From Candidatus Poribacteria bacterium (GTDB lineage: Bacteria > Poribacteria > WGA-4E > WGA-3G), in the NCBI GenBank assembly GCA_026710795.1, contig JAPOQK010000037.1, positions 37,514 through 101,513 of the forward strand: 64,000 nucleotides of DNA. The letters run 5' to 3'. The first letter of the stretch is position 1, and the number at the start of each line of letters is the position of its first letter. Shown here piece by piece: positions 1-64,000 of this stretch. The position numbers and the translations under genes are program-made. The notes beneath the pieces were generated by a model, which made no database searches, had not been told where the DNA came from, and saw only the letters and a program-made list of their open reading frames with translations.

Positions 1-383
1 TTATCATAAGGAAGCATACCTACAACAGGAATCGTTGTTGTATAAGGTGTTAGGGATACCTCAGATTTTGCTTTAGTGAAGTTTGCAAGTATAGATGATT
101 TACCACTATTCGGAGGACCTAACATCACAATTTGTCCTGCTCCCTGTTTCGGTATATGTTCACTATACCCTTTTTTACCCGATTTCTTATCACCTTTTGC
201 ACTTCCACCTTTTTTCAACACTGCAATGCGTTTACGCAGATCCGATACAACTTTCTCAGTTCCTTTATGCTTCGGAACAATACGCAACATTTCCTCTAAC
301 AGACTCAACCGCTCTTCATCTGTTTTTGCTGCTTCGTGTTGATGTTTAAGTTTATAGTATGTTGGAGGTAAATTTGCTGGCAT
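1..383 (-). CDS. DRG/Rbg1-like OBG-type GTPase, N-terminal part (gene runs off the window start)
   Basis: Reverse-strand translation from ATG at 381-383 reads MPANLPPTYYKLKHQHEAAKTDEERLSLLEEMLRIVPKHKGTEKVVSDLRKRIAVLKKGGSAKGDKKSGKKGYSEHIPKQGAGQIVMLGPPNSGKSSILANFTKAKSEVSLTPYTTTIPVVGM with no stops. It has the G1 P-loop GPPNSGKSS, a conserved TT (TPYTTT) and a coiled-coil N-terminus typical of the DRG family. The + strand ORFs at 76..342 and 95..349 are shadow ORFs of this gene. Confidence 0.6.
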   Translation of the reverse strand, partial: MPANLPPTYYKLKHQHEAAKTDEERLSLLEEMLRIVPKHKGTEKVVSDLRKRIAVLKKGGSAKGDKKSGKKGYSEHIPKQGAGQIVMLGPPNSGKSSILANFTKAKSEVSLTPYTTTIPVVGMLPYD

Positions 384-775
384 AATACACTCCGTATCTT
401 GATTTGGTATCTATAGCATAATCTGATAATATCAAAGATACCTTTAGGTCTAACTGTGGAGTTAATCGATGTAGATACGTATTGCTTAGAAAATGATGTA
501 GTTAGAGATTATGTATAGTCATGATATACAGTTATATAATACCAAAATTGTGTCCTCATGTCAAGACCATTCATTTGTTATAGTTTTAAGAATTCTCTGT
601 AGATGAGTGTTACTTTGAGTTTATATTGTAGGTCGGTTTCGCATACTCTACCCATTGGTCTCAACTTAAGAAAAAATTGCCGATTCTTGATTTGGTAAAC
701 CTGATTCAGACAAATACAATATAATATACCTATAAAATACCAATATATATCCAATAAAACATTTCGCTTTTTAAT

Positions 776-804
776 TTGACACACACAAAAAGATAGTATA
801 TAAT
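776..804 (+). promoter_or_regulatory. Perfect-consensus sigma70 promoter (TTGACA-N17-TATAAT)
   Basis: TTGACA at 776-781, a 17 nt spacer, then TATAAT at 799-804, all read directly from the sequence. No protein-coding gene lies downstream on this strand. Confidence 0.5.
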
Positions 805-810
805 TAACAA

Positions 811-906
811 GTGTTTAGAATATAGGATTATATCTGTGGCACGAGTTGAGATCCGCTAGAAGGAGGTATAAACACAAACTCACCAAGTGTGTAGTACTTG
901 GTTTTT
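811..906 (+). ncRNA. Candidate small RNA of about 95 nt between the consensus promoter and an intrinsic terminator
   Basis: The predicted TSS is about 7 nt after the -10 box. The transcript would end at the hairpin CCAAGT-gtgtagt-ACTTGG (883-901) followed by TTTTT (902-906). It contains a GAAGGAGG stretch but no start codon follows, and no ORF of 60 aa or more exists here. Confidence 0.3.
883..906 (+). terminator. Rho-independent terminator-like hairpin plus T-run
   Basis: A 6 bp stem (CCAAGT/ACTTGG) with a 7 nt loop is followed immediately by TTTTTGTG. Confidence 0.45.
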
Positions 907-1000
907 GTGACTAAGGGACTGTATATTGGTTTTCTAAGTTTCATGTCTTACAAATTGTGAAGGTAGGTCAAGAGAAGAAAAAGACCAAAAAGGAACTCCA

Positions 1001-1079
1001 AAAAAAAAAGTGAAATTCGCGTCACATTCCTTATCCTGACTGAATTCTTTAGGTCACAGGTGACGTGCAAAACGTCACA
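1001..1079 (-). repeat. Copy 1 of a roughly 78 bp intergenic repeat with a poly-A/T tract, GTCAC/GTGAC palindromes and a conserved core CAGTCAGGATAAGGAATGTGACGCGAA
   Basis: This copy is about 86% identical to the reverse complement of 20809..20886. The shared core runs ...GTGACG-TTTTGCA-CGTCAC...AGTCAGGATAAGGAATGTGACGCGAATTTC(A/G)C-T(9-10). Its minus-strand reading ends in a T-run. Confidence 0.6.
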
Positions 1080-1311
1080 ATTTATCGCACATACAGATGA
1101 ACAATTTAAAGGTAAATTAACAGATATAGGTTACGTATCTCTCTATCCTACCTACAAGAGATTATATTGAATTGTGAAAAATATATCCGAAAAACCCTAA
1201 AACTAAATAACCCTACAGAATCAGAAATCTTCTTGTCAAAATTAGGAGAGTATGATATTATCTCAAGATTATTAACTTACATTGATTTTACTACAAAATT
1301 AGGAGACAAAT

Positions 1312-1734
1312 ATGGCTGTATTCTTACATACACGTGTTCGTGTTAGCGACCTTGATAAATCTATAAAATGGTATTGCGACCATCTCGGTTTCAAAGTACT
1401 GAGTCGTAGTGATAAATCACCAGCAGGAAACCAGATCGTCCATCTTGAACTTCCAGGGAACGCGCACACGTTAGAATTGACTTACTCCCCGGATTTCGAC
1501 CTTCAAGTACAAGAAGACTTGATGCACTTTGCTATCGGTGTTCCAGATATCGTTGAATTCTGTGAGGGTTTAGAAAAGGCAGGATTGGAAATATGGCCCG
1601 ATGGGTGGCATAAACAGTTTACATCGGGTGGAATGAAGATGGCATTCATTACAGATCCAGATGGATATGAGGTAGAGTTGTTAGAACGAAAAGATGCGGC
1701 TGGCGATCCACTTGATGTCCTTGATGAATCTTAG
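1312..1734 (+). CDS. VOC / glyoxalase-I family protein
   Basis: The 140 aa ORF starts with a recognisable glyoxalase/bleomycin-resistance fold opening (VRVSDLDKSIKWYCDHLGFKV ... HLELPG). AGGAGA lies 7 nt upstream of the ATG. Confidence 0.75.
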   Translation: MAVFLHTRVRVSDLDKSIKWYCDHLGFKVLSRSDKSPAGNQIVHLELPGNAHTLELTYSPDFDLQVQEDLMHFAIGVPDIVEFCEGLEKAGLEIWPDGWHKQFTSGGMKMAFITDPDGYEVELLERKDAAGDPLDVLDES

Positions 1735-2546
1735 ACAAAGGACCAAAAGTTGTTCCAAGCTGACATCCAATCTTTTCCATGACTTTCAGCGGTAACCGGA
1801 CCAGTTATTTCAACACCCGGTCTCCCTTTGAAATCAGAAAGTTTATCTACACTGGAGACTTCAATTTTTATTGTTGTAGGCTTATCAGGTATATATGGAT
1901 GAACACCTGTCATATCGGAAAGTGCATCTTTGACTGCTTGCTCAATCATTTCGCGAGCACGTACTGGAGGAATATGTCGCGCACTGTAACGACTCAGTCC
2001 TTTTTTGACTGCAACCGTTGGTAGTGATTCTCCGAGTAATTCTTGTGCTTCTCTACACACCGCAACATCACCAGTAACAAGCGCAATCGGCACACCGTAA
2101 TGACCGTTCAGGGCAGCATTTACACCAGTTTCTCCAACAAGATCATCGTTGAACCATAGGTTTCTATATTGGACAGTAGAAATAGTATGACACAGGACAC
2201 CGTCCGGAGTGTTATTACGGGCATGCATACCGATAAGCAAACAAGCATCACAACCATCTTTCCACATATCTTCGTAACGTCCCCAACCATGATGTGCTAC
2301 CCATTCACAATCTGGGTGAATCTTATCTGGAATCAACGAATTAAATGTCCAACCTCGACCGGCTCCATGACAGTCAACAACGACTATCTCTGTAGCACCT
2401 GCGGCTTTAGCACCTCTTACTGCAGCGTTGATTTCTTCTGTATAGAGATGTCTGCCTTCTTCAAACATCGCAGCACCCCCATCAACTTGATCCCAAACAA
2501 CAATACCGCTAACACCCTCCATATCGGACATTATCAATACTCGCAA
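1731..2546 (-). CDS. M55 family D-aminopeptidase (DppA-like)
   Basis: The 271 aa ORF begins MRVLIMSDMEGVSGIV...VVDCHG...GMHA, which is characteristic of peptidase M55 (DppA). It converges on the glyoxalase gene with a 4 nt overlap. Confidence 0.75.
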   Translation of the reverse strand: MRVLIMSDMEGVSGIVVWDQVDGGAAMFEEGRHLYTEEINAAVRGAKAAGATEIVVVDCHGAGRGWTFNSLIPDKIHPDCEWVAHHGWGRYEDMWKDGCDACLLIGMHARNNTPDGVLCHTISTVQYRNLWFNDDLVGETGVNAALNGHYGVPIALVTGDVAVCREAQELLGESLPTVAVKKGLSRYSARHIPPVRAREMIEQAVKDALSDMTGVHPYIPDKPTTIKIEVSSVDKLSDFKGRPGVEITGPVTAESHGKDWMSAWNNFWSFV

Positions 2547-2695
2547 TGTTTTATTCCTCTCTTTATCTATGACCTATGTTATTACCTGAGTATAAACAAG
2601 TCTTCCTTAAAATGCAAGTGCAAATTTGAACGACATAAACGGTATATGAAAACGGTGGTGATATAATTATCTGCATAGTTATGTAGTTAGGATAA

Positions 2696-4102
2696 ATGAA
2701 TACAAAAAGAGGTGATTTAACTCAAGGAGGTCTATTACGCCATCTGTTACAACTTTCAGTGCCGATAACATGCGGCTACATACTCCAAGATGCATTCAAT
2801 ATTGTTGATATGATTTTTGTCGGCAGATTGGGACCTGCAGCAATAGCAGCTGTTGGCATTAGCGGTAATTTGTTGCGGTTAATTGCTGTTTTATCTCTCG
2901 GTATTTCAACAGGTGCGGGGATATTGGTGTCACAATACCTTGGTGCAAGGAATCATGCACAAGCAGGATACGTGGCGATGCAGGCTATACTACTTGCATT
3001 TTTTGCTGCCATAGGAATTGGTATTGTTGGGTATCCATTGGCTGAATTCGGTTTACGTGCCGTCCGAACAACAGACATTGAGGTGATACAACTCGGTACA
3101 ACCTATATGCAGATAATACTAATCGGCATAAGTGCTATGTTTCTATCAATGACACTGGGTTCGATTTTCCGTGCTGGTGGTGATGCTGTTACACCAATGG
3201 TCGTCTTGATATTGTCAACCTTGGTTAACATTGGACTTGACCCTCTACTGATATTTGGTTTGTGGAAATTCCCAAAACTGGGTGTAGCAGGATCGGCTTA
3301 TGCAACACTGATCGGTAGAGGTGTCGGTGTCGTTATCTTGCTTTTTCTCTGTTTTAGTGGTAAAGCTCCTATATCACTTCGTAATGTATTATTGCGCGCT
3401 GATCTTGTAGAAATGCTTGACATTTTAAGGCTGGGAATTTATAGTTCTATGCAGGGTTTCTGGCGACATTTATCTCGACTCGGATTCCTCTGGATTATCG
3501 GTCCTTACGGTAAATTTGCCGTTGCTGCCTATACGATCTGTATGCGTCTTAGAATTCTGGTTATGAACCCAGGTTTTGGGATAGCCAACGCTGTTGCACC
3601 TGTTGTTGGTCAAAATATGGGGGCAAATTTGATAGAACGCGCAGAAAAAACAGCTAAGATTGGAAATATACTGGCAACAACGGTAATGACCGGAATTGGA
3701 ATATTATTCTTAGTTTACCCGCATATGTTCATACGGGTATTTACCGACGACCAAGAAGTTATAAAAATTGGTTCTGTATACATTCAATTCTTGTCTCTCA
3801 CTTTTGGATTTATAGCCTTTTCACTGGTATTAGGTAAAGCACTTAACGGTGCCGGTGATACTTTCTCACCGATGATTATTACACTCGCCGCACAGATTGG
3901 TGTAGGTTTAGGTCTTGTTATTATATTATCGCATTTTATCGGTCTAAATGGTGTTTGGATCGGCATTGCACTTTCAAATGTTGTTCAAGGCATTGCTATG
4001 TGGATATGGTATAGAACAGGCAAATGGAAAACTATTAAACTTATGAGTGGTAGAGAAAATTCTACCAGAAAGGTGGTGAAAAATGGCGTACAAAGGTTAT
4101 GA
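2696..4102 (+). CDS. MATE family efflux transporter
   Basis: The 468 aa polytopic protein has the MATE N-terminal signature (LLRHLLQLSVPITCGYILQDAFNIVDMIFVGRLGPAAIAAVGI) and 12 predicted TM segments. It ends in TGA, overlapping the next gene's ATG. Confidence 0.85.
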   Translation: MNTKRGDLTQGGLLRHLLQLSVPITCGYILQDAFNIVDMIFVGRLGPAAIAAVGISGNLLRLIAVLSLGISTGAGILVSQYLGARNHAQAGYVAMQAILLAFFAAIGIGIVGYPLAEFGLRAVRTTDIEVIQLGTTYMQIILIGISAMFLSMTLGSIFRAGGDAVTPMVVLILSTLVNIGLDPLLIFGLWKFPKLGVAGSAYATLIGRGVGVVILLFLCFSGKAPISLRNVLLRADLVEMLDILRLGIYSSMQGFWRHLSRLGFLWIIGPYGKFAVAAYTICMRLRILVMNPGFGIANAVAPVVGQNMGANLIERAEKTAKIGNILATTVMTGIGILFLVYPHMFIRVFTDDQEVIKIGSVYIQFLSLTFGFIAFSLVLGKALNGAGDTFSPMIITLAAQIGVGLGLVIILSHFIGLNGVWIGIALSNVVQGIAMWIWYRTGKWKTIKLMSGRENSTRKVVKNGVQRL

Positions 4103-4913
4103 AAATCCTCAGTTGGTTATTTCTGCTGAGGAACTGAAAAATAGTCTTGATGATACGTATTGTATCGTTGATACACGTCCGACACATGAATATATCCAAG
4201 GGCATATACCAGGGGCACTTCATCTTGACCTGTTTGGATTGAGTTTGATCAATACACGCAAAGAGACATTAGATACATTTATGTGGATGATTGCCTACCT
4301 ATTCCAACAACGTGGTATTGATCCAGCGAAAACCATAATTTGGTATGATAATATCTCAGGCATATATGCATCTCGTGGTTTTTGGTTTTGCGAGTATTTA
4401 GGACATCAAGAGAATCGTGTTTTAGATGGTGGCTTTAATGCATGGTTAGCAGCAGAAGGTTCGGTCAGTACAGAAGGTGTAGAACCCCCTAAAGTACCGC
4501 AATTTCCCATAGAGACGATCCACGAATTACATATGGATGCGAATCTGATACATTCAAATCTGACTCAAGACGATTTTGTCTCACTTGATACACGTACAGA
4601 TGAAGAACATTATGGACGAGTTGCTCGGGCAAAACGGGCAGGGGCAATACCAGGGTCGGTCCATATTGAGTGGGTCAATAATCTTGATGATTCTGGGGCG
4701 TTCAAACCTGCTGCTGAACTGAGAGAAATGTACGAAGCAGCAGGAATAACGCATGGAAAAAGGGTAATGTGCTACTGACAGGGCGGCTACCGTTCTTCGC
4801 AGACCTATTTAGCATTGCGGCTTATCGGGTATCAGTTAGTAAGCAATTACATTGGGTCTTGGAAAGAATGGGGAGACCAGCTGGATTTGCCGGTCGAAAT
4901 TCCTGAAGAATAG
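4083..4913 (+). CDS. Two-domain rhodanese / thiosulfate-3-mercaptopyruvate sulfurtransferase with in-frame TGA (putative selenocysteine) at the catalytic position
   Basis: The called ORF ends at TGA 4776-4778 (..KRVMCY*). The same frame continues QGGYRSSQTYLALRLIGYQLVSNYIGSWKEWGDQLDLPVEIPEE to TAG at 4911-4913. This is the canonical rhodanese C-terminus: active loop C-x-x-G-x-R, then GY..V..Y.GSW.EW. The TGA aligns with the catalytic Cys (U-Q-G-G-Y-R). Confidence 0.7.
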
Positions 4914-4915
4914 TA

Positions 4916-5650
4916 TTAGATTGTATTAGAGAAATTACTACATAATTCTGCAACTGCTGCTGGACATTCATGCGGTAAATAGTGTCCGGCACTTTGCAGC
5001 CATATAATTTGAATATTTTGGTTTGATGGAATGCGTAACTTAGTTTCAGTAGTCTCATTTCTTCCCATTCCACCGAAAACTTCATAGATGGGAATTGGTG
5101 TCCTTTCAAGGAAGTTATAAGCATCAAATTCTATGACTGTTGACCAAAAACTTCTCCATACGCTCTGCTCAAAACGGTTTCGCGTATCAGATGACTTTTT
5201 TTGTATCTTCTTAATCTCTATTTGTGAAAGTGTACCGTAAAACCTTCCTTCGTCAAAAGCACTACCGGCAGATGATAAACTTGTCCATCCCTCAAGCAAA
5301 ACAAGTCCAGCAATGCTTGAGGAACATCTTGCAGCATCCATTGCAACCATCCCGCCAAGACTGTGTCCAACAAGTATAAACTTATCAATTTCAATATAGT
5401 CTGTTAGTTTTAATACGTCATTAGAAAGATTTGTTAAGGTAAATGGTTCGGTGGGTGTACTACTCTTTCCATGCCCTCTAAAATCCAGTATGATACAACG
5501 ATGACTACTTGGCAATATATCTATCACCGTTTGCCAATCTTCTGAATCACATCCAGTTCCATGTAAGAATAGTAGCGGAATACCAGTTCCACCAGTATCA
5601 GAATAAGCCATTTTACCCCAACATGTCTGGAGATATTTGGTATTAACCAT
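4916..5650 (-). CDS. Alpha/beta-fold hydrolase
   Basis: It carries the HG oxyanion motif (LLFLHGTGCDSEDW) and the GHSLGG nucleophile elbow. The real start may be the internal MAYSD. Confidence 0.75.
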   Translation of the reverse strand: MVNTKYLQTCWGKMAYSDTGGTGIPLLFLHGTGCDSEDWQTVIDILPSSHRCIILDFRGHGKSSTPTEPFTLTNLSNDVLKLTDYIEIDKFILVGHSLGGMVAMDAARCSSSIAGLVLLEGWTSLSSAGSAFDEGRFYGTLSQIEIKKIQKKSSDTRNRFEQSVWRSFWSTVIEFDAYNFLERTPIPIYEVFGGMGRNETTETKLRIPSNQNIQIIWLQSAGHYLPHECPAAVAELCSNFSNTI

Positions 5651-5661
5651 TGTGGTGTAAT

Positions 5662-6888
5662 TTAATGCAAAAAGTGTGCGTCCACTGTATCGCCTGATTG
5701 TAAGGTCGCGCCAGATGGAATTATGATTAACCCATTTGCTAAAACGAGAGAATGTAATATACCCGAACCTTGTGGACCTGTCGTTTTTGCAATGTATTGA
5801 CCATTCTTTTCTGTAAGGATTGCACGCATATAGTTAACCCTACCATCTTTGTTGGTTACATCTGTTTCCAAAATGGCTTTTATGGTTGGACGTAACAAGT
5901 CGGTATGTCCAGCCATTTTCATGAGTGCAGGACGCACAAAAAGTTCAAAAACAACGAGTGAAGATACAGGATTTCCGGGTAATCCAAAGACAGGTTTTCC
6001 ATCAATTATTCCATATGCTTGTGGTTTTCCGGGTTTCATTGCCACACGCCAAAAGTTCATCTTACCCAATTTCGTCAGGACGTTTTTCACAATATCATGT
6101 TCACCGACAGACACACCACCGCTTGTTATTAGAGCATCGGCTTTAGCTATAGATTCTCGGAATATACGTTCTGTTTCCGTTTCATCATCCGGAGCAATTC
6201 CCATATCTATAGGAATTCCTCCTGCATTCTGCACTTGTGCATACATTCCGTATCGGTTACTATCTCTTATCTTACCGGGTTTGAGTGGTTCACCGAGTGG
6301 TGTGAGTTCATCACCAGTTGAGACAATGGCAACCGTCGGTTTTTGATGTACCGTAACTTCCGCACAATTCAGAGAAGCCATCATAGAAATTTCAGGTGGA
6401 CGCAAAACTTTACCGGGAGACATCACACAATCACCTTTTTTTACGCTCTCACCCGTAAAACGAACATTCTCATTTCTCTCAACACTCTCAAATATTTTTA
6501 CTTCGTCTCCAACAAGTTCTGTCACCTCTTGCATGACAACAGCATCAGCACCGTCTGGCATCATTGCACCGGTCATAATCCGTGCGGTTTGTCCACCGGA
6601 AACTTGTTCTTTTGGAGCATATCCTGCAGCTATGGTTTCCACAACTGATAACACTGTAGGATTTTCTTTGGTTGTTCCTTTCACATCTGTTGAACGAACT
6701 GCAAAACCGTCCATAGCAGAATTATCAAAAGGTGGGATGTTTTCTTTTGCGTGTAATTCTTCTGCAAGAACATATCCGGAACATTCAAGTATACCTCGGT
6801 TTTCTGTTGGTAAGATAGGGATACTTTCCAACATCTGTTGGCGTGCTTCTTCAACACTTAGCATTAAATTCACTCCAATCTTCTTCAC
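5662..6888 (-). CDS. moeA: Molybdopterin molybdotransferase MoeA
   Basis: It has the MoeA N-terminal domain (FDNSAMDGFAV) and a central MoCF-binding domain (GDEL...ALITSGGVSVGEHD), consistent with the MoeA/gephyrin E family. Confidence 0.85.
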   Translation of the reverse strand: MKKIGVNLMLSVEEARQQMLESIPILPTENRGILECSGYVLAEELHAKENIPPFDNSAMDGFAVRSTDVKGTTKENPTVLSVVETIAAGYAPKEQVSGGQTARIMTGAMMPDGADAVVMQEVTELVGDEVKIFESVERNENVRFTGESVKKGDCVMSPGKVLRPPEISMMASLNCAEVTVHQKPTVAIVSTGDELTPLGEPLKPGKIRDSNRYGMYAQVQNAGGIPIDMGIAPDDETETERIFRESIAKADALITSGGVSVGEHDIVKNVLTKLGKMNFWRVAMKPGKPQAYGIIDGKPVFGLPGNPVSSLVVFELFVRPALMKMAGHTDLLRPTIKAILETDVTNKDGRVNYMRAILTEKNGQYIAKTTGPQGSGILHSLVLANGLIIIPSGATLQSGDTVDAHFLH

Positions 6889-6929
6889 TACTTGTAACTA
6901 TCACAAAATATATTATCTATCTTTAGTAC

Positions 6930-7424
6930 TTATGTCGCATGTCCTATAAGCAGAACGGCAGCAGGTAAAGATGTGTCCGCTGCTTTTTCAAATGCCCAAT
7001 CTATATTACCAATATCCGTATCTGTTTCACACATCTTATATGGTAAATTCCATGCATTGAGTGTCGGTTCAAGGAAGGTTGCAACAGAATCTACCCATTT
7101 CCCTTCAGCATCCCGGTTATGATACCCACGATAACCTATGAATACAACGACAGGGATTTGCATGTTAAACACAGTTCCTCGGAACGCATCACCAGATTCG
7201 AGTAAACCAGTATTTTGGATAATAATAACAGGTTTCTTACCCCCAATATACAATCCTGCAGCGATAGCAAATGCTTCACCTTCCCGTGTTACAGTAATTA
7301 CATCAATTTCTGGATCTTTACGTAACGACTCGTATATTCGCGCACTACCGTTGTCTGGCACTCCAATAACATGGGTAATATTCTGTTTTTTCAATATATC
7401 TACTATTTTCTGAGTTGATGCCAC
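6930..7424 (-). CDS. TPP-enzyme N-terminal-domain protein (sulfopyruvate / phosphonopyruvate decarboxylase alpha-subunit-like), apparently stand-alone
   Basis: The 164 aa ORF has ITHVIGVPDNGSARIYESL...ITVTREGEAFAIAAGL...IIQNTGLLESGDA, the pyrimidine-binding N-terminal TPP domain. No beta subunit or C-terminal TPP domain is adjacent. Confidence 0.5.
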   Translation of the reverse strand: MASTQKIVDILKKQNITHVIGVPDNGSARIYESLRKDPEIDVITVTREGEAFAIAAGLYIGGKKPVIIIQNTGLLESGDAFRGTVFNMQIPVVVFIGYRGYHNRDAEGKWVDSVATFLEPTLNAWNLPYKMCETDTDIGNIDWAFEKAADTSLPAAVLLIGHAT

Positions 7425-7445
7425 AAGTGTTCCTCATTCATACAA

Positions 7446-7471
7446 TTGGGCAGGTTCAATGACCTGCCCAA
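7446..7471 (-). terminator. Strong GC-rich hairpin downstream of acs (putative intrinsic terminator)
   Basis: TTGGGCAGGT-tcaatg-ACCTGCCCAA forms a perfect 10 bp stem 66 nt after the acs stop on the minus strand. The trailing U-tract is weak (TTGTATGAATGA). Confidence 0.4.
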
Positions 7472-7536
7472 ACGATTATAACTCACCATAAATAAATCAG
7501 AGAAGCAAGGGAGAATATAACTTCTCCCAGTCAATA

Positions 7537-9480
7537 TTACTGTCTACCTTCTACCAATGCATCAACTACTGTTGGATCGGCAAGTGTAGACGTATCACCG
7601 AGATTAGATATATCACCTTCTGCAATTTTACGAAGAATACGCCGCATAATCTTACCTGATCGGGTTTTCGGTAATGCTGGAGTAAACTGTATCTTATCCG
7701 GTGTTGCGATAGGTCCAATATGTTGTCGTACGGCTTGTTTGATACCAGTCTCTACATCATCGGATGCAGATTCACCTGTCATGAGTGTGACATACGCATA
7801 GATTCCCTGTCCCTTGATGTCGTGTGTGTAGCCAACAACTGCAGCTTCTGCCACAGCATCATGTTGTCCAATAGCACCTTCAACTTCTGCTGTTCCTAAC
7901 CTATGTCCGGAAACATTCAGAACATCATCTACACGACCAGTAATCCAGTAATATCCATCTTCATCACGCAGCACACCATCACCAGTCATGTAATATCCTG
8001 GGAATCTTCTGAAATAGACATCAATGAAACGTTCATGATCACCATAAACTGTTCGCATGATACCGGGCCACGCTGTCTTAATACATAAATAACCCGTTGC
8101 TGGGTTGCCTTCGACTTCTTTACCTTCTTCATCCAATATCACAGGTTCAATTCCAAAGAAGGGGAACGTTGCAGAACCCGGTTTAAGCGGAGTTGCAGCA
8201 GGTAAAGGAGTAATCAGAATTCCACCAGTTTCTGTCTGCCACCACGTATCAATAATCGGACACCTTTTGTCACCAACAATGTTATAATACCACAACCATT
8301 CAGGCTCTTTAATGGGTTCACCGACTGTGCCGAGTAAACGTAGCGTTGATCTGTCGTATTTCTCCACCCACGTATTACCTTCCTTCATTAATGCGCGTAG
8401 TGCTGTGGGGGCAGTGTAGAATAGATTGATTTTGTGCTTTTCCACAACCTGCCAAAAACGACCAAAATCTGGATAGTTTGGAACACCTTCAAACATAACG
8501 GAAATGGCACGATTTGCAAGTGGTCCGTAGATGATGTATGAATGTCCGGTAATCCAACCAATATCCGCAGTGCACCAGTAAACATCACCTTCGTGGTAGT
8601 CAAATACCTGTTGATGGGTATATGAGGTATAAACCAGATAACCGCCTGTGGTATGTAAAACACCTTTCGGTTTTCCTGTTGATCCAGATGTATATAGAAT
8701 GAAGAGTGGGTCTTCAGCATTCATCACTTCCGGTTCACATTCGGCATCAGCAGTTTCCATCGCTTCGTGCCACCAAATATCACGTGATGCATCAAAATCT
8801 ACAGCATCACCCGTGCGTTTAACGACTACGATCTTTTCAATAGATGGACAAACTTCCACCGCAGCATCAGCATTCGCTTTCATCGGTATATCGCTTCGTG
8901 TCCCACGCAACGCTGTATCTTGTGTTATCAATAGTTTGCATGCAGAATCGTTTATACGATCTCGCAGCGATTCAGCAGAAAACGCACCGAATACAATGGA
9001 ATGAACTGCGCCTATTCTTGCACAAGCCAACATAGCAATTGATAATTCTGGGACCATTTGCAGGTAGATACAGACACGATCACCTTTTTCAACACCTTGT
9101 GCCTTCAAGACATTAGCAAACTTCTTTACTTCTACAAGTAATTCATTAAAACTGAATGTCTTATCCTCAGAAGGATCATTACCCTCCCAAATAATCGCTG
9201 TTTCATCTCCATATCCTGCTTCCACATGACGATCGACACAGTTATAACAAGCGTTTAAAGTACCACCCTCAAACCATTTTATCTCTGCTTTCACAAAATC
9301 GTAATCACGAACTGTATCCCATTTTTGATACCACGTCAACCGTTCAGCAATTGTTGCCCAAAAACCCTCTGGGTCTTGGATTGATTCAGCGTACCTTTGC
9401 TGATATGCCTCCAAACTATTAACGTGAGCGTCACCGATTGGATAAGCAGTTTCCATCGGTGGGAAAACATTATTAGCCAT
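7537..9480 (-). CDS. acs: Acetyl-coenzyme A synthetase (AMP-forming)
   Basis: The 647 aa protein has the Acs N-terminus ([18 protein letters not shown]), the AMP-binding motif [12 protein letters not shown] and a C-terminal [13 protein letters not shown] motif. Confidence 0.9.
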
Positions 9481-9745
9481 CTATTCTCTCCTCTATATAC
9501 TTATTCTCTATGCAATTCTATAGTCTTGAGTTTGTTACATTATATAGTATAACGGGTAGTGTGTCAATACATGAGATGCGAAAATCAGGGATATTTAGTT
9601 TTAGGTTTCTTGGTTATTTTTCACAGGTGTTATTATATCAATATATGATTACTACACCTATGATGTTGTCTTGTTACAGTCTCGGAGAGGAAACATTCCA
9701 TTTGGCATGAACCATTCTGTAACAGACATTAATTAATTTGACTTT

Positions 9746-9779
9746 TTAGGTAATATATAATATAATTATAGTTACCTAA
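9746..9779. promoter_or_regulatory. Inverted repeat TTAGGTAA-N18-TTACCTAA in the acs/rrf2 divergent promoter region (candidate Rrf2 operator)
   Basis: The 8 bp arms at 9746-9753 and 9772-9779 are exact reverse complements. They sit about 35 bp upstream of the Rrf2 regulator start, in an AT-rich divergent region. Confidence 0.3.
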
Positions 9780-9809
9780 ATTGGTTAGGTATAGAAAGGA
9801 TGGACGCAA

Positions 9810-10247
9810 ATGCAGTTATCCGCTAAATTGAAATATGCAGTTTGTGCAATGTTGGAACTCGGTTTACAATATCACAAACAATTTGTTTCTGTTACTGTGT
9901 TGTCAGAAAAACGCAGTATTCCTGGACCGTATTTGGAGAAACTTCTATTACAACTCAAACACGCTGGTTTAACTACAAGTCGACGAGGACCTGATGGTGG
10001 ATATAGTCTCGCACTACCTCCAGATCAAATACGGATAGGTGATATATTCGCAGCGGTGGCAGGTCCAGTTAATTTCACAGAAGGTTTTGAATCACAGGAA
10101 TCATCTGAAATAGGTGACTTTTTTGCTGAGATTGAGGAAGAGGTATGTAAAGTTTTGAACACAAAGACATTACATGAACTTTGTTGTCATGCACGGAAAA
10201 TCAATCAATTGTCAGCACCAACACATTCACATCCGTTTTCTATATGA
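9810..10247 (+). CDS. Rrf2-family transcriptional regulator (CymR-like, no Cys-x5-Cys-x5-Cys cluster ligands)
   Basis: It has the N-terminal HTH (MQLSAKLKYAVCAMLELG ... RRGPDGGYSLA). Its stop TGA overlaps the cysteine synthase start (ATGA). Confidence 0.8.
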   Translation: MQLSAKLKYAVCAMLELGLQYHKQFVSVTVLSEKRSIPGPYLEKLLLQLKHAGLTTSRRGPDGGYSLALPPDQIRIGDIFAAVAGPVNFTEGFESQESSEIGDFFAEIEEEVCKVLNTKTLHELCCHARKINQLSAPTHSHPFSI

Positions 10248-11194
10248 AACTCGCTAAAAATCTGACAAAACTCATCGGGAATACTCCGATGGTTCGACTA
10301 AATGCACTGCCGAATAAGGAAGATGCAACAATATATGCAAAGTTGGAATCCTATAATCCAGGTGGTAGCATAAAAGATCGTATCAGTTACGGCATGGTTG
10401 TAGATGCTGAAAAACGCGGCATTCTAAAACCAGGTGATACTATAGTTGAACCAACAGCAGGAAACACAGGTATAGGTCTCTCTATTGTCGGTGTGGCACG
10501 AGGTTATCATGTAATTTTAACCATGCCGGAGTATGTGAGTAGTGAAAAATATGCACTTCTTTCCGCTTTTGGGGCAGATATTGTATTAACACCAGAACAC
10601 GGAGGAATGGCAAGTGCAATTTGGGAAGCAGAGGAAATCATACGACGCAATTCACGACATTATATGCCTAACCAATTTGCGAATCCTGCAAACCCTCAGA
10701 TACATAGACAGACCACTGCAATTGAAATCTTGAAATCCGTAGGAAGTAATATAGATTATCTTGTTATAGGTGTAGGCACAGGTGGCACCTTAACAGGTGT
10801 TGGTGAAGTGATTAAGTCTCACAATCCGAAAACCAAAATTGTGGCTGTTGAACCACTGGTTTCATCGGTGTTATCAGGTGGAATGCCAGGACCAACACGC
10901 ATCGACGGACTCGGTGCAGGTATGGTCCCTGAAGTCTTGAATGTAGATATTATAGATGATGTAATTCCAGTTTCAGAAGAGACGGCTTACGAGATGATGA
11001 AAGAAATATCCAAAAAAGAGGGGTTGTTAGTAGGAATGTCTTCTGGAGCAAATGTGTATGCATCATTACAAGTCGCACAAGGTATTGGTCCAGAAAAGAC
11101 TGTGGTAACAATATTACCGGACACTGGTGAACGTTACTTTAGTTTGAGCAGGTATTTTGAACTTGAGACAGGTATAATGGAAACTATATCATAA
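10244..11194 (+). CDS. Cysteine synthase (CysK/CysM family, PLP-dependent)
   Basis: From the ATG at 10244 it reads MKLAKNLTKLIGNTPMVRLN...SYNPGGSIKDRI...TAGNTGIGL...GVGTGGTLTGVG, the classical OASS motifs. The 6-frame ORF from 10181 is an upstream run-in. Confidence 0.85.
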   Translation: MKLAKNLTKLIGNTPMVRLNALPNKEDATIYAKLESYNPGGSIKDRISYGMVVDAEKRGILKPGDTIVEPTAGNTGIGLSIVGVARGYHVILTMPEYVSSEKYALLSAFGADIVLTPEHGGMASAIWEAEEIIRRNSRHYMPNQFANPANPQIHRQTTAIEILKSVGSNIDYLVIGVGTGGTLTGVGEVIKSHNPKTKIVAVEPLVSSVLSGGMPGPTRIDGLGAGMVPEVLNVDIIDDVIPVSEETAYEMMKEISKKEGLLVGMSSGANVYASLQVAQGIGPEKTVVTILPDTGERYFSLSRYFELETGIMETIS

Positions 11195-11221
11195 AGAGAG
11201 TAACAGTAGGTATTTTTCGGT

Positions 11222-11980
11222 ATGACATGTCAAATTCAGAGTGCTTCAATTATGGAATTGAAGCAGCAGTTAAGTTTAACAGAAAACCCACAGGACGTTC
11301 TTTTTACTCTCTTTAAGAGGTTTAAAGATCGCGCAGCAATTGTTACAAGTGGTCAGTTGACCGGTATGGTCCAGATACATCTCGCAGCAGAAAACAAGGT
11401 GCCATTCAGGGTGTGTACAGTAGACACACTCCGACTATTCCCAGAAACCTATACTTTTTTTGAAAAAGTTGAAGAACGATATGGAATTGAAATTGAACGT
11501 ATTCAACCAGACATGTCTGAAGTTGATAAAATGGTTTCAGAACACGGGGAACACCTGTTTTTTGACAGCAGGACAAAACAAGAATTTTGTTGTGATATAC
11601 GAAAAATAAGACCTATGGAACGACTTTTAGATACATTGGATATTTGGATCACTGGCACGAGAAGAGATCAATCCGAAACCCGACAAAATTTCCAGAAAGT
11701 AGAAACAATTTCATCTAAACCCCATCCGGTACTCAAAGTAAGTCCATTGATATATTGGACAACTGAACAGGTGTGGGAATTTGTCCTTGAAAATGAAGTA
11801 CCTGTCAATCCCCTTTTTCTACCAAATGAAAATGGGCACTACTTCGATTCACTCGGGTGTATGACCTGTACAACACGGATTCGTCCTGGTGAGTCAAAAC
11901 GTGCTGGTCGATGGCGGTGGCAAAATACAACAGATACTGATCAAAACAACAAAGAGTGTGGATTGCACTACGCTATTTGA
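11222..11980 (+). CDS. cysH: Iron-sulfur APS/PAPS reductase (CysH family)
   Basis: It has LFPETYTFFEKVEERYG, then the Cys-Cys pair (EFCCDIRKIRPMER), then CMTC, and ends KECGLH like E. coli CysH. Confidence 0.75.
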   Translation: MTCQIQSASIMELKQQLSLTENPQDVLFTLFKRFKDRAAIVTSGQLTGMVQIHLAAENKVPFRVCTVDTLRLFPETYTFFEKVEERYGIEIERIQPDMSEVDKMVSEHGEHLFFDSRTKQEFCCDIRKIRPMERLLDTLDIWITGTRRDQSETRQNFQKVETISSKPHPVLKVSPLIYWTTEQVWEFVLENEVPVNPLFLPNENGHYFDSLGCMTCTTRIRPGESKRAGRWRWQNTTDTDQNNKECGLHYAI

Positions 11981-12073
11981 TTTCAGAACACATCAGCAGA
12001 TTTACATATCCGCAATTTGGATATTCAAACTATATTATGTTATCATAACACTGTCCTGATAAAGGAGGAAAAT

Positions 12074-12361
12074 ATGGCTGTAACAGTTCGTATACCGACC
12101 CCGTTGAGACGCTTGACACAGAATCTCGCGGAGGTTGAAACTGAAGGCACAGATATTGAAACTATCATTGAAAATCTGGAATCTGACTATCCAGGGATGA
12201 AAGAACGTCTCTGCGATGATGAAGGAAAAATACGACGTTTTGTAAACATTTATCTTAACGACGAAGATATCCGTTTTCTTGATGGAAAAGAAACAGCAGT
12301 TACAGATGGTGCTGAAATATCTATAATTCCTGCCATTGCAGGTGGTTTACCCCTTTCCTAA
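12074..12361 (+). CDS. MoaD/ThiS/CysO-like ubiquitin-fold sulfur-carrier protein with a 4-residue tail after the Gly-Gly
   Basis: From the start MAVTVRIPTPLRR (AAAGGAGG RBS 8 nt upstream) it reads ...GAEISIIPAIAGG-LPLS*. The beta-grasp carrier ends in GG followed by LPLS. Confidence 0.65.
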   Translation: MAVTVRIPTPLRRLTQNLAEVETEGTDIETIIENLESDYPGMKERLCDDEGKIRRFVNIYLNDEDIRFLDGKETAVTDGAEISIIPAIAGGLPLS

Positions 12362-12374
12362 TATCAATGTCTTA

Positions 12375-12407
12375 GCATACAGGCAGATACTATATCCGCC
12401 TGTATGC
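12375..12407 (+). promoter_or_regulatory. Perfect 10 bp stem hairpin (GCATACAGGC-N13-GCCTGTATGC) occluding the JAMM gene start codon
   Basis: The 3' arm at 12398-12407 contains the ATG at 12404-12406 of the downstream JAMM ORF. No U-tract follows. Confidence 0.35.
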
Positions 12408-12907
12408 GATACACACCGATAGTCACTCACGATTTAATGTTAACGCTACTACCGAAAACTTTGAATGAGATCTGTGAACATGCCAAGGCAGAATTTCCCG
12501 AAGAATGCTGCGGTGTAATATTATATGCCGAACAGAAGGAATTTGTCAGACCTTGTCGTAATATCCAAAATGAGATGCATAATGCTGAGCCAGAAACATA
12601 TCCACGGGATGCCCGAACAGCCTACTTAATGCATCCCGATGACCTGATTGCAATACACAAAGAGGCAGAAACACAACATCGTCCAATTAAAGCATTTTAT
12701 CATTCTCATCCAAACCATGAAGTGTATTTTTCAGAAAAAGATAAATCAGATGCAATGATATGGGGTGAACCCGCATATCCAGGGGTTGCATACCTCGTTA
12801 TCTCAATAATTGACAATACAATTAGAATAATCAAAGCTTTTGCATGGGACGAAACAAATTCAGATTTTATTGAAGTACCAATACAGACACACCATCAGGA
12901 GCAATAA
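12404..12907 (+). CDS. JAMM/MPN+ metalloprotease (Mec+-like)
   Basis: It has E..CG (EECCGVIL) and the JAMM motif HSHPNHEVYFSEKD (H-S-H-x7-S-x2-D). Confidence 0.8.
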   Translation: MRYTPIVTHDLMLTLLPKTLNEICEHAKAEFPEECCGVILYAEQKEFVRPCRNIQNEMHNAEPETYPRDARTAYLMHPDDLIAIHKEAETQHRPIKAFYHSHPNHEVYFSEKDKSDAMIWGEPAYPGVAYLVISIIDNTIRIIKAFAWDETNSDFIEVPIQTHHQEQ

Positions 12908-12909
12908 AG

Positions 12910-13149
12910 ATGACTGCATTAAAGGTTCGTCTAACTTTTCCTCCAGAAAAAATAAAAGAACCAATAATATACAATATCGGACAACAATTTGGCGTGATTA
13001 CCAATATCAGACGGGCAAATGTGACAGAGGAATCAGGATGGGTGATGTTAGAAATGCAAGGTAAGTCTGAACAAATTGAACGCGCTATAGATTACCTAAA
13101 AAATATCAAAGTCCAAATTGAGCCTGTTGAAGGTGATGTTGTCCAGTAA
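12910..13149 (+). CDS. NIL-domain small protein (MetN C-terminal-like ferredoxin-fold domain)
   Basis: The 79 aa ORF has VITNI..A.V...G.VMLEMQG..EQIERAIDYLKNIKVQIE, which resembles the NIL/ACT-like domain. It starts 3 nt after the JAMM stop. Confidence 0.5.
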   Translation: MTALKVRLTFPPEKIKEPIIYNIGQQFGVITNIRRANVTEESGWVMLEMQGKSEQIERAIDYLKNIKVQIEPVEGDVVQ

Positions 13150-13199
13150 GAATCTGTTCCTTAACATTCTGAACGCCATTTGCTTAACAATAAGAGCCA

Positions 13200-15539
13200 T
13201 TGATGCGAATCCTGCAAACAGGACTATTCCGTACTCTCCAAAGATTTCTACCAGACTTTAATATCAGTTTCAGTGTTCACCTCCGTCCATACATACGCAT
13301 TATTACAATCTCCGCATTTTCACTCGCAATAGGATTAGGAGTCACACTACGGAATTATCTTGTATTTGAATTCCATGACACATCGGGAGTTGTTGGTTGG
13401 ATAAGTGTTAATCAATATCCAAAACAACAGGAATTTTTCTACTACATTCTTGCGCTGGTTGGAATTCCAATCCTCATTTGGATTTACTGGTTCATCTGGT
13501 TAACTTATTCAAATTGGGCTGCAAAGGCAACGAATCAACCGATCCACCGTGTCCTAAAATATAATGCACTCGCTTCAATTCCGTTGTGGTTATGTTGGTT
13601 GCAGGTTTATTACTATGATCAGGCTGGAATTACCGGCTTAGTCCTTCCTATCGGGTTAACTCTATCTCTTGAATTCGTCTTACTGTTGCATTGGCACTAC
13701 TCTCAACGATTCCAGCCGAAAACTGTAAAACGCGATACAGTCAATGTAGAACCCGTGACACTTCAAAGTGGGATAATACCTCAAAAACCAAAAGGAGTTA
13801 GGATATTATTCTGTGTGTGTCAATACGTCCTGATACCGATTATTATATACCTACTCGTATATAATGGAAATATTGATCGCGGTATTGATATGTTCCATGA
13901 AGGTGAACGTCTCGCTCCACTAAATGAGATGTTACATGGTGGTGTAGTATTCCGTGATGTTTATGTGCAACATGGAATGTTTCAAAATGCTTATTTGGCA
14001 TGGTTCGGTAATAAGATATTTGAACCTACTTTAGCGGGTGTACGCTCTATGGAGCGTGTCTTGTCACCACTTGGCTATATTGCCATATATCTTCTTGGCT
14101 TACAAGTATTTCGTGGACGATTCCTAACAGCATTTGTATGTTTCCTGATAGTATCTGGAAGTAACTTTTCAGTTTCTCCAAGACATTCTCTCGGCTTACT
14201 TAGTTTTGTTTTCATCGCAAATTATCTAACTTACAACCGAGAGAAAGGATTATTCATTCCTTGGCAACGCAATCTATCTGAAAAACCTACTTGGATCATG
14301 CATCTTGTTAGGTTCGGCTGGAAACTTATTTTGGCTGGATTCTTCACAAGTTTAGCATTTTGGTATAGTACAGAAGTTGGTTTGTATACGCTCGGTGCAA
14401 TAGGTCTATTTCTGACGATATATAGTCTACAACGTAGGATACAACTTCACCTACGACCATTACCGCTAATAGCGTATTGTAGTGGAATTCTATTAGGATT
14501 TCTTCCAGTTGCAATCTATTTCTTAACACACGGTGCATTGGACGATATGATATGGAACTCCTACATACAGTGTAAATACCAGATTGCGACGTGGGGACTA
14601 AAATTTCCATCACTGTCAAGTACAATTGCGATCATATCAGAGAATGGGTGGAGAGATTTTTTACTCAGTACAGGATTTCGATGGTATCTTCCAATATTTG
14701 TATACATGTGTACTGCAGCATATCTAACATACCTGCGGTTATGTAGGAGTAGTGTTTCCGCAGATGATGCGTTGAAACTACTGCTGTTGTTTCTCGGTGG
14801 TATTGCCTATTTCCGTACTGCCCTCGGCAGATCAGACGGAGGTCATTTACATTTCGGTTCAACCTTTTTATGGCTTATCTGTTTGTTCCCAATAGACAGA
14901 GGTATATCGGGTATTCTTAACCTATTCAGGATAGGTGAGATAGGGGAAGGTATACGTAATCGTTTTTCTATACTAAAAGACAAGGCACGATGGCGGAGTG
15001 CTATGAAAGCTGCATGGATACTAATTCCAATTGCTGTATGTGTCTGGTATGTTGGTGAAATTCATCACCCATTGGAAGGTTTACGTAACAAATGGAAACA
15101 GATGCGTGCAAACCAGTTTAAACCACGTAATGCCTCTGTGGAATTGGAACGTGCTGGAAAGGTTGATATACCTGATGGTCAGGTTGAGCAGATTCAGAAG
15201 GTTGTGGCTTTTATTCAGGAAAATACTGATACAGAGGAAAAGATATTCGACTTTACAAGTCAGGGAGCATATTACTTCTTTGCTAATCGACCAAGTGTTA
15301 CCCGTTTTCACATGGTATCGTATGCATCAACTCCAGGAATGCAGCATGAGGTTATCGCTGACCTCAAAAAGGATCAAACACGATTAGTGATCTTTAAAAC
15401 TGGGGGTTGGTTTGATAGGGTTGACGGTATTCCTGTTGAGGAGCGGCATCCACTTATAGCGAAATACTTAAAGGAAAACTACGAACTTGCTATTGATATT
15501 AACAATACAGAGATTTTGTTCCGAAAAAATTTGCGTTGA
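13200..15539 (+). CDS. Large polytopic membrane protein with a C-terminal soluble domain (GT-C-like architecture, unknown function)
   Basis: The 779 aa protein has more than 12 hydrophobic helices across the first roughly 550 aa, then a roughly 200 aa hydrophilic C-terminus. I recognise no diagnostic motif. Confidence 0.5.
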   Translation: MMRILQTGLFRTLQRFLPDFNISFSVHLRPYIRIITISAFSLAIGLGVTLRNYLVFEFHDTSGVVGWISVNQYPKQQEFFYYILALVGIPILIWIYWFIWLTYSNWAAKATNQPIHRVLKYNALASIPLWLCWLQVYYYDQAGITGLVLPIGLTLSLEFVLLLHWHYSQRFQPKTVKRDTVNVEPVTLQSGIIPQKPKGVRILFCVCQYVLIPIIIYLLVYNGNIDRGIDMFHEGERLAPLNEMLHGGVVFRDVYVQHGMFQNAYLAWFGNKIFEPTLAGVRSMERVLSPLGYIAIYLLGLQVFRGRFLTAFVCFLIVSGSNFSVSPRHSLGLLSFVFIANYLTYNREKGLFIPWQRNLSEKPTWIMHLVRFGWKLILAGFFTSLAFWYSTEVGLYTLGAIGLFLTIYSLQRRIQLHLRPLPLIAYCSGILLGFLPVAIYFLTHGALDDMIWNSYIQCKYQIATWGLKFPSLSSTIAIISENGWRDFLLSTGFRWYLPIFVYMCTAAYLTYLRLCRSSVSADDALKLLLLFLGGIAYFRTALGRSDGGHLHFGSTFLWLICLFPIDRGISGILNLFRIGEIGEGIRNRFSILKDKARWRSAMKAAWILIPIAVCVWYVGEIHHPLEGLRNKWKQMRANQFKPRNASVELERAGKVDIPDGQVEQIQKVVAFIQENTDTEEKIFDFTSQGAYYFFANRPSVTRFHMVSYASTPGMQHEVIADLKKDQTRLVIFKTGGWFDRVDGIPVEERHPLIAKYLKENYELAIDINNTEILFRKNLR

Positions 15540-15579
15540 TTGAGATTGTCAGATAAGATAATCAAGGTTGGTTCTAATA

Positions 15580-16656
15580 CTATTTCTTCATACTTTCTTG
15601 TTGATCAACAAAAATGCGATAGATTTCCTCAAACAGCCTCACATCGGTAAGTGTATCTTCAGCAGATGAACGAAACGGTTCAGGATTGTGTAGGTTTCTT
15701 ATAAAGTATTCTGCTTCTCTGTGATATGCCCATGTCCAAGAAGGTCTGGGAATCGGACGTGTAATCTCCTGCTCCTCACCTGCTCGGTATATTTCTACCT
15801 CAGCTGGGGTGTTTTTCAACAATAGCGGTGGTGCCCACGTATGAACCCATCCGTGCTGAAAATAGATTTGCGAATGCTCATCCCAACGGTAATGCGAAAC
15901 ATGACCGGTTTCCAATGTAACTCTTATTCCATTCATATCAAAAATAACCACGCCAGTATAACCGTTATCATTTAAGTCTACTACTTTGACGGTAACATTG
16001 TCTCCAGCATCAAGAAACCATCGCATTAGATTGACATTGTGTGTATATTGCTGAAGGTATCCGATGTATTTCCCCCAATATTCTTCTGGAAGCCACTCAG
16101 GAAATTTCTGTGGGGCACTCGGTTTGGGTTCTTCTGTGCTGTCCATTGGAGTATCGAGATTACACACCCAATCACCACCGAAAGCATGATTACGAGCATA
16201 GGTCAAACGTCCGAGTTCGTCTGTCTTTCGGAATTGTGTGAGTTTCTCCTTTACAATCTCGTTGCCTGCATCGTATCGTTTCATATATCCTATCATCAGT
16301 TTTTTTCCTGATTTTTGCGATGCATCAACGATCACTTGTGCCTGTTCAACAGAGACAGCCATCGGTTTTTCCATGAAAACATGTTTACCTGCAAGCAGTA
16401 GGTCTTTTGCTATTTCACCTTGCAATGCAAAATCTGCGGACACTGCCACTGCTTCAATATCGGTATTTTTGGCAAGTTCAATATGGTCTTTGTAAAGATG
16501 GGGAATTCCAAATCTTTTTTGGACTTTTTCACCGAGTTCAGTTCGCACCTCTGCGAGTCCAACTATTTCACACTCTGGGATACTTGCAAAATTGGGTATA
16601 TGGACTTTCTGTGCCATAAATCCACAACCAATGTAACCAATTTTTATCTTTTCCAC
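15580..16656 (-). CDS. Gfo/Idh/MocA-family NAD(P)-dependent oxidoreductase
   Basis: It has the N-terminal Rossmann motif KIGYIGCGFMAQKVHIPNF...EKP. Confidence 0.85.
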   Translation of the reverse strand: MEKIKIGYIGCGFMAQKVHIPNFASIPECEIVGLAEVRTELGEKVQKRFGIPHLYKDHIELAKNTDIEAVAVSADFALQGEIAKDLLLAGKHVFMEKPMAVSVEQAQVIVDASQKSGKKLMIGYMKRYDAGNEIVKEKLTQFRKTDELGRLTYARNHAFGGDWVCNLDTPMDSTEEPKPSAPQKFPEWLPEEYWGKYIGYLQQYTHNVNLMRWFLDAGDNVTVKVVDLNDNGYTGVVIFDMNGIRVTLETGHVSHYRWDEHSQIYFQHGWVHTWAPPLLLKNTPAEVEIYRAGEEQEITRPIPRPSWTWAYHREAEYFIRNLHNPEPFRSSAEDTLTDVRLFEEIYRIFVDQQESMKK

Positions 16657-16669
16657 TATAAAGATCTCC

Positions 16670-17101
16670 TTAACCCACTGGTGATTCTATCTGTTCTACA
16701 GCAGTTTGTGCACCTTGTCGGACGAGTGCTGACGTGTCGTTTTGAGCAAGATATTTAAGTTTGTTAAGACTCGGTTTTGCTGCAAGTCTGCCAAGTGCAA
16801 CAGCAACGAAGTATCGGACATCAGCATCCTCATCCTCAAGTGCCTCAAGCAATGCTTCTGTGTCAGATGGAGTGGCAAGATGACGATCCAAATCTCCTAT
16901 ATTAATTAACGACTGCGCAGCAATACGGCGTGCATGAATATCACCATGGCGAAGTGACGCAAGTAGTTCGTCATTCCCATTCGTTATCTCAGATAAGTTG
17001 TCCCAATCGCAATCTAAACAAAACCATGATTTTTCATCCAACTGCTGAAGGTTGGTATTGCTACATTTGGGACAAGTTCCGCTCTTTTTTTGCTGCATCA
17101 T
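16670..17101 (-). CDS. Zn-ribbon plus HEAT (PBS-lyase-type) repeat protein
   Basis: It has CPKC...CLDC at the N-terminus, then repeats of the ..ARRIAAQSLINIGD.. / DVRYFVAVALGRLA type. Confidence 0.55.
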   Translation of the reverse strand: MMQQKKSGTCPKCSNTNLQQLDEKSWFCLDCDWDNLSEITNGNDELLASLRHGDIHARRIAAQSLINIGDLDRHLATPSDTEALLEALEDEDADVRYFVAVALGRLAAKPSLNKLKYLAQNDTSALVRQGAQTAVEQIESPVG

Positions 17102-17484
17102 GAGGTATTGATATCCTCCAATTCAGGCAAATCTCTCCAAATTTCTGGACCTTCCGGTTTGAAATTAATTGTTGCAATGAACTGCATGCCGTGGTAGAAG
17201 TTAATTTTGAACTTTCCTCCACCATAATTCTGTTTGAGGTAATCCAATGGTGCTTTAATTAGAGGTCCCATTTCGTCTGCATAATAGAAAGCAAGCGGTT
17301 TGAACCTTACTGTGTTGCCCACAGGTTCTTGTACTAAAAGTTGAGCGGATGTAGCGGGAAACAGTACTTGGAAAGCATCCCATAAGTCAGCGACAGTTGG
17401 GTTTGATTTCCCGATTCGCTTTTTAAAATCGTTTTCAAGATATTCAGAGAATGTGTTAAAAACCCAGTCCATAGTTATATCCAA
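17098..17484 (-). CDS. Hypothetical protein
   Basis: The 128 aa ORF is translationally coupled (ATGA) to the HEAT gene. No motif is recognised. Confidence 0.45.
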   Translation of the reverse strand: MDITMDWVFNTFSEYLENDFKKRIGKSNPTVADLWDAFQVLFPATSAQLLVQEPVGNTVRFKPLAFYYADEMGPLIKAPLDYLKQNYGGGKFKINFYHGMQFIATINFKPEGPEIWRDLPELEDINTS

Positions 17485-17581
17485 TCAACATAAAACGAAA
17501 GAATCATTATAATCCAGGAGCCTTCAAGAAGTCCTTCCAATCAAAATTCGGCAGAGGGAACTCCTCTGTGGCTTTACATTG

Positions 17582-17995
17582 TCAGAACGTTGCAGCTTGT
17601 TCAAAGAACTCAATATCCACACGTTCAACTTGTGCGGAACGTGCATTCTCTGCTACACGTTGGACAACCATCTCCCGCACAAATGGTATTGGAATACGTT
17701 TTACACGATGTACTACTTCGTCTGTGCAAGGTACATTTGTGTTATCAAGGTACGGTCCATCAAGTAGTTCTGCTTCTGCAGGATGGTCACATGTTTCCGG
17801 TACAAGTTGTTGTAACCGCATTGACACGTAATCTGTCACCCACTGTTGTATTTTTTCTGTGCCATCAGTCTCGGTAGCACTCACTTGTTGCGTCTGTGCC
17901 AACTTCTCATCAATGCTTGTAAGCAAACTTTCCAAACGTGCTAAACGGTCTTCCACATTTGTTAGTCGTTCTTGTGCGTTTATTTGATCGCTCAT
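17582..17995 (-). CDS. Coiled-coil protein with a C-terminal PCP_red-like module
   Basis: The C-terminus VVHRVKRIPIPFVREMVVQRVAENARSAQVERVDIEFFEQA matches the W/x-x-E-A..L..IP.FVR.....E.A...G...I module seen in ChlB/BchB C-termini (PF08369). Confidence 0.5.
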   Translation of the reverse strand: MSDQINAQERLTNVEDRLARLESLLTSIDEKLAQTQQVSATETDGTEKIQQWVTDYVSMRLQQLVPETCDHPAEAELLDGPYLDNTNVPCTDEVVHRVKRIPIPFVREMVVQRVAENARSAQVERVDIEFFEQAATF

Positions 17996-18004
17996 GTTTC
18001 CTCC

Positions 18005-18730
18005 TCAAATTGACCAATATTTCCATAGGTCTTCTGGAATTTCGTATCTAATCTCTTCACGACGTTTGTGATGATAACGTGCGAATAATCCGATGCGAGG
18101 TATGTCTCTTATATTTCCTGAACCTGTATGACACAAATAAGCATGCCATAGTACGACATCCCCAGCAGACGCAATAAATTCTCTGGGTCCCTCAGGTGAT
18201 AAATCTGAAAATACATGCCATCCCCAACCCTCAATCTCTGTAAAACTTCCATCTACTTGTTTTGGATGTTTCAGGAAGTATTTATGTGTTGTCTTATGAC
18301 TTTGGGGCCAATATACGAATGCCCCACCACCGGGTTCAACATCGTATACATAAGTTGTTGCCCCCATCAAAAACGGACTCCATCCGCCGGGACCATAAGC
18401 ATCAATGTGTCCACTACCCGGCAACTTCCATTCCTCATCCGGTTTTGGCCATCTAACAAGGGGTGAACCGCCGCCACCTACAAACTGACCACCACCTAAT
18501 TGATCAATAATCTCTTGCATCGCAGGTAATTGTCCGAACTGAGGTGAGAAACCGAAGTTTTGCACAACATACTCATTTGGCCAGGTCTCTGGCGTATTCA
18601 GACTGGAATTGAAATGTTTCCAGATCTGTTCCCGCCATCCATCAATTGTATCTGAATCAATAAGGTTTTCAAGTATTAGGTATCCATTTTCTTGAAAAAA
18701 ATCTACCTGTTTTGCTGTTAGCATATACAA
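18005..18730 (-). CDS. Phytanoyl-CoA dioxygenase (PhyH)-family Fe(II)/2OG oxygenase
   Basis: It has LTAKQVDFFQENGYLILENLI..., HIDAYG and WHAYLCHTGSGN, the PhyH-like pattern. Confidence 0.65.
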   Translation of the reverse strand: MYMLTAKQVDFFQENGYLILENLIDSDTIDGWREQIWKHFNSSLNTPETWPNEYVVQNFGFSPQFGQLPAMQEIIDQLGGGQFVGGGGSPLVRWPKPDEEWKLPGSGHIDAYGPGGWSPFLMGATTYVYDVEPGGGAFVYWPQSHKTTHKYFLKHPKQVDGSFTEIEGWGWHVFSDLSPEGPREFIASAGDVVLWHAYLCHTGSGNIRDIPRIGLFARYHHKRREEIRYEIPEDLWKYWSI

Positions 18731-18796
18731 GTTTCCTCAATTGTTTTGTGTTAAGAAAATCAGACTTACAAATCCTTCTACAGAAGATACACAGTT

Positions 18797-20101
18797 CTAA
18801 CGTCTTGGTCTAAATGAAGGAATGCCTGTTTTATCAAACCGTTCTTTTACTGCTTTCATTAGTTCAGGTGTTATTTCCCGATATCCGTGTTCGCGTGCAT
18901 ATTTTTCAACGCTTTTAACAACCATTCCGCGTGCAAATGAGGGGACTCGTTTTAACCTTTGTTCCGCAGCATCATTCCAATGCAAATCGTAATCAGGTTC
19001 TGTACCGAAAGCAGTTCGTTTTTCGAGCTGAACAGGTTTCTGTCCTTGTTGTCCCGGTTGGTATTCACACGATTCATCTGCTGCGAGATAGTTACCATTC
19101 GTTGCATAAGCACGTGCTCTACATCCACCACAAACTTCTCTGAATTCACATGCACCACATTTTCCCTGAAGCATATCTCGATTGCGTAAGTTATGAAATG
19201 TTTCCGACTCATTCCACAGTTTGACAAAGCTCTCATCTTTGAGATTTCCGACACTGACAGGTAAATATGGACATGGTGTTAGTTCACCTTCAGGACTGAT
19301 GCGGCAATAGTAGATACCACATGGACAAGTTCCGCTTGGATAACCTTGAAGGAAAGCAGAGTCCGATTGTTGTTCATAGATAACGCGTTTGTAGTGTGGT
19401 GCACATTTTGCTGCGATGAGCATCTTACCACTATATTCTGCTTGCAGTTTAAACATTGTCTCAAGCATCTCTTCATATTGTGCAGGTGTAATGTCCATTA
19501 CCGTTTTACCTCTACCGGTCCGCACCAGAAAATAGAGGTTTAGCACTTTCGCACCCAACTGATAAGCGTATTCTACTATCTCGGGGATTTCGTCGTAATT
19601 CCATTGCGTAACTGATGTTTGAACGAGGAAGTCAAGTTGTGCACGTTTCAGTGCATCAATACCACCCATTGTTGCTTTCCAAGCACCCTCCATTCCACGA
19701 AACTTGTCGTGATTTGTAGGTTGAATTGAATCAAGACTTATCCCCGCACCCGTAACTCCATGTTTTTGCATCTTCTCAACCACTTCGTCGTTTAGTAGCA
19801 CTCCATTTGTTCCCATCACGACAAGAAAACCTGTATCTGAAGCATATTTTGAAATCTCCAGAATATCAGGTCTTAACAGGGGTTCACCACCGGTGAGAAT
19901 AAGAAGGATATGTGGATTGATTTCGGCTATTTCATCAATTACACGGAAGCATTCAGATTGTGTCAACTCTGTATCTCTATGGAAACCTTGTGGAAATTCA
20001 TTGGTATCCACAAAACCAGCAGGAAGATAGCAGTGTGTGCATTTCAAATTGCACAATCTGGTGATATTCCATGAGACTGCTTGAACTTTTGTTTTTTCCA
20101 T
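18797..20101 (-). CDS. Radical SAM enzyme with SPASM domain and C-terminal PCP_red-like module
   Basis: It has CNLKCTHC (CxxxCxxC), LTGGEPLLRPD, and the SPASM Cys cluster (CAPHY...GTCPCG..YCRI...CPY...GKCGACEFREVCGGCRARAY). The C-terminus is WNDAAEQRLKRVPSFARGMVVKSVEKYAREHGYREIT. Confidence 0.8.
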   Translation of the reverse strand: MEKTKVQAVSWNITRLCNLKCTHCYLPAGFVDTNEFPQGFHRDTELTQSECFRVIDEIAEINPHILLILTGGEPLLRPDILEISKYASDTGFLVVMGTNGVLLNDEVVEKMQKHGVTGAGISLDSIQPTNHDKFRGMEGAWKATMGGIDALKRAQLDFLVQTSVTQWNYDEIPEIVEYAYQLGAKVLNLYFLVRTGRGKTVMDITPAQYEEMLETMFKLQAEYSGKMLIAAKCAPHYKRVIYEQQSDSAFLQGYPSGTCPCGIYYCRISPEGELTPCPYLPVSVGNLKDESFVKLWNESETFHNLRNRDMLQGKCGACEFREVCGGCRARAYATNGNYLAADESCEYQPGQQGQKPVQLEKRTAFGTEPDYDLHWNDAAEQRLKRVPSFARGMVVKSVEKYAREHGYREITPELMKAVKERFDKTGIPSFRPRR

Positions 20102-20104
20102 TTG

Positions 20105-20560
20105 TTATCTCAATAACATTGCAAGCGCGAACACAATTAATCCAGAAAAAAGTGTTAAATGACCAAAGATAGTGATATGAGGTGGCACGTTAACTTTGCT
20201 TTCTGGTTGTGTTGCTTCAAGATGTCGTCTAAACGACGAACTGTATAATCCCCAAAAGAGTGTCATAATACCGAATGCTGCTAACTTTGCACCTGAATAT
20301 ATCATATATTCCGTTTCGATTTTCATATCGTTATTCCAAGCAACTATGAAGATTACAATTCCACCAGTTAGTAAGATAATATTTATTACCACTTTGATTA
20401 GGTGCCGAAATCGGTTGTGGATTGCCAATAGGTCTTGCGCTGGTAGATTCTGCCGAACTATTGGGATTGCAATCAAGGTTGAAAAAACAATACCTCCAAA
20501 CCAAATAATTACTGCAATGAGATGGATATATCGAATAAAAAGTTCAACAAACGTCCGCAT
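20105..20560 (-). CDS. Four-helix membrane protein, CopD/HemJ-like
   Basis: It has the HLIAVIIWFGGIVF motif (H..A...W.GG), shared by the CopD and HemJ families. Confidence 0.45.
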   Translation of the reverse strand: MRTFVELFIRYIHLIAVIIWFGGIVFSTLIAIPIVRQNLPAQDLLAIHNRFRHLIKVVINIILLTGGIVIFIVAWNNDMKIETEYMIYSGAKLAAFGIMTLFWGLYSSSFRRHLEATQPESKVNVPPHITIFGHLTLFSGLIVFALAMLLR

Positions 20561-20808
20561 TGTCTGTTTTATTCTGAATTTACCTTATGATTAAGTATCA
20601 GATTATACTACCTCAGAGAATTCTGTTACATAACCGAACTATGTAGCCCATACTTTTCGTTGACAAAGATATGATGCAAACTAATAGTTTACGTTACAAA
20701 AAGATTCATATTTCGAGTTCACGTTATTATAAGTTGACACTATCGGTAAAGCCTTCTTAGGTGATAGCATTTGAAAGTAGAAGCATCATATCCTTACCTC
20801 ATGAAAAT

Positions 20809-20886
20809 GTGACCTTTTGCACGTCACTGTGACGTTTTGAATCCAGTCAGGATAAGGAATGTGACGCGAATTTCGCTTTTTTTTTT
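20809..20886 (+). repeat. Copy 2 of the roughly 78 bp intergenic repeat (inverted relative to copy 1), ending in a hairpin plus T10 on the + strand
   Basis: The sequence is GTGACCTTTTGCACGTCACTGTGACGTTTTGAATCCAGTCAGGATAAGGAATGTGACGCGAATTTCGC-T10. It contains the 15 bp palindrome ACGTCAC-T-GTGACGT. Confidence 0.6.
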
Positions 20887-21224
20887 GGGCACCCTTTTGG
20901 TTCTGTTTCATTCAATATATAGGTGTAAATTTAAGAACATACCTGTCATTCGCGGGATCAACGCACTCCAAGATAATTGTTGATTTCGCTAAGATTACAA
21001 TTTTGGGTTCCTGCATCATTAGGATTCTCTTAGACAAAGTTAACTTTTTGGAATATATTGTTTGGTTTTTCAATGTTTTCACACTTGAATAATATGATTG
21101 TTTGATGGCATTTATTGTAAATTTGCTTAGTAATTAATTGAATCAACTATTTGTAAAATATAATATAACACATATATTAACGTTTGTCAAATTATTTTTC
21201 TGTATATGTATTATTTATATCCGA

Positions 21225-21761
21225 TTAAAACTGTGTTGGGAAGTTTCCACGTGCTGCGTCCATTATTTCACCAGTTATTTCGGTATGTCCGTTATCTTTT
21301 GCAAAACTTTCAATCCCCATCTTTGCCATTGGACGCACAAAACTTGGTATACGTTCTAATCGTTCCAGTGCTTCGGGTGTCCATTTTAAACCTGACTGTT
21401 CAGGTTCAGACGTAGGCTCAAAATTTTCATCAAATGCATCGGAGATTACAGAGGTGAAAGGACATTTCCCACCCTCACCGGTTTCGCTATTTGCATTTTC
21501 CGATGATATGTTTGTGAATGAATCTTTCTTCGCGGTTTCTAATTGTGAACGTACCATCTGCATCGGTTGAGCTGCTTCGCTCTTTCCTCCGAGTTGAAGG
21601 TCCAGGGATTTCAGCATCTGCGTTTCCGATGGATTGAGGTACATGGCGATTTCTGTAAAACAGTCGGGACACTCAAAAACTGCCGTGACGGAACCTTGTT
21701 CAGGACGAGTTACGTCCTTAAATTTCATTGCTGTGTCGCAGTCTATACATAAGAATTTCAT
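21225..21761 (-). CDS. Zn-ribbon protein with C-terminal PCP_red-like module
   Basis: The N-terminus has CIDC...CPDC. The C-terminus is WTPEALERLERIPSFVRPMAKMGIESFAKDNGHTEITGEIM. Confidence 0.5.
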   Translation of the reverse strand: MKFLCIDCDTAMKFKDVTRPEQGSVTAVFECPDCFTEIAMYLNPSETQMLKSLDLQLGGKSEAAQPMQMVRSQLETAKKDSFTNISSENANSETGEGGKCPFTSVISDAFDENFEPTSEPEQSGLKWTPEALERLERIPSFVRPMAKMGIESFAKDNGHTEITGEIMDAARGNFPTQF

Positions 21762-21809
21762 TGTTTAGTCTCCATCATTTACTGAAAAGTCGAAGCACAG
21801 TAACTCATA

Positions 21810-22691
21810 TTATGTATTAAAGAAATCTTGAATCTTTTGTGCTATCTCTGTAATTGCTATTGTTACAGGGGTGTCATGATATTCATTCAGATACGGTGTG
21901 CCGTTATCGCTACAACTTGATAATTTGGGATCGAAAGGTATTCTACCGAGACTTATTTTGCTGAACGTATTTTCAGGTGTATCCTGATCAGAAAAGAGAG
22001 ATTCGTGTTCACCACAGTGTTTACACACATAATAAGCCATGTTTTCAACAACTCCGATAATCGGGACATTAAGAATATCCGATGCCATAGTTATTGACTT
22101 CTGGACAATCAGGTGTGAGACTTCCGATGGGATTGTCACTACGACCACACCACCGAGATTTGGGATAAGTTCAACCACATTTGGTAGACGATCTGATCCT
22201 GGTGGCAGATCCAGAAGAAGGTAATCTAAATCACCCCATTCAGTATCTCCGATAAACTCTCGTAGTGCGCCAACCTCCATTGTGCTACGCCATGTGAAAG
22301 CGTCCTTTTGTGTCTGTGCGTTCCACATTACAGGAGCATCATCTTCAGACAATAGTAGATCCATTGAGATAATCTTGGTGCCAAGTGAGGAGATGGCAGG
22401 TTGCACACCAGACAAAGTAAATTCAAGTTTAGCGTTCCGGACACCTATCATTTTTGCTATTGACGGTCCGTTGATGTCAGCATCTACAATGCCGACTGAA
22501 TATCCTTTCAGGGTAAGTGCAGTAGCAAGGTTAGTTGTAATTGCACTCTTACCAACACCCCCTTTTCCGCTCATGATAGCGACCGTATGTTTGATGGAAG
22601 ATAGACGTTTACTGATTCGGTTTGCTTGTGCAGTGACCTGTCCGATTATATTTGAACCGGCATCATCCGGTAGTTCCTTATAACTTTTCAC
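21810..22691 (-). CDS. apbC: Mrp/NBP35/ApbC-family Fe-S cluster carrier ATPase
   Basis: It has the deviant Walker A (SGKGGVGKS) and the C-terminal CKHCGE motif. Confidence 0.85.
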   Translation of the reverse strand: MKSYKELPDDAGSNIIGQVTAQANRISKRLSSIKHTVAIMSGKGGVGKSAITTNLATALTLKGYSVGIVDADINGPSIAKMIGVRNAKLEFTLSGVQPAISSLGTKIISMDLLLSEDDAPVMWNAQTQKDAFTWRSTMEVGALREFIGDTEWGDLDYLLLDLPPGSDRLPNVVELIPNLGGVVVVTIPSEVSHLIVQKSITMASDILNVPIIGVVENMAYYVCKHCGEHESLFSDQDTPENTFSKISLGRIPFDPKLSSCSDNGTPYLNEYHDTPVTIAITEIAQKIQDFFNT

Positions 22692-23974
22692 TCTTTACTT
22701 TCAATCTCATTGCTTATAGCATATAAAGCATCGTAACTTCGCAAGTATAACGTGCCATTTGCAATAACTGGTGATGCAGCAATGGTTTCGCCAATTGTAT
22801 TAGTAGCGACAATTTCAAATTCGCGTCCTGCTTTTATGACATTCACCACACCATCTCTTGCAGTGATATAGATGTTACCATTTGCATAGACAGGTGAAGA
22901 ACGGTGTCGGCGGTCATGCGTCCGTTTTTCATAAAGTTTCTCTCCTGTATTGGCATCAAGACAGATAAGAACCCCGTTTTCTCTGCACAGATAGACGAGA
23001 TTATCGTGAATGAGTGGTGATGGTACGTCAGGCGTTCCGCGTTGGAGTTTCCATAATTGGAATTCGGTGTCTGTTATAACACCAGTTCCTGATGGGTTTA
23101 TACCCAGAACAGGTCCGTTTTTTGCAGAAGGTACTACAATTAGTCCATCAGTTGCAACAGGTGTGGCAACAAGTCGGAATGCAGAATTATAACTTTCATG
23201 TGAATTTATACCTCCACATCGCCATATTTCGCTACCATCTTTTAGGTTGTGCGCTGTGACATAATCTGCACCATGAACTACGAGGAATTCGTGCTTAGAA
23301 TCACGGTAAATAATAGGTGATGTGTATGCTTGTTCCGACTCTCTCCTCGCATCACTCTCTCTTTCATGTTTCCATACTTCATTACCAGTCATCTTGTCAA
23401 GTGCTAAGACCAACCAAGCATTACTGTGGATTAGCTGAATATAAAGTCTATCCTTATATAGTAATGGTGAAGTAGACATGATAAAATATAAGCTAAAATT
23501 GCCGTAACGTTCTTCAAGGTTTGTTTTCCAAACAGGTTTCCCATTAATGTCATAACAAGCGAGATCACCGGATCCAAGAAATGCCCACACATACTTACCA
23601 TCAGTTGTTGGGGAGGGTGCAGCATTGTTAACTTCACCTCTGCGTTTAGTGCTGTTCCCTTGTGCTATAACTTGTTTCCATTGTTCCTCACCGTCAGTGC
23701 TAATACACATAAGCACTAAATCATCTTGGTCAGCACATGTTAGGAATATTTTGTCATCCCATACCGCGGGGGTAGATGCACCTTCACCCGGCAGTGGCAA
23801 TCTCCATTTAATATTCTCCGTTTGACTCCATTTGATAGGAACGTTTGTTTCTTGACTTATACCGTCGTTGTTTGGTCCCCTCCATTGGTGCCAATTTTCG
23901 GTAAAACCATAACTAATTATGATTAGAGACATAAGTAGGAAAATCAACGTAATTTTAATTGTATTTTTATGCAT
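22688..23974 (-). CDS. Secreted PQQ-like beta-propeller repeat protein (BamB-like fold)
   Basis: It has a signal peptide and repeated ...DG.LYA.D..TG...W... blades. Its stop overlaps the apbC start (ATGA). Confidence 0.7.
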   Translation of the reverse strand: MHKNTIKITLIFLLMSLIIISYGFTENWHQWRGPNNDGISQETNVPIKWSQTENIKWRLPLPGEGASTPAVWDDKIFLTCADQDDLVLMCISTDGEEQWKQVIAQGNSTKRRGEVNNAAPSPTTDGKYVWAFLGSGDLACYDINGKPVWKTNLEERYGNFSLYFIMSTSPLLYKDRLYIQLIHSNAWLVLALDKMTGNEVWKHERESDARRESEQAYTSPIIYRDSKHEFLVVHGADYVTAHNLKDGSEIWRCGGINSHESYNSAFRLVATPVATDGLIVVPSAKNGPVLGINPSGTGVITDTEFQLWKLQRGTPDVPSPLIHDNLVYLCRENGVLICLDANTGEKLYEKRTHDRRHRSSPVYANGNIYITARDGVVNVIKAGREFEIVATNTIGETIAASPVIANGTLYLRSYDALYAISNEIESKE

Positions 23975-24043
23975 GATGAATCTCCATATTCAGAGAACCT
24001 TGTTAGGGTTCGTTTTAAGTATGTGTGTCTCGTGTATGGCAAA

Positions 24044-24472
24044 TCAGCGGTTTTCGTCTGTCCACAGACCTCGGTCATGACCGTTCCACTGATACGGTAC
24101 TATTTTTGACAATGTGCCGATATCGTATTCAGGAAACTTGTATCCTTCCTCAATTACATAACCTTCGTTTGTATAAATGGGAAAATCAAGTTTGGGGTAA
24201 GAAGTTATAGGTTCAATTTCAATCCACACGTCAAGTTCACCGAGAACTGTTTTGTAGAAAAAGTCAGCGGAATGACTTTCATGTTTTAAAATCATGATTG
24301 TGCCAGATTGTTTCACCTCTCCGTTGGATGAACGGACTTTCAATGCAATTAATAGATCTTCTGTTGGTGGAGGATTTGAATGTAACTTGAACCACAGACC
24401 GTGGATAGAACCTTCGGCTGCACCTTCATTTGGTCCAAGGATTTGGAATGAAATCGTCGGAATTATATTCAT
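24044..24472 (-). CDS. Hypothetical protein
   Basis: The 142 aa ORF lies in the minus-strand operon. No motif is recognised. Confidence 0.4.
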   Translation of the reverse strand: MNIIPTISFQILGPNEGAAEGSIHGLWFKLHSNPPPTEDLLIALKVRSSNGEVKQSGTIMILKHESHSADFFYKTVLGELDVWIEIEPITSYPKLDFPIYTNEGYVIEEGYKFPEYDIGTLSKIVPYQWNGHDRGLWTDENR

Positions 24473-24489
24473 TTTATACCTCCGACTAA

Positions 24490-26424
24490 TTATGTTTCAC
24501 TATCTCCATTGTTCGATTGTTGGTAATACTCGCCTAACACCTCGTTTGCCAGACTTCTTCCGTTTTCAATAACCCGTGCAGCAAAATCAAGTGTAACCTC
24601 TGTGATATTTGCTTCTTGTGCACGTTGTTCAATGCGAGTTTGCGTTATTTTTCTCATAAAACCTTCAGGTACTAAGTTTAAGCGTTCCACTGCATCCTCA
24701 GTCCATTGAAAAATACTTTCAATGTCTACATTAGCAGAAGCATTTTGTGAGTCGGTCTGTGATTGCATAGCTCTGAGTTCTGGTGCATCTTCTCGGACAG
24801 CAGCTGCTTCTCCCATGCTGTCGTCAATAATCTCTGTTGCAAATGCATTCGTAATAGTGCCAATTTTCTGAGAACGTGCAGATTTTTCTATCCGTGCTTT
24901 AACGTTTCGTCGCATATAACCGCGAGGTACCGTACGAAGTGCTTTTTTGGCTTGATCTGACCATTGTAGACGGATCCCATCAAATGTCTCCTCCTCAGCA
25001 GTGCCACCTTCGTCAATAGCGATGTGTTCAAGTGAGTTTTTGTCAACCATTTGGAAACGTTCTGGTGGAGAACTACATACGGGACATTGGACGGGTTGTT
25101 GGTTATGTGCGGCATAACCACATTCGCCACAGATGTATGTTTGGACTGCATCCGCTTCTAAAACTTTTTGTTCAGCGATTTCCTTTGCAACGCGTGTCAG
25201 TTTTTCTGATGCGCGCTGTGGCATAATTGCTTCCATTGCTTTATCAATAACACTTTCAGTGATAACGGAATGACCTCGCTCAATAGCAAAACGGTGTACA
25301 GCTGTCTTTGCAATACCGCGAACCAGTGGCGGTGCTTTTTCCATACGATCCATAGCCTCTTGCGTCCAAACAAGTGTTTCTTCGGCTTTTACATCAATTT
25401 GTGGGAAATAGCGTTGGCTTGATAGAAGCACATTACACGGGGCGAGTCTTAGTAGATTTTCTGCAGTGCTGCCAATATCTGTATCTTGTTCACTATGAAC
25501 TCCGATTCTACCTAAAACAAGAAGCCAAGGTTCAGTTTTTCGTGTGTATTGTATAATTTTTTCGTAGGCTTTTCCGTCAAGAAGAGTGATTTTCAGTTGG
25601 TAGTTGTGTTCTTCTTTTGCGATTGAACGTGCAACCTCAAGGTGTGACTGATATATCTTGGCAAGTCCTGTATCTATTACTTCTTCATGCAGTTGTTCTT
25701 GTTCTTTAAATTTGAATGTTCTTGCGGCACGTTCGGTTAGTACGTTGACAACGGAATTAAACACGATGTAGTGCAGATATGGATCATATACACCCACTGC
25801 TTCCACTTGTCTGTTGAACTTCTGCCCAAGACTTATTGCAGTCTTCAACCCAGAAAAAGATTCTGGACTTCCATCAATTCCGACGAGAATATTCCCTTTT
25901 TGTTCCTCCATTGGTTCAAGGTTTCTCACGATCAGCGTATCTGTTGTAATCCGTCGCACGACGCGTTCACAGACTCCACCGATTAGACTATCCTTGACAG
26001 CCCCCATACCGAGTGCACCCATTATTACCAGATCGTAATCGCTTTCTTGTATGTCCTCAACCAATTTGATGTAGTGCTTCCCTTCTGGCATCTTTGGTTC
26101 AAATGGAATATCAAATTTTTCGCATTTATGCTTCATCACCTCAAGATAAGAATCCGATATGAGTTGGAGTCCCATAGTGATAAGCGTATCATGAATGCGA
26201 CGTTGTTTTTCCAGTTCCACTTCGTCTTGATATTCTTCCGGTAAAGTATACTCCATCTGTTTGAAGCGCACATCATGCATTTTTGCTGCGTAGACGTGTG
26301 ACCCGACCAAATGTGCATCGAATTTCTTCGCGAATTCCACTGCTAAGTCTATGCTGGCATCGGAATAGTCTGAATTGTCAACGGGAACATATATTTTATT
26401 CATAATCTTTTCCACACTTTTCAA
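24490..26424 (-). CDS. Multidomain protein with two UspA domains, three PCP_red-like modules and a Zn-ribbon
   Basis: Tandem Usp domains span the first roughly 300 aa. Three repeats follow: WTQEAMDRMEKAPPLVRGIAKTAVHRFA..., WSDQAKKALRTVPRGYMRRNVKARIEKSA... and WTEDAVERLNLVPEGFMRKITQTRIEQRA.... A CGECG...CPVC ribbon is also present. Confidence 0.65.
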   Translation of the reverse strand: MKSVEKIMNKIYVPVDNSDYSDASIDLAVEFAKKFDAHLVGSHVYAAKMHDVRFKQMEYTLPEEYQDEVELEKQRRIHDTLITMGLQLISDSYLEVMKHKCEKFDIPFEPKMPEGKHYIKLVEDIQESDYDLVIMGALGMGAVKDSLIGGVCERVVRRITTDTLIVRNLEPMEEQKGNILVGIDGSPESFSGLKTAISLGQKFNRQVEAVGVYDPYLHYIVFNSVVNVLTERAARTFKFKEQEQLHEEVIDTGLAKIYQSHLEVARSIAKEEHNYQLKITLLDGKAYEKIIQYTRKTEPWLLVLGRIGVHSEQDTDIGSTAENLLRLAPCNVLLSSQRYFPQIDVKAEETLVWTQEAMDRMEKAPPLVRGIAKTAVHRFAIERGHSVITESVIDKAMEAIMPQRASEKLTRVAKEIAEQKVLEADAVQTYICGECGYAAHNQQPVQCPVCSSPPERFQMVDKNSLEHIAIDEGGTAEEETFDGIRLQWSDQAKKALRTVPRGYMRRNVKARIEKSARSQKIGTITNAFATEIIDDSMGEAAAVREDAPELRAMQSQTDSQNASANVDIESIFQWTEDAVERLNLVPEGFMRKITQTRIEQRAQEANITEVTLDFAARVIENGRSLANEVLGEYYQQSNNGDSET

Positions 26425-26438
26425 ACAAGGGTATGGAT

Positions 26439-26711
26439 TTATTCAATCTCTACATCATTAGTAGGTTTGTAACGAGAACCGATAATACTTCCGAGTATGT
26501 GTGCAAGTATAACTACAGGCCATAAGTAAATCATCGCAGTTTGCCAATCCCAGTGTAAAACAAATCGTCGTATGACAATGTTAAGGACAATCGGAATATA
26601 TAAACATCTACCCCATGGACGACTAAACTTTTTGTATCGTACCCGATAAAATCCGAAAGGAAAATGAACCAGAAATGCTGCAAAGGAAATAATTAGGTTC
26701 AATTCCTTCAT
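26439..26711 (-). CDS. Small two-helix membrane protein (unknown)
   Basis: The 90 aa hydrophobic ORF overlaps the SCO1 stop by 4 nt. Confidence 0.35.
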   Translation of the reverse strand: MKELNLIISFAAFLVHFPFGFYRVRYKKFSRPWGRCLYIPIVLNIVIRRFVLHWDWQTAMIYLWPVVILAHILGSIIGSRYKPTNDVEIE

Positions 26712-27367
26712 CTTTCAAGAAGAGTCTTTACATCCTCGCGAAGACGTTTCATCGCGGGTTTGTGATGACTATCGTAATAATCGTATATTACTCCGTCTGG
26801 TGCGACGAGAACAAACTTTCTACTATGTGGAAGTATACCCTCGTGATATGCTGCGGCTAATTTAAATCCCTCGTTAGCCAGTTTGTAAATCTGTGCCTTA
26901 TCCCCCGTTAAGAAATGCCATCGACTCTCGTCTGCTCCGTGTTGCATAGCATAACGTGAGAGAACATCGGTTGTATCTCGTTCTGGATCAACTGTGAATG
27001 ATACAAAATTTATTTTTTGTGAGTCAAATTCCGATTGTAGGTTTGCCATCTCCAGTGTCATTTTAGGACATATCGTAGGACAATTGGTAAAGATAAAATC
27101 TGCAACCCAAACTTTTCCTGTTAAATCAGATAAGGTTAAGCTATCACCTTGTTGGTTGATTAGACTGAAGTTGGGAACATTTGTTGTTACAATCTCTGGA
27201 TTAGACTCTGGTTTATTATTAAAGAATGACCATATATTGAATAGGGCAATACTGATGATGATTATGCCTAAAACAATCCACAGTAGTGTGCTTTTATCAA
27301 TTTTTCGGTTTACCTGAGAGAGGTTACTTGAATAGTTCTCCATTTTATTTGTGGATACAGAAGGCAA
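26708..27367 (-). CDS. SCO1/SenC copper chaperone
   Basis: It has a TM anchor, a thioredoxin-fold and CPTICP (CxxxC) plus a downstream His. Confidence 0.8.
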   Translation of the reverse strand: MPSVSTNKMENYSSNLSQVNRKIDKSTLLWIVLGIIIISIALFNIWSFFNNKPESNPEIVTTNVPNFSLINQQGDSLTLSDLTGKVWVADFIFTNCPTICPKMTLEMANLQSEFDSQKINFVSFTVDPERDTTDVLSRYAMQHGADESRWHFLTGDKAQIYKLANEGFKLAAAYHEGILPHSRKFVLVAPDGVIYDYYDSHHKPAMKRLREDVKTLLER

Positions 27368-27388
27368 ATTTTTCCATTTATCCAGACC

Positions 27389-27733
27389 TTAGTGGGGAGT
27401 AGTATCAACTACTTCTGCAGCTGGTTTTTCTATTGCATTGAGACGTGTATCTATAGTAAGATCGGGCATCAGCATAATTACCAGAAAAACACAGATAAGA
27501 AATGGTGTAATAACGATTGTTGCCAAAATACCTTTCTCAAATTTAAGGTGCATGAAGTAAGCAGCAACTAATATAGCCTTACCACATGCCAAACCGATGA
27601 GTAGTATGGCTTTAATAATAATAGAATATTCTGGGATAGCAATTCCTACTTCAATAGCAGTTAAGATAGCAAGATATAAGAAAATTAACATGTATCTTGG
27701 ATGTTCATGATGTCCGTTTTGAGCCATATTCAT
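27389..27733 (-). CDS. Cytochrome c oxidase subunit IV (prokaryotic CoxD/CtaF-like)
   Basis: The 114 aa protein has three hydrophobic helices and is positioned immediately after subunit III. Confidence 0.5.
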   Translation of the reverse strand: MNMAQNGHHEHPRYMLIFLYLAILTAIEVGIAIPEYSIIIKAILLIGLACGKAILVAAYFMHLKFEKGILATIVITPFLICVFLVIMLMPDLTIDTRLNAIEKPAAEVVDTTPH

Positions 27734-27739
27734 GTCCTC

Positions 27740-28411
27740 CTACAGTAAATAGATAAAGGTGAAAACCATAATCCAAATTAGGTCAACGAAATGCCAATAA
27801 AGTCCTACTATTTCAACCTCATGGTTGAACTCAGCAGTATATCTTCCACGTAACCCATGTATCAGAATTACAATAAGATAAATCACACCACCAGTTACAT
27901 GTAACCCGTGGAAACCTGTGATTGTATAGAATGCGGGACCGAAAAGATTTGAACCAGAGATAGCACCACCTTTTAGTCCGTGCTCAGGAATTTCAGTGAG
28001 TGTTAACCCGTGTTTTATCAGAGCATTCCATTCATACGCCTGTAACCCCAGAAATATGATACCCCCTAAGATAGTTAAACCAAGGAAAGTACACATCCGA
28101 GATACGTTGCCTTTCTGAATTGATTCCAACGCTTTTACCATGGTAACGCTACTGCATATTAACAGAAAAGTCATGCCTGCAGTCAGATTAATCCCGAGGA
28201 TCTCACTTGGTGGAACCCATCCAATTACACCGGCACCAGCTCGGAGTGCGGCATAGACTGCAAGTAGTGCGCCGAATGACATGGTATCACCTATAAGGAA
28301 AATCCACATGCCGAGTTTGCCGAGACTATCAGGTGTTAACGATGGTTCGTATACGTCTTCAGTATGTTCTAAAGTGGTAGCTTGTTCCACTATATTTAAC
28401 TCCTTTTCCAA
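27740..28411 (-). CDS. Heme-copper oxidase subunit III
   Basis: It has the five-helix CoxC pattern (...GFHGLHVTGGVIYLIVILIHGL..). Confidence 0.8.
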   Translation of the reverse strand: MEKELNIVEQATTLEHTEDVYEPSLTPDSLGKLGMWIFLIGDTMSFGALLAVYAALRAGAGVIGWVPPSEILGINLTAGMTFLLICSSVTMVKALESIQKGNVSRMCTFLGLTILGGIIFLGLQAYEWNALIKHGLTLTEIPEHGLKGGAISGSNLFGPAFYTITGFHGLHVTGGVIYLIVILIHGLRGRYTAEFNHEVEIVGLYWHFVDLIWIMVFTFIYLL

Positions 28412-28508
28412 TAATTATATGCTTTGGTAGACATTGTTTGAAACAGCTGCTACAAACGTTAGTCCCCTTATTTAAGATGCATTATATTTCACAAATAGGC
28501 ATATTAAA

Positions 28509-29378
28509 TTAATGTGTGCCAACTTTAACGCGAGCATCTGCCATTGATGCGATCTCACTGTCAATCTCAAATCCGATAAAGTCACGTCCTTCTTTACGAG
28601 CTGCTATACCTGTAGAACCTGAACCAGCAAATGGATCACAGACAACTGAACCTTCTACAGAAAAAATCCTGATTAAATGTCGCAATAAAGGAACAGGTTT
28701 TGCAGCTATGTGTCCGAATTTCTTACGAGGTTTAGGTACTGGAATTACTGTTCCAGGAAAACGTCCTTTTTCAACGACAGGCTCGGATGTGTCTATGAGT
28801 CCAGTCTGATATTGAAGCCAGTTGTCCACGAATGTTCCTTCTCGTGGGGACTGTGCTAAAATAATTATCTCCATCTGTGGCTTGAGTTGTGGTGTTTTTC
28901 TTCCTCCCAAAACCTTTATAATTCTATCCTTTTCTTCAGCTGGTAAATCCCGTTTCCGTACGAAGTGGTCTTGTTTAAATGCTTTTGCTTGACCTTCATA
29001 TCGCCATGCTAACATATCCCTAATTTCAAACCCCGCATCTTCAATGGCGATAGCTGCGCGATGTGAAAGTCTTGGGTGTGAAAAACAGAGTACAAATCCA
29101 CCGGGTTTGACTATGCGAAACCACTGTTCCGCGACCGGTTTCAGGAATCGATATAAATTATAACCTTGTGCTCTGTCAAACTTCATTCCAACAGGAAGTC
29201 CACCAATAACTCCTTTTTTCTGCCTTGACCTTATCCTCTGTGTATCCCAACTGTCATCCATTCCATCCAAGAAATAGGGTGGATCAGTTAGAATAAGAGA
29301 CACACTTTGTGAAGTGACCTTGGACATACCCTTTCGGCAATCAATACATTGTACCCAAGAATCACCACTATTTTCCAT
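28509..29378 (-). CDS. Beta-class DNA (N6-adenine or N4-cytosine) methyltransferase, orphan, embedded in the oxidase operon
   Basis: It has the DPPY motif (LILTDPPYFLDG) followed by the C-terminal FxGxG motif (DPFAGSGSTG). No endonuclease gene is adjacent. Confidence 0.75.
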   Translation of the reverse strand: MENSGDSWVQCIDCRKGMSKVTSQSVSLILTDPPYFLDGMDDSWDTQRIRSRQKKGVIGGLPVGMKFDRAQGYNLYRFLKPVAEQWFRIVKPGGFVLCFSHPRLSHRAAIAIEDAGFEIRDMLAWRYEGQAKAFKQDHFVRKRDLPAEEKDRIIKVLGGRKTPQLKPQMEIIILAQSPREGTFVDNWLQYQTGLIDTSEPVVEKGRFPGTVIPVPKPRKKFGHIAAKPVPLLRHLIRIFSVEGSVVCDPFAGSGSTGIAARKEGRDFIGFEIDSEIASMADARVKVGTH

Positions 29379-29419
29379 TGTTACACCGTCTATAGTGCCT
29401 TATATGAAAGGCATATATC

Positions 29420-29659
29420 TTATGTCTTTAATTTATTATGTGCGCGTCGATAATAATAGAAAACACTTCCCCCAATAATACCAAACACCGTAAACGGCAT
29501 TGACATCATAAAAAGCACACTCCAGTTAAAACCTCTTGCAATCGGTTCGTTAAGGTTTTTACACGCAGGACATGCTTCAAGTGTATGTGGAAGAATTGAA
29601 ATTACAAATCCTATTATCAGAATCCATAAGATAATATGTCGTATCATGCATAACTCCAT
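29420..29659 (-). CDS. Small CxxC membrane protein, translationally coupled (TAATG) to subunit III-2
   Basis: From the MELCMIRHIILW start it has two helices and LEACPACKNL. The longer track ORF from 29728 overlaps the upstream gene by 70 nt. Confidence 0.4.
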   Translation of the reverse strand: MELCMIRHIILWILIIGFVISILPHTLEACPACKNLNEPIARGFNWSVLFMMSMPFTVFGIIGGSVFYYYRRAHNKLKT

Positions 29660-30252
29660 TAAGCGAAATATACCAGAAAGTATAGGATGGGCCACAAAGC
29701 GACTACATAAATCCAATATATCGTACAAGTTTCCACACCTATATGACTATCTGAGGAAAACCTTCCGGATATTGCCATACCGATTACAATTGTTAACCAA
29801 ATCACAGCACCTAAAACATGAACAGCATGGCATCCGATAAGCACATAAAAGATTGCTCCATATACACCAGACTGCAGTGTCAATCCTTTTTCAATAAGTT
29901 GTATCCATTCCCACCCTTGAATTATCAGAAATACCAGCCCTAACGCACCTGTGAGAATCAGCAAATTTTGGAACAGTTTTACTCTATCCAATTGAATAGA
30001 ACGAAGTGCTTGAAACATCGTGTATCCACTGATGACAAGAAGAATGGTATTAATACCAGTTACTAATCGTGGCAGTTGAATTTCTGCAAGGGACAATGGG
30101 GGCCAAGCAACACTTCCCATCCGAAAAACCAGAAATGCCCCTATTAAACCGGAGAATAACATTGTCTCAGATCCGAGCAAAATTAATACTGCCAATTTAG
30201 CGTTACTCAGCGGACGATTTTCGGTCATTTGAAAGTCAGTCTGTACCATCAT
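29659..30252 (-). CDS. Heme-copper oxidase subunit III-like (second paralog)
   Basis: The 197 aa protein is homologous in pattern to 27740..28411 (LIIQGWEWIQLIEKGLTLQ vs LGLQAYEWNALIKHGLTLT; HAVHVLGAVIWL). Confidence 0.7.
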   Translation of the reverse strand: MMVQTDFQMTENRPLSNAKLAVLILLGSETMLFSGLIGAFLVFRMGSVAWPPLSLAEIQLPRLVTGINTILLVISGYTMFQALRSIQLDRVKLFQNLLILTGALGLVFLIIQGWEWIQLIEKGLTLQSGVYGAIFYVLIGCHAVHVLGAVIWLTIVIGMAISGRFSSDSHIGVETCTIYWIYVVALWPILYFLVYFA

Positions 30253-30515
30253 TCGGAAATTCTACGTGCTCCTCTTTTTTTGAATCTGTCAACGATGTAT
30301 TGAATTACCATCTCATAGAAGGCAGCACCGATTAGTGAAATACCGATTATACCCACGATGATTGTGGCAATCACTGATATGATAGTCTTTATGACTGGAG
30401 GTGCATCTAAACCAATAACAAAGCCTAACATAGTTATTACGAACATACTTACAAAAAGTAGTCCTAATATCAAACCGACTTTTCTATTTCGATTCCTTTG
30501 TTCTTGCTCTTTCAT
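30249..30515 (-). CDS. Small two-helix membrane protein
   Basis: The 88 aa ORF shows ATGA coupling to the downstream gene. Confidence 0.35.
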   Translation of the reverse strand: MKEQEQRNRNRKVGLILGLLFVSMFVITMLGFVIGLDAPPVIKTIISVIATIIVGIIGISLIGAAFYEMVIQYIVDRFKKRGARRISE

Positions 30516-30533
30516 TTTTTCTCCTATGACTTT

Positions 30534-31460
30534 TTATATTTTATCTATTGCCATCATGAGAAATATCAATGGAAGATACAATAATGATGCGTGTAGGACA
30601 TATCTTGCTGCTTTAAGTGAACTTGTCTTTTGAAAATAGATACCACTTGCTAGGAACATTCCACCAATCAACATAGCAGAGAAAAAATAGATCCCTCCTG
30701 CAATGTTGAATAAGGTTGGAAGTAGACCGACACCGAACAATGCCAAACAGTTGATGACAATTTGATGACGTGTACTTGTTCCGTCTGGGTGTATAACAGG
30801 TAATAATTTTAATCCTGCATTTGCGTAATCTTCACGATAGATATATGCTATAGCAAGAGAATGTGGTAGTTGCCAAAGAAAGAGAATTGCAAACAATACC
30901 CAAGTAGAGCCTGAAAGTGTATTTTGTGCTGCAACCCATCCTACAACTGGTGGTAAAGCCCCCGGTATAGCTCCAACCAGAGTGCATAATGACGTGCTTC
31001 GCTTCATCGGTGTATATGCAAACAGATAACTTACTACAATAAGGGAGATGACAAAACCGCTTAATGGATTAACAGCGAACGTTAGATATAGCATTCCACC
31101 ACATGTTATAATCACACAGAATAGCAACGCTTCAGTTGCATTTAATCTACCTGTGGGTAATGGTCTTTGCTGTGTTCTGGACATCATGGTATCAATATCT
31201 CTTTCTAAATATTGATTAAGACCTAATACACCACCAGCTGTTAATCCTGAACCGATTAATGTATGTAAAAACAGCATCCAATTAACTGCACCCTGTGTGC
31301 CGAGATAAAAGCCTGCAGCGGTAGTAATCAATATCATCAGTACCATTCGCGGTTTTGTGAGTTCAATATAATCCTCTACCCGCTGGATGAAAACTGATGC
31401 TTTTGTCTGAGAGTTTGCGGCATCACTGTTATTTGGTAATGCTGCTGTGTTTAATGGCAT
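30534..31460 (-). CDS. ctaB: Protoheme IX farnesyltransferase (heme O synthase)
   Basis: It is a UbiA-family prenyltransferase with 8-9 helices and conserved D-rich loops (YLERDIDTMMSRTQQRPL). Confidence 0.85.
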   Translation of the reverse strand: MPLNTAALPNNSDAANSQTKASVFIQRVEDYIELTKPRMVLMILITTAAGFYLGTQGAVNWMLFLHTLIGSGLTAGGVLGLNQYLERDIDTMMSRTQQRPLPTGRLNATEALLFCVIITCGGMLYLTFAVNPLSGFVISLIVVSYLFAYTPMKRSTSLCTLVGAIPGALPPVVGWVAAQNTLSGSTWVLFAILFLWQLPHSLAIAYIYREDYANAGLKLLPVIHPDGTSTRHQIVINCLALFGVGLLPTLFNIAGGIYFFSAMLIGGMFLASGIYFQKTSSLKAARYVLHASLLYLPLIFLMMAIDKI

Positions 31461-31469
31461 ATTTTAATC

Positions 31470-32414
31470 TCATTCCGTAACCAATGAACCGTTGACCGGT
31501 TTAGGTACAGTAATAGTTTCCAGAGATAATCTATATAATTTCAACGTTATTACAAAACTACTTACTAACATGAGTGCCCCGACTGCTACGTGAGATGTCG
31601 TAATTATATCTGTAAGTAGTGTTGATACTGTTGTTCCGTAAGCTGTAAGTTTAGTAATATAAGCACCAAAACCAAGCAGTAATTGAATTATAAGTAATCC
31701 AATTAAAAATATCGTTAATTGCTGTCCGATAGCCTGCACTTCCTTACCACTAATAAAGTAACGTCTAACAAACAGGACTATGTGCAGTGCTACCAAGAAT
31801 GCAAATAGAAGGTGCGCGTCAAGTCTATTACCTGTATGCCGTAAAACAGCACCGAAAATAAGTTGAATATATATCAGACAAGTAGTAATCAAACTTAATC
31901 TGCGCAATTTTTTTGCTGTAATGTTATCAACATTTGTTTCGGACTGTTGCTGATTTTCAATCCAATCAGACGATGTAAATAAACATATTCCGCACAAAAG
32001 AGCAAAGAATGCTTGTGCCAGACATGCATGTAATATAGCAAAATTGAGATTTTCTTCTGTTACCCGAAGTCCACCGAGAACCCCTTGTACACTGACCCCG
32101 ATTAGGGCAGCTATCCCAAGCCATATTACCCACTTACGTGATTCTTTCACAATCAGCATGACTAACATAACTATCGTCAATATCCCAACCAGTGAACCCA
32201 TTAATCGATGGCTGTGTTCATATAGGATACCACCTACCATCTCTGATAATGGATACAGAAACATATTATAGCCGAAGGTTGTGGGCCAATCAGGGACTGC
32301 TAATCCCGATTCAGTGCTTGTTACAATACCTCCAATTACGATAAGTAAGAATGTTGCCCCAGCGGTAAGGAGTGCAATCCGATGTAGCCAAGGACTATAA
32401 CTGATTTGCTTCAT
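31470..32414 (-). CDS. ctaA: Heme A synthase (COX15/CtaA)
   Basis: It has the eight-helix duplicated pattern with His pairs (..EHSHRLMG.. and ..LRHTGNRLDAH..). Confidence 0.8.
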   Translation of the reverse strand: MKQISYSPWLHRIALLTAGATFLLIVIGGIVTSTESGLAVPDWPTTFGYNMFLYPLSEMVGGILYEHSHRLMGSLVGILTIVMLVMLIVKESRKWVIWLGIAALIGVSVQGVLGGLRVTEENLNFAILHACLAQAFFALLCGICLFTSSDWIENQQQSETNVDNITAKKLRRLSLITTCLIYIQLIFGAVLRHTGNRLDAHLLFAFLVALHIVLFVRRYFISGKEVQAIGQQLTIFLIGLLIIQLLLGFGAYITKLTAYGTTVSTLLTDIITTSHVAVGALMLVSSFVITLKLYRLSLETITVPKPVNGSLVTE

Positions 32415-32494
32415 CTTGCTTAATTCCGCGGAGGTAACCTATGTTGATAGGTGTGATCTAATCTACACCTATCATACATCAAGTAGTGACTCAA

Positions 32495-34462
32495 TTAATC
32501 TCCTGCACTCGCGGGTGCATGCTCAGGTTGTGCCTGTGGTATCCAATCAGATTCTTCACCGGGAACACTGTATTCATAAGGACCGCGATAGACAGTAGGT
32601 ATCTGTGCAAAATTACCGTGTGGTACTGGTGTTGGAGCTTCCCATTCTAATGTGGTGACATTCCACGGGTTCTTCTCAGCGACTTTACCGAATTTCATGC
32701 TCCAGAAGAAGTTGAATACGAGTATCAATTGTGCAAAACCGAGAGTAAATGCACTCATTGTAATAAAGATATTCATTCCCTCGAACCCTTGCAAGAAATC
32801 ATAAAACTGTGGGTTAGCAATACGGCGCATATGTCCGCCTACACCGAGGATATGCATTGGGAAGAAAGTGCAGTTAAATGCGATAAATGTTATCCAAAAA
32901 TGGATTTTGGATAATGTATCGTTCATATAACGTCCATACATTTTCGGGTACCAGAAAACAATACCACCGAACATAGCGAACAGACTTCCACCAAAAACGA
33001 CATAGTGTATGTGTGCTACGATGTAATATGTATCGTGTATGTATATGTCAACTGGTGTGTTTGCCATATAGATTCCGCTGAGTCCCCCTATTACAAACAT
33101 AGATACAAATGCAATGCCGTGAAGCATCGGTGTTGTAAATCGGATTGAACCACGGAACATAGTTCCCAGCCAGTTAAATGTTTTTATAGCAGATGGAACC
33201 GCAATAAGCATTGTTGTTGTCATGAAGAATGATCCCATTCCTGGACGCATTCCACTTTGGAACATATGGTGTCCCCAAACAATCCAACCTAAGAATGCTA
33301 TTGAAATCATAGCGTAGACCATAGAGCGATATCCGAAAATCGGTTTACGTGAATTAACTGCGATTAATTCGGATGCAATACCCATACCCGGTAGAATAAG
33401 AATGTATACCTCTGGATGTCCGAAGAACCAGAACAGGTGTTGCCATAACAGCGGGTCACCACCACCTTCAGTTGTAGTGGTAAAGAATGTTGTTCCCGCA
33501 AGTCTATCGAAGATGAGAAGTGCTAAAGCTGATGATAGGACTGGGAAAGCAAGTAGTAACAGGATAGCAACAATAAATAATGACCAGATGACTAATGGGA
33601 GTCTGAAGAATGTCATACCGGGTGCACGCATATTTATGATTGTAGTAATGTAGTTTATTGATCCTACTAATGAAGAAAATCCTTGTATCAACAAACTGAT
33701 TGCCCATAAGTTTTGCCCCCATCCAACATCTGTCCATTGTGGATCAACAGATAATGGGGCATAACCTGTCCAACCTGCTCCAGCGTGCCCTCCCGGAACA
33801 AAAAATCCTGCTGCCATTACAATTGCTGCAAGTACAGCAAGCCAAAAAGAGAGCATATTTAGGATAGGAAATGCCATATCTCTTGTCCCAATCATTAGCG
33901 GGATCAGGAAATTTCCGAACGCACCTACCAATATAGGAACAACGACAAAAAACACCATAATAGTGGCATGCATCGTAAATAGCATGTTATAGGTTTTGTC
34001 TTCTATTACTCCGTTTGGAAAGTGAGTTTCCATCAATTCCTCTTTTTCCGACTCGAAAATCTTCTCCCACCTTTTATCATTACTTGTGACGATTTCTCCT
34101 TCATCAATATATTTTTGAGAAGCACCAATGATGGGCAATGGTCTTCCTGGATATGCCAGCTGCCATCTAAAGAGCAGCGCAAGTCCTCCACCGACGAATA
34201 ACATGATTAATCCGTAGACAAGGAACTGCTTTCCGATCATCTTGTGGTCAAGTGAAAAGAGATATTTTCGAATAAAACCCTCTTCATGATGATGTTCATG
34301 GTGTCCATCATCGTCATGCTCATGTGTGTGTTGTATGGTATCGTTATCGTCATGTGCATGTTCGTGCTGTTCATCATCGTCATGCTCATGTGAAATATTT
34401 TCATTTTCTTGCATCTTTATTCTTGCTCCTTTCGCGACTAGCAACTTGGAATTGCTTTTCAT
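32495..34462 (-). CDS. ctaD: Cytochrome c oxidase subunit I (aa3-type) with a His/Asp-rich N-terminal extension
   Basis: It has the canonical CuB and heme ligand helices (WFFGHPEVYILILP, HHMF). The N-terminal roughly 60 aa are HEHDDDEQHEHAHDDNDTIQHTHEHDDDGHHEHHHEEG. Confidence 0.9.
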   Translation of the reverse strand: MKSNSKLLVAKGARIKMQENENISHEHDDDEQHEHAHDDNDTIQHTHEHDDDGHHEHHHEEGFIRKYLFSLDHKMIGKQFLVYGLIMLFVGGGLALLFRWQLAYPGRPLPIIGASQKYIDEGEIVTSNDKRWEKIFESEKEELMETHFPNGVIEDKTYNMLFTMHATIMVFFVVVPILVGAFGNFLIPLMIGTRDMAFPILNMLSFWLAVLAAIVMAAGFFVPGGHAGAGWTGYAPLSVDPQWTDVGWGQNLWAISLLIQGFSSLVGSINYITTIINMRAPGMTFFRLPLVIWSLFIVAILLLLAFPVLSSALALLIFDRLAGTTFFTTTTEGGGDPLLWQHLFWFFGHPEVYILILPGMGIASELIAVNSRKPIFGYRSMVYAMISIAFLGWIVWGHHMFQSGMRPGMGSFFMTTTMLIAVPSAIKTFNWLGTMFRGSIRFTTPMLHGIAFVSMFVIGGLSGIYMANTPVDIYIHDTYYIVAHIHYVVFGGSLFAMFGGIVFWYPKMYGRYMNDTLSKIHFWITFIAFNCTFFPMHILGVGGHMRRIANPQFYDFLQGFEGMNIFITMSAFTLGFAQLILVFNFFWSMKFGKVAEKNPWNVTTLEWEAPTPVPHGNFAQIPTVYRGPYEYSVPGEESDWIPQAQPEHAPASAGD

Positions 34463-34479
34463 TGTCGCTCCAGTGTGCC

Positions 34480-35139
34480 TTATTCAGGCCACTGTTCCTT
34501 GACCCATTCATCATATTTTTCTTGTGTATGTACATAGAGAAATCCGACCATAGTTGTGTGTCCAAATCCACAGAGTTCAGCGCACGGTATTTCATACGTT
34601 CCTGGGTCTCTCGCCTGAAACTTGATGTTATCAAGAAACCGATTCGGTAATGCGTCCTGTTTCAACCGTAAATTAGGTATAAAGAAACTATGAATCACAT
34701 CTTTAGATGTTAAAATGATCTGTACGAGTTTGTCCTGAGGTACGTGTAATTCGTTTTCTAATTCCAGATCATCTTCAGTTCCTATTTCATTATCTGGACC
34801 AGGATATATCATATACCAGTTAAACTGTTCGCCTCGGACTTGAACGACATAATCGGGATTTTCAGGTGCAGATTTAAGATTATTCCACTGCGGGAAACTC
34901 AACATTGCTAAGCCAAACACAATTACCGTTGTTGCTGCTGTCCAGATGATTTCAAGTTTTGTGCTACCTTCAATGTATTCAGCGCGATGTCCCTCACGGT
35001 GTCGGTACTTTATCAGAAATACTATAAGTGTACCCATCACAAGCACAAAGACAACCACAGTTATCCAATAAATGAGCTCAAAGAGTGTATCAACTCCCTG
35101 TGCATACTCTGATATATTTGGTGGAAGCCATCTTAGCAT
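34480..35139 (-). CDS. coxB: Cytochrome c oxidase subunit II (CuA, no fused cytochrome c)
   Basis: It has two N-terminal helices and the CuA motif H...CAELCGFGHTTM. Confidence 0.85.
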   Translation of the reverse strand: MLRWLPPNISEYAQGVDTLFELIYWITVVVFVLVMGTLIVFLIKYRHREGHRAEYIEGSTKLEIIWTAATTVIVFGLAMLSFPQWNNLKSAPENPDYVVQVRGEQFNWYMIYPGPDNEIGTEDDLELENELHVPQDKLVQIILTSKDVIHSFFIPNLRLKQDALPNRFLDNIKFQARDPGTYEIPCAELCGFGHTTMVGFLYVHTQEKYDEWVKEQWPE

Positions 35140-35192
35140 TCATTCCTCCTATTCCATAATCGTAGACATAAGTAATCATTAGGTACGCATTT

Positions 35193-35975
35193 TTATACTG
35201 TTTTTGCAGAAGCAGTAAACGTCGCGCCCATGTAAGTCAAAATACAAAACATAGATATTACCAATATAGAAAATTCCCACGTCGGTATATAGCCGTTAGT
35301 AGTAGCGGTATCAAAATAGAGACTTTTTCTAAATGCCGCAACCCCGTAAGTTAAGGGATTAAGTTTCATTACCCAAGCCAACCAACTGGGTGCTCCGTCA
35401 CTTGGAAAGAAAGCACCTGATAGCAACCAGATTGGAATGAGTATTAGGTTCATAATCGCATGAAAACCTTGCGTTGAGTCCATACGCCAAGCGATGATGA
35501 GACCGAGGTTCGTTAACCCGAACGCTAAAATAACCATCACACCTAACGTTAAGCACAGAGATGTTAGTCCAAAACGGATACCAATCAGTGGTGCCAAGAA
35601 AAGCAGTAGCACACCTTGAAAAAGTGCTAAAGTTGTCCCACCTAATGCTTGTCCCAGAACAACTTTCCATCTCGCTACAGGTGCAATAAGCACACCTTGT
35701 AGAAAGCCTTCACGTCGCTCATTTACAACAGAGATTGTAGCGAAAACAGCAGTAAAAAGCAAGACTAAAACGACAATACCTGGATAAAAGTATTCAATAT
35801 AGGTTGTTTCCTCCGATTTACCTGATGGTTGAAATGATGCACTCAATCCACTACCGATTAGAATCCAAAATACCAATGGCTGTGCAATTGCACTGAGTAG
35901 GCGACTCCTTTGCCGGTAAAAGCGAATTATTTCACGACACCAGATTGTTGTGACAGGTAACAGAACATTCACCAT
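35193..35975 (-). CDS. ABC-2 type transporter permease
   Basis: It is a six-helix ABC-2 permease, adjacent to an ATPase. Confidence 0.7.
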   Translation of the reverse strand: MVNVLLPVTTIWCREIIRFYRQRSRLLSAIAQPLVFWILIGSGLSASFQPSGKSEETTYIEYFYPGIVVLVLLFTAVFATISVVNERREGFLQGVLIAPVARWKVVLGQALGGTTLALFQGVLLLFLAPLIGIRFGLTSLCLTLGVMVILAFGLTNLGLIIAWRMDSTQGFHAIMNLILIPIWLLSGAFFPSDGAPSWLAWVMKLNPLTYGVAAFRKSLYFDTATTNGYIPTWEFSILVISMFCILTYMGATFTASAKTV

Positions 35976-35986
35976 TTTGTTCTTCC

Positions 35987-36904
35987 TTATACAAAAGGGT
36001 TCCCTGTTAACTTAATGAAAACGTCCTCTAACGAGGCTTTACCTACACGAACAGACTGAATTTCATTGGGAAACGCTGCAACTACCTCCTTTACAAACTC
36101 ATGACCTTGTTGACATTCAATGTGTATATAATTGTCAGTTATTTTTTGAGATACTTCAAAACTCTCTGCAATTGCCTGACTGAGTGTATCACCATTTGTT
36201 GTCTCAATCAACACAACATCACCAGCAATAGTATCTTTGAGTTCATCGGGTGTTCCGATTGTCACTAACCTACCTGAATCCAACATTCCGACTCGGGTGG
36301 ATAAATCAGCCTCATCCAGATGATGTGTTGTAAGAAGAATAAGAATGTTTTCTGTTGTTGCAAGCATATTCAGTTGATCACTGAGTTGTCTGCGAGAACC
36401 TACATCCAAACCGCTACTTGGTTCATCAAGCAGCAAAACACTCGGTGAATGAAGCATTGCCTTTGCGATTTCTACTCTTCTTCTTAATCCTCCAGATAAT
36501 TCTTCTACAATGTCCTGAGATCTATCACTGATACCAAACCGTTCTAACAATTCAAATATTCTATGTTTAAGAATCTTACCTTTAAGTCCGTAGAGATGTC
36601 CGTGATGTCGTAAATTCTCCGTAACAGTAAGCTTGATATCAAGTCCAGGATGTTGAAAAACAACACCGAGTAATTTTCGTATATCTTTTGTCTTGGTATT
36701 CAAGTCAAAACCGAGAATGTCAACACTCCCGTAGGTAGGTTTCATCAGGGTTGACAAAATCTTAAATAGTGTTGTTTTTCCACTACCGTTCGGACCAAGT
36801 AAACAAAAAATCTCTCCACGTGATACGGTGAAACTTATGTCATCTAACGCACATCTTGTACCATAAGAGTGCGTTAGATTTTCAACCGTAATTTTATTGT
36901 TCAC
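35987..36904 (-). CDS. ABC transporter ATP-binding protein
   Basis: It has Walker A GPNGSGKTT, the signature LSGGLRRR and Walker B LLLDEP. Confidence 0.85.
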   Translation of the reverse strand: MNNKITVENLTHSYGTRCALDDISFTVSRGEIFCLLGPNGSGKTTLFKILSTLMKPTYGSVDILGFDLNTKTKDIRKLLGVVFQHPGLDIKLTVTENLRHHGHLYGLKGKILKHRIFELLERFGISDRSQDIVEELSGGLRRRVEIAKAMLHSPSVLLLDEPSSGLDVGSRRQLSDQLNMLATTENILILLTTHHLDEADLSTRVGMLDSGRLVTIGTPDELKDTIAGDVVLIETTNGDTLSQAIAESFEVSQKITDNYIHIECQQGHEFVKEVVAAFPNEIQSVRVGKASLEDVFIKLTGNPFV

Positions 36905-36910
36905 ATCTTA

Positions 36911-37705
36911 CTACTTCTTGATTTTCAGAGTGAAATCTTGTTTGACTTCACCCCCAGCAGCGATAGTAACAACTACAGGTTCTTTGTTATTATTACCACA
37001 GGTTTCATGCCAGTACCCTAACTTATATTCACCAGGGGGAACATTTTCAAGTGTGAATTCACCCTTTTCGTTAGTCACTGCGAAATATGGATGCGGAACA
37101 TAAGCGACCCATGCTTTCATCCATCCGTGGATATCGCATTTTACTTCAACCGGACCTTCAGCTGCTTTTGCAGATGCGAGTTTCATTCTTTTTCGATTTT
37201 TTGTCTGTTGTTTATTGATTGATGTGCGATTCTTTTTGGTACCAAAGATATGCACATTATGTGTCGCCTTGTCGTTATTCAATACCGTAAGAGCTGTTCC
37301 AACAGGAATGATCTGTACATGTGGATTGAATCGGCATTCCTTCTGATCAAGTTCTACCTTCGCATCCTTGTCGAATTCTTTTCCTTGCGTAATATCCATC
37401 AGGTAGACAATTGTATTTTTCAATGCCATGTCTTCACCAACGACAAGTGATTCGTCAAATTTTTCAACAACATCACAAACCTTTGGGTCTTTATTTATTG
37501 CGATTTTTTTCTTTTCAGGTACTTTACCCTCAAATTTTACAATACCGCTAATCTTTCCACCGTTGTTAACTGCAACGGGTTTATACGCTTCTTTAGAAAA
37601 AACGAGTTTATTCATCTCCTCTTCTTCGTGGTCGTCTGCGAATACAATCAGACCGAACCCACAAGCGAGGAGTAGCGCGAAACATACCAACATTTTAGTT
37701 TTCAT
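36911..37705 (-). CDS. Secreted cupredoxin-like (type-1 Cu) protein with a CarboxypepD_reg-like C-terminal domain
   Basis: It has a signal peptide and the candidate ligands HNVH ... CDIHGWM (C-x2-H-x2-M). The C-terminus has NEKGEFTLENVPPGEYKL, a beta-sandwich. It is a paralog of 43917..44684. Confidence 0.55.
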   Translation of the reverse strand: MKTKMLVCFALLLACGFGLIVFADDHEEEEMNKLVFSKEAYKPVAVNNGGKISGIVKFEGKVPEKKKIAINKDPKVCDVVEKFDESLVVGEDMALKNTIVYLMDITQGKEFDKDAKVELDQKECRFNPHVQIIPVGTALTVLNNDKATHNVHIFGTKKNRTSINKQQTKNRKRMKLASAKAAEGPVEVKCDIHGWMKAWVAYVPHPYFAVTNEKGEFTLENVPPGEYKLGYWHETCGNNNKEPVVVTIAAGGEVKQDFTLKIKK

Positions 37706-37853
37706 CTTTTTTCTCCTTTATTGGCATACATGTGAGATGCATTAAATTACCATTTTCTCATTAGAAATAAAAACTGCATCCAATGTTACGCCTTTATGAG
37801 TAATATAAAATATCAGATAAGAGGACATTTCTGTCACAATTTTTTCTACAACT

Positions 37854-39551
37854 TTATGTATTTCTCCGCTGTACAAAGCCTCGTAGACCAACTAATATGC
37901 CTAACGAGAGTAAAGCCACTAACGGAGGATATATAAATCTTTTGGATGAAGGCACAGGTTCAAGGACGAAGGAGTACCAACTTGAGATTACCCGTTTTGT
38001 GTCAACATCACCGTTTGCACCATCCCAAACTGAGAATGCGATTGGTACAAATTCACCTGGTTCTATTTGTAAATCTTTTTTATCATCGGTTTTTAATGCA
38101 CGTTTAATCCATAACCTATATTGTCCATCCGTGTATTTACCTTCTGCCTGAAGGTCGCCTTGAACTTCTTGAACTTCAGCTTTTGTGATTCCTTTTGCTG
38201 TAAGTTCTGTCACAGTGTCAGCAGCAGAAGCTTTCCATTGCCATAGATAGACAGCCTTCTTGCCACCCCAGAGAAAATAAGGTTTTGGGGCAGTTGGATC
38301 TTCTGGGATTTTGACTGGAAATTGGATTGCAATTGCGTCTTCGAAGGTTTTGCCAAGATCTTCGTCTTCCATTTCCTCAGTATTATTTGTCCGGTCATCC
38401 CATATAAAAAGAAAGGCAACTTCAGTATCATTGTAAAATGATTTTACATTTACTGAATCAATGGTTGGATTAAATTGACGCGGTTCTACAACGATCTGTC
38501 CAACCAGTGGAAAGTAACTTGCTTCAAGAGTCTCCCAAGCAGCATCATCTATTGTTGGTAATGTGTCTACTGTATATTGTGATCGAAGTGCATTTTTTCC
38601 GATTGCTGGTTCTGGTCTTTTTTCTGGTGCCAGAGATTTGACATAATTGGCAATATGCCAACTTTTTTCTTGAAACACTTTCATTGCTTCAGCATGTAAT
38701 TGTTTCTGTTCTTCATCTGCTAAACCTTCTGTCATCATATCTAAGATGTCATAAGCGTTTCCCATTTTTTCATCAAGTGAGTTAAATTCTTCATCCTCGG
38801 CATCAGTCATTTCAACCTTATTCTCCAATTGACCGTATCGTTGTGCTTCTTCTACACTTAAGCCAAAAGATGCATCTTCAAACATTGGCATAGCGGATCC
38901 TGCAATACCACCAATGAAACGTTTGTAAATATCCTCTGTACTGCTACCGCCTCTGAAATTCCAACTTTGTGCCAAATTTGCTGGCCAACTCTTAAAACCC
39001 CATTCATCTTGCAGGGTTGGTGCAGATGTACCATCACCGCGCCCCACGTTTCCGTGGCATTCAAAACACGCAAATTGGGCATAAAAGAACTTGCCTATTT
39101 CAACACTCTCTTCAGAATAAGGTATTTTACCTTCTAAACTAATTTCTATAGGAGGAGATTCATTCTCCTTAAAGCCTTCATAGAAGGTTTTGATATATGC
39201 CACAACTTCCCAACGTTCATCAGCACTTAGTGCAGATTCCCATTCTGGCATTGATGATCCGGGCATTCCTTTGGAAATGATGTCAAATAAATCTTTATCT
39301 GTAGGTAGTTCACCACCCGCTGTTGAACGAATTTTATATATTCCGCCAGTAAAATCTCTTGGTTGGGGTAGAAGGTTCTTTGCTGCACTGCCATCCCCGC
39401 GTCCTTCAACACCATGACAATGTGCGCAACTTTCCTCATACACCTCTTTTCCTTTTTCAGAGACTTCTGGCGCGTCTTGGGCATAAACCATGATATTAAC
39501 AGAGAATATGCTAAAGATAATGAAGGACAAGACATAAATTGATTTTCTCAT
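37854..39551 (-). CDS. Diheme c-type cytochrome with a large extra domain and C-terminal anchor
   Basis: It has a signal peptide, CAHCHG and CFECHG, and a C-terminal hydrophobic segment. Confidence 0.7.
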   Translation of the reverse strand: MRKSIYVLSFIIFSIFSVNIMVYAQDAPEVSEKGKEVYEESCAHCHGVEGRGDGSAAKNLLPQPRDFTGGIYKIRSTAGGELPTDKDLFDIISKGMPGSSMPEWESALSADERWEVVAYIKTFYEGFKENESPPIEISLEGKIPYSEESVEIGKFFYAQFACFECHGNVGRGDGTSAPTLQDEWGFKSWPANLAQSWNFRGGSSTEDIYKRFIGGIAGSAMPMFEDASFGLSVEEAQRYGQLENKVEMTDAEDEEFNSLDEKMGNAYDILDMMTEGLADEEQKQLHAEAMKVFQEKSWHIANYVKSLAPEKRPEPAIGKNALRSQYTVDTLPTIDDAAWETLEASYFPLVGQIVVEPRQFNPTIDSVNVKSFYNDTEVAFLFIWDDRTNNTEEMEDEDLGKTFEDAIAIQFPVKIPEDPTAPKPYFLWGGKKAVYLWQWKASAADTVTELTAKGITKAEVQEVQGDLQAEGKYTDGQYRLWIKRALKTDDKKDLQIEPGEFVPIAFSVWDGANGDVDTKRVISSWYSFVLEPVPSSKRFIYPPLVALLSLGILVGLRGFVQRRNT

Positions 39552-39553
39552 GA

Positions 39554-40315
39554 TTAATGTCCCACCTCACGGTATGAATAACCGGTATATTCGGATAAAA
39601 ATAGTATTACATCCCATATTTCATCTTTTTCAAGGTGGTCTTCCCAAATAGGCATTGCTGAATTCCACGGTGTGCCTTCTTTGGGCAATCCTGGTCCACC
39701 TTTACTAATTCGCCAAAAGAAGAAAGATTCTTGGAAATTTGGGATAATCCCTGGATCCTGAAAATTAGCCGGTAATGGATTTAACGCGTTAGCAAAATGT
39801 CCTTGTCCATCAAGATGATCTCCATGACAATAGAAGCAGTTATCATAATATACCTTTCTACCATTTTCAACGTGAGATTTGAATTCTTCTGGATCGTCTT
39901 TTTTCAAGTGCCGATAAGGATTTTCAGTATTTTCAAGGACTTCATCCTTGTATGTTAATTCTAAAGGTGGTGACGGATGTGCATCCCGTGGATCTCCTGG
40001 AGGACTTGCTTTTTGTGCTATATTTGTATAGGTATATCCTAAAACAAATAGAGGGATCAACACCACTAAAACTATCCTTCGTACTCTTTTATTTTCATCA
40101 ACAAGCGTTTCAATAATTGGACGGAGGAATTCACTTAATCTTGAGTCCTCAACAGATATGTGAACCAAGATGGCAATGAGAATTAATGCCATATACATTA
40201 CAATGACACTATTCGGTATAGGAACAGAGATTACACTCCCAACGATAAACCTTAAGAAGATCCAACATGCGATAAAGATTACAAGACATATTGTGAAAAG
40301 TGATGGTTTTCTCAT
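39554..40315 (-). CDS. Membrane-anchored monoheme cytochrome c
   Basis: It has two N-terminal helices and CFYCHGDH. Confidence 0.7.
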   Translation of the reverse strand: MRKPSLFTICLVIFIACWIFLRFIVGSVISVPIPNSVIVMYMALILIAILVHISVEDSRLSEFLRPIIETLVDENKRVRRIVLVVLIPLFVLGYTYTNIAQKASPPGDPRDAHPSPPLELTYKDEVLENTENPYRHLKKDDPEEFKSHVENGRKVYYDNCFYCHGDHLDGQGHFANALNPLPANFQDPGIIPNFQESFFFWRISKGGPGLPKEGTPWNSAMPIWEDHLEKDEIWDVILFLSEYTGYSYREVGH

Positions 40316-40358
40316 GGTCTACCTCCTTTACGATTGAACAATACTGAGATATAATGGA

Positions 40359-41888
40359 TTATTCAGGTGTTACTTCAGATGAATTATCTGTATTAATATC
40401 ACTTGCTTCTTCTGTTGTAACACCAGTTAAAGTACTTAAATATGCAAGAAGGTTTGCCATATCAACCACAGATAAATCATTGGGAAAGTTTGTTGGCATT
40501 GGTGATGTATCATGCAACTTTTTACCTGAAGCAACCATTATTATTGCTTCTTCAATATCAAACGGATCAAAACTTTCTTCACTTCCATCAACCATCAAAA
40601 CGATTTCGTCATCATCCATAGTACCTGACATATATTCACCAACGGTCTGTACGCCGTCAAAATCAGTAAGTGTCATCATCTTTTTCACATCAATCTTTGA
40701 TACGATGATTGTTTCCTCCCCAACCTTGAGTGTAACTGTGTCAACACTTTCCTCAACAATATCACCACTTATGGGAGAGTCAGAATCCATCGGTGTGATT
40801 GTTAGCGTGAAATATCCATTATCAATTAGATTTACAATGTCCTCTTCATCGATTGGTTCCTCATCAAAATCACTAAAGAGGATAGTGTGTTCCTGTTCAG
40901 TACCGTCTGCAGCTTTTGTTCGGACTATAACCTTATCAGTATCCTCCGATACAAGTGTTCCTTCATAGGTTATACCATTTGCTTTCACCTTGACTGTTCC
41001 ATAACCCGCGACAATTAATGCGTTAGGTAATAGTATTGACTCTTCAATATAACGCATACTGTTTAGTGCTGCAATGTCTGTTAATTCTGGTGCGGTAACA
41101 ACTTCAAAGTCTTCATTTACCTCACCTGCCTTTGGATTTTCAAGACCTTGCACAACATGACATGAAATACATGCAGCATCTATAAATACCTGTTTTCCTT
41201 TTTCAATATCTCCAGGAAGTAACGGTTCAAGTGCTTCAGCAGTTGTTCCCACATCCGCTCTATCTATCGGTTCGTCAAACGGTTCTGGATCAATTTCACC
41301 ACCTTGACTTTGTAGAAATGCTATGACTGCTTGAATCTCAACCTTAGAGAGTGCAATTGGATTTTTCCATATCTCTGGCATGATACTACCATATCCAGGG
41401 ACCAAATACTTACTCGGTTCATATAGAGATTCAATAAGGTATTGTTTTGCATTTAAACCGGGTTGTCTGGTCGCTGCGAGTACACCGATGTCTGTCAAAT
41501 CTGGACATCGTCCCTTTGGTGCTGAAGTGTCTAAGGTGTGGCAAGCACTACACTGTCCTTTGGTGTTAAAGATGCTTTCACCGATTTCAATTACTGCATC
41601 TGGGTCACTCCAATCTAATTCGGTTACTGTTCCAGTTCCAGTAGCTGTGCTTGGAACCCAAGCAGCTATAAGCGCAAAAAACCAGATAATAGACAAAGCA
41701 AATGTCAACAGTTTCATGACAATTCCCCATACAACCATATTTATCAGAACAGCAATAAGAAACCAGACAGACCAAGGCAGCAAATTTTCAGATCCAATTG
41801 GAAATGCTGGAGCCTTCGCAATAAATGCTATAAAACTCACTACCATTAATATTAGACCTGCGATTTTTATGATTGTATTTTTAGACAT
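40359..41888 (-). CDS. Membrane-anchored diheme cytochrome c with an acidic linker
   Basis: It has four N-terminal helices, CSACHT and CISCHV, and D/E-rich segments. Confidence 0.7.
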   Translation of the reverse strand: MSKNTIIKIAGLILMVVSFIAFIAKAPAFPIGSENLLPWSVWFLIAVLINMVVWGIVMKLLTFALSIIWFFALIAAWVPSTATGTGTVTELDWSDPDAVIEIGESIFNTKGQCSACHTLDTSAPKGRCPDLTDIGVLAATRQPGLNAKQYLIESLYEPSKYLVPGYGSIMPEIWKNPIALSKVEIQAVIAFLQSQGGEIDPEPFDEPIDRADVGTTAEALEPLLPGDIEKGKQVFIDAACISCHVVQGLENPKAGEVNEDFEVVTAPELTDIAALNSMRYIEESILLPNALIVAGYGTVKVKANGITYEGTLVSEDTDKVIVRTKAADGTEQEHTILFSDFDEEPIDEEDIVNLIDNGYFTLTITPMDSDSPISGDIVEESVDTVTLKVGEETIIVSKIDVKKMMTLTDFDGVQTVGEYMSGTMDDDEIVLMVDGSEESFDPFDIEEAIIMVASGKKLHDTSPMPTNFPNDLSVVDMANLLAYLSTLTGVTTEEASDINTDNSSEVTPE

Positions 41889-41914
41889 TTTTCTGTCCTC
41901 TAACTTGTCGTTTG

Positions 41915-43846
41915 TTAGTCATCACTTTCTACAGCCACTTCTGCTTCAATTGGTACTGCAACTTGCTTTTTCTTATCTCCCCAAAGTCCGAGCCAGAATA
42001 TAAATCCTACAAGAGCAAAGAATATAACCATAATGATTGAAACCATATTCACAGCACTGCTAAGTGACGGTGTAAATGCATCTACAGAGGTATCTTTCAT
42101 TACACCAAAGATATGCCATCCCTCGCGTAGGCCTGAACGTGCATATCCCATCAAACCCATCAGTGATGTAAATGTAATAGCGAGTAGTATTAGAACGTAC
42201 TGAGAACGATCTGACATCTGCCCCCAATTGATCGTTCCTGACATAGTGGCTTTTCGATACATGATTATATCAAGGACTGTTACGACAACCATTACACCGA
42301 GTGCTACTAAGACTTGCCACGGGGTCAGTACATTTACGCGTACATTAGTTTCGACTGTAAACCCAACAATACCGATAACTACGATTATAACCACACCTAA
42401 AAAGAAAATAGCTGAAATAAGGATATTTCCCACACCTTTCCAACCTACAATAGGTGTTTTGCCTGATCGTCTATAAAAGAGAAAACTTAGAAAGGTGGTT
42501 AAAATAACGATATTTACAACAGTATTTTTTGCTGTCATCAACCCGAAAAAGCCGAGATGTGGATGGTTTGCACCTCCCATCGCACTAAGCTCTGTTGCGG
42601 ATGATATTTTGGATAACGAACGTGGGGTCATCCAAATTGCTACACAGATAACAATTACTGTAATCATATAAGGACGAAACCGTGCATATATCTCCGCACC
42701 TTTAATACGTCCCATACCAGACCAAAGATAGTAGTTTGCTCCAATAAACAGCACCCCAATCATCACAGCTTGTAGGATAAATAACCACGAGAAGAGACTC
42801 CCCATCATGTTAATGCCCATCGTGTTATTGAAATCGTAGATTTCTTTACCTAACCAATAACCTGCAAATGGCAAAGGGATCAATCCGATCAATGCGATGA
42901 AATTTCCATTGTAACCCATCCAATCGTAATGTGCTTTATCCTCTTTGGATTTTGCCACGAGAAATCGAAATGCAGCATAGGCTGCTACAATAGATCCACC
43001 AAAAGCGATGTTGCCGATGAGTCGGTGTATATTGACTGGCATCCAGGTGAAGTTGTTTATGGCATCCCACACCGTACCCAAAAATTCACCTGTAGTTTCG
43101 TCATGGAGCGAGATTACAGTTGCATCAACCTTTGCTGCGGCTTCGGCTGCAGTTAACTCAGGATCCTGGGCTAACATCTCAGCCACCATCTGTTCCTTAT
43201 TAAAATCTGGTAAGTTTTCCTTGGTAGAATCTGATAACTTCTTGAACTGTGTTGCGGGACTCGTCTGATAAGTAAGCCAAGTGTTTGACACAAACATAAT
43301 CGCTGTGCCCCAGATGTTTAAGAGCACACCGAGGAAAAGGTGTACCCATTTAAACCTACCCTTCATCTTATCCCAACCGTAGTAATAGATGTAGAGTGTA
43401 AAGGTTTCACCGAAGAACAGTATGACGTAAAAAATCATCGTAGGACCGAAGATTCCGCTTAGCTTGCTCAATACTTTGGGGTAGCACCATACTAAAACAA
43501 AGACGAGAACACCACCAAGTAAGGCAGTTGTTGAAAATGCTCCCATACAGAGTTTGATGAACTCATATGCCATTCGGTCATACCGTTCTTCCTTGGTTTT
43601 CCAACCGATGAATTCAATGATAACAGCAAACATCGGCACACCGAGGATAAATGAACCAAACAACAGATGAAGTTGTGCAGCTATCCAGGCAGCATTGCGG
43701 CTTCCTATAAGAGGAAACGGACGGTATTCCTCATCAGTCATGTCTTGTGCGAATGCAGGTACTACTGCAAATAAGACAAAACCCAGCATCACAAGTGCTA
43801 ATATGAGATATATTCTCTTTAATGTATGAGAAGAACAACAACGCAT
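41915..43846 (-). CDS. Cytochrome bd-like protein (CydA superfamily), no adjacent CydB
   Basis: It aligns by eye with E. coli CydA at the heme b558 region (AAQLHLLFGSFILGVPMFAVIIEF vs AMYHFLFVPLTLGMAFLLAIMET) and at GETFTLYIYYYGWDKMKG...FVSNTWLTYQ vs ESTFVGLFFFGWDRLGK...LVANGWMQNP. At 643 aa it has extra C-terminal helices. Confidence 0.75.
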   Translation of the reverse strand: MRCCSSHTLKRIYLILALVMLGFVLFAVVPAFAQDMTDEEYRPFPLIGSRNAAWIAAQLHLLFGSFILGVPMFAVIIEFIGWKTKEERYDRMAYEFIKLCMGAFSTTALLGGVLVFVLVWCYPKVLSKLSGIFGPTMIFYVILFFGETFTLYIYYYGWDKMKGRFKWVHLFLGVLLNIWGTAIMFVSNTWLTYQTSPATQFKKLSDSTKENLPDFNKEQMVAEMLAQDPELTAAEAAAKVDATVISLHDETTGEFLGTVWDAINNFTWMPVNIHRLIGNIAFGGSIVAAYAAFRFLVAKSKEDKAHYDWMGYNGNFIALIGLIPLPFAGYWLGKEIYDFNNTMGINMMGSLFSWLFILQAVMIGVLFIGANYYLWSGMGRIKGAEIYARFRPYMITVIVICVAIWMTPRSLSKISSATELSAMGGANHPHLGFFGLMTAKNTVVNIVILTTFLSFLFYRRSGKTPIVGWKGVGNILISAIFFLGVVIIVVIGIVGFTVETNVRVNVLTPWQVLVALGVMVVVTVLDIIMYRKATMSGTINWGQMSDRSQYVLILLAITFTSLMGLMGYARSGLREGWHIFGVMKDTSVDAFTPSLSSAVNMVSIIMVIFFALVGFIFWLGLWGDKKKQVAVPIEAEVAVESDD

Positions 43847-43916
43847 ATCTTTTTCTCACTTATTAGGAACATCTTCAACAGAAAACATACTTTATATAAA
43901 TACAGTATAGAAAAAT

Positions 43917-44684
43917 CTACTTTTTCTTTGGTTTCTTGAAATCAGTGCTTTTGAAGTCAACTGAAATATCTCCAGTTGCTGGTACTTCAACTGTTGTGTT
44001 AGCAGAACCAAGGTCTTCATGCCATGCAATCACACGTGCTCTACCTGCCGGAACATCTTTTATGGTATATTTACCTGCATCTGATGATTTTTCATAATCA
44101 TCTGGACTAATATAGTTGTCCTTCTCATCCTTTTGACCGGTTACAGTATAATAGTTGCTATCAACAGCAACGATATAGCCAGACATCCATGCATGAATAT
44201 CACAAGTCAACTTGATTGCTTCTGCTTTGGTAATTGTATATGGGTAGGTTTTGCCTTTCGATGCAATCTGCACATTTGGAGCTTCATTTTTCTCTGCATG
44301 TGAGTGAACATTGTGTGCTACTGGATCACTGGAAGTGACAGTAACTGTCACACCGACTGGAACAACAAGAACATGAGGAAGATACCGACATCCCACCTGA
44401 TCAACTTTTGGATTTTCTTTTGGCATCTTTAGTTCTTCTCTTGCACGAGTGCGCACGGAAATCACTACATTCTGAATACCTTTTCCTTTTGACACTACAA
44501 GTGCTTCTGATTTGGCACCTTCTGTAGCAGTAATGCAGTGTTGTTCCTGTGTATTGATTGTAAGTGCAGCACGAGCAGGGACATCACCTTCATAGGTGAC
44601 TGTACCTGTGATGTTTCCTGCGAAGGCAATACTTGTCATCGTAAATAAAATAAGTAAAGCAAGTATGGTCTTTAGACTTTTCAT
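43917..44684 (-). CDS. Secreted cupredoxin-like protein (paralog) with a CarboxypepD_reg-like domain
   Basis: It has a signal peptide, AHNVHS ... CDIHAWM, and a GKYTIKDVPAGRARV beta-sandwich. Confidence 0.55.
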   Translation of the reverse strand: MKSLKTILALLILFTMTSIAFAGNITGTVTYEGDVPARAALTINTQEQHCITATEGAKSEALVVSKGKGIQNVVISVRTRAREELKMPKENPKVDQVGCRYLPHVLVVPVGVTVTVTSSDPVAHNVHSHAEKNEAPNVQIASKGKTYPYTITKAEAIKLTCDIHAWMSGYIVAVDSNYYTVTGQKDEKDNYISPDDYEKSSDAGKYTIKDVPAGRARVIAWHEDLGSANTTVEVPATGDISVDFKSTDFKKPKKK

Positions 44685-44762
44685 CGTTTTTCTCCTTAAA
44701 ATAAATCTTTTTATTATATTAACACTTTAAGTTTTGAAATGGCAAACCCTAAAAAACAAACA

Positions 44763-44778
44763 TCACGGATATCCGTGT
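44763..44778. promoter_or_regulatory. Palindromic site TCACGGATATCCGTGT (15 of 16 symmetric), about 80 bp upstream of the cupredoxin gene
   Basis: It shares the 14 bp perfect palindrome CACGGATATCCGTG with the site at 50801..50816. Confidence 0.5.
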
Positions 44779-44782
44779 CTGT

Positions 44783-45139
44783 TTAAGGTCGGAAGGTTTT
44801 CTTTATATAACCGAGAAGTTCCTGTTGTTCTTTTGGATTGAGGTAATAGTGAAACGCAGGCATATCGTTCTTGCCACCACTTATGCTTTTAAGAAGCTGT
44901 GTATCGTCGTGCGTAATCCACAAATCACTATCAGTCAGATCTGCAGGATCTAATTTTTTGAAACGACCAATACGTCCATTCCCTTCACCACTGTTTCCAT
45001 GACATCCGGCACAGTATCTGGCATATTTGTATTCAACATCTGCCTGATATTTTGTGCGTGGGTCAATCTGTTTGCATAACCATATAAATCCGTTTATCCA
45101 AACAAATATCATGACGATTATAATCAGTAGATGTTTCAT
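44783..45139 (-). CDS. Membrane-anchored monoheme cytochrome c
   Basis: It has one N-terminal helix and CAGCHG. Confidence 0.7.
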   Translation of the reverse strand: MKHLLIIIVMIFVWINGFIWLCKQIDPRTKYQADVEYKYARYCAGCHGNSGEGNGRIGRFKKLDPADLTDSDLWITHDDTQLLKSISGGKNDMPAFHYYLNPKEQQELLGYIKKTFRP

Positions 45140-45185
45140 ACAAAACGGATACCCTGTGTAGTGATGAATGGAATCCGTTGCTACA

Positions 45186-48100
45186 CTAACGTCCTAAAGA
45201 GATTAAGTAATCACGAACTAACCTAATCTGTTTTTCTGCGTCATCATCCGCATAACCTTCAACTGGCATGTGTTGTCCCCCGACGAGTGGCCACGCCTGT
45301 GGCATCGCGGTACCGCGTTGGAATTGCTGTGGATTTTTCATCCAATCAATTAACCAATCCGCTTTAAGCCGCTGCTTCGCCAAGGATAAATCAGGTCTAC
45401 CCGCCTTGTCGCTACCTGCAGGTATTACTTCACCTTGTGAAGGATGACATGAATCGCATTTTAGTTCGTCAAAAATCTGTTTACCAGTTCGTAATTCTGC
45501 CTGAGTAGATGTAGGAAGTTCAATGGTCTCATAAGGGAAGGGTTCATTGTCTAAGGCAGAGAAGTATTTGATAAGTGTGGTTGCATCTTGATCCGACATA
45601 TCAAATGTTGGCATCCGCACTTTAAGTCCATATCGTATCTCCGAAGGATTCTTGAGGAAATCAAACAACCAATTAGGATAAACTCTTGCACCTTGCGCTT
45701 GCAGTGGTGGTGGTGATAGTTGCTTGGTAGTAATTGGATCTAAACCTTCGTGAGCAGTAATTACATTGCTATAGTCTCCACCTTCTCCCTCAATTACGTG
45801 GCATCCCGTACAGTTGTATCTTTTGACGACCCGTCTGCCAGCATCAATCTGGTTCTTTCTCTCAACACGATGAGATTCAACTGCATGATCATATATATAA
45901 TTTAATGGGTATGGTTGAGGTTGGAAACTCTTCAATAACACAGCGATAGACTTTGCTTCGTCATGATCAATCTGGAACACAGGCATACGTGAAACAATGC
46001 GGCGCGTTTGATAACGACGTGGGTCTGTGATTTTGCCAATAGTCCAACCGTGCCAACTATGTTCAACATCTTCCTCTAAAGTATCTCCAAAGTCAAGTTC
46101 GTCTGACAATTTTGCGCCAAATTCTCCAAGATCAGCACCTACCTTGGATTCATTCTCAAACCCTGGTATTTCGTGACAACCGAAACAACCATAAGTCCTA
46201 ACAAGTTTTTCACCTTCCTGCTTATCCTCTTCACCAATTGAATCAGAAATTGGTGATGGAGTTTGCTTCTGTAAACTCATTAAATATGCAACTACATTGT
46301 CAAGTTCACTATTGCTCAAACGCAAACTTGGCATTGAGGTGTCAGGATCATAATCTCTCGGATTTTCAATCCAACTCCGTAGATAACTCGGTTTGACCTT
46401 TGTACCTACACTGTCCAGAGCTGGCGCAAAATCGCTCCCTAAACCATCAACAGCATGGCATGATAGACATCCCACCGTTTTTACTGTCTCTTCACCTGCA
46501 CTTATATCACTTTCAGATTTCGAATATGTCCCTTGTGAAGCATCTATGGACTGATCGGTAAAATCTTTCAGATAGGCGGTAATAGATTTCACTTCATCAA
46601 CTATACGTAAAACATCATCTTTGGCATAAGGATATGTTGTTCCATCATCTGTTTTCAGAAGATAACCATTATCCGTTTCAGTGACAATACCAGTACGTTG
46701 TCCACCATTTTTGAAGTAGACAAGTTGGGTCATGCCATCTACTGGGAAGAAGTTAGGCATTGTCGTTTCCGGTAAATATGCTTCCGGTTTTTTAATCCAT
46801 TTTTCAAGCCAATCACCATCTTGCACTTTGCTGCCAATTTTGCTAAGCGATGGTCCAACCTTCTGAATTTTATCAATTGAACTATATCCTTCTACAGCAT
46901 GACACCCATGACATCCGAGATCTTCAAAAAGATCCATCCCTTTGGTTAGATTGGGTGCATAATCCACTGGCGCGTTTGTTTCAGAATTAACCCCGAAATC
47001 TAACTTCATTACACCATCATGACACCGTCGACAATTGGATTCCATGTATCCTTCTAATTCGTCCGATTTTCTTCCAGTGTGTTCATCTAATCCCAAGACA
47101 GGCGTTAACCAATATTCTGAATGTGTTAGTGCGTGTGCGGCTTTTGCGGTTAATCCGTGTCCTTGTCCACCGTGGCATGGTGTACAACCAAATTTTTCTA
47201 CTGGATGTTTCGCAAGAAGGACATCACGATGTGGGTGTGTCTGAAGGACTGAACGATAACCAGTCTCATAAGAAATTTCTACCTCACCAAATACATCCGG
47301 GTCAGTAAAGGTTAGGACACCATCCTCAGACAATTCATATTCATCAGCTTCTGCATCAAAACCATCAATTACTATTGTTTCATTACCGGGTTTTACCTTC
47401 GGGTGTTTGAGTTGGTGTTTGACAAGGTCTTCACCGTCACCTTCTATTTCAAATGTTTCTTCGGCATCGGGACCATAGCCACTTCTATCGACAGAGAAAT
47501 GACATGTTGCACACCGATCCGCGGTATAATCAAACTCTTCAAGATAATACTGTACGATTGTTCTGGTTTCTCGAAATGGATTTTCAAGAAGACTACCGAG
47601 GAAGGTACGTTTGATTCCACCTACATCTGCTAACTTCTCTTCAAGACGTGTGATTGCTTCAAGTTGTGCTTTATTCGCTTCGAGCGTGACAAGAGATTCT
47701 TGGGCAGTTGTTATTGCATTTGCAATTGTATCATCTGTAGGTTTATATTTTTGAGATATAAGATAGGTAGAAAGGGCATTAGTGGGATCACCACTGTTCT
47801 GGTAAAAATCGGCAAGGGTTTTGTTCGCATCAGCATATTCAACTTGTGCTGTTAGAACATTGGTAGTTAATTCACCTTCAATTCTTTTTTCGTATTCGTC
47901 TAATTTCTCTTTCCACTTTTCAACAGTATCATTATGCGTACCATGGGCTTCATGAAGGCTATGTTGGTATTTATAATTAATAGCATCTGATTTGCTTTGC
48001 TCAAACTTGCGTTCTTGCATTGCCTCATCCAATGCTACCTTTTTCGTTTCAACGATTTTCTCCAAATTTCCTAACTCTTTTGTATCTATCTGAGGTGCGG

Positions 48101-48338
48101 AGGGTTTTTCAGGTGGGTTCTGCTTTGCATGCTCCAATTCTGCCTTTGTCTTATCATATTCATATTGGTAAAACTGCTGCTGGATTTCCTTCCAAGGACG
48201 ACGCGTAATCATCTCATCCCAGAAACCCCATATCGTCACCAACCCTAATAGAGCTGATAATATAAAGAACAAAGCAGAATAAGATTTATTTTCTGCGGGA
48301 ATCTCTTTTTTGCTCCTCACGAAATGTATAACCTCCAA
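45186..48338 (-). CDS. Octaheme c-type cytochrome (bc-complex-associated), N-terminal anchor plus coiled coil
   Basis: It has eight CxxCH motifs (CATCHF, CTPCHG, CRRCHD, CHGCHA, CLSCHA, CFGCHE, CTGCHV, CDSCHP) across 1050 aa. Confidence 0.8.
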   Translation of the reverse strand: MEVIHFVRSKKEIPAENKSYSALFFILSALLGLVTIWGFWDEMITRRPWKEIQQQFYQYEYDKTKAELEHAKQNPPEKPSAPQIDTKELGNLEKIVETKKVALDEAMQERKFEQSKSDAINYKYQHSLHEAHGTHNDTVEKWKEKLDEYEKRIEGELTTNVLTAQVEYADANKTLADFYQNSGDPTNALSTYLISQKYKPTDDTIANAITTAQESLVTLEANKAQLEAITRLEEKLADVGGIKRTFLGSLLENPFRETRTIVQYYLEEFDYTADRCATCHFSVDRSGYGPDAEETFEIEGDGEDLVKHQLKHPKVKPGNETIVIDGFDAEADEYELSEDGVLTFTDPDVFGEVEISYETGYRSVLQTHPHRDVLLAKHPVEKFGCTPCHGGQGHGLTAKAAHALTHSEYWLTPVLGLDEHTGRKSDELEGYMESNCRRCHDGVMKLDFGVNSETNAPVDYAPNLTKGMDLFEDLGCHGCHAVEGYSSIDKIQKVGPSLSKIGSKVQDGDWLEKWIKKPEAYLPETTMPNFFPVDGMTQLVYFKNGGQRTGIVTETDNGYLLKTDDGTTYPYAKDDVLRIVDEVKSITAYLKDFTDQSIDASQGTYSKSESDISAGEETVKTVGCLSCHAVDGLGSDFAPALDSVGTKVKPSYLRSWIENPRDYDPDTSMPSLRLSNSELDNVVAYLMSLQKQTPSPISDSIGEEDKQEGEKLVRTYGCFGCHEIPGFENESKVGADLGEFGAKLSDELDFGDTLEEDVEHSWHGWTIGKITDPRRYQTRRIVSRMPVFQIDHDEAKSIAVLLKSFQPQPYPLNYIYDHAVESHRVERKNQIDAGRRVVKRYNCTGCHVIEGEGGDYSNVITAHEGLDPITTKQLSPPPLQAQGARVYPNWLFDFLKNPSEIRYGLKVRMPTFDMSDQDATTLIKYFSALDNEPFPYETIELPTSTQAELRTGKQIFDELKCDSCHPSQGEVIPAGSDKAGRPDLSLAKQRLKADWLIDWMKNPQQFQRGTAMPQAWPLVGGQHMPVEGYADDDAEKQIRLVRDYLISLGR

Positions 48339-48403
48339 GTCATTCGATAATAAGAGAACACATTTACAATAAACCGTTTTTGTCTAAAAAGAAGTCATAG
48401 AAA

Positions 48404-49270
48404 TTAAATGTTGAACCAAGGTGACACCCAAATATACTTCACATTCAATGCCAAACGTAAGATCATTTTTATCGGCAATGAAAGCATTGATAAAAACAAA
48501 AATGAAACGATAACATATCGAATCATTCCAAGTTCTTGTAAAAATTTACTACTTTTACATTTCCAGATATAAAATATTGGTCCGAGTGCGAAATAACCTG
48601 CGACAATAGCAAAACCGAAGAAATTTGCAGTCATATCATCACGAATACCGAAGAGATACGACAAATTTACGTTTGTTAATGGAACGAGTTTATGTGGATC
48701 CCAATATTCCCATGGCATAAATATGTTCCAACCTGGTCCTCTCAAGAAAGTACCTACTATCATCAAAACTATCCATAGTATTATGAACCCGAAACTAAAC
48801 ACAGCAAGTGCAAACGGTCGTTCTTTGATTGTATAGTATCCCTTTCCTTTAGGGTTGATATCAATGTACGGAATAGCGATAAGACCAACGATTATAAGTC
48901 CGGGTAATACAACACCTGCTATCCACGGATCAAAGTAGACCAACATCTCTTGTAAGGCGAGAAAATACCAAGGAGCCTTGGATGGGTTCGGTGTTTTGGC
49001 GGGATCACTCATCTCCTCAAGTGGTGCATCAATCATAATTGACCAAACACCCAAAATCAACATGATGATAATTGCACAGATAAACTCATTGCGACATAGA
49101 TATGGCCACACGTAAACCTTATCATTCAACGCAGCATCGGATGGAACACCTGTTCGATCAGTTTGCCGTGCCTGCTTATATGACAACCAGATAAAGAAAG
49201 GTATTAAAAAAAGCATAGCCAAAATCGGAACATTATCGGGTTTCGTTATCAGCAGTAGTAAATTGTCCAT
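48404..49270 (-). CDS. Cytochrome b C-terminal part (subunit IV / PetD-like, extended)
   Basis: It has the PEWY-equivalent KAPWYFLALQEML plus additional helices. Confidence 0.7.
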   Translation of the reverse strand: MDNLLLLITKPDNVPILAMLFLIPFFIWLSYKQARQTDRTGVPSDAALNDKVYVWPYLCRNEFICAIIIMLILGVWSIMIDAPLEEMSDPAKTPNPSKAPWYFLALQEMLVYFDPWIAGVVLPGLIIVGLIAIPYIDINPKGKGYYTIKERPFALAVFSFGFIILWIVLMIVGTFLRGPGWNIFMPWEYWDPHKLVPLTNVNLSYLFGIRDDMTANFFGFAIVAGYFALGPIFYIWKCKSSKFLQELGMIRYVIVSFLFLSMLSLPIKMILRLALNVKYIWVSPWFNI

Positions 49271-49382
49271 ATCTAAATCCGTTCTCCTTCAAAAAGGGAT
49301 ATTACAATCTTCTAAAACTTATACCATGTGAGTAGTCTTACGTATATATATTACTGACAATACTATTTACATTTGCCATAGA

Positions 49383-50153
49383 TTATAGAGGTCCGGATAT
49401 TCCACCATCTTTACGAACACGCCAAAAATGTAGTGCCATCAACAGACTTGCTACCAAGGGGACAGCAATACAATGCAATATATAGAACCTTAACAACGTT
49501 GACGGTCCGACGATAGTACCTCCAAGCAATGCAAATCTGACATCGTTTGCTTGTGTAATGTCTGGAGGGGCAAATGGACCTTCATGTCCTAATACTGGTG
49601 TAGCACGTGCCATATTCGTTCCAACAGTTACTGCCCAATATGCCAATTGGTCCCATGGAAGCAAATAACCAGTGAAACTCAGAAAGAATGTGATTAGCAA
49701 TAAAATCACACCCACAGCCCAGTTGAACTCACGTGGTTTTTTGTATGAACCTGTCAAAAAAACCCTAAACATGTGGAGCATCACAGAAATTACCATACCG
49801 TGTGCAGCCCAACGGTGCATATTGCGTAGAAGCATCCCGAAGGGAATGTCAAATTCAAGTGCCTGTACATCTCGAAAAGCATATTCGGCAACAGGTCTAT
49901 AGTAGAACATGAGCAAAACCCCTGTGACGGCTGTCACAAGGAACATAAGGAAGGTAATACCACCCATACACCAAGTAAAACGGAAGTTTAAAGCGTGGCG
50001 AGAAATTCGGGGAGGGTGCAGGTGCAGCCACACGTTTTGCAAAACTTGTAATGTGTAACGGCGACCGGTTTTTTCGTATCCATGACGAAATATTGATTTC
50101 CAAATATCAGAATTTGTTATCTTATCTTTTAGCCCTTTATGTTCTTCGTTCAT
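49383..50153 (-). CDS. Cytochrome b6-like (N-terminal four-helix heme b part of a split cytochrome b)
   Basis: It has the His ligands in HRWAAHGMV and HMFRVF and four helices. Confidence 0.85.
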   Translation of the reverse strand: MNEEHKGLKDKITNSDIWKSIFRHGYEKTGRRYTLQVLQNVWLHLHPPRISRHALNFRFTWCMGGITFLMFLVTAVTGVLLMFYYRPVAEYAFRDVQALEFDIPFGMLLRNMHRWAAHGMVISVMLHMFRVFLTGSYKKPREFNWAVGVILLLITFFLSFTGYLLPWDQLAYWAVTVGTNMARATPVLGHEGPFAPPDITQANDVRFALLGGTIVGPSTLLRFYILHCIAVPLVASLLMALHFWRVRKDGGISGPL

Positions 50154-50213
50154 TATTATCCTTTTCAGTCCGATGACGCATTACATCTCATCAGACGCAA
50201 TCTTCCCCTTAAG

Positions 50214-50699
50214 TTAGACTTTTAAAGATGCACCAGGGTCACCCCATTGACCTTTTTCACCCAAAAACTTTACAGATTTATCAATTTGCAATTGACCATC
50301 CTCTGCCAAAGTTATCTTTACTCGTTCAAGAGGACGTGGTGCCGGACCTTCATAGTTGATACCGTCCCGGTCGAAACCGCTTCCGTGGCAGGGACATTTA
50401 AATTTATTTTCAGAGGAGAGCCAACGCGGGGTACATCCTAAGTGGGTACAGGTCGTAAGTAGTGCGTAAAATTCCCCATCTTCGCGTCGGACTATCCAAA
50501 CCCCAAAAGGTTCTTTTTTATATTTTTCGCTGACGCTACCCGAAGGATATTCTGCTGGAAAACCCGCTTTAAAGATAGATGACGGTTCATACAGAACACG
50601 TGGATATAAGTATCTAACTAAACCTGGTCCAAAACATAAACCAAGTGCAGCCGTGAAACTTCCCCAACCGAGTGCTGTGAAAAAATTTCGTCGAGACAA
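50214..50699 (-). CDS. Rieske [2Fe-2S] protein with Tat signal
   Basis: It has SRRNFF and CTHLGC...CPCHGS. Confidence 0.85.
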   Translation of the reverse strand: MSRRNFFTALGWGSFTAALGLCFGPGLVRYLYPRVLYEPSSIFKAGFPAEYPSGSVSEKYKKEPFGVWIVRREDGEFYALLTTCTHLGCTPRWLSSENKFKCPCHGSGFDRDGINYEGPAPRPLERVKITLAEDGQLQIDKSVKFLGEKGQWGDPGASLKV

Positions 50700-50800
50700 C
50701 GTTAATGCTCCCTATTTATGAAACACATAATTAGTTTTGCAAAAGTATATCACAGAAATAGATTCTTTGCATGAATTTTGACTGCTTAAAAATTGCATTA

Positions 50801-50816
50801 TCACGGATATCCGTGA
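50801..50816. promoter_or_regulatory. Perfect 16 bp palindrome TCACGGATATCCGTGA, about 100 bp upstream of the Rieske gene
   Basis: It is read directly from the sequence. It is the second copy of the motif seen at 44763..44778. Confidence 0.55.
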
Positions 50817-50930
50817 ATTTTAGCTCTTATATTTCAAGTGTAATTATCGTTTATTTATTCTTTCAACACTATAGGATAGTCCACGATATAATGAATAATA
50901 ATAAGTTTTGCTTCACCATACGTAACAGAA

Positions 50931-50950
50931 AATGGACGGGTAAAAACCCG
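50931..50950 (-). terminator. Intrinsic terminator of the upstream secreted-protein gene
   Basis: GGACGGGT-TTTT-ACCCGTCC is a perfect 8 bp stem. On the minus strand it is followed by AUUUUCUGUU, about 45 nt after the stop. Confidence 0.55.
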
Positions 50951-50994
50951 TCCTATATAGGTGTAATATAACAACTACAAAATACTTATGATGT

Positions 50995-53484
50995 TTACCG
51001 AATAATCTTAACATTGATAACAGGACTATCCTGTTGAAATGTCTTACCGTTGATGACTGCGGTTGCTCGGAATTTAACCTGATATGTCTTAGGTTCAAGA
51101 GAACTGATTGCTGCAAGATCTACCTCAATATCATTTTCGTTGATAGGTATCGTTGCTTCCGGTATAGTGATGCCTTCTGGCACTGTAATTGGCGTGATGG
51201 TAACGATATCGGTAAAACTTCCTCTCCGAACAATACTCATAGTCAGTTTAGCAGTTTTTGTAATCGGTTCAACCTTTTCTTCAGTTTCAGTCTGTGCATT
51301 CTCTGCTGGACTCGGATTTGAGACAGCAACAGTTTCACCTTCACCAGTAGCAGCTGCAGGTTCTGTTTCATTCGCTGGTTTTGGGAAAACAATACTAAAA
51401 CGTAATGGTTCTATAGTCACTATAAATGGTGCTTCAACAACTGTCAAAGGAATCACAGGAGATGACTCCGTATAGTTTTCTCGGTTTACAGTTGCAGAAC
51501 CGCTAACTGAGATAAAACTTGTACCGGGTGTTGGAACAACGGAAAATTGCTCTCGTCTTTCGACTGTTCCAGCTCTAAGTGAAATTACAGCACTATTTTG
51601 TCCAGCAGGTATTGTTGCTTTTCCACCTGTAATGCGTGCAGAAACACCTTGAATATTTAGAGCAATTGCTCCATTGAAGTCATCCCTTCTATCAGCGATT
51701 ACGTGAAAGTTGGTAGCTTTATTATGTACAACGTTTACATCAACATCCGCAAATGATAGTGTAAAAGGTGGTGTATCCAACACTGTCAAGAGAATACCTT
51801 TTGGAGATGCAGTTTCTTCTATTCGTTGTCCACCAACAGCACTAACGCCAACAATGGAAAATGGATGTAATCCAAGTTCTGCGTCTACAGGTGCAGTGAT
51901 AGTTAATAATGCCTGATTTTGACCAGCAAAGAGTATAGTAGGACTAACGACAAATCCTTTTGGAAGATCAGGAGAATAAAAACGAAGTGCTCCATTAAAT
52001 CCATCAATACGTGCAACTGATGCTGTCAACATTAGCGTGCCACCACGACTAATTCGGGGATTGTCAGCATTTACATTCAGTCTATATCCTTGTTTCAGCG
52101 GACGTATTGTAAGTCTATATGGAAAATTCGCACCTCCTGCACCATTTAGGTCGCGTACAGATATACCGTAATCACCCGCTTCAGGAAATGTAAACCCGAT
52201 CCGTGCATCGGTTCCACTCGCATCATCATTCACTCTTAAGACCTGTTCTTCAACGCTACCTTCTGCTTCACCCTTTTTATGTGAATAGATGGTTAACACA
52301 GGATCCAGTTCTGAACGAAACTGCCGCGCTTGAACATCTAAGACTAAACCTGTTCCTTTTTCTGCCTTAATTGAGAACCTATCTACATCACCGGCTTTTT
52401 CAATTCTACCATTTACAGTGATCGGAGTGCCGATTTTGTTTTCTTCTGCTAAAGTATCATTAGGTTCTTTTTCGTTCGTTTCGTTAAATTCCCCGATTGC
52501 AAACGGATATGGATTTGTCTCTAAACCGTTGGGTGTGCTGACTCGCAGTTCCTGAATTCCAAGTGATGCATCCGGCGAAATGTCCAACTGTATCGTATTG
52601 ACTGAACCTAAATTTGCACCAGCAACGTTGACATTGTTTGCAGCACCACGTTTCCCACCAAGTGGAAATACACTTTGAAGATAAGGCAATTCACCTATGT
52701 TTAGTCTATATGTGTAATTTCCACCACCTTGATAGCGAACATCACGCAGATAAAGTGTATATTCCCCTTGCATTTCGGTTGTATAATCAATAAATGAATC
52801 TAATCCATTTCCGTCCTGACTTTTCAATATCTCAGTCCCATTTGGATCATATAGAACGAGGTAGGTATCTAAAGGAGAGCCAATACGTTGTGCGTGTATG
52901 TCACATATAAGGCGCGCGCCCTTCCTTAGTTTAAAACGGAAGAAATCCACGTCATCTATAGATGCTACCGTACCATTAACAGTAACTGGTAACTCAAGCA
53001 TGTTTGCTACTTCTTTTGTGGTATTCGGTTCCTGTTCCTTAATCTCTGGTAGGTCACCAACAATGAAGTTTTGAGGATTGGAAACACCGTTTGGTGTGAT
53101 AAGTCGTATCTGGTGGTTGCCAAGTGGGGCATCAGGGGCAATTTCGAAGGAAAGAACTAACCGAGGATTGTTTGGAATGTTTGCTGAAATACCAGAACCT
53201 GTAACACGGACCATTGCTACGGGTGATTTTTGCTTAATTTCTGCCTTGATTCCTTCTTTACTGAACCATATCTCCGCACTTTCATTTATATTTTTTCCAT
53301 CTAAAGTGATTTCAATAGTTTGTCCGCGCTGTGCAGCGCGCGGTGATATTCCAGTCAATTGTGGGGCAACTTGGGCATGTGCTATGCTGAAAATTAGGAA
53401 GAGAAACATGACTGTCTGTATTAGAAACAGTTTAGAATATTTGTTGTCTATATTTGCATGCTTGATAAATAAAATCGCTGGCAT
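50995..53484 (-). CDS. Large secreted repeat protein (IPT/Ig-like plus PPC pre-peptidase-C-terminal-like domains)
   Basis: It has a signal peptide and repeated beta-sandwich units with D-x-D-x-F-x-F type motifs (SIDDVDFFRFKL, GDVDRFSIKA). Confidence 0.55.
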   Translation of the reverse strand: MPAILFIKHANIDNKYSKLFLIQTVMFLFLIFSIAHAQVAPQLTGISPRAAQRGQTIEITLDGKNINESAEIWFSKEGIKAEIKQKSPVAMVRVTGSGISANIPNNPRLVLSFEIAPDAPLGNHQIRLITPNGVSNPQNFIVGDLPEIKEQEPNTTKEVANMLELPVTVNGTVASIDDVDFFRFKLRKGARLICDIHAQRIGSPLDTYLVLYDPNGTEILKSQDGNGLDSFIDYTTEMQGEYTLYLRDVRYQGGGNYTYRLNIGELPYLQSVFPLGGKRGAANNVNVAGANLGSVNTIQLDISPDASLGIQELRVSTPNGLETNPYPFAIGEFNETNEKEPNDTLAEENKIGTPITVNGRIEKAGDVDRFSIKAEKGTGLVLDVQARQFRSELDPVLTIYSHKKGEAEGSVEEQVLRVNDDASGTDARIGFTFPEAGDYGISVRDLNGAGGANFPYRLTIRPLKQGYRLNVNADNPRISRGGTLMLTASVARIDGFNGALRFYSPDLPKGFVVSPTILFAGQNQALLTITAPVDAELGLHPFSIVGVSAVGGQRIEETASPKGILLTVLDTPPFTLSFADVDVNVVHNKATNFHVIADRRDDFNGAIALNIQGVSARITGGKATIPAGQNSAVISLRAGTVERREQFSVVPTPGTSFISVSGSATVNRENYTESSPVIPLTVVEAPFIVTIEPLRFSIVFPKPANETEPAAATGEGETVAVSNPSPAENAQTETEEKVEPITKTAKLTMSIVRRGSFTDIVTITPITVPEGITIPEATIPINENDIEVDLAAISSLEPKTYQVKFRATAVINGKTFQQDSPVINVKIIR

Positions 53485-53673
53485 TTCTCCATTACCTCTT
53501 GCAAAAGTGCAAATTTATACTACACAGAAGTATAACCAAGTCAAATTTTAACAATTAGTTTGATGTTTCGTGTTTAGTCAATGTAATCGGTAGAATCTCT
53601 ATTTCATATATTAGAAAACCTGCACCTGAACAACAATTATTGTCCAAGTACAGGTTTCAGAATGGAAGTTGAA

Positions 53674-55122
53674 TTAGAATATTCCAGTAATCACTTCACC
53701 TTTTACCAATTCACGTGGTTGGTCTAAGTGATTCATCACGATAGTGTGCGGATCAATACCAAGCGTATGGTAAATCGTAGCGAGTATATCTCGTGGATGC
53801 ACTGGCTTTTCAAGTGGTGTTGAACCTGTCGCATCGGATTTTCCGTAAACTTGTCCACCTTTTACTCCAGCACCGGCAATTAGACCTGTATAGCAATAGG
53901 GCCAATGGTCTCGTCCATCAGGAGCGTTACCATTACCAGATGTGCTAATACCCATACGGGGGGAACGTCCAAATTCACCAATAGCGAGCACAAGTGTTTC
54001 TTCTAACATGCCCTTCTGATCTAAATCTTCAAGCAATGAAGAAACGGCACTATCTAACTTAGGACAGTGTAGGTTTTTCAACGGTCCGAAGTTCGCAGCG
54101 TGGGTATCCCATGCTGTAGTATTTGGATTGCCGTTAGCGACAGAGGGCCAATTCACCTGTACGAAACGGGTACCAGCTTCTACCAATCGCCGCGCGAGCA
54201 GCGCACTCTGACCGAATGTATGACGACCATATTTGTCGCGCATTTCATCCGATTCCTGTGCCAAATCAAACGCTTTACGTGCCTTCTGCGACAGAATGAG
54301 ATTATATGCTTTTTCATAATATTCGTTCAGGGCATAGGAATCTGCTACCTTGTCAATTTCTGGCATGTTGGCGTTAATCGTTTCAAGAAGCGTTTTTCGA
54401 CGCTGTAACCGCATCGGTGGCACTTCTGGACGAAGTGATAGATCGTCAAGATTGATCTCTTTATTCGGATCCTGGAAGAGAAAATATGGGTCATACGCTC
54501 TACCAAGGAACCCAGCATTTCCACCTTTACCGATGATGCCACTCTCCTGCATTGGACGCGGAAGTTGCACTGCCGACAACATCGGTTCATCTGGTGGTCT
54601 GAACTTAGCGATATGTGCTGCAGCATTTGGATGATCTGCAGGTGAAGGTGGATCAAGTTGTCCTGAAGGAGCAACCTTGTCCGGTGTTTCTCCTGTAACC
54701 ATCTGATACATTGCAGCTGTGTGATTGAATAATCCAGCCGGCGTATAACTTACGGAACGGATAAGACATGCTTTGTCCATCTGTTGTGCCAAACGCGGCA
54801 TTGTTTCTGATAACTGAATACCCGGAACATTCGTTGGAATCGGATTAAACTCACCACGAATGTTTGACGGAGCATCAGGTTTTGGATCCCAGATATCAAT
54901 GTGACTCGGTCCACCTTGCAAGAAAAGAAGAATGACAGAATTGGCTTTGCCCCAACCGTTTAGAGGCTTCGCGGGGTCAACTGTCGTGCTTGCCTTGGCT
55001 TGGAGTGACAATACTTGTGGTAGGCTAATGCCCAGCATCGCCGCGCCACCCACGCGGAGAAATTCTCTACGTGAGAACCCATCACATAATCTTCCGGGTG
55101 CTTGTGGTAACGATATCATCAA
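53674..55122 (-). CDS. DUF1501 family protein (sulfatase-like fold) with Tat signal
   Basis: It has SRREFLRVGGAAMLG. It is the typical partner of the DUF1549/DUF1553 gene. Confidence 0.85.
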   Translation of the reverse strand: MMISLPQAPGRLCDGFSRREFLRVGGAAMLGISLPQVLSLQAKASTTVDPAKPLNGWGKANSVILLFLQGGPSHIDIWDPKPDAPSNIRGEFNPIPTNVPGIQLSETMPRLAQQMDKACLIRSVSYTPAGLFNHTAAMYQMVTGETPDKVAPSGQLDPPSPADHPNAAAHIAKFRPPDEPMLSAVQLPRPMQESGIIGKGGNAGFLGRAYDPYFLFQDPNKEINLDDLSLRPEVPPMRLQRRKTLLETINANMPEIDKVADSYALNEYYEKAYNLILSQKARKAFDLAQESDEMRDKYGRHTFGQSALLARRLVEAGTRFVQVNWPSVANGNPNTTAWDTHAANFGPLKNLHCPKLDSAVSSLLEDLDQKGMLEETLVLAIGEFGRSPRMGISTSGNGNAPDGRDHWPYCYTGLIAGAGVKGGQVYGKSDATGSTPLEKPVHPRDILATIYHTLGIDPHTIVMNHLDQPRELVKGEVITGIF

Positions 55123-55182
55123 TTATTTCCTCCATTTATTTGTAAGAACTTTCGATATGAAAGCACAAATTCGGTTTCGGGC

Positions 55183-57672
55183 TTATCGGTTGAATAAGAA
55201 CGCGGGACTATTGATGAGTGCCCACATTAAATCTTGCGCACCTTCTTCTTTCGATTCGGTACTTGCAAGGTATTCAACCGCTGTCTTATATTCGTTTTCC
55301 ATTGGTAACCGAGCAAAAGTTGCAAGATACATCTCTTCAATCATAACACGATCATCCGTGTTTTCTTTGATGAGTTTAGCAATTCGTCCGTTTGGATCAA
55401 TAATTGCATTCGCAACTGTCGGACCGTTGATAAGGTTCATCGCATGTGCGAGGCTAACTTCTGTTGTTCTTTCACATTCACAAGAACTTTCACGTTCTGG
55501 ACGACCAAATAATTTCAGAAATCCATCATCCTTCACTTTGCTATCCGGTAATTGAACAGCTCGGAAGTCTTTTGGTACACCTTGAAACTTCGGTTGGCTA
55601 CCGGTAGCAACACCGATCGCATCTAACAACTGTTCTGCTGTCAAACGTCGTGCGATAGCGTGTGAGAAATTAATTGCATCCTCTTTATTCCACTTGTTCG
55701 TCTTGATACTCTGTTGATATGTACGAGAGCGGGCAATTGTTTTCATGATATGTTTAATATCAAATCCGCTTTCAATAAAATCTTTTGTCAATGCATCAAG
55801 TAGTTCCGGATTGCTGGGTGGATTACTGGATCTGATATCATCAACAGGTTCAATGATACCACGTCCCATAAAGTAACTCCAAATACGATTCACACCCGCT
55901 TTTGCAAACATCGGATTCTCAGAGGATGTGAGCCATTCTGCAAGAGACTCGCGCTTATTGGTTAAATCTTCTTTTGTCTCACCAAACGGGACAGATGGTG
56001 GAACAACGGCTAATGTCCTCGGATGTTTTACAGGAGTAGGACTGAAACTGGCGTAGACAACTTCTTCACCCGGTAATCGACCGTTTTTCACTTTTACATC
56101 AGAGAAGAATGCACCAAATTCATAATATTGATTTTGAGTCCATACCTCAAATGGATGATCATGGCATTTGTTACATGAGAAACGAACACCAAGGAACAGT
56201 TGTGTTGTATTTTCCACTGCAGCGGTATATTCTCGAGAAACTCGAAAATAATTCGCAGCTGGATTTTGATACGCACTACCTGTTGCTGTTATCAAGTCAT
56301 GGACAAACTTGTCATAAGGACGATTTTCTGAGATTGACTCGTGTATCCACTGTTGGAAAAGCCACATGCCGCGTTCACCGAGGAATTTACGGTTTGACTG
56401 CAATAGGTCACCCCATTTATGTGTCCAATGGTCAACATATTCTGTGGTGGCTACCAATTCATCAATCAGTTTTTCACGTTTCTCCTTAGAGGGTGTTTCA
56501 TCCATAAGGAAACTACGCACCTTTTCAGGAGAAGGTGGGAGTCCTGTCATATCAAAGTAAATTCTACGAACAAACTCTTCATCTGTGCAGAGTTCTGAAG
56601 GTAAAATCTTCAAACGTTTCAGTTTGTTGTGGACATGTGTATCTATATAGTTGTATTCAGGAGTTTTCACCCATTCATACCCACTACGATCACCCATGAC
56701 AATGATACCGTTTGTGCTATACGCACCTTCATATCGGGTTAGGATAGCAGTTTCTCCACGACGTTCTGCAGTCACAACACCGTCATCCGTTACCTTAGCT
56801 ACCTCAATCATACTACTTGTGAATTTTGCTTCACGGGTGACATCACGTGTTGAACCATCGGGATAGTGGGCAATCACCAACAATTGCTGTTTAGTACCAG
56901 GCATGGATAATTCAGCAGAATCTGGAAATACCTCCAACCTTTCAACACGTTGTGTTTTTTCAACATCTGAGACTACACCTTCACTAATCCACTGATGAAT
57001 AAGATTATAATCACGCGAATCTGGCACAATCACCTGACCACCTTTATGAGGCACTTCAGATGTCGGTTTGAGCAACATAAGACTCTGATCTGGAAACGCA
57101 CGATTAAATCGTCGTCCAGTTATATCTTCAATCAAGAGTTCGTAGTCGAAATCTGGATCATAACCGCGTAGTGACAATTTAAAACCATTTTTTCCTTTTG
57201 CTGAACCATGGCACGTTCCATTATTACAACCCGCATGGCTTAGAATGGGCATAATATCACGCACAAAACTCACTGGTGGAGCATCCATACTTTTTACAGC
57301 AACCGGTAATTCAGTTGTGATACCTTTTACCGATACAACGATCTTTGTCGTGCCAACTGTCATTGGAAAAATATAACCATCTTCATGCAATTTAACACCT
57401 TCTGAAGCAGGTTTTAACTCTGCCCATGAAGTTACATCTACCCAATTTCCATCCTTAGTTTGTCCCGATACAAGCACACGTCGACCATCTCGCGCATGCT
57501 CCAACGTCAACGACTCAGGATGAGTCTTCAACGCTTTTATGACGGGCATTTCTACACTCGGCACATTCTCCTCCATCTGACTCCAACTTGATTGCTGAAA
57601 TACCAAACAGCAGGAGAAGACGACAAGGAGTGTTACAACCAAGTAATAACTGAGTTTCACATTAACCTCCAA
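55183..57672 (-). CDS. PSD1-type protein: Big_2 plus PSCyt2 plus DUF1549 plus DUF1553
   Basis: It has CNNGTCHGSAKGKNGFKLSLRGYDPDFDY (PSCyt2) and SCNKCHDHPFEVWTQNQYYEFGAFF (DUF1549). Confidence 0.85.
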   Translation of the reverse strand: MEVNVKLSYYLVVTLLVVFSCCLVFQQSSWSQMEENVPSVEMPVIKALKTHPESLTLEHARDGRRVLVSGQTKDGNWVDVTSWAELKPASEGVKLHEDGYIFPMTVGTTKIVVSVKGITTELPVAVKSMDAPPVSFVRDIMPILSHAGCNNGTCHGSAKGKNGFKLSLRGYDPDFDYELLIEDITGRRFNRAFPDQSLMLLKPTSEVPHKGGQVIVPDSRDYNLIHQWISEGVVSDVEKTQRVERLEVFPDSAELSMPGTKQQLLVIAHYPDGSTRDVTREAKFTSSMIEVAKVTDDGVVTAERRGETAILTRYEGAYSTNGIIVMGDRSGYEWVKTPEYNYIDTHVHNKLKRLKILPSELCTDEEFVRRIYFDMTGLPPSPEKVRSFLMDETPSKEKREKLIDELVATTEYVDHWTHKWGDLLQSNRKFLGERGMWLFQQWIHESISENRPYDKFVHDLITATGSAYQNPAANYFRVSREYTAAVENTTQLFLGVRFSCNKCHDHPFEVWTQNQYYEFGAFFSDVKVKNGRLPGEEVVYASFSPTPVKHPRTLAVVPPSVPFGETKEDLTNKRESLAEWLTSSENPMFAKAGVNRIWSYFMGRGIIEPVDDIRSSNPPSNPELLDALTKDFIESGFDIKHIMKTIARSRTYQQSIKTNKWNKEDAINFSHAIARRLTAEQLLDAIGVATGSQPKFQGVPKDFRAVQLPDSKVKDDGFLKLFGRPERESSCECERTTEVSLAHAMNLINGPTVANAIIDPNGRIAKLIKENTDDRVMIEEMYLATFARLPMENEYKTAVEYLASTESKEEGAQDLMWALINSPAFLFNR

Positions 57673-57737
57673 ATGTGGTATGAAACTTGTTCATGTGGTA
57701 GGACCACTAATTTATAAATTAACTTTGTTTTTCTCTC

Positions 57738-58556
57738 TTACCTCTGGTTTTTTAATTCACCCCACACTACTGGTAACTTACCGCGTGAGGAAACATCTGT
57801 AAATTCCGATTCACTCGCTAACCAATTAATTATGTTTTCAGTTACTTGTTCTAACTGGTCTTTACTTTTGTTGTTGTTATGGTAGTTCGGAAGCCGCCAA
57901 TTCATATTAAACACTTTTCCGTCGCCTGCTTTCCAATAGCCAAATGCCCCAATCCTGTCAGCATAGTTTGTTCCACCTTCCCATGCATGAGCAAGGGTAG
58001 TAAAATTTTTAGCAAGACTGTCGAAATAGTCTCCACTCTTAGGAAATCCCGTTGAATTTAATTGAACCCAATCATTAAGTTTAGGAGCGTTACCGTCAAC
58101 ATTCTCAAGTCCTTCAACCAAACCTAAATCAAGCGTTTCTTTTAAAACAATAATGCCAACGTTACTACCATCATCAAGTTGAGGACCAAAAGCACGTGGT
58201 TGAGCATCTTCAAGCCCCATCGGTGTGGCATAACTGAATGCCTTGCCAGTTAACAAGATTGCCCCTCCACTTTCAGCGTAGTCAAGCAGGGCATCAATTT
58301 CTGCACCGGACAAAGGTCCGGGATCGGAATCACCCTCATTCCACCACACAACTCCAAACTGTTTTAACTTTGCACTATTAATATCTTTTTTTGCCAATTG
58401 TGTTGTATTAAACGTATCTTTAGCAAACTCCAATGCAGGTTTTGTAAAAGGTCCGTTTTCTCCAAGATAGAGAAACCCCACTTCAATTTCAGTATTTCCT
58501 ATATTTAAACCACAAAATAAAATTATAGTCAAGCAAAATACAATTTTTTTAATCAT
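57738..58556 (-). CDS. Secreted hypothetical protein (possible GATase1/ThuA-like fold)
   Basis: It has a signal peptide. No catalytic motif is recognised. Confidence 0.45.
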   Translation of the reverse strand: MIKKIVFCLTIILFCGLNIGNTEIEVGFLYLGENGPFTKPALEFAKDTFNTTQLAKKDINSAKLKQFGVVWWNEGDSDPGPLSGAEIDALLDYAESGGAILLTGKAFSYATPMGLEDAQPRAFGPQLDDGSNVGIIVLKETLDLGLVEGLENVDGNAPKLNDWVQLNSTGFPKSGDYFDSLAKNFTTLAHAWEGGTNYADRIGAFGYWKAGDGKVFNMNWRLPNYHNNNKSKDQLEQVTENIINWLASESEFTDVSSRGKLPVVWGELKNQR

Positions 58557-58559
58557 TTA

Positions 58560-59072
58560 TTACTCCTCCCAATTATCGTACACAATTTCTCCATTTTCTC
58601 TTGCCCATTTTTCAGAAAACCCAACATGAGAAATAGCATTTTGACTACGATCCAATTGACGTTCTGTTTCTGAAGCAATTATTTCTGGATCAAGTTCAAT
58701 AATCACTTTCACTTTAGTCTGGTTAGATGCATAAAATACTATCATAAATATTTTATCATTTCTCCATATTCTATTTAAAGATTCGTTTCGTTTTTCGGGT
58801 GGTTCCTTAAACATTCTATCAAACTGACCTGATCCGCCCTCTTTACATGATATGTATTCATATAATATTGAAGGATCATTAGGATCATGGGCATCTGCAT
58901 GTCGTTTGGATGTTATCAATGTGTGACCTAGTATATCTGCGATAATCATTTCTTTTGCAAGACCCGGCTGCAATAGATTGTTTATTCCTACTTTCCGAGC
59001 CAATTCTGATGCTCTTAATATCAATTTAATGATTTTTCGATATGTTTCTTGAGCCATAATCTCCCCTTTCAC
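58560..59072 (-). CDS. Hypothetical protein, candidate type II restriction endonuclease partner of the adjacent methyltransferase
   Basis: The 170 aa ORF sits in an AT-rich islet directly downstream of a DNA MTase. The call rests on context only. Confidence 0.3.
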   Translation of the reverse strand: MKGEIMAQETYRKIIKLILRASELARKVGINNLLQPGLAKEMIIADILGHTLITSKRHADAHDPNDPSILYEYISCKEGGSGQFDRMFKEPPEKRNESLNRIWRNDKIFMIVFYASNQTKVKVIIELDPEIIASETERQLDRSQNAISHVGFSEKWARENGEIVYDNWEE

Positions 59073-59198
59073 ATTACTGTAAAGTATTCAAAATGAATTG
59101 TAAGGACATATAGTATGAATTAGCTATTTCATATATCAATCATATACATGTCTTACTCAATATTAACAGTTTGGTATCAACATATTTAAAATAAACTC

Positions 59199-59969
59199 TT
59201 ACAACAATCCTAGTAGTCTTTCATTTGCAACTTTAACGAAATCTTCTTGAATCTCAAAAGCAATATAGTCTCTATCATATCTTTTACAAACTACAGGACA
59301 GGTTCCAACACCTGAAAAAGGATCTAACACTATATCACCCATTGAAGAACTAGCAAGGACTATTCTTTCAATTAATTTCTCTGGTTTTTGTATGGTATTT
59401 AGTGCTTCTCTACAAACTAATTCCTTTGACTTATAAGTTAATTGTTTTATATCACCCCAAACATTTCCAGGATTCTTTCCATTGGGATTGAACTTTGTTT
59501 TTCCAAATTTACCATTTGTTACAGATGGAACATTTTCACAACGAAGTCGATGTTCTAGTTCGACAAGTTGAGGCACTCTGATAGAATCAAGATTATAGCA
59601 TTTTGGACGATCACCTTTAATAAAATAGCAGATAATATCGTAATTATTGGTGTAATTGAGTCTTCCTTGTGCTAGTCGACTTGGTTGGTACCATACAATT
59701 TTCGATCTAAGGTTTAGATATTTACGGTAATCTATAAAGTCTATACAGTCCGATTTACCAAACAGATACATCGCACCACCATTTTTCAGTTTTGGAGTAA
59801 GTCTTTTTATAAGCATTAAATTAAATTCCTGAATTGAAGGAATTTTATCCCACTCCTCATTGGTAACTCCATAAGGACCGTCACATACAATAAGATCAAT
59901 TGAGTCATCTTTTACTTCATTGATGAGATTTAACGAGTCTCCACAATAAATTGTATTAAGTTTTAACAT
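59199..59969 (-). CDS. Beta-class DNA methyltransferase (DGPY variant of the (D/S)PPY motif)
   Basis: It has DLIVCDGPYGV and C-terminal DPFSGVGT. Its codon usage is AT-rich. Confidence 0.75.
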   Translation of the reverse strand: MLKLNTIYCGDSLNLINEVKDDSIDLIVCDGPYGVTNEEWDKIPSIQEFNLMLIKRLTPKLKNGGAMYLFGKSDCIDFIDYRKYLNLRSKIVWYQPSRLAQGRLNYTNNYDIICYFIKGDRPKCYNLDSIRVPQLVELEHRLRCENVPSVTNGKFGKTKFNPNGKNPGNVWGDIKQLTYKSKELVCREALNTIQKPEKLIERIVLASSSMGDIVLDPFSGVGTCPVVCKRYDRDYIAFEIQEDFVKVANERLLGLL

Positions 59970-60061
59970 TATTCAATAAAATCCACTTACTAAGAGATGG
60001 ATTCCTCCTAAAATACATTTAGCGTTCCTAAATGTTCAAAATCAACAAAGGCACCTACAAA

Positions 60062-61516
60062 TTACATTGGTCCAACACGTTCAGGACCTTTATCCATTGA
60101 GAACATTGAGGAATCAAAACTTCTTTTTATTAAATCAAATTTAATATCTTGCTTATCGGTAGTATACCATAAGTTAGTAAATTCATCAGGATCATCTACC
60201 AAATCGTAGAGTTCTCCTTCTTCGTGTCCGTGATATACTACTAACTTATAACGTTTATCTCGATACATTGTTGCGAAGGAATGATCACGTTGATCAAGGG
60301 CATCATAGTATTCACACCGAACGAAATCACGATGATGATTCGTATCTGACTCACCTTGAAGGATAGATAACAATGACCGTCCATGCATCTGTTCAGGTAT
60401 TGGTAATCCTGCTAATTCCAATAATGTTGGGGTTTTGTCAACAAGTTCTACAAGGGCATCGCTTTTTAAACCATTCTCAAAATGCCCTCGCCACGAGAAA
60501 ATTAACGGGACTCTGACTAAGCCTTCATAGAACCGACATCCTTTTTGAATGAGGCCGTGATCACCTAACATCTCACCGTGATCACTTGTAAATATAATTA
60601 CTGTGTTTTCTCGTTGTCCTGTTTCATCCAAAACGTTTAGTATCCGACCTAACTGATCATCAATCAGTTTAATCATGGCATAATATGCAGCTGTCAGTGT
60701 CTTAGAATCTCTTTGACCTACAAATTTAGGTTTCGTCTTTCCTTGTGGTGACTGAGGTATAATTGGATTCCGAATATCTAATTCATCAGGTGTACGAACT
60801 TTTGATTGGAAATCTATTTTACTCAGTCGGTTTTGTTGTTCTAAATCACTCTCCTTAAAGAGTGGTTCTGGCATGTCTGCTGGAATAAACTGTTCTCTAT
60901 ATGACTGAGGTGGATTGAACGGAGGATGTGGGTCATATATATTAACACTCGCAAGCCATGGGGTATCTCGTTCCTCACTAATAAACTCAATTGTCTTTTC
61001 TGCACACCATGTCGTTTGATGTAATTCTGTTGGAACACCTTCAGGATTTTGGGTTAACTCGCCAAGTATATATCCTTTTGAACGAACCCAATCAGCGTAA
61101 TCGTGACCTTCCTTCCAGTCATCTCGTGGTGCATGGCTATATTGCCAATACCGATAACCATCGTCTGCACGTGGCTCTATTCTACGAAAAGCACTCGCAA
61201 GATGTAATTTTCCAATCAATCCACAATCATATCCGATGTCTGCAAGTGTGCGTGTGATAAGTGGAAATGTATTCGGAAAATAATCATTCCCGTTACCATT
61301 GACATGAACCGCACTCGCATACATTCCCGTCAAAAAACTTGCTCGACTCGGTGTGCATATTGGACTTTGACAATATGCATGTGTAAATGCAACACCTTCA
61401 GCAACTAAACTATCAATGTTGGGAGTAGATACGTACGGATTCCCTAATGCTCCTATTGTGTCGTATCGCTGTTGATCTGTGCAAATCCATAAAATATTTG
61501 GCGTTTCAACAGACAT
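60062..61516 (-). CDS. Sulfatase (formylglycine-dependent arylsulfatase family)
   Basis: It has the C-T-P-S-R FGly motif (SPICTPSRASFLTG) and the metal-binding Asp pattern. Confidence 0.9.
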   Translation of the reverse strand: MSVETPNILWICTDQQRYDTIGALGNPYVSTPNIDSLVAEGVAFTHAYCQSPICTPSRASFLTGMYASAVHVNGNGNDYFPNTFPLITRTLADIGYDCGLIGKLHLASAFRRIEPRADDGYRYWQYSHAPRDDWKEGHDYADWVRSKGYILGELTQNPEGVPTELHQTTWCAEKTIEFISEERDTPWLASVNIYDPHPPFNPPQSYREQFIPADMPEPLFKESDLEQQNRLSKIDFQSKVRTPDELDIRNPIIPQSPQGKTKPKFVGQRDSKTLTAAYYAMIKLIDDQLGRILNVLDETGQRENTVIIFTSDHGEMLGDHGLIQKGCRFYEGLVRVPLIFSWRGHFENGLKSDALVELVDKTPTLLELAGLPIPEQMHGRSLLSILQGESDTNHHRDFVRCEYYDALDQRDHSFATMYRDKRYKLVVYHGHEEGELYDLVDDPDEFTNLWYTTDKQDIKFDLIKRSFDSSMFSMDKGPERVGPM

Positions 61517-61526
61517 ATTCGTTCAT

Positions 61527-63125
61527 TTACTTTGCAGTAGCAGTAAATCCTGCAGTCTTAATTACATTGGTAAGTTCATCAACCGAAACGCTATCCTTCC
61601 GCACCTTAATAACCGCTTGATCTGGTAGAGAAACTTCAGCACTGATAACGTTTTGGTGTTTTGTAAGTGCATCCTGCACTTTTTCAACACAAACCCCTCA
61701 CGTCATACCTGATACTGCCAAAGTAAGTTCCTCACTTGCATCGGTTTCTATTGGTACTGACATAAAAATGTGTAATTGTTTACCAGAAGTTGCATCAAAG
61801 ATACGGATCTTACCATCGAAACCACCCGTAGCGAGTTGGGTTCCATCAGGATGAAATGCAAGTGCAAATACTCCAACGGTATCACCTTGCATGGACAATA
61901 ACCGTTTACCATCTGACACGTTATATACACGTACTTCACCTGCGGAACTTCCAACAGCAAATTTGCTGCCATCTACAGAAAACGCGACCGCATCAATTGA
62001 TCCACCTTGTGCCTCATACGCTCTAATTAGGTTAAAATCTGTGTTTCCTACATCCCTGCGAGTTTCACGGAACATTTTGTATAACCGTGGAATTCTGTCT
62101 TCTCCGACACTCAAAACTTGGTCGGCATTTGGGTGACGTGCAATCGCATTAATTTCACCATAACCTTTGTTACTGGAGTTTACATCGTCAACAAAAGATC
62201 CTGTATCAACCTCCACCAATTTCAGCGCAGTATCACGACTACAACTAACAAAATGGGAACCGTCAGTAGAAAATACCGTACCGAATACCCAATCACCATG
62301 ATTGTCGAATTTCACAAGTTGCTTTTCATCTGCGATAGAAATGACACGCACCGTATGATCCGATGAACCGAAGGCTACTCGACTGGAATCTGGGGCAAAT
62401 GAGAGACCATAGATGGTATCATATGTGGAACGTATTGTTTTTGTGAGTTTATTTGTCCCAGTGTCCCACAACTGCACTTCACCAAATTGTGCCGGAGAAC
62501 CACCGGCAATACCGAGTATTTTTCCTTCATCTGTGTAGACAATTGATTGAATGCGACGTGCTTTACCTACCAATCGTGATTTAATGTCATAAGTCTTAGA
62601 ATCATACAATATTACTTCGCTGACTCCTGATACAGCAAGGGTTGTACCATCAGGAGAAAATGCAATTGCAGAAACAACGGGTGGAACTGTATATTGTGGG
62701 TAGTTTCCCTCTCCCATTTCATCTGTTACTTCAGGTGTGTCGTCTTTAGCACCTTCAAGAATCCAACGTCTAAATAGATCTATTTCATCTTTCGTGAGAG
62801 GTTCTTGGTTCTGTGGCATTGCGGGTGGGTCACCAGAAATAAGTTCAATGATGAGACTTTCATCAGGTTTTCCGGGGATTATCGCTTCGCCTGCCATACC
62901 ACCAAGCTTGAGTTCATCATAGGATGTTACAATCAGATCTGCATTTGCATCACCAGGATGATGGCACCCTTGACAACTCCGTTTAAGTAACGGAAGAATC
63001 TGTTTATGATAACTCACAGGATCTTCTTTTCCATGATTGTCTGCACTTACAAATGGACTCCACACGACAAAACAGAATAGAAAAATCACAACATAATTCA
63101 TTAACCTTAATCTTGATACATCCAT
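61527..63125 (-). CDS. PSCyt1 (CxxCH) plus WD40 beta-propeller protein fused through an in-frame TGA (putative Sec) to a C-terminal heavy-metal-associated (HMA) domain
   Basis: The start MDVSRLRL has GGAGGG 9 nt upstream, followed by a signal peptide. It has CQGCHHPG and WD40 repeats. The ORF 'ends' ...LTLAVSGMT-TGA(61698-61700), then continues in frame GVCVEKVQDALTKHQNVISAEVSLPDQAVIKVRKDSVSVDELTNVIKTAGFTATAK-TAA (61527). This reproduces the HMA consensus tLkVeGMtCxxC with the TGA at the first Cys. Confidence 0.65.
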
Positions 63126-63262
63126 ATTGTTGAAACCCTCCAGAAAAAACGAAAATATCCTATTGTAATCTCCGACGCAATTGATTAATTGGTATATTTT
63201 TAGGTAATTATACAACATTTTTGCCATAGAATACAAGTAAAATGTATTATAAGGAAACTGAC

Positions 63263-63960
63263 CTAATTTTCTATAATGGTCTAAATCTTGAAGTTAGGAT
63301 CACCGGAAATGTGTTGAATAAATTGAGTGATCAATCAAAATCAGTTGCAGTAACTGATGAGATTGATCGGTCATAACTTCGTGTTGCGTCTGAATTTCTC
63401 GGTGGATATGATCCTCATGTGTGGCGCGATGTTACTCTATGGATGAAAGCAACTGAGAAGGTACGTGACACATTGGTAAATCAGACCGAAAAAATGCACA
63501 ATTCTATCAGGAAATGCACAGAAATACATGACATCATTGAATAAATTATATCACGACCTTTTACTCCTTACCGCGCAAATGCCAGCTAAACGTAGAGTGC
63601 TTGTTACAACGCACGATGCCTTCGGGTACCTCGGAAGTGCCTATGGATTTGAGGTGCGTGGGTTATTGGGTATAAATACAGAAGACGAAGTAGGTATCGC
63701 AGATGTAAGAGAACTTGCTTCATTTATTGTATAACGTGGAATTCCAACAATGTTTGTTGATACCTCATCCTCATCACGTGGAATCAGGACCGTACATGCA
63801 TGAGTTCTTGCAAAGGGATTCAGAGTAGAAATCGGTGGTGGTCTTTACGCTGATGCAATGAGATCTCCAAGAACACCAGAAAGGACATATATCGGTATGA
63901 TGCGGTTTAACATTGAAACAATCGTGAATTCGTTGCAATCTGAGTTAGCATATCAGAAGT
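63263..63960 (+). pseudogene. ZnuA/TroA-like metal-binding lipoprotein remnant (N-terminus missing, in-frame stops, at least two frameshifts)
   Basis: It shows ETDLIFYNGLNLEV, GYDPHVW and VLVTTHDAFGYLGSAYGFEV (ZnuA hallmarks) spread over three frames. It has in-frame TAA and TGA stops and a local near-duplication AATGCACAattctatcagga/AATGCACAgaaatacatgac. Confidence 0.55.
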
Positions 63961-64000
63961 AGTGATTATGTAATGTGGAAGGTTATTGTAAATTGGTCTT

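What the first reader, a model, noticed from the sequence alone, without database searches (positions are those of the whole stretch)
4770..4913. In-frame TGA exactly at the rhodanese catalytic cysteine: candidate selenocysteine sulfurtransferase
The rhodanese ORF stops at TGA 4776-4778. The next 44 in-frame codons encode the rest of a textbook rhodanese active-site loop and C-terminus: U-QGGYRSSQTYLALRLIGY..V.NY.GSW.EW. The TGA falls on the catalytic Cys of the C-x-x-G-x-R loop. That position is where Sec replaces Cys in known selenoenzymes. Other genes here terminate with TGA (MATE at 4100-4102, Rrf2 at 10245-10247), so a code-25-like recoding is unlikely. A second such case in this window (61698) strengthens the inference that this organism uses Sec. 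I could not identify a convincing SECIS hairpin downstream by eye.
Basis: partly seen in the sequence, partly recalled or inferred. Interest (0 to 1): 0.8.

Follow-up and report, generated by a model that had tools for sequence, protein, structure and literature searches.

The report
Selenocysteine rhodanese in a Poribacteria genome
The "stop" codon inside this sulfur-transfer enzyme gene almost certainly encodes selenocysteine at the catalytic site; this kind of selenoprotein has been predicted before, but public databases list this sponge-symbiont version as a truncated protein, and its RNA recoding signal looks unusual.

Summary
ORF 4083-4778 ends at TGA 4776-4778, and 44 more in-frame codons complete a two-domain rhodanese. 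The TGA aligns with catalytic Cys230 of A. vinelandii RhdA.

The same codon is TGA in 56 species-level genomes: 47 Ca. Poribacteria, 6 Latescibacterota, 2 Gemmatimonadota and 1 unclassified. It is TGC/TGT in 23 more distant homologues. Downstream codons are under strong purifying selection (dN/dS 0.05). TGA is otherwise an ordinary stop in the window. Published COG tables list SelA, SelB and SelD in Poribacteria. A second gene in the window (61698, HMA domain) has a conserved UGA followed by a canonical SECIS hairpin.

No canonical bacterial SECIS follows the rhodanese UGA. Sec-type genes instead share an ~82-nt extended stem-loop starting 11 nt after the UGA (4790-4871). Its basal helix is supported by about five independent compensatory changes at synonymous sites and is degraded in Cys-type homologues.

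"Sulfurtransferase COG2897" has been a predicted selenoprotein family since 2005, so this is a new member of a known kind. Not shown here: tRNA-Sec and the sel genes in this genome, selenium incorporation, and SelB binding to the RNA element.

The parts
4083..4913 (+). Complete Sec-type rhodanese (thiosulfate sulfurtransferase-like) gene: 276 codons with UGA at codon 232, ending at TAG 4911-4913
   Evidence: sequence and translation; PF00581, two stretches; end-to-end alignment to RhdA 1E0C and other tandem rhodaneses; orthologues.
4776..4778 (+). In-frame UGA at the catalytic-Cys position; proposed selenocysteine codon
   Evidence: Aligned to Cys230 of RhdA. The codon is TGA in 56 genome loci and TGC/TGT in 23. 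Sec-type sequences form essentially one clade.
4776..4796 (+). Active-site loop codons U-Q-G-G-Y-R-S (C-x-x-G-x-R type, six-residue rhodanese loop)
   Evidence: alignment (CQTHHRS in RhdA). The loop is invariant (QGGYRS) in all Sec-type orthologues.
4779..4910 (+). 44 codons downstream of the UGA, encoding the rest of the catalytic domain
   Evidence: dN/dS 0.054 for the first 34 of these codons (+1..+102, window 4779-4880) across 55 orthologous loci plus the window, versus 0.09-0.10 upstream. Near-identical peptide in Cys-type homologues.
4790..4871 (+). Extended stem-loop (+12 to +93 after the UGA); candidate non-canonical SECIS or recoding element
   Evidence: Mean base-pair probabilities. 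MFE -24.2 kcal/mol, z -3.2 in the window; z -6.6 in orthologue L010. The same architecture appears in independently folded lineages.
4790..4801 (+). Helix A, 5' arm (codons Y-R-S-S-Q: C CGU UCU UCG CA)
   Evidence: Pairs with 4860-4871. 98% of cells paired in 56 sequences. Predicted de novo by RNAalifold.
4860..4871 (+). Helix A, 3' arm (codons W-K-E-W: UGG AAA GAA UGG)
   Evidence: Pair 4793/4868 (+15/+90; third positions of Arg CGY and Glu GAR) is C-G in 40, U-A in 15, U-G in 1 and never unpaired. It has the highest mutual information of any pair not in the same codon. About 5 independent switches. The same pair is unpaired in 10 of 23 Cys-type sequences.
4814..4818 (+). Helix C, 5' arm (+36..+40)
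   Evidence: Pairs with 4843-4847. 5 bp in Poribacteria; 7 bp in Latescibacterota/Gemmatimonadota, where pair +42/+63 occurs as C-G, G-C and G-U. In the window the +36/+69 pair is A-U instead of G-C.
4843..4847 (+). Helix C, 3' arm (+65..+69)
4780..4796 (+). Local hairpin H1 (+2..+18, 7 bp, 3-nt loop); competes with helix A and is probably a by-product of the Q-G-G-Y-R-S-S codons
   Evidence: 96% paired but with no compensatory change. It starts 1 nt after the UGA, so it cannot satisfy the bSECIS spacing. It is outcompeted by helix A once the full 3' sequence is included.
2696..4102 (+). MATE efflux transporter gene whose last 20 nt overlap the rhodanese start; probable operon partner
   Evidence: Pfam MatE. 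MATE lies immediately upstream of the rhodanese in 35 Poribacteria loci.

Best explanation
The gene 4083-4913 encodes a full-length two-domain rhodanese (thiosulfate-sulfurtransferase type) from a Candidatus Poribacteria bacterium. The catalytic cysteine is replaced by selenocysteine, inserted at UGA 4776-4778 by the bacterial SelB/tRNA-Sec pathway. Shown: the UGA and the downstream reading frame are conserved and under purifying selection across three phyla. Also shown: Cys-type homologues exist, and the UGA occupies the catalytic position. Inferred: the residue inserted is Sec. Inferred: it acts as the nucleophile that accepts sulfane sulfur (an enzyme-Se-S- intermediate in place of the persulfide) and passes it to an acceptor. 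Inferred: when selenium or SelB is limiting, translation stops at the UGA and yields an inactive 231-aa fragment lacking the active-site loop. The recoding signal is probably the ~82-nt extended stem-loop at 4790-4871. Its base lies 11 nt after the UGA, about where mRNA leaves the ribosome when the UGA is in the A site. Its basal helix is proven by covariation and is specific to Sec-type genes. That it binds SelB or stimulates recoding is inference. The physiological acceptor is unknown. Conserved neighbours (MATE transporter; MoeA; a CysO/CysM/Mec+-type cluster 5 kb away) hint weakly at sulfur delivery to ThiS/MoaD-like carriers.
For: (1) The TGA aligns with the catalytic Cys230 of RhdA.
(2) About 100 closest database homologues (62-100% identity) are all called as 231-244 aa, ending at ...MCY. 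Full-length Cys forms appear at about 55% identity.
(3) In genome DNA the codon is TGA in 56 species-level loci (47 Poribacteria, 6 Latescibacterota, 2 Gemmatimonadota, 1 unclassified) and TGC/TGT in 23. Sec-type sequences form one clade, with Cys-type L056 nested inside it and L058 adjacent.
(4) dN/dS downstream of the UGA is 0.054, versus 0.09-0.10 upstream.
(5) TGA is a normal stop for 11 other genes, and only two read-through candidates exist in 64 kb.
(6) The other candidate (HMA domain, GMT-U-GVC) has its UGA conserved in 10 metagenome orthologues and TGT in 2. It has a 7-bp hairpin with a GGN loop 23 nt after the UGA that fits the published bSECIS model; the loop is AAC in the Cys forms.
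(7) Sec-type-specific RNA structure: helix A is 98% paired. Pair +15/+90 is C-G 40, U-A 15, U-G 1 and never unpaired, with about 5 independent switches and top mutual information. Helix A is 10.8/11 paired in Sec-type against 7.7/11 in Cys-type. MFE is -34.7 against -28.3 kcal/mol despite lower GC.
(8) Literature: Poribacteria bins and a single-cell genome carry SelA, SelB and SelD COGs (PMC5649159 Table S4 and Table 2). Poribacteria are listed among phyla with Sec-type hydrogenases (PMC13582414). COG2897 sulfurtransferase is a listed predicted selenoprotein family with a UxxG motif (PMC1088965; PMC1976440; PMC13188914).
Against: No tRNA-Sec, selA, selB or selD lies in the window or in any fetched locus. 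The rest of this genome could not be searched.

No hairpin meeting the published bSECIS constraints is positionally conserved after the UGA. Those constraints are a 3-9 nt loop with G in its first two positions, 16-37 nt spacing and a stem of at least 4 bp. The best position occurs in only 9 of 56 sequences and none occurs in the window. Rfam gives no SECIS hit.

The apical loop of the conserved structure lies about 50 nt from the UGA, outside the consensus range, so SelB docking is unexplained. Only helix A, and more weakly helix C, has covariation support. The interior and apex vary.

No protein-level or selenium-labelling evidence exists for any member of this family.
Confidence: 0.88

Rival explanations
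1. The UGA is recoded, but to cysteine rather than selenocysteine. This would use a SelB-dependent non-canonical tRNA (selC*/tRNA-ReC), so the enzyme would be an ordinary Cys rhodanese made by an unusual route.
For: Such tRNAs exist and decode SECIS-associated UGA as Cys (summarised in PMC13582414). Nothing in my data distinguishes Sec from Cys at the protein level.
Against: There is no obvious selective reason to keep UGA plus a costly RNA structure across 56 species just to insert Cys, when TGC does this in the sister lineages. In that paper tRNA-ReC was enriched in genomes with the UXXU motif and was found in about 2% of other Sec-type genomes. Poribacteria carry SelA and SelD, which are needed only for Sec.
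Confidence: 0.05
2. The gene really ends at TGA 4776-4778, and the product is a 231-aa truncated rhodanese-like protein. The downstream 132 nt would be a decaying remnant or untranslated region (a pseudogene or domain-loss reading, as in all current database annotations).
For: Every public gene call stops there. No canonical SECIS is found.
Against: The 34 downstream codons analysed have dN/dS 0.054 at dS of about 1.0, and all 44 are free of frameshifts and stops in 56 genomes from three phyla. The truncated product lacks the whole active-site loop. The stop of the extended ORF lies 2 nt from the convergent neighbouring gene.
Confidence: 0.02
3. Sequencing or assembly error, or strain-specific nonsense mutation, in this window (true codon TGC/TGT).
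For: A single-base change separates TGA from TGC/TGT.
Against: The identical TGA occurs in 56 independently assembled genomes, many of them long-read complete chromosomes, and in dozens of metagenome protein clusters.
Confidence: 0.005
4. The UGA is read through without SelB, by near-cognate or suppressor tRNA. The large downstream stem-loop would act only as a generic read-through stimulator, like viral read-through structures.
For: The structure begins about 11 nt after the stop, a typical position for read-through or frameshift stimulators. The stop context is UGA-C in every Sec-type sequence. No canonical SelB-binding loop is found.
Against: Near-cognate read-through would put Trp, Arg or Cys at the catalytic position at low yield. 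The position is exactly the kind where Sec/Cys pairs occur. The same genome has a second UGA gene with a canonical SECIS, indicating an active SelB system.
Confidence: 0.03

Closest known systems
[quoted passage not shown] 2005 Sargasso Sea, PMC1088965; Zhang & Gladyshev 2007, PMC1976440; 2026 review PMC13188914)
   Same: A two-domain thiosulfate/3-mercaptopyruvate-sulfurtransferase-type protein with a UGA and a UxxG motif (here U-Q-G-G). It comes from marine or symbiont-associated bacteria and has Cys homologues. It was predicted by the same Sec/Cys-pair logic.
   Different: I could not retrieve the published representatives (e.g. MCY3690685.1), so direct sequence identity with them is untested. 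The published lists do not mention Poribacteria, the breadth of conservation found here, or the RNA structure.
Azotobacter vinelandii RhdA (PDB 1E0C) and other Cys-type tandem-domain rhodaneses (T. thermophilus 1UAR, M. tuberculosis SseA/CysA, bovine rhodanese)
   Same: End-to-end alignment (E 2.4e-36). An inactive N-terminal domain with Asp where the catalytic residue would be. A C-terminal domain with a six-residue loop after the catalytic residue (CQTHHRS versus UQGGYRS).
   Different: The catalytic residue is encoded by UGA. The loop sequence QGGYR is distinct. The residues after the loop are Ser-Ser in all Sec forms and mostly Ala-Ala in the Cys forms of this subfamily.
Canonical bacterial SECIS (E. 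coli fdhF type; consensus model of Zhang & Gladyshev as given in PMC13188914 Fig. 2 legend)
   Same: An RNA stem-loop in the coding sequence immediately 3' of the UGA. It is specific to Sec-type genes. The paired region begins 11 nt after the UGA. From my own knowledge, not checked here, this is the spacing of the minimal SelB-binding hairpin in E. coli.
   Different: The element is about 82 nt long and its apical loop is about 50 nt from the UGA (consensus 16-37 nt). No conserved G-first small loop lies at the consensus distance. The HMA gene in the same window does fit the consensus.
Single-domain rhodanese selenoproteins (COG0607 forms 1-3; TsoB) listed in PMC9312934 and PMC13188914
   Same: Rhodanese fold with Sec at or near the active-site loop.
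   Different: These are different architectures (single domain, or a DsbD fusion) with different motifs (UxxS, CxU, UxxxxU). NCBIfam NF041203 'rhodanese-related (seleno)protein' scores only 29 bits against a cut-off of 115.

Membership tests
Tandem-domain rhodanese / thiosulfate sulfurtransferase (PF00581 x2; COG2897-type) | Two rhodanese homology domains in one chain | tested here: met
   Pfam PF00581, two stretches, E 2e-34. Alignment over residues 11-273 to RhdA and 5-275 to T. thermophilus rhodanese.
Tandem-domain rhodanese / thiosulfate sulfurtransferase (PF00581 x2; COG2897-type) | Catalytic Cys as first residue of a six-residue active-site loop in the C-terminal domain | tested here: met
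   The position is occupied by UGA. The loop U-QGGYR-S aligns with C230-QTHHR-S of RhdA. Cys is present in 23 homologues.
Tandem-domain rhodanese / thiosulfate sulfurtransferase (PF00581 x2; COG2897-type) | N-terminal domain catalytically inactive (no Cys at the equivalent position) | tested here: met
   WYD-NISGIY-ASR aligns with VYD-DEGGGW-AGR of RhdA; Asp occupies the equivalent position.
Tandem-domain rhodanese / thiosulfate sulfurtransferase (PF00581 x2; COG2897-type) | Sulfane-sulfur transfer activity | not testable with these tools
   Requires an enzyme assay of the Sec-containing protein.
Bacterial selenoprotein gene | In-frame UGA conserved among orthologues, with Cys at the same column in homologues | tested here: met
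   56 loci have TGA and 23 have TGC/TGT. Sec forms are one clade.
Bacterial selenoprotein gene | Coding potential and purifying selection continue past the UGA | tested here: met
   dN/dS 0.054 downstream. The peptide is conserved with Cys forms.
Bacterial selenoprotein gene | [quoted passage not shown] | tested here: not met
   A simplified scan of 56 sequences found its best position in only 9 of 56 and nothing in the window. The candidate hairpins tested as H2, H3 and H4 lack support. Rfam gives no hit. The review itself notes that some selenoprotein genes fail this model.
Bacterial selenoprotein gene | Some conserved, Sec-type-specific RNA structure 3' of the UGA | tested here: met
   Helix A (+12..+23 with +82..+93) has compensatory changes and is degraded in Cys forms.
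Bacterial selenoprotein gene | Genome encodes tRNA-Sec, SelA, SelB and SelD | not testable with these tools
Published COG tables show SelA, SelB and SelD in Poribacteria bin70, bin44 and WGA-3G. tRNA-Sec is not documented.
Bacterial selenoprotein gene | Selenium incorporated at the UGA position | not testable with these tools
   Needs 75Se labelling or mass spectrometry.
Published 'Sulfurtransferase COG2897' selenoprotein family (form 4, UxxG) | COG2897-type architecture with a UxxG motif at the Sec site | tested here: met
   U-Q-G-G. JGI names orthologues 'thiosulfate/3-mercaptopyruvate sulfurtransferase'. The motif and family are as listed.
Published 'Sulfurtransferase COG2897' selenoprotein family (form 4, UxxG) | Sequence similarity to the published representative (MCY3690685.1) | not tested
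   The accession could not be fetched. A Poribacteria orthologue has a numerically nearby accession, MCY3742294.1, which is only suggestive.

The most novel reading that the evidence does not exclude
The ~82-nt extended stem-loop at +12..+93 is a distinct class of bacterial SECIS. SelB, or an accessory factor, would be recruited by a long rod-like structure whose base sits at the ribosomal mRNA entrance, rather than by a small G-first apical loop 16-37 nt from the UGA. If so, consensus-based SECIS finders systematically miss this class, and the same SelB must read two very different elements in one genome (this one and the canonical HMA hairpin).
Probability: 0.35. Interest if true: 0.55.

Novelty: new member of a known kind. 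Interest (0 to 1): 0.4.

Why it matters
First, annotation. About 100 protein clusters in public databases, including all NCBI entries seen here, list this conserved Poribacteria enzyme as a 231-244-aa fragment without its active site. No NCBIfam model flags it as a selenoprotein.

Second, biology. It adds a core, vertically inherited selenoenzyme (plus a second Sec gene 57 kb away) to a major sponge-symbiont phylum. This implies a selenium requirement. It also offers a natural Sec/Cys pair, with revertants, for asking what selenium buys a sulfurtransferase.

Third, method. The recoding signal does not fit the bacterial SECIS consensus yet has clean covariation. It is a concrete test case for the 'distinct classes of bSECIS' that reviews mention without characterising.

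Tried and rejected
- Rfam at gathering threshold over the whole window, and at E<=10 over 4700-4920, gave no SECIS or other relevant family.
- ARAGORN found no tRNA in the window and no tRNA-Sec in the 116 fetched loci.
- Local hairpin H1 (+2..+18) is highly paired but has no compensatory change. It is too close to the UGA and competes with helix A, so I rejected it as the SECIS.
- Hairpins tested as H2 (+21..+34), H3 (loop GUUGCG at +36) and H4 (+43..+61 taken alone) have 77-87% pairing and no covariation above the shuffle controls. They are not supported as independent elements.
- A simplified bSECIS-consensus scan found nothing positionally conserved.
- The window-specific long-range pairing of the UGA region with 4833-4846 seen in the first fold is not conserved in orthologues.
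I relied on sequence alignment to solved structures instead.
- The supplement of the hydrogenase paper, which would list sel genes for a Poribacteria genome, is not held.
- A literature search for the E. coli 11-nt spacing rule found no relevant paper. That statement rests on my own knowledge.
- Pfam scans of 54 window ORFs found no selA, selB, selD or other selenium-metabolism gene.

Full report
**1. The observation**

The ORF starting at ATG 4083 stops at TGA 4776-4778. The same frame continues for 44 codons to TAG 4911-4913. Read through, the 276-aa product has two Pfam Rhodanese stretches (E 2e-34). It aligns over its whole length with solved tandem-domain rhodaneses. The best match is A. 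vinelandii RhdA 1E0C (E 2.4e-36), where ...Y-[TGA]-QGGYRS lies opposite ...H-C-QTHHRS, the catalytic Cys and its six-residue loop. The N-terminal domain has Asp at the equivalent position, as in RhdA.
- The MATE and Rrf2 genes end in TGA.
- Of 57 long ORFs, 37 end in TAA, 13 in TGA and 7 in TAG.
- A six-frame scan finds only two credible TGA read-through candidates, 4776 and 61698.

**2. Conservation**

The roughly 100 closest proteins in the 5.8-billion-protein collection are 62-100% identical and, where named, come from Candidatus Poribacteria. All are called as 231-244 aa and end at ...MCY. Full-length homologues of about 275 aa with C-QGGYRS appear at about 55% identity.

I fetched the DNA of 80 species-representative genomes. 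The codon is TGA in 56 loci: 47 Poribacteria, 6 Latescibacterota, 2 Gemmatimonadota and 1 unclassified. It is TGC/TGT in 23, mostly Vicinamibacterales and other Acidobacteriota plus Binatia, with one Poribacteria and one Latescibacterota. One locus (L079) could not be parsed.

In every TGA locus the downstream frame is open and reads QGGYRSS..YLALRL.GY...NY.GSWKEWGDRLD. Pairwise Nei-Gojobori estimates give dN/dS 0.054 for the 34 codons after the UGA (dS 1.02), against 0.09-0.10 upstream (dS 1.5-1.7). The tail is therefore translated. Its synonymous sites are also somewhat constrained.

On a protein tree the TGA forms make one clade. Cys-type L056 is nested inside it and L058 sits next to it, so the pattern is one gain with later reversions.

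These data exclude pseudogene, sequencing error and general TGA reassignment.

**3. Does the lineage use Sec?**

The window holds no tRNA and no sel gene. I could not scan the rest of the genome. Three indirect lines support Sec use.
- The second candidate is a PSCyt1-WD40 protein whose C-terminal HMA domain reads GMT-[TGA]-GVC. Its TGA is conserved in 10 metagenome orthologues down to 54% identity, and two others have TGT. At +17..+33 after the UGA it has a 7-bp hairpin with a GGN triloop. This fits the published bacterial SECIS model of loop size, G-first loop and 16-37 nt spacing (PMC13188914). In the two Cys forms the stem persists but the loop is AAC.
- Table S4 of Slaby et al. 2017 lists SelA, SelB and SelD COGs in Poribacteria bin70 (40.3% GC, like this window's 40.2%), in bin44 and in the single-cell genome WGA-3G.
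- Poribacteria are named among phyla with Sec-type group 4 hydrogenases (PMC13582414).

**4. The RNA signal**

No Rfam family matches. The short-range hairpins I could draw either lie too close to the UGA (H1, +2..+18) or show no support beyond what the codons impose. A simplified consensus scan finds no positionally conserved canonical SECIS.

When the whole 3' part of the ORF is folded, all lineages give one long imperfect hairpin from +12 to +93. Its basal helix A pairs CCGCUCUUCCCA (codons Y-R-S-S-Q) with UGGAAAGAGUGG (codons W-K-E-W). The evidence for helix A is as follows.
- 98% of cells are paired across 56 sequences.
- RNAalifold predicts it de novo.
- Pair +15/+90 joins the third position of Arg CGY to the third position of Glu GAR, 75 nt away. 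It is C-G in 40 sequences, U-A in 15, U-G in 1 and never unpaired.
- This pair has the highest mutual information of any column pair not in the same codon (0.74). The next best partner of either column scores 0.32-0.35, which argues against a simple GC3 drift effect.
- On a tree built only from the upstream 660 nt, the two sites changed about 5-6 times each, in step.
- Pair +18/+87 also switches, U-A to C-G.

In Cys-type homologues helix A drops to 7.7 of 11 pairs, and +15/+90 is unpaired in 10 of 23. The +12..+93 segment also folds less stably in Cys forms (-28.3 versus -34.7 kcal/mol) despite 64% versus 51% GC. The invariant Ser-Ser after the loop in Sec forms (mostly Ala-Ala in Cys forms) supplies part of helix A. 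The Cys-type L054 keeps Ser-Ser and 11 of 11 pairs. Because L054 roots on the Cys-type side of the tree, this could be a Sec-to-Cys reversion remnant or a pre-adapted Cys form.

Helix C (+36..+40 with +65..+69) is conserved. It lengthens to 7 bp in Latescibacterota and Gemmatimonadota, where pair +42/+63 occurs as C-G, G-C and G-U. The apex is variable.

In the window the element is 4790-4871 (MFE -24.2 kcal/mol, z -3.2). In orthologue L010 z is -6.6.

I conclude that a real, Sec-type-specific RNA structure exists. That it is the SECIS is inference. Its apical loop is about 50 nt from the UGA, outside the 16-37 nt consensus. How SelB would dock is open.

**5. Mechanism**

By homology to rhodaneses, the catalytic residue attacks the sulfane sulfur of a donor such as thiosulfate, carries it covalently and hands it to an acceptor. 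The loop has the cationic Arg typical of thiosulfate-type enzymes rather than the CG[ST]GVT of mercaptopyruvate sulfurtransferases. With Sec the carrier would be a selenosulfide. This is inference from established rhodanese chemistry. Without Sec insertion the product lacks the loop and the last 44 residues, so it should be inactive.

Context:
- The gene start overlaps the stop of a MATE transporter gene by 20 nt. MATE lies immediately upstream in 35 Poribacteria loci.
- MoeA lies downstream in 33 loci.
- An Rrf2 - CysM/K-like - PAPS-reductase-like - ThiS/CysO-like - JAB/Mec+ cluster lies at 9810-12907.

A role in loading ThiS/MoaD-type sulfur carriers is possible but untested.

**6. Comparison with what is known**

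'Rhodanese-related sulfurtransferase, COG2897' was reported as a new selenoprotein family in the Sargasso Sea data in 2005 (3 genes; PMC1088965). It was found again in Olavius symbionts (PMC1976440). The 2026 review lists it as rhodanese form 4 with motif UxxG (PMC13188914), which matches U-Q-G-G here. So the kind is known, though only as a prediction.

What I did not find in those sources:
- The Poribacteria-wide distribution.
- The uniform mis-annotation: all NCBI entries are truncated and unflagged, and no NCBIfam model scores above its cut-off.
- The covariation-supported non-consensus RNA element.

**7. Verdict**

Confidence is about 0.9 that the UGA is translated and about 0.88 that it is read as Sec. 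Novelty is a new member of a known kind. Interest is moderate (0.4), carried mainly by the atypical recoding structure and the annotation consequences.

Noticed in passing
window 61527-63236 (minus strand); UGA at 61698-61700; hairpin 61665-61681: Second Sec candidate: a PSCyt1 - WD40 beta-propeller protein with a C-terminal HMA domain reading GMT-U-GVC (UxxC). The TGA is conserved in 10 metagenome orthologues (54-88% identity) and is TGT in 2. A 7-bp hairpin with a GGN triloop 23 nt after the UGA fits the bacterial SECIS consensus; the loop is AAC in the Cys forms. HMA-type selenoproteins are known (NF041115; P-type ATPase UxxC), but the reviews I read do not list this fusion architecture.
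   Followed up: partly
window 9810-12907 (+): A cluster of Rrf2 regulator, CysM/CysK-like PALP enzyme, PAPS-reductase-like protein, ThiS/CysO-like sulfur carrier and JAB/Mec+ protease. It resembles the thiocarboxylate-dependent cysteine synthesis pathway of M. tuberculosis, which needs a rhodanese-type sulfur donor. It lies 5 kb from the Sec-rhodanese, and no MoeZ/MoeB-like activating enzyme was seen in the window.
   Followed up: partly
L054:3685-3789, L056:3682-3786, L058:3691-3795: Three Cys-type homologues lie at or inside the Sec clade. L054 (TGC) keeps the Ser-Ser codons and all 11 helix-A pairs. L056 (a Poribacteria, TGC) is nested within the Sec clade. These look like Sec-to-Cys reversions that retain SECIS remnants.
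   Followed up: partly
P0001-P0120; NCBI accessions: Every database entry for the Sec-type orthologues is a 231-244-aa fragment named 'sulfurtransferase', 'rhodanese-like domain-containing protein' or 'hypothetical protein'. Some have an N-terminal extension of 12 residues from an upstream start. None is flagged as a selenoprotein.
   Followed up: yes
window 27740-30252 (minus strand): Inside the cytochrome c oxidase cluster, two COX3-like ORFs (27740-28411 and 29659-30252) are separated by an N6/N4 DNA methylase gene (28509-29378). A second methylase of the same family lies at 59199-59969.
   Followed up: no
window 18797-20101, 21225-21761, 24490-26424 (minus strand): Three nearby genes carry the small PCP_red (protochlorophyllide reductase 57-kD subunit) domain. 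It is fused once to radical SAM/SPASM, appears once alone, and appears three times with two Usp domains. A NUBPL/ParA-type Fe-S P-loop NTPase lies next to them. This is an unusual repeated domain combination of unknown role.
   Followed up: no
window 13200-15539 (+): A 779-aa ORF directly after the ThiS/JAB genes has no Pfam match at E<=1e-5.
   Followed up: no
window 4911-4918: The extended rhodanese ORF ends at TAG 4911-4913, and the convergent alpha/beta-hydrolase gene ends at 4916. The two stop codons are only 2 nt apart, with no room for a terminator between them.
   Followed up: no

What the first reader, a model, noticed from the sequence alone, without database searches (positions are those of the whole stretch)
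9810..13149. Mycobacterial-type protein-thiocarboxylate cysteine route: Rrf2 regulator, cysteine synthase, Fe-S APS reductase, CysO-like carrier with post-GG tail, Mec+ JAMM protease and a NIL-domain protein
The ubiquitin-like carrier ends ...AIAGG-LPLS. A JAMM metalloprotease (HSHPNHEVYFSEKD) follows. This matches the CysO/Mec+ logic, in which the protease processes the tail or the CysO-Cys adduct. The Rrf2 regulator lacks cluster-ligating Cys, as CymR does. The NIL-domain mini-protein is coupled 3 nt after the JAMM stop. No E1-like MoeZ is adjacent.
Basis: partly seen in the sequence, partly recalled or inferred. Interest (0 to 1): 0.55.

Follow-up and report, generated by a model that had tools for sequence, protein, structure and literature searches.

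The report
Sponge-bacterium sulfur-carrier cysteine operon with NIL partner
This is a real, strongly conserved operon of sponge-associated Poribacteria that most likely makes cysteine by passing sulfur through a small ubiquitin-like carrier protein; it is a variant of a known pathway, and its small "NIL" protein also turns up with such carriers in other bacteria, a link I found in none of the papers I could search.

Summary
They are a CymR-like Rrf2 regulator, a PLP cysteine synthase, an Fe-S-type APS reductase, a CysO-like carrier ending AIAGG-LPLS, a JAMM/MPN+ protease and a 79-aa NIL protein.

The window is Candidatus Poribacteria, from a sponge metagenome. The core synthase>reductase>carrier>JAMM is kept in about 76 of 80 poribacterial loci, so the adjacency is not chance.

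The carrier is most like M. tuberculosis CysO (E 2e-22). The synthase, however, is CysK-type, not the mycobacterial CysM type. An APS reductase sits inside the operon. No E1 lies in the window or in any of the 80 loci. "Mycobacterial-type" is therefore only partly right.

Tails after GG vary freely (0-8 residues), as expected of a pro-sequence that is cut off.

NIL is fused to the JAMM in 27 poribacterial loci. In Thermodesulfobacteriota/Deltaproteobacteria it is fused to the carrier itself, directly behind GG, inside complete carrier/E1/JAMM/PLP-enzyme operons. NIL therefore looks like a recurrent accessory part of protein-thiocarboxylate Cys/Hcy synthesis. Its role is inferred only: an ACT-like amino-acid sensor or an adduct-recognition domain.

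Verdict: new variant of a known kind; interest about 0.5.

The parts
9738..9766 (+). Sigma-70-like promoter (TTGACT-17 nt-TATAAT) upstream of the Rrf2 gene
   Evidence: Matches 11 of 12 consensus positions. The region is strongly conserved upstream of Rrf2 in about 30 poribacterial loci. Function is inferred.
9745..9780 (.). Perfect inverted repeat TTTAGGTAA-N18-TTACCTAAA overlapping the promoter. A further half-site, TTAGGT, lies at about 9786. This is the candidate Rrf2 operator.
   Evidence: repeat I5; sequence; conservation. Binding is not tested.
9810..10247 (+). CymR-like Rrf2 transcription regulator (145 aa) without the canonical cluster-ligating cysteines
   Evidence: Pfam Rrf2 98.6 bits. 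The best specific NCBIfam model is CymR at 81 bits, below its cut-off of 195. Best PDB matches are S. aureus and B. subtilis CymR. Among 35 orthologs, C125 is invariant, C126 is kept in 28 and C12 in 33.
10244..11194 (+). CysK-type (OASS-A-like) PLP cysteine synthase, 316 aa. Its start overlaps the Rrf2 stop (ATGA).
   Evidence: TIGR01139 cysK 400 bits (cut-off 351); cysM 276 bits (cut-off 394). The top PDB hits are all CysK. GGSIKDR and PTAGNTG are invariant, the loop is PTRIDG(L/I)GAG, and there is a conserved acidic C-terminal extension.
11222..11980 (+). Assimilatory APS/PAPS reductase CysH with the Fe-S cysteine set (C123, C124, C213, C216) and the catalytic C246 in ECGLH
   Evidence: PAPS_reduct 140 bits. 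NF002537 216 bits, above its cut-off of 154. Best PDB match is P. aeruginosa APS reductase 2goy, E 2e-38, with all Cys aligned.
12074..12361 (+). CysO-like ubiquitin-fold sulfur carrier, 95 aa. The G90-G91 codons are at 12341-12346 and the LPLS pro-tail at 12347-12358. A strong AGGAGG ribosome-binding site precedes it.
   Evidence: ThiS 57 bits. M. tuberculosis CysO 3dwg_C E 2e-22 over the full length. The core ...IIPAIAGG is nearly invariant, while tails are hypervariable at 0-8 residues.
12375..12407 (+). Stem-loop (15-nt arms, 3-nt loop) in the carrier-JAMM spacer. It overlaps the first in-frame ATG of the JAMM ORF.
   Evidence: repeat I1. A strong hairpin of differing sequence sits at the same place in most of the 40 loci printed. 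No T-run follows it. Its role (mRNA stability or attenuation) is inferred.
12404..12907 (+). JAMM/MPN+ metalloprotease (Mec-like). The catalytic residues are E34, H100, H102, S110 and D113, with HSHPNHEVYFSEKD at 12701-12742. Most homologs start at the residue equal to M12 (12437).
   Evidence: Prok-JAB 65.8 bits. The motif is invariant in alignments A1 and A2. The AF2 model best matches P. furiosus JAMM1 bound to SAMP2, and Rpn11. A 67%-identical relative is named '[CysO sulfur-carrier protein]-S-L-cysteine hydrolase' by JGI.
12910..13149 (+). NIL-domain protein, 79 aa, with no cysteine and an ACT-like beta-alpha-beta-beta-alpha-beta fold. It is translationally coupled to the JAMM.
   Evidence: NIL 59.8 bits. 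It lies directly after the JAMM in 46 of 80 loci at 59-97% identity. It is fused to the JAMM in many relatives. It is fused behind the carrier's GG in other phyla. Fold neighbours are the MetN C2 domain and the PGDH ACT domain.
13203..15539 (+). Conserved downstream polytopic membrane protein of unknown family (about 778 aa). It may be co-transcribed; whether it belongs to the system is uncertain.
   Evidence: It follows the JAMM/NIL on the same strand in 74 loci. It has no Pfam, NCBIfam or PDB match.

Best explanation
This is a conserved poribacterial sulfur-assimilation operon. It most likely makes cysteine through a protein thiocarboxylate.

Proposed steps:
1. CysH reduces APS to sulfite. 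An unlinked sulfite reductase would then give sulfide (inferred).
2. The carrier is made as a pro-protein with a disposable tail. The JAMM trims it to expose Gly-Gly (inferred from tail hypervariability and from the known HcyS/HcyD, QbsE/QbsD and MetO/Mec precedents).
3. An E1 encoded elsewhere (MoeB/MoeZ-like) adenylates the carrier and converts it to the thiocarboxylate (inferred; M. tuberculosis MoeZR is also the activating enzyme there).
4. The CysK-type PLP enzyme forms aminoacrylate, and the thiocarboxylate attacks it. The acceptor precursor, O-acetylserine or O-phosphoserine, is not known.
5. After the S-to-N acyl shift, the JAMM hydrolyses carrier-Cys. This releases cysteine and recycles the carrier.

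Accessory parts:
- NIL is an accessory, non-catalytic ACT-like domain that works with the carrier/JAMM pair. Most likely it binds a sulfur amino acid, either free product for feedback or the C-terminal Cys of the adduct for recognition.
- The CymR-like Rrf2 represses the operon from a palindrome that overlaps its promoter.
- The conserved hairpin after the carrier gene probably keeps carrier mRNA more abundant than protease mRNA.
For: Domain identities.

Carrier and protease:
- The carrier is closest to experimentally characterised CysO proteins over its full length.
- The JAMM catalytic motif is invariant.
- The JAMM fold matches a Ubl-bound JAMM1.

Synteny:
- The order synthase>CysH>carrier>JAMM is kept in about 76 of 80 poribacterial loci whose flanks otherwise differ.

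Tails:
- The carrier core is nearly invariant, while post-GG tails vary freely in length and sequence (0-8 aa). About a quarter of homologs end at GG. This is the signature of a removed pro-sequence.
- One relative encodes AIAGG-C, which is the product adduct itself.

Relatives outside the phylum:
- The nearest JAMM relatives sit directly after cysteine synthases and next to rhodanese or CysO-like genes.
- Homologous carriers (48-55% identical) and NIL domains (51-59% identical) occur in complete operons: ThrC-like > carrier-NIL > rhodanese-ThiF E1 > JAMM > CysM-like PALP, one of them headed by an Rrf2.

NIL:
- It is fused to the JAMM in 27 of 80 loci, and the fused/split state changed at least three times on the tree.
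- It is fused behind the carrier's GG in a family in which all of the best 120 of 558 hits carry both domains.

Literature:
- The CysO/CysM/Mec/MoeZR mechanism is summarised in PMC3227635.
- The MetO/MetM/Mec/MoeZ route is listed in the GapMind 2026 preprint.
Against: - The synthase is CysK-type, not the CysM type shown to accept CysO-thiocarboxylate. It is only 36-42% identical to the CysM-like enzymes of the complete operons. It could simply use free sulfide.
- No E1, sulfite reductase, ATP sulfurylase or serine-activating gene is found in the window or in 1.57 Mb of poribacterial flanks. Whether the genome has them could not be checked.
- The poribacterial JAMM is only 27% identical to the JAMMs of the complete deltaproteobacterial operons. 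It was not compared directly with Mec+ (Rv1334).
- NIL is absent from a whole 33-locus clade that still has tailed carriers, so NIL is dispensable.
- The AF2 models show flexible linkers and give no evidence of fixed docking.
- Nothing here is biochemical.
Confidence: 0.6

Rival explanations
1. Two modules are merely co-regulated. The CysK-type enzyme makes cysteine in the classical way, from O-acetylserine and free sulfide supplied through CysH. The carrier/JAMM/NIL set serves a different sulfur transfer, such as homocysteine/methionine, a cofactor, tRNA thiolation, or sulfide buffering. The genes are clustered only because all respond to sulfur status.
For: - The synthase passes the cysK equivalog cut-off and resembles M. 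tuberculosis CysK1, a sulfide-using enzyme, far more than CysM.
- It has a CysK-like GLGAG loop, unlike the R-containing loops of the CysM-like enzymes in L091, L094 and L096.
- In loci L021 and L024 the JAMM-NIL pair occurs without synthase, CysH or carrier nearby.
- In other phyla the same carrier/NIL type is paired with ThrC-like (MetM-like) enzymes.
Against: - About 76 of 80 loci keep the four genes contiguous and co-directional despite flank turnover.
- No alternative acceptor enzyme (MetY, MetM-like, MoaE, ThiG) is present in any flank.
- The carrier is closest to CysO.
- The nearest JAMM relatives outside the phylum follow cysteine synthases.
Confidence: 0.25
2. This is a ubiquitin-like protein-modification system of the SAMP/TtuB/Urm1 kind. 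The carrier is conjugated to target proteins, possibly the neighbouring sulfur enzymes, and the JAMM removes it to regulate their activity.
For: - The best NCBIfam models are SAMP1 (58.1 bits) and desampylase (54.7 bits).
- The JAMM model matches P. furiosus JAMM1-SAMP2 and a bacterial Ubl-deubiquitinase.
- SAMP1/HvJAMM1 is reported to regulate MPT synthase reversibly (abstract of PMC4443979, listed).
- Carriers of this class are often dual-function.
Against: - Both NCBIfam hits are below their cut-offs (60 and 130).
- The CysO matches are much stronger than the SAMP matches.
- No E1, E2 or other conjugation gene lies nearby.
- The constant partners are metabolic sulfur enzymes.
Confidence: 0.08
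3. Chance juxtaposition, or mis-called small ORFs. On this reading the carrier tail and the NIL ORF are annotation artefacts.
For: The ORFs are short (95 and 79 aa), and the window comes from a metagenome-assembled contig.
Against: - Both small proteins have significant Pfam hits.
- Identical proteins occur on 19 contigs from several sources.
- They have orthologs in 80 genomes.
- The gene order is conserved.
Confidence: 0.01

Closest known systems
M. tuberculosis Mec+/CysO/CysM route with MoeZR (Burns et al. 2005; summarised in PMC3227635)
   Same: - A CysO-type beta-grasp carrier with C-terminal GG. The window protein aligns end to end with CysO (3dwg_C) at E 2e-22.
- A JAMM hydrolase encoded next to the carrier and a PLP cysteine synthase.
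- An E1 not encoded in the cluster.
   Different: - The synthase is CysK/OASS-A-type rather than the O-phosphoserine-specific CysM type.
- The carrier has a 4-residue tail, whereas the M. tuberculosis CysO chain aligned ends at GG.
- An APS reductase is inside the operon.
- A NIL protein and a CymR-like Rrf2 are attached.
- The host is a different phylum (Poribacteria).
Wolinella succinogenes HcyS/HcyD/HcyF/MetY thiocarboxylate route, and the Iyer et al. 2006 'type 4e' sulfur-assimilation neighbourhoods (PMC1779556)
   Same: - The carrier is made with extra residue(s) after GG that a JAMM must remove. This detail for HcyS is from my own knowledge of Krishnamoorthy & Begley 2011.
- A PAPS/APS reductase is linked to the ThiS/MoaD and JAB genes.
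   Different: - No E1, SirA, sulfite reductase, ATP sulfurylase or O-acetylhomoserine sulfhydrylase is present here.
- The PLP enzyme is a cysteine synthase, so the likely product is cysteine rather than homocysteine.
Streptomyces albulus MetM/MetO/Mec/MoeZ homocysteine route (Hasebe et al. 2024, as listed in the GapMind 2026 preprint)
   Same: - A sulfur-carrier thiocarboxylate feeds a PLP enzyme.
- Mec is needed to mature the carrier.
- The deltaproteobacterial relatives of the window's carrier and NIL sit beside ThrC-like (MetM-like) genes.
   Different: - No ThrC-like gene is present in any poribacterial locus.
- I could not read the primary paper, so whether MetO carries a NIL domain is unknown to me.
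NIL domains of MetN (methionine ABC importer C2 domain) and of the NIL-ferredoxin protein in the DUF39 homocysteine pathway (Rauch 2014; Price 2017 preprint 10.1101/192971)
   Same: - The same Pfam family (PF09383).
- The same ACT-like fold.
- In all three settings the domain accompanies sulfur-amino-acid transport or synthesis.
   Different: - Here the domain stands alone, or is fused to a JAMM protease or to a ubiquitin-like carrier.
- It has no ferredoxin or ATPase partner domain.
- It has no conserved cysteine.
CymR of Bacillus subtilis / Staphylococcus aureus (cluster-less Rrf2 master regulator of cysteine metabolism)
   Same: - The best PDB relatives are CymR.
- It lacks the three IscR-type Cys ligands.
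- It is encoded with, and translationally coupled to, a CysK-type enzyme. That B. subtilis CymR acts in a complex with CysK is my own knowledge (Tanous et al. 2008).
   Different: - It scores 81 bits against the CymR equivalog cut-off of 195.
- It has its own invariant C-terminal motif, ELCCHARK...PTHSHP.
- DNA binding and any CysK complex are untested.

Membership tests
CysO/Mec+/CysM protein-thiocarboxylate cysteine pathway (M. tuberculosis type) | ThiS/MoaD-fold carrier with C-terminal Gly-Gly, of the CysO subfamily | tested here: met
   PF02597 57 bits. Best PDB match is M. tuberculosis CysO 3dwg_C, E 2e-22, residues 1-91 aligned to 1-93; next is A. orientalis CysO 4n6e_B. GG is followed by a 4-aa tail.
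CysO/Mec+/CysM protein-thiocarboxylate cysteine pathway (M. tuberculosis type) | JAMM/MPN+ zinc hydrolase with an E...HxH...S..D motif encoded beside the carrier | tested here: met
   PF14464 65.8 bits. E34, H100, H102, S110 and D113 are invariant. Direct orthology to Rv1334 was not tested because I had no Mec+ sequence. JGI labels a 67%-identical relative as CysO-Cys hydrolase.
CysO/Mec+/CysM protein-thiocarboxylate cysteine pathway (M. tuberculosis type) | CysM-type (O-phosphoserine-specific) cysteine synthase | tested here: not met
   cysK equivalog 400 bits, above its cut-off of 351. cysM 276 bits, below 394. M. tuberculosis CysK1 2q3b scores 318 bits, while M. tuberculosis CysM is absent from the best 60 PDB hits, all at or above 229 bits. 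The loop is CysK-like, PTRIDGLGAGMVP.
CysO/Mec+/CysM protein-thiocarboxylate cysteine pathway (M. tuberculosis type) | MoeZ-type E1 (ThiF plus rhodanese) in the genome to make the thiocarboxylate | tested here: inconclusive
   No E1 was found in the window (Pfam gene tables for about 2.4-63.5 kb; tblastn over all 64 kb) or in 80 loci with up to 10-kb flanks. The rest of the genome could not be searched. A stand-alone rhodanese lies at 4083-4778.
CysO/Mec+/CysM protein-thiocarboxylate cysteine pathway (M. tuberculosis type) | Formation of carrier-COSH and of a carrier-Cys adduct, and hydrolysis of that adduct | not testable with these tools
   This needs biochemistry.
HcyS/HcyD-type and Iyer type-4e sulfur-assimilation Ubl operons | Carrier with post-GG residues, plus a JAMM, plus a PAPS/APS reductase in one operon | tested here: met
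   Tail LPLS. CysH lies directly upstream of the carrier. The neighbourhood type is described in PMC1779556.
HcyS/HcyD-type and Iyer type-4e sulfur-assimilation Ubl operons | E1, SirA, sulfite reductase, ATP sulfurylase and O-acetylhomoserine sulfhydrylase in the same cluster | tested here: not met
   None was found in the window or among the recurrent flanking gene clusters.
MetM/MetO/Mec/MoeZ homocysteine route | ThrC-like MetM next to the carrier | tested here: not met
   tblastn with a ThrC-like query found nothing in 1.57 Mb of poribacterial loci. The gene is present only in the deltaproteobacterial relatives.
CymR (cluster-less Rrf2 cysteine regulator) | Rrf2 winged helix without the C-x(5-6)-C-x(5-6)-C ligands, scoring as the CymR equivalog | tested here: inconclusive
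   The Rrf2 domain is met. No Cys lies in the ligand region, and the best PDB matches are CymR. The CymR model scores 81 bits against a cut-off of 195.
Fe-S assimilatory APS reductase (bacterial CysH with a 4Fe-4S cluster) | CC...CxxC cluster cysteines plus the catalytic ECGLH | tested here: met
   C123, C124, C213, C216 and C246 align to P. aeruginosa APS reductase 2goy. TIGR02055 scores 191.5 bits, below its cut-off of 235, but NF002537 scores 216 bits, above 154. APS versus PAPS preference is not decidable from sequence.
SAMP/desampylase ubiquitin-like conjugation | SAMP1 and desampylase equivalog scores, with a UbaA-type E1 | tested here: not met
   SAMP1 58.1 bits, below 60. Desampylase 54.7 bits, below 130. 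No E1 was found.
NIL domain (PF09383) | Match to the Pfam model and an ACT-like fold | tested here: met
   59.8 bits against a cut-off of 24. The AF2 models give beta-alpha-beta-beta-alpha-beta. Foldseek matches MetN C2 domains and PGDH ACT domains.

The most novel reading that the evidence does not exclude
The NIL domain is a dedicated fourth component of protein-thiocarboxylate amino-acid biosynthesis that I did not find described. Depending on lineage, it is delivered in one of three forms:
- as a free 80-aa protein;
- as the C-terminal domain of the JAMM hydrolase (Poribacteria);
- as a cleavable extension fused directly behind the carrier's Gly-Gly (Thermodesulfobacteriota/Deltaproteobacteria). 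In this form every carrier molecule is born capped by NIL, and the JAMM must release it.

Once free or tethered, NIL would bind a sulfur amino acid: cysteine, homocysteine or methionine, or the C-terminal Cys/Hcy of the carrier adduct. In that way it would gate carrier maturation and recycling.

This would also give a handle on the unexplained NIL module of the DUF39/NIL-ferredoxin homocysteine pathway.
Probability: 0.35. Interest if true: 0.7.

Novelty: new variant of a known kind. Interest (0 to 1): 0.5.

Why it matters
- The carrier-protein route to cysteine is currently discussed mainly for actinomycetes. These results place it in a CysK-type, E1-unlinked form as a phylum-wide trait of uncultured sponge symbionts. 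That bears on how these bacteria handle reactive sulfide in an oxic, sulfate-rich host.
- Three independent gene arrangements (free, JAMM-fused, carrier-fused) link the poorly understood NIL domain to ubiquitin-like sulfur carriers. This turns a 'domain of vague function' into a concrete, cheap set of binding and cleavage experiments.
- If a CysK-type enzyme accepts a protein thiocarboxylate, the accepted rule that this chemistry needs a CysM-type enzyme would have to be relaxed.

Tried and rejected
1. NIL is needed to remove the tail. Rejected: all 33 loci that lack NIL still encode tailed carriers.
2. Co-occurrence of NIL and Rrf2 (35 of 35 Rrf2 loci have NIL, 0 of 33 JAMM-only loci have Rrf2) is functional evidence. 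Rejected: on a CysK+CysH tree it reduces to one NIL loss and one Rrf2 gain.
3. The Thermus 'MoaD-related protein' 1v8c is a solved carrier-NIL fusion. Not supported. The Foldseek TM-score (0.47) is no better than for the carrier domain alone, and the carrier-NIL profile matches only residues 4-91.
4. AF2 models of the natural fusions would reveal NIL docking. Inconclusive: the domains are confident, the linkers have pLDDT below 50, and pTM is 0.49 and 0.62.
5. An E1, sulfite reductase or ATP sulfurylase lies in the window or flanks. None found.
6. A riboswitch or other known RNA lies in 9400-13300. No Rfam match at E up to 1.
7. The 778-aa downstream membrane protein can be identified. No Pfam, NCBIfam or PDB match.
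8. Direct comparison with M. tuberculosis CysM and Mec+ sequences. Not possible, because the PDB tool lists only the best 60 hits and no Mec+ structure matched.
9. Reading Hasebe et al. 2024. The paper is not held.
10. One context look-up (P0440) failed for lack of a free slot.

Full report
**1. What is in the sequence**

Six co-directional ORFs fill 9810-13149 exactly as described. Pfam and NCBIfam identify them as follows:
- Rrf2 regulator, 9810-10247.
- PLP cysteine synthase, 10244-11194. Its start overlaps the Rrf2 stop as ATGA.
- PAPS_reduct-family reductase, 11222-11980.
- ThiS/MoaD-fold carrier, 12074-12361.
- Prok-JAB metalloprotease, 12404-12907.
- NIL-domain protein, 12910-13149.

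The carrier ends ...IIPAIAGG-LPLS. The JAMM carries E34 and H100-S-H102...S110..D113, the motif HSHPNHEVYFSEKD. The reductase has the C123-C124 and C213-x-x-C216 pairs and the catalytic ECGLH. All of these align to the Fe-S APS reductase of P. aeruginosa, 2goy.

The Rrf2 has no cysteine where IscR binds its cluster, and its best solved relatives are the two CymR structures. It does keep an invariant C125 in a conserved C-terminal motif, ELCCHARK...PTHSHP. I cannot explain that motif.

**2. Source and surroundings**

Proteins identical to those of the window occur on ENA, JGI and Logan contigs. NCBI names them Candidatus Poribacteria. One sample is an Ircinia variabilis sponge metagenome.

The gene tables for the annotated stretch, about 2.4-63.5 kb of the window, show respiratory and other housekeeping genes. 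They show no ThiF-type E1, sulfite reductase or ATP sulfurylase. A stand-alone rhodanese (4083-4778) and MoeA (5662-6888) lie upstream.

A promoter-like TTGACT-17-TATAAT at 9738-9766 is overlapped by a perfect inverted repeat, TTTAGGTAA-N18-TTACCTAAA. This region is conserved upstream of Rrf2 in about 30 related loci. That is the layout of an autoregulated repressor, although binding is untested. No Rfam family matches the region.

**3. Conservation**

A scan of one genome per species found 268 relatives of the JAMM. The best 80 loci are all Poribacteria. I called ORFs in them and clustered the proteins. The results:
- The order synthase>CysH>carrier>JAMM is present in about 76 of 80 loci.
- The outer flanks differ between clades. 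They include RraA-like, xylose-isomerase-like, PhyH, GNAT, amidohydrolase and methylase genes.
- A 778-aa membrane protein of unknown family follows in 74 loci. It has no database match.
- Rrf2 is present in 35 loci.
- NIL follows the JAMM directly in 46 loci, at 59-97% identity. In 27 of these it is fused to the JAMM as one protein of about 237 aa.

On a neighbour-joining tree of CysK+CysH, NIL is present on the deepest branches and is lost once, in a 33-locus clade. Rrf2 is gained once. The fused and split states of JAMM/NIL alternate at least three times.

**4. The tail**

Across 120 carrier homologs the core up to AIAGG is nearly invariant. What follows varies widely: nothing (29 cases), K, LF, FF, RNLS, ITLS, SSDDERD and others. 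The same holds in the 80 loci.

Free variation in length and sequence next to a frozen GG is what a discarded pro-sequence looks like. Loci without NIL all have tails, so NIL is not required for trimming.

The nine tail-less carriers in the window's own clade all have a cassette of secreted proteins inserted between carrier and JAMM. The cassette encodes an M48 peptidase, a lipoprotein and a caspase-like peptidase. It probably replaced the 3' end of the carrier gene.

**5. Which known proteins are they like?**

*Carrier.* M. tuberculosis CysO (3dwg_C) matches at E 2e-22 over the full length, and A. orientalis CysO at 2e-21. MoaD and SAMP proteins score far lower.

*Synthase.* It scores 400 bits on the cysK equivalog (cut-off 351) and 276 bits on cysM (cut-off 394). 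The best PDB hits are all CysK enzymes, including M. tuberculosis CysK1 at 318 bits. M. tuberculosis CysM, which is present in the same PDB copy as entry 3dwg, is not among the 60 best hits, all of which score at least 229 bits. All 75 orthologs keep GGSIKDR, PTAGNTG and a CysK-like PTRIDG(L/I)GAG loop, plus an acidic C-terminal extension. The defining enzyme of the mycobacterial route is therefore of the other subtype.

*JAMM.* It has only weak sequence matches to solved structures. An AF2 model of a fused ortholog (pLDDT 86) matches P. furiosus JAMM1 bound to SAMP2, and Rpn11.

**6. Relatives outside the phylum**

I searched a library of 50%-identity representatives with a JAMM-NIL fusion as query. 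All poribacterial proteins collapsed into one cluster. Several hundred JAMMs of roughly 150-165 aa at 33-47% identity followed, along with several NIL proteins.

Two of the nearest JAMMs could be placed in context:
- One follows a CysM-like synthase and precedes a rhodanese.
- The other follows a synthase and lies near a 60%-identical CysO-like carrier that ends AIAGG-C, which is the product adduct itself.

The NIL relatives were the surprise:
- P0341 is a CysO-like carrier with NIL fused six residues behind GG.
- P0384 is a ThiS-like carrier with the same arrangement.
- This is a large family. All 120 best hits of 558 are proteins of about 171 aa with ThiS and NIL domains, an invariant GG and a short basic linker. 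NCBI names them from Deltaproteobacteria and Thermodesulfobacteriota.

Their operons are complete thiocarboxylate modules:
- (Rrf2 >) ThrC-like > carrier-NIL > rhodanese-ThiF E1 (> rhodanese) > JAMM > CysM-like PALP.
- E1 > cysteine synthase > ThiS-NIL.
- In a further genome: MTHFR > ThrC-like > free NIL > carrier.

The window's carrier is 48-55% identical to these carriers and its NIL is 51-59% identical to theirs. Its synthase (36-42%) and its JAMM (27%) are much more distant.

**7. How it most likely works**

The chemistry of the family is established. An E1 makes a carrier thiocarboxylate. A PLP enzyme adds it to aminoacrylate. A JAMM hydrolyses the carrier-amino-acid adduct and, where needed, matures the carrier (PMC3227635; GapMind 2026 preprint). 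The neighbourhood types were catalogued in 2006 (PMC1779556).

I infer that the poribacterial operon does the same for cysteine:
- CysH feeds reduced sulfur.
- The JAMM both trims the tail and recycles the carrier.
- An unlinked E1 charges the carrier.
- The CymR-like Rrf2 controls transcription.

A stable hairpin sits between carrier and JAMM in most of the 40 loci printed, with different sequences at each. This suggests that carrier and protease mRNA levels are uncoupled.

The weak points are the CysK-type synthase, which may simply use sulfide, and the missing E1. I put this reading at 0.6. The 'co-regulated but separate modules' reading gets 0.25, and a protein-modification role about 0.08.

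**8. NIL**

NIL has no conserved cysteine, so it is not a persulfide relay. Its fold is ACT-like, and its neighbours are the methionine-binding C2 domain of MetN and the serine-binding ACT domain of PGDH.

NIL domains also accompany the DUF39 homocysteine pathway. AF2 models of both natural fusions show well-folded domains joined by low-confidence linkers. The GG junction has pLDDT below 50, and pTM is 0.49 and 0.62. This fits a cleavable junction but gives no docking information.

The three arrangements (free, on the JAMM, behind the carrier's GG) argue that NIL works physically with the carrier/JAMM pair. That it senses a sulfur amino acid, or recognises the adduct's terminal residue, is inference. 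It is dispensable in one poribacterial clade.

A full-text search found no paper that combines 'NIL domain' with 'sulfur carrier', and Iyer et al. 2006 do not mention NIL. I could not read Hasebe et al. 2024.

**9. Verdict**

'Mycobacterial-type' overstates it, however. This is a new variant of a known kind of system: a CysK-type synthase, an embedded APS reductase, a tailed carrier, an unlinked E1, and a NIL accessory. The NIL link to ubiquitin-like sulfur carriers is the part worth following up.

Noticed in passing
window 12375-12407, and the equivalent spacer in L007-L086: A strong stem-loop lies between the carrier and JAMM genes in most of the 40 loci printed. The stems have quite different sequences, so structure rather than sequence is conserved. 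No T-run follows. In the window the stem-loop covers the first ATG of the JAMM ORF, while most homologs start at the residue equal to M12 (12437).
   Followed up: partly
L012, L013, L017, L022, L023, L031, L032, L033, L046 (between carrier and JAMM); also L021, L024: A cassette encoding an M48 peptidase, a 151-aa lipoprotein and a caspase-like (Peptidase_C14) protein is inserted between carrier and JAMM. All three have signal or lipobox sequences. Exactly these nine loci have carriers ending at GG with no tail, although close relatives without the cassette (the window, L007) keep a tail. In L021 and L024 cassette genes lie next to JAMM-NIL (M48 in L021; the lipoprotein and caspase-like genes in L024) with no synthase, CysH or carrier nearby.
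   Followed up: partly
window 13203-15539: A 778-aa polytopic membrane protein follows the operon on the same strand in 74 of 80 loci. It has no Pfam, NCBIfam or PDB match. Whether it belongs to the system is unknown.
   Followed up: partly
window 10182-10247 (Rrf2 C-terminus): The cluster-less Rrf2 has a conserved C-terminal motif, ELCCHARK...PTHSHP. C125 is invariant in 35 orthologs and C126 is kept in 28. This may be a non-canonical metal or redox site. It is unexplained.
   Followed up: partly
L009, L010, L015, L016, L025 and others, upstream of Rrf2: The promoter/operator-like unit (TTGACTTTTTTGGTAAG...TATAAT) is tandemly duplicated upstream of Rrf2 in several loci.
   Followed up: no
L097 2705-2983: A marine-metagenome CysO-like carrier, 60% identical to the window's, ends AIAGG-C. 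The gene therefore encodes the carrier-cysteine adduct that the JAMM is thought to hydrolyse. A 633-aa TPR protein separates it from the JAMM.
   Followed up: partly
proteins P0246, P0270, P0274, P0343: Other architectures appear among relatives: a tandem NIL-NIL protein (164 aa); JAMM fused to a class-III aminotransferase (364 and 577 aa); and JAMM fused to a radical-SAM domain (575 aa).
   Followed up: no
window 4083-4778 and 5662-6888: A stand-alone rhodanese (231 aa) overlaps the end of a MatE gene, and a MoeA molybdopterin molybdotransferase lies 3-6 kb upstream of the operon. The rhodanese neighbour is shared by only one other locus, so the linkage is weak.
   Followed up: partly
window 17000-27000: A cluster of genes on the - strand carries PCP_red domains. 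It includes a radical SAM/SPASM protein, a Usp-PCP_red protein, a ParA/CbiA-like ATPase and a PQQ beta-propeller protein. Parts of it (HEAT, the unknown families c9 and c10, PhyH-like, radical SAM) are syntenic with the operon in most loci.
   Followed up: no
window 27000-50000: A large respiratory gene block lies here: COX1/2/3/4, CtaA/CtaB, SCO1, a cytochrome bd-like subunit I with multihaem cytochromes c, and Rieske/cytochrome b. Two N6_N4 DNA methylase genes are embedded at 28509-29378 and 59199-59969.
   Followed up: no

What the first reader, a model, noticed from the sequence alone, without database searches (positions are those of the whole stretch)
36911..50699. About 14 kb respiratory module: Rieske, split cytochrome b, octaheme cytochrome c, monoheme c, cupredoxin, bd-like protein, two diheme c and a second cupredoxin, contiguous with an aa3 oxidase operon
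The bc-type complex has a b6/subunit-IV-like split cytochrome b and an octaheme c subunit (eight CxxCH) in place of cytochrome c1. It is directly followed by blue-copper proteins, further c-type cytochromes and the bd-like protein. Next comes an ABC-2 exporter, then coxB, ctaD, ctaA, ctaB, coxC and SCO1. The arrangement suggests a dedicated electron-transfer chain, possibly a supercomplex, from quinol to O2 with unusual intermediates. Two cupredoxin paralogs share HNVH/CDIH.WM ligand motifs and a CarboxypepD_reg-like domain.
Basis: partly seen in the sequence, partly recalled or inferred. Interest (0 to 1): 0.55.

Follow-up and report, generated by a model that had tools for sequence, protein, structure and literature searches.

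The report
Poribacterial three-module aerobic respiratory gene island
This stretch of a sponge-associated Poribacteria genome encodes a conserved chain of respiratory proteins from quinol to oxygen, built from protein families already described by bioinformatics; its main value is that it places a poorly understood "cytochrome bd-like" complex, known from nitrite oxidisers, in an ordinary aerobic setting.

Summary
All genes lie on the minus strand. An ABC-2 exporter and an aa3 oxidase set follow.

The organism is Candidatus Poribacteria, and the whole order is kept across the phylum. The cluster is three separable modules, not one exotic bc complex:
- a b6f-like Rieske/cyt b complex with a Poribacteria-specific octahaem subunit;
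- an OR-N2-type bd-like complex, the same module that sits in nxr clusters of Nitrospira, Nitrospina and Kuenenia, here without NXR;
- an A-type haem-copper oxidase.

The bd-like core occurs in at least 591 species. It often directly abuts aa3 genes and an AhbD/NirJ-like radical-SAM (rSAM) / PCP_red / Mrp / Usp gene set that is also present downstream in this window.

A perfect 14-bp palindrome precedes both the Rieske unit and the cupredoxin-1 unit and is conserved in 12 of 15 Poribacteria loci. This suggests co-regulation.

Most likely the locus is a branched quinol-to-O2 chain with two terminal acceptors. The chemistry of the bd-like complex remains unproven. I rate it a new variant of a known kind, of moderate interest.

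The parts
50934..50953 (-). Terminator-like hairpin after the upstream PPC-domain gene; marks the upstream boundary of the cluster
   Evidence: 8-bp stem with 6 GC pairs followed by a T run; sequence read.
50802..50815 (.). Palindrome CACGGATATCCGTG, copy 1, 103 bp upstream of the Rieske start; candidate operator
   Evidence: Two exact copies in 64 kb against 0.09 expected. Conserved 100-161 bp upstream of Rieske in Poribacteria loci.
50214..50699 (-). Rieske [2Fe-2S] subunit with a Tat-type N-terminus (SRRNFF)
   Evidence: Pfam Rieske 44 bits; closest NCBIfam model is b6f PetC, below cut-off. Motif CTHLGC...CPCH.
49383..50153 (-). Cytochrome b6-like N-terminal half of a split cytochrome b
   Evidence: Pfam Cytochrome_B 151.6 bits. 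NCBIfam ExtP 275 bits and b6 203 bits. 44% identity to cyanobacterial b6, with the four His ligands, the haem ci Cys (C62) and the same C-terminal split point.
48404..49270 (-). Subunit-IV-like C-terminal half of cytochrome b, extended to 288 aa with about 6 hydrophobic helices; Qo motif reads APWY
   Evidence: Pfam Cytochrom_B_C 29.6 bits; NCBIfam ExtQ and cytb6_f_IV; hydropathy.
45186..48338 (-). Membrane-anchored octahaem cytochrome c, about 1030-1050 aa (start codon uncertain); the c-type subunit candidate of the Rieske/cyt b complex
   Evidence: Eight CxxCH motifs, kept in 14 of 14 orthologues. One N-terminal TM helix. 464 homologues, all named ones from Poribacteria. No relative in the PDB.
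44783..45139 (-). Small monohaem class-I cytochrome c with a hydrophobic N-terminus
   Evidence: Cytochrome_CBB3 40.6 bits and one CxxCH. Related monohaem c genes precede the bd-like gene in Acidobacteriota loci.
44764..44777 (.). Palindrome CACGGATATCCGTG, copy 2, 80 bp upstream of cupredoxin 1; candidate operator of the second unit
   Evidence: It stays in front of cup1 even where 2-4 kb of foreign genes separate the units (L007, L010, L016).
43917..44684 (-). Cupredoxin-like protein 1 with signal peptide (HNVH...CDIHAWM)
   Evidence: Copper-bind 19.7 bits, below the gathering threshold; weak amicyanin hit. 30% identical to cupredoxin 2, with the same ligand motif.
41915..43846 (-). CydA-like 643-aa membrane protein of the OR-N2 type (cytochrome bd-like)
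   Evidence: Pfam Cyt_bd_oxida_I 70.8 bits on the N-terminal part only. H60, Y140, E147, H169, H274 and M437 are conserved in 79 sequences and fit the OR-N2 signature of Murali et al.. 12-14 predicted helices.
40359..41888 (-). Dihaem cytochrome c with two N-terminal TM helices; homologue of Kuenenia Kustd1711
   Evidence: PDB 7zs0, E = 7e-38 over residues 57-339. Two CxxCH motifs.
39554..40315 (-).
   Evidence: Present next to the bd-like gene in 69 of 80 loci.
37854..39551 (-). Dihaem cytochrome c fused to an EB_dh (NxrC/EbdC-like) domain with a C-terminal TM anchor ('alternative NxrC' type)
   Evidence: EB_dh 78.6 bits. DMSO-reductase type II haem b subunit model 94.5 bits. PDB 6h5l_B E = 7e-47, 7b04_C (NXR-C) E = 1e-11, 2ivf_C.
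36911..37705 (-). Cupredoxin-like protein 2 (amicyanin-type loop C190-x2-H193-x2-M196, with H149)
   Evidence: AF2 model pLDDT 88.4. Foldseek matches to amicyanin and plastocyanin, target TM-score about 0.7. Ligands at least 90% conserved in 43 sequences from several phyla.
35193..36904 (-). ABC-2 type exporter (ATPase 35987-36904, permease 35193-35975); substrate unknown; Poribacteria-specific insertion between the bd-like module and the cox genes
   Evidence: Pfam ABC_tran and ABC2_membrane. DrrA/DrrB-like by NCBIfam. Absent at this position in other phyla.
29659..35139 (-). A-type haem-copper oxidase genes: coxB (34480-35139), ctaD (32495-34462), ctaA (31470-32414), ctaB (30534-31460), cox3 (29659-30252)
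   Evidence: CoxB TIGR02866 scores 173 bits against a cut-off of 148. CtaB scores 271 bits against 210. CuA motif found.
26708..28411 (-). Second COX3 (27740-28411), COX4_pro (27389-27733) and the SCO1/SenC copper chaperone (26708-27367)
17582..26424 (-). Co-directional accessory set. Genes: Usp plus 3 PCP_red domains (24490-26424); PQQ-like propeller (22688-23974); Mrp/ApbC Fe-S carrier (21810-22691); PCP_red protein (21225-21761); CopD/UPF0093-like (20105-20560); AhbD/NirJ-family radical SAM/SPASM plus PCP_red (18797-20101); PhyH-like (18005-18730); PCP_red (17582-17995). Candidate haem-handling or maturation genes for the bd-like module
   Evidence: The Mrp / PCP_red / Usp-PCP_red / rSAM quartet lies directly beside the bd-like module in about 39 of 65 non-Poribacteria loci.

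Best explanation
The region is a phylum-conserved Poribacterial aerobic respiratory gene island made of separable modules that together carry electrons from quinol to O2.

Module 1 is a b6f-type Rieske/cytochrome b complex. It has a split cytochrome b, a haem ci cysteine and an APWY Qo motif. Its c-type subunit is a membrane-anchored, Poribacteria-specific octahaem cytochrome, followed by a small monohaem c.

Module 2 is an OR-N2-type cytochrome bd-like membrane complex. It comprises a CydA-like protein with about 14 TM helices, a Kustd1711-like dihaem c, a 3-TM monohaem c, a dihaem c/EB_dh 'alternative NxrC', and two amicyanin-type cupredoxins.

Module 3 is an A-type (aa3) haem-copper oxidase with haem A synthesis genes and SCO1.

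Proposed mechanism:
- The Rieske/b complex oxidises quinol.
- Electrons leave through the octahaem wire to periplasmic or membrane-tethered high-potential carriers (monohaem c, cupredoxins, the membrane-bound c cytochromes).
- The carriers feed two terminal acceptors: the bd-like complex, acting as a cytochrome c/cupredoxin-dependent O2 (small-molecule) reductase, and the aa3 oxidase.

Shown: gene content, conserved ligands, conserved order, the shared upstream palindrome, and homology of the partner proteins to nxr-cluster proteins.

Inferred: the direction of electron flow, O2 reduction by the bd-like protein, and co-transcription.
For: - Family assignments and ligand checks.
- Full gene order is kept in all 15 Poribacteria loci, down to roughly 50-70% protein identity.
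- The bd-like protein keeps the equivalents of CydA H19 (H60), E107 (E147), H126 (H169), H186 (H274) and M393 (M437), with Tyr at the E99 position. This is the OR-N2 pattern.
- Murali et al. describe OR-N2 operons with several cytochromes c plus an EbdC homologue, and they list Poribacteria as carrying OR-N.
- The Nitrospinota and Nitrospirales comparative-genomics papers treat OR-N enzymes as putative cytochrome-c-dependent O2 reductases.
- c509 is homologous to Kustd1711, a +350 mV dihaem c. This fits a position between complex III and O2.
- A quinol-oxidising complex lies directly upstream of the bd-like module, as in the Nitrospira CIII_1/bd-like_2 cluster.
- The palindrome is shared by the two units and conserved.
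- The bd-like module is tightly linked to an AhbD/NirJ-family radical SAM and PCP_red proteins. This hints at a specialised, possibly catalytic, haem.
Against: - No OR-N enzyme has been purified, and O2 reduction is unproven.
- According to the literature, the same module type occurs in strictly anaerobic anammox bacteria.
- In Gemmatimonadota, Methylomirabilota/Rokubacteria and Chloroflexi the module is fused to aa3 genes with no complex III nearby. This looks more like an ACIII-aa3 arrangement than like two oxidases.
- In 17 loci an ActA/ActB-like module without ActC precedes it.
- The EB_dh domain lacks the Met haem ligand of EbdC and NXR-C.
- The structure model of the bd-like protein failed (pLDDT 49.9).
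- Promoter-like hits are no more frequent than in shuffled sequence.
Confidence: 0.45

Rival explanations
1. The bd-like module is not an oxidase. It is an ACIII-like quinol:cytochrome c/cupredoxin oxidoreductase (possibly reversible) whose membrane subunit is the CydA-like protein. It passes electrons through its c haems and cupredoxin 2 to the CuA site of the adjacent aa3 oxidase. In Poribacteria it would run in parallel with the Rieske/cyt b complex.
For: - The order BD-c509-c253-cEB-Cu2-coxB-ctaD is contiguous and co-oriented in about 30 loci of Gemmatimonadota, Rokubacteria/Methylomirabilota and Chloroflexi, with no Rieske/cyt b gene within 10 kb.
- ActA/ActB-like genes without ActC sit directly upstream in 17 loci.
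- CoxB has no fused cytochrome c, and cupredoxin 2 is its immediate neighbour in those phyla.
- Luecker et al. 2013 and Mundinger et al. 2019 proposed an ACIII-like or quinone-interacting role for this cluster type.
- This reading also explains the module's presence in anaerobic anammox bacteria.
Against: - The Q-loop and known quinol-binding residues of CydA are missing.
- The haem site equivalent to the O2-reducing site and the E107-type residue are conserved.
- The module would be redundant with the Rieske/cyt b complex encoded immediately upstream under the same palindrome.
- The link to a haem-modifying radical SAM fits a catalytic haem better than a purely electron-transferring one.
Confidence: 0.3
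2. All products assemble into one obligate quinol:O2 supercomplex (Rieske/b + octahaem + bd-like + aa3), with no freely diffusing carriers.
For: - Most carriers are membrane-anchored.
- The gene order is conserved across the phylum.
- A comparable supercomplex idea exists for the Nitrospira CIII_1/bd-like cluster.
Against: - The modules occur independently in other phyla.
- In some Poribacteria the modules are separated by a transposase and transporter genes.
- Both cupredoxins and the monohaem c look like small carriers.
- There is no physical evidence.
Confidence: 0.12
3. The bd-like module serves as membrane anchor and electron acceptor for a periplasmic molybdoenzyme such as NXR, so the locus would belong to nitrite oxidation or another lithotrophic pathway.
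For: - The EB_dh subunit resembles NXR-C and EbdC.
- The same module sits in nxr clusters.
- ActB-like (molybdopterin-family) genes precede it in Acidobacteriota loci.
Against: - No NxrA/B-like or other molybdopterin oxidoreductase gene was found among the ORFs annotated in the 64-kb window.
- None was found in the Poribacteria flanks.
- At least 591 species carry the module, and most are not known nitrite oxidisers.
Confidence: 0.05

Closest known systems
OR-N2 subfamily of the cytochrome bd superfamily (Murali, Gennis & Hemp 2021; bioRxiv 10.1101/2021.01.16.426971)
   Same: - CydA-like N-terminal four helices with the H19 equivalent.
- Tyr at the E99 position and Glu at the E107 position, 7 residues apart.
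- H186 and M393 equivalents.
- About 14 helices and no Q-loop.
- Operon with several cytochromes c and an EbdC homologue.
- Poribacteria already listed as carrying OR-N.
   Different: - Here the module also has a petA/petB/petD-type unit directly upstream, a context the authors ascribe to OR-N1 and OR-N5.
- It has two cupredoxins and an aa3 operon downstream.
- I did not run the authors' classification HMMs.
Accessory electron-transfer gene set of the nxr clusters of Kuenenia, Nitrospira (bd-like_3 / alt_NxrC_2) and Nitrospina (Luecker 2013, PMC3578206; Mundinger 2019, PMC6606698)
   Same: - Same composition: a bd-like 14-TM protein, two membrane-bound c cytochromes, an NxrC-like protein with a TM helix and two haem c motifs (about 62 kDa), and cupredoxin-like proteins.
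- c509 matches the Kustd1711 crystal structure sequence at E = 7e-38, and cEB matches NXR-C.
   Different: - There are no nxrAB, TorD-like chaperone or multicopper oxidase genes here.
- The neighbours are a Rieske/cyt b complex and an aa3 oxidase, in a presumed heterotrophic aerobe.
- Orthology of the CydA-like protein itself to kustd1709 was not tested directly.
b6f-like ('green clade', groups A1/A2) Rieske/cytochrome b complexes of Planctomycetes, Kuenenia and Geobacter (Baymann et al. 2012, PMC3509893; NCBIfam ExtP/ExtQ)
   Same: - Cytochrome b is split at the b6/subunit IV position.
- The cysteine for haem ci is present.
- Four His ligands are present.
- Near-threshold match to ExtP (275 bits against a cut-off of 290).
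   Different: - The subunit-IV-like protein is 288 aa with about 6 helices.
- The Qo motif is APWY.
- The c-type partner is a 1050-aa octahaem protein found only in Poribacteria. It is not cytochrome f, c1, a dihaem c or an HAO-like octahaem.
Alternative complex III - caa3/aa3 gene clusters and supercomplex (e.g. PDB 6btm, 6f0k)
   Same: - A multi-haem membrane complex encoded directly upstream of an A-type oxidase.
- Weak similarity of the c domains to ActE.
- ActA/ActB-like genes precede the bd-like module in 17 loci.
   Different: - There is no NrfD-type ActC/ActF subunit; the membrane subunit is CydA-like.
- Quinol oxidation by it is hypothetical.

Membership tests
b6f-type Rieske/cytochrome b complex | Rieske [2Fe-2S] ligand boxes CxH...CxxH and export signal | tested here: met
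   CTHLGC...CPCH at residues 84-105, N-terminal SRRNFF, Pfam Rieske 44 bits.
b6f-type Rieske/cytochrome b complex | Four His ligands for haems bL/bH; split after helix D; Cys for haem ci | tested here: met
   H113, H127, H227, H242 and C62 align with b6 H86, H100, H187, H202 and C35. The C-terminus ends ...GISGPL. Overall identity is 44%.
b6f-type Rieske/cytochrome b complex | Subunit IV with a PEWY-type Qo motif and three helices | tested here: inconclusive
   Cytochrom_B_C scores 29.6 bits. The motif reads APWY, and the protein has about 6 hydrophobic segments in 288 aa.
b6f-type Rieske/cytochrome b complex | Cytochrome f or c1-type monohaem subunit | tested here: not met
   An octahaem 1050-aa cytochrome c takes this place, with no cytochrome f or c1 family hit.
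OR-N2 cytochrome bd-like family | CydA homology with the H19 equivalent; Y/E at the E99/E107 positions; H186/M393 equivalents | tested here: met
   PF01654 scores 70.8 bits. H60, Y140, E147, H274 and M437 are at least 90% conserved in 79 sequences, compared with Suppl. Table 6 of Murali et al..
OR-N2 cytochrome bd-like family | No Q-loop or quinol site; 14 TM helices | tested here: inconclusive
   The Pfam match covers only profile positions 3-239 of 418. Hydropathy finds 12 helices and the low-confidence AF2 model about 14. Quinol-site residues were not aligned explicitly.
OR-N2 cytochrome bd-like family | Operon with several cytochromes c and an EbdC homologue | tested here: met
   The order c509, c253, cEB follows the bd-like gene in 68-78 of 80 loci.
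OR-N2 cytochrome bd-like family | Placement by the authors' subfamily HMMs or phylogeny; O2 reductase activity | not testable with these tools
   The HMMs are not available here, and no OR-N enzyme has been characterised.
nxr-cluster electron-transfer module | Bd-like protein, two membrane c cytochromes, alt-NxrC and cupredoxins | tested here: met
   Composition. Kustd1711 homology at E = 7e-38 and NXR-C at E = 1e-11. Literature description.
nxr-cluster electron-transfer module | Genomic association with nxrAB | tested here: not met
   No molybdopterin oxidoreductase was found among the annotated ORFs of the window or in the Poribacteria flanks.
Type 1 (blue) copper cupredoxin | Cupredoxin fold with a His...Cys-xn-His-xm-Met ligand set | tested here: met
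   AF2 pLDDT 88.4. Foldseek probability 1.0 to amicyanin, plastocyanin and Cupredoxin_1, target TM-score about 0.7. H149, C190, H193 and M196 are conserved. The Pfam Copper-bind score is below threshold. Copper binding itself is untested.
A-type haem-copper oxidase (aa3) | CoxB with CuA, CtaD, COX3, haem O/A synthases and SCO1 | tested here: met
   TIGR02866 scores 173 bits (cut-off 148). CtaD scores 624 bits, just under the cut-off of 671. CtaB scores 271 bits (cut-off 210). CuA motif found. SCO1 scores 103 bits.

The most novel reading that the evidence does not exclude
The OR-N2 bd-like module, together with its almost always adjacent AhbD/NirJ-family radical SAM, PCP_red-domain proteins, Mrp Fe-S carrier and Usp-PCP_red protein, is a widespread respiratory complex not yet recognised as such. 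It occurs in at least 591 species across more than 8 phyla. It would carry a specially modified haem and would act as the dedicated partner of A-type oxidases, independent of nitrite oxidation. As that partner it would be either an ACIII-like quinol oxidoreductase or a second, high-affinity O2 reductase. Poribacteria would be a case where it is additionally wired to a Rieske/cyt b complex through a lineage-specific octahaem cytochrome, under one palindromic operator.
Probability: 0.2. Interest if true: 0.8.

Novelty: new variant of a known kind. Interest (0 to 1): 0.45.

Why it matters
OR-N 'bd-like' oxidases are assumed to be the terminal oxidases of Nitrospira and Nitrospinota, yet none has been characterised. 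Their function is a standing open question in nitrifier and anammox bioenergetics.

This locus, and the comparative picture around it, show that the nxr-cluster type of module is not specific to nitrite oxidisers:
- It is conserved in heterotrophic sponge symbionts and in many soil phyla.
- It is repeatedly coupled to aa3 oxidases, to complex-III-like front ends and to a candidate haem-modification system.

That gives concrete, testable alternatives (an O2 reductase versus an ACIII-like quinol oxidoreductase) and points to new model contexts. For Poribacteria it defines the core aerobic chain and a candidate regulatory element. This is relevant to life in sponge tissue, where oxygen levels fluctuate.

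Tried and rejected
1. AlphaFold2 of the bd-like protein. Only Poribacteria homologues (70-96% identity) were permitted in the alignment. The model had pLDDT 49.9, so I did not use it for fold search or residue mapping.
2. A 25-sequence alignment of diverse bd-like proteins was too divergent for the locus scan. A 12-sequence alignment worked.
3. PDB sequence searches. The octahaem protein gave nothing useful. The bd-like protein gave only 23-bit N-terminal CydA hits, so no OR-N structure exists.
4. Sigma-70 promoter scans were at shuffle level (48 found against 49.8 expected, and 46 against 53.3). I discarded them as evidence. Terminator-like sites are modestly enriched in 34-51.5 kb (20 against 11.1), but only the hairpin at 50953-50934 is convincing.
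5. Literature searches for a described Poribacteria respiratory cluster, or for a link between bd-like oxidases and AhbD/NirJ radical SAM enzymes, found nothing in the held library. This is not proof that none exists.
6. Nitrite oxidation reading: rejected for lack of nxrAB (see rival explanations).
7. HAO-like octahaem, as in the anammox R/b complexes: rejected. There is no HAO-family hit, and the protein is built from c7-like and class-I c domains.
8. I considered the ABC-2 pair as a NosFY- or CcmAB-like maturation exporter. NCBIfam places it nearest DrrAB and the ABC systems associated with PQQ-dependent alcohol dehydrogenases, so its function stays open.

Full report
**Observation**

The window has about 40% GC. 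All genes of interest lie on the minus strand, so the cluster reads from 50699 downwards. Pfam and NCBIfam results give this order:
- Rieske, 50214-50699;
- a b6-like cytochrome b N-terminal half, 49383-50153;
- a subunit-IV-like C-terminal half, 48404-49270;
- a 1050-aa cytochrome c, 45186-48338;
- a 118-aa monohaem c, 44783-45139;
- cupredoxin-like protein 1, 43917-44684;
- a 643-aa CydA-like protein, 41915-43846;
- a 509-aa dihaem c, 40359-41888;
- a 253-aa monohaem c, 39554-40315;
- a 565-aa dihaem c fused to an EB_dh domain, 37854-39551;
- cupredoxin-like protein 2, 36911-37705;
- an ABC ATPase and an ABC-2 permease;
- coxB, ctaD, ctaA, ctaB and cox3;
- an N6/N4 DNA methyltransferase;
- a second cox3, a cox4 and SCO1.

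Intergenic gaps are 2-148 bp within the 14-kb span.

The large cytochrome has eight CxxCH motifs that use all 16 of its cysteines. Shuffles of its own composition give a mean of 0.005 motifs. Four details need correcting: one monohaem c was omitted, the EB_dh fusion was not noticed, the cox genes are interrupted, and the Pfam support for the cupredoxin and CarboxypepD_reg calls is weak.

**Organism and conservation**

Homologues of the CydA-like protein, cupredoxin 2 and the octahaem protein at 70-100% identity are all annotated as Candidatus Poribacteria. The flanking PSCyt2/PSD1, DUF1501, sulfatase and WD40 genes fit that lineage. Identical copies of the locus occur in several metagenome assemblies.

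A scan of one genome per species found at least 591 species encoding a relative of the CydA-like protein, and 80 loci were retrieved. I ran BLASTP of all locus ORFs against the window proteins. Every Poribacteria locus keeps the complete order: Rieske, bN, bC, octahaem, c, cup1, BD, c509, c253, cEB, cup2, ABC, coxB, ctaD, ctaA.

Outside Poribacteria the relatives come from Acidobacteriota, Gemmatimonadota, Rokubacteria/Methylomirabilota, Chloroflexi, Latescibacterota, Nitrospinae, Rhodothermales and Myxococcota. There the conserved core is BD, c509, c253, cEB, often with cup2. No Rieske or cytochrome b gene lies within 10 kb of it.

**Module 1: the Rieske/cytochrome b complex**

- The Rieske protein has CTHLGC...CPCHGSGF and a Tat-like SRRNFF N-terminus.
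The four haem His ligands, the Cys that binds haem ci in b6f, and the same C-terminal split point all align.
- It nearly reaches the NCBIfam ExtP model (275 bits against a cut-off of 290).
- Split cytochromes b with the ci cysteine are already documented in Planctomycetes, Kuenenia and Geobacter (Baymann et al. 2012).
- The subunit-IV-like protein is unusually long, at 288 aa with about 6 hydrophobic segments. It reads APWY where PEWY is expected.
- The octahaem protein has one N-terminal TM helix. Its first four haem motifs lie in c7-like/FixO-like regions, and four class-I c domains follow.
- It has no PDB relative and only 464 database homologues at E <= 1e-10. All named ones are from Poribacteria. 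The CydA-like protein has 7426 hits by comparison, though at a looser E-value cutoff (<= 1e-5).
- It keeps eight motifs in all 14 orthologues.

It therefore looks like a lineage-specific replacement for cytochrome c1 or f. It is not an HAO-like octahaem of the kind found in anammox complexes.

**Module 2: the bd-like complex**

*The CydA-like protein.* It matches Pfam Cyt_bd_oxida_I only over its N-terminal part. Its best PDB alignment and conservation across 79 sequences from many phyla identify these equivalents:

| Residue here | Equivalent in E. coli CydA |
|---|---|
| H60 | H19 |
| Y140 | E99 position |
| E147 | E107 |
| H169 | near H126 |
| H274 and M437-x3-N441 | H186 and M393 |

H428 and H578 are further invariant histidines. 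This pattern is the one tabulated for OR-N2 by Murali, Gennis and Hemp, and it is not the OR-N1 pattern. The same authors state that OR-N2 operons contain several cytochromes c and an EbdC homologue. They link OR-N1 and OR-N5 to petABD, and they list Poribacteria as carrying OR-N.

*The partner proteins.* These tie the module to the accessory genes of nxr clusters.
- c509 matches the crystal-structure sequence of Kuenenia Kustd1711 (7zs0, E = 7e-38). Kustd1711 is a Ca-bound dihaem c with a potential of about +350 mV.
- The N-terminal dihaem part of cEB matches 6h5l chain B (E = 7e-47).
- The EB_dh part of cEB matches Kuenenia NXR-C (7b04_C) and EbdC.
- Luecker et al. 2013 and Mundinger et al. 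2019 describe exactly this set as conserved among Kuenenia, Nitrospira and Nitrospina: a bd-like 14-TM protein, two membrane-bound c cytochromes, an alternative NxrC with a TM helix and two haem c motifs, and cupredoxin-like proteins.
- No nxrAB-like gene was found among the annotated ORFs of this window.

*The cupredoxins.* An AF2 model of cupredoxin 2 (pLDDT 88.4, pTM 0.83) matches amicyanin, plastocyanin and other cupredoxins at Foldseek probability 1.0 and target TM-score of about 0.7. The ligand set H149, C190-x2-H193-x2-M196 has amicyanin-type spacing. It is at least 90% conserved in 43 homologues from several phyla.

*A caveat on the EB_dh domain.* It has Leu where EbdC Met108 and the NXR-C Met align, and it has a conserved Tyr425 nearby. 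Whether it binds haem b is open.

**Module 3 and beyond**

CoxB (with a CuA motif), CtaD, CtaA, CtaB, two COX3 paralogues, COX4_pro and SCO1 define an A-type oxidase.

Further downstream on the same strand lie:
- a Usp protein with three PCP_red domains;
- a PQQ-like propeller;
- an Mrp/ApbC Fe-S carrier;
- small PCP_red proteins;
- a CopD/UPF0093-like protein;
- a radical SAM/SPASM protein with a PCP_red tail.

The closest NCBIfam models for the radical SAM protein are AhbD haem b synthase (327 bits) and NirJ2 (311 bits), both below cut-off.

The Mrp / PCP_red / Usp-PCP_red / rSAM quartet lies directly beside the bd-like core in about 39 of 65 non-Poribacteria loci. It sits either upstream or downstream, and it is present whether or not cox genes are. 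I found no paper linking these genes to bd-like oxidases. The association suggests a dedicated tetrapyrrole-handling or maturation system. That is an inference.

**Context variants in other phyla**

The bd-like core occurs in three contexts:
1. In Poribacteria it follows a Rieske/cyt b unit.
2. In 17 loci, mostly Acidobacteriota, it follows a pentahaem ActA-like gene, an ActB-like gene and a monohaem c, with no ActC.
3. In Gemmatimonadota, Rokubacteria/Methylomirabilota and Chloroflexi it is followed immediately by cup2, coxB, ctaD and further cox genes.

**Regulation**

A strong terminator-like hairpin (50953-50934) follows the upstream PPC gene.

The perfect palindrome CACGGATATCCGTG occurs exactly twice in the 64-kb window, against 0.09 expected by chance. 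One copy is 103 bp upstream of Rieske and the other 80 bp upstream of cupredoxin 1. Both copies are conserved without mismatch at the same relative positions in 12 of 15 Poribacteria loci. None occurs in the other 65 loci.

In L007, L010 and L016 the two units are 2-4 kb apart. In L010 the intervening genes are two periplasmic binding proteins and a DDE transposase. In all three loci the palindrome stays in front of cup1.

The cluster is therefore best seen as at least two transcription units under one candidate operator. They are separable in evolution but co-regulated.

**Mechanism**

The reading I commit to has a probability of about 0.45. Quinol is oxidised by the b6-type complex. Electrons pass through the octahaem subunit to high-potential periplasmic carriers. 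The carriers feed both the OR-N2 complex, acting as a cytochrome c/cupredoxin-dependent O2 (small-molecule) reductase, and the aa3 oxidase.

Arguments for this reading:
- The haem site equivalent to the O2-reducing site is conserved, together with a Glu of the proton path.
- A complex III sits directly upstream.
- Published opinion holds that OR-N enzymes are cytochrome-c-dependent oxidases.
- The link to a haem-modifying enzyme family fits a catalytic haem.

The main rival has a probability of about 0.3. It holds that the module is an ACIII-like quinol oxidoreductase that delivers electrons to aa3 through cupredoxin 2. Three things support it: the operon fusion with aa3 in several phyla, the ActAB-without-ActC context, and the module's presence in anaerobic anammox bacteria.

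A single obligate supercomplex, or an NXR-type role, is less likely.

**Novelty and score**

The component families and even the operon types are already described bioinformatically. What is new here:
- the combination in one phylum-wide conserved island;
- the Poribacteria-specific octahaem subunit;
- the conserved palindrome;
- the cross-phylum association of the OR-N2 core with aa3 genes and a candidate haem-maturation set.

I rate it a new variant of a known kind, with interest 0.45.

Noticed in passing
window 50802-50815 and 44764-44777; also L001-L003, L006-L010, L014-L016, L022: A perfect 14-bp palindrome, CACGGATATCCGTG, occurs only twice in the window, upstream of the Rieske gene and upstream of the cupredoxin-1 gene. 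It is conserved at both places in 12 of 15 Poribacteria loci and absent elsewhere. It is a candidate operator for an unknown regulator.
   Followed up: yes
window 17582-26424 (minus strand); L012, L013, L017, L019, L021, L028, L031-L041, L047-L080: An AhbD/NirJ-family radical SAM/SPASM protein with a PCP_red tail, small PCP_red proteins, an Mrp Fe-S carrier and a Usp protein with three PCP_red domains lie downstream of the cox genes here. The same set lies directly next to the bd-like core in about 39 of 65 loci from other phyla. It may be a haem-maturation system. I found no literature link.
   Followed up: partly
L017 5411-9800; similar in L018-L021, L024, L027, L053, L062, L064, L067, L070, L077, L078: In Acidobacteriota-type loci the bd-like gene is directly preceded by a pentahaem ActA-like cytochrome, an ActB-like molybdopterin/Fe-S protein and a monohaem c, with no ActC between them. 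This is an ACIII periplasmic arm joined to a CydA-like membrane protein.
   Followed up: partly
window 28509-29378 and 59199-59969: Two N6/N4 DNA methyltransferase genes. One is inserted between the two COX3 paralogues inside the oxidase cluster, and identical metagenome copies (L081-L083) keep it there. No restriction enzyme partner was looked for.
   Followed up: no
L010 5053-8658 (also gaps in L007 and L016): In some Poribacteria two periplasmic binding protein genes and a DDE transposase sit between the monohaem c gene and the cupredoxin-1 gene. This shows that the Rieske unit and the bd-like unit are separable.
   Followed up: partly
window 37854-39551 (protein residues about 420-430 and 515-520): The EB_dh domain has Leu where the axial Met of EbdC and NXR-C aligns, and a Lys one position off the EbdC Lys201. 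A Tyr (Y425) is conserved across 48 orthologues. The haem b ligation of this 'alternative NxrC' may differ or be lost.
   Followed up: partly
window 48404-49270: The subunit-IV-like half of cytochrome b is 288 aa with about six hydrophobic segments, and it carries APWY instead of the PEWY Qo motif.
   Followed up: no
window 40359-41888: In the Kustd1711-like dihaem c, the only conserved candidate distal Met for the second haem is M464. It lies about 220 residues after the CxxCH motif, which implies a much larger inserted ('nose'-type) domain than in Kustd1711. The protein also has two N-terminal TM helices.
   Followed up: no
window 35193-36904 and 22688-23974: The ABC-2 exporter is closest to DrrAB and to the ABC system associated with PQQ-dependent alcohol dehydrogenases. 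Cupredoxin 2 has a faint PQQ-associated (MSMEG_3727) hit, and a PQQ-like beta-propeller gene lies downstream. The meaning is unclear.
   Followed up: no
window 53674-57672, 60062-63236, 5662-6888: The flanks hold a PSCyt2/PSD1 and DUF1501 gene pair, a sulfatase and a WD40 protein, all typical of PVC-type and Poribacteria genomes. A MoeA molybdopterin biosynthesis gene lies far downstream. No molybdoenzyme gene was seen in the window.
   Followed up: no
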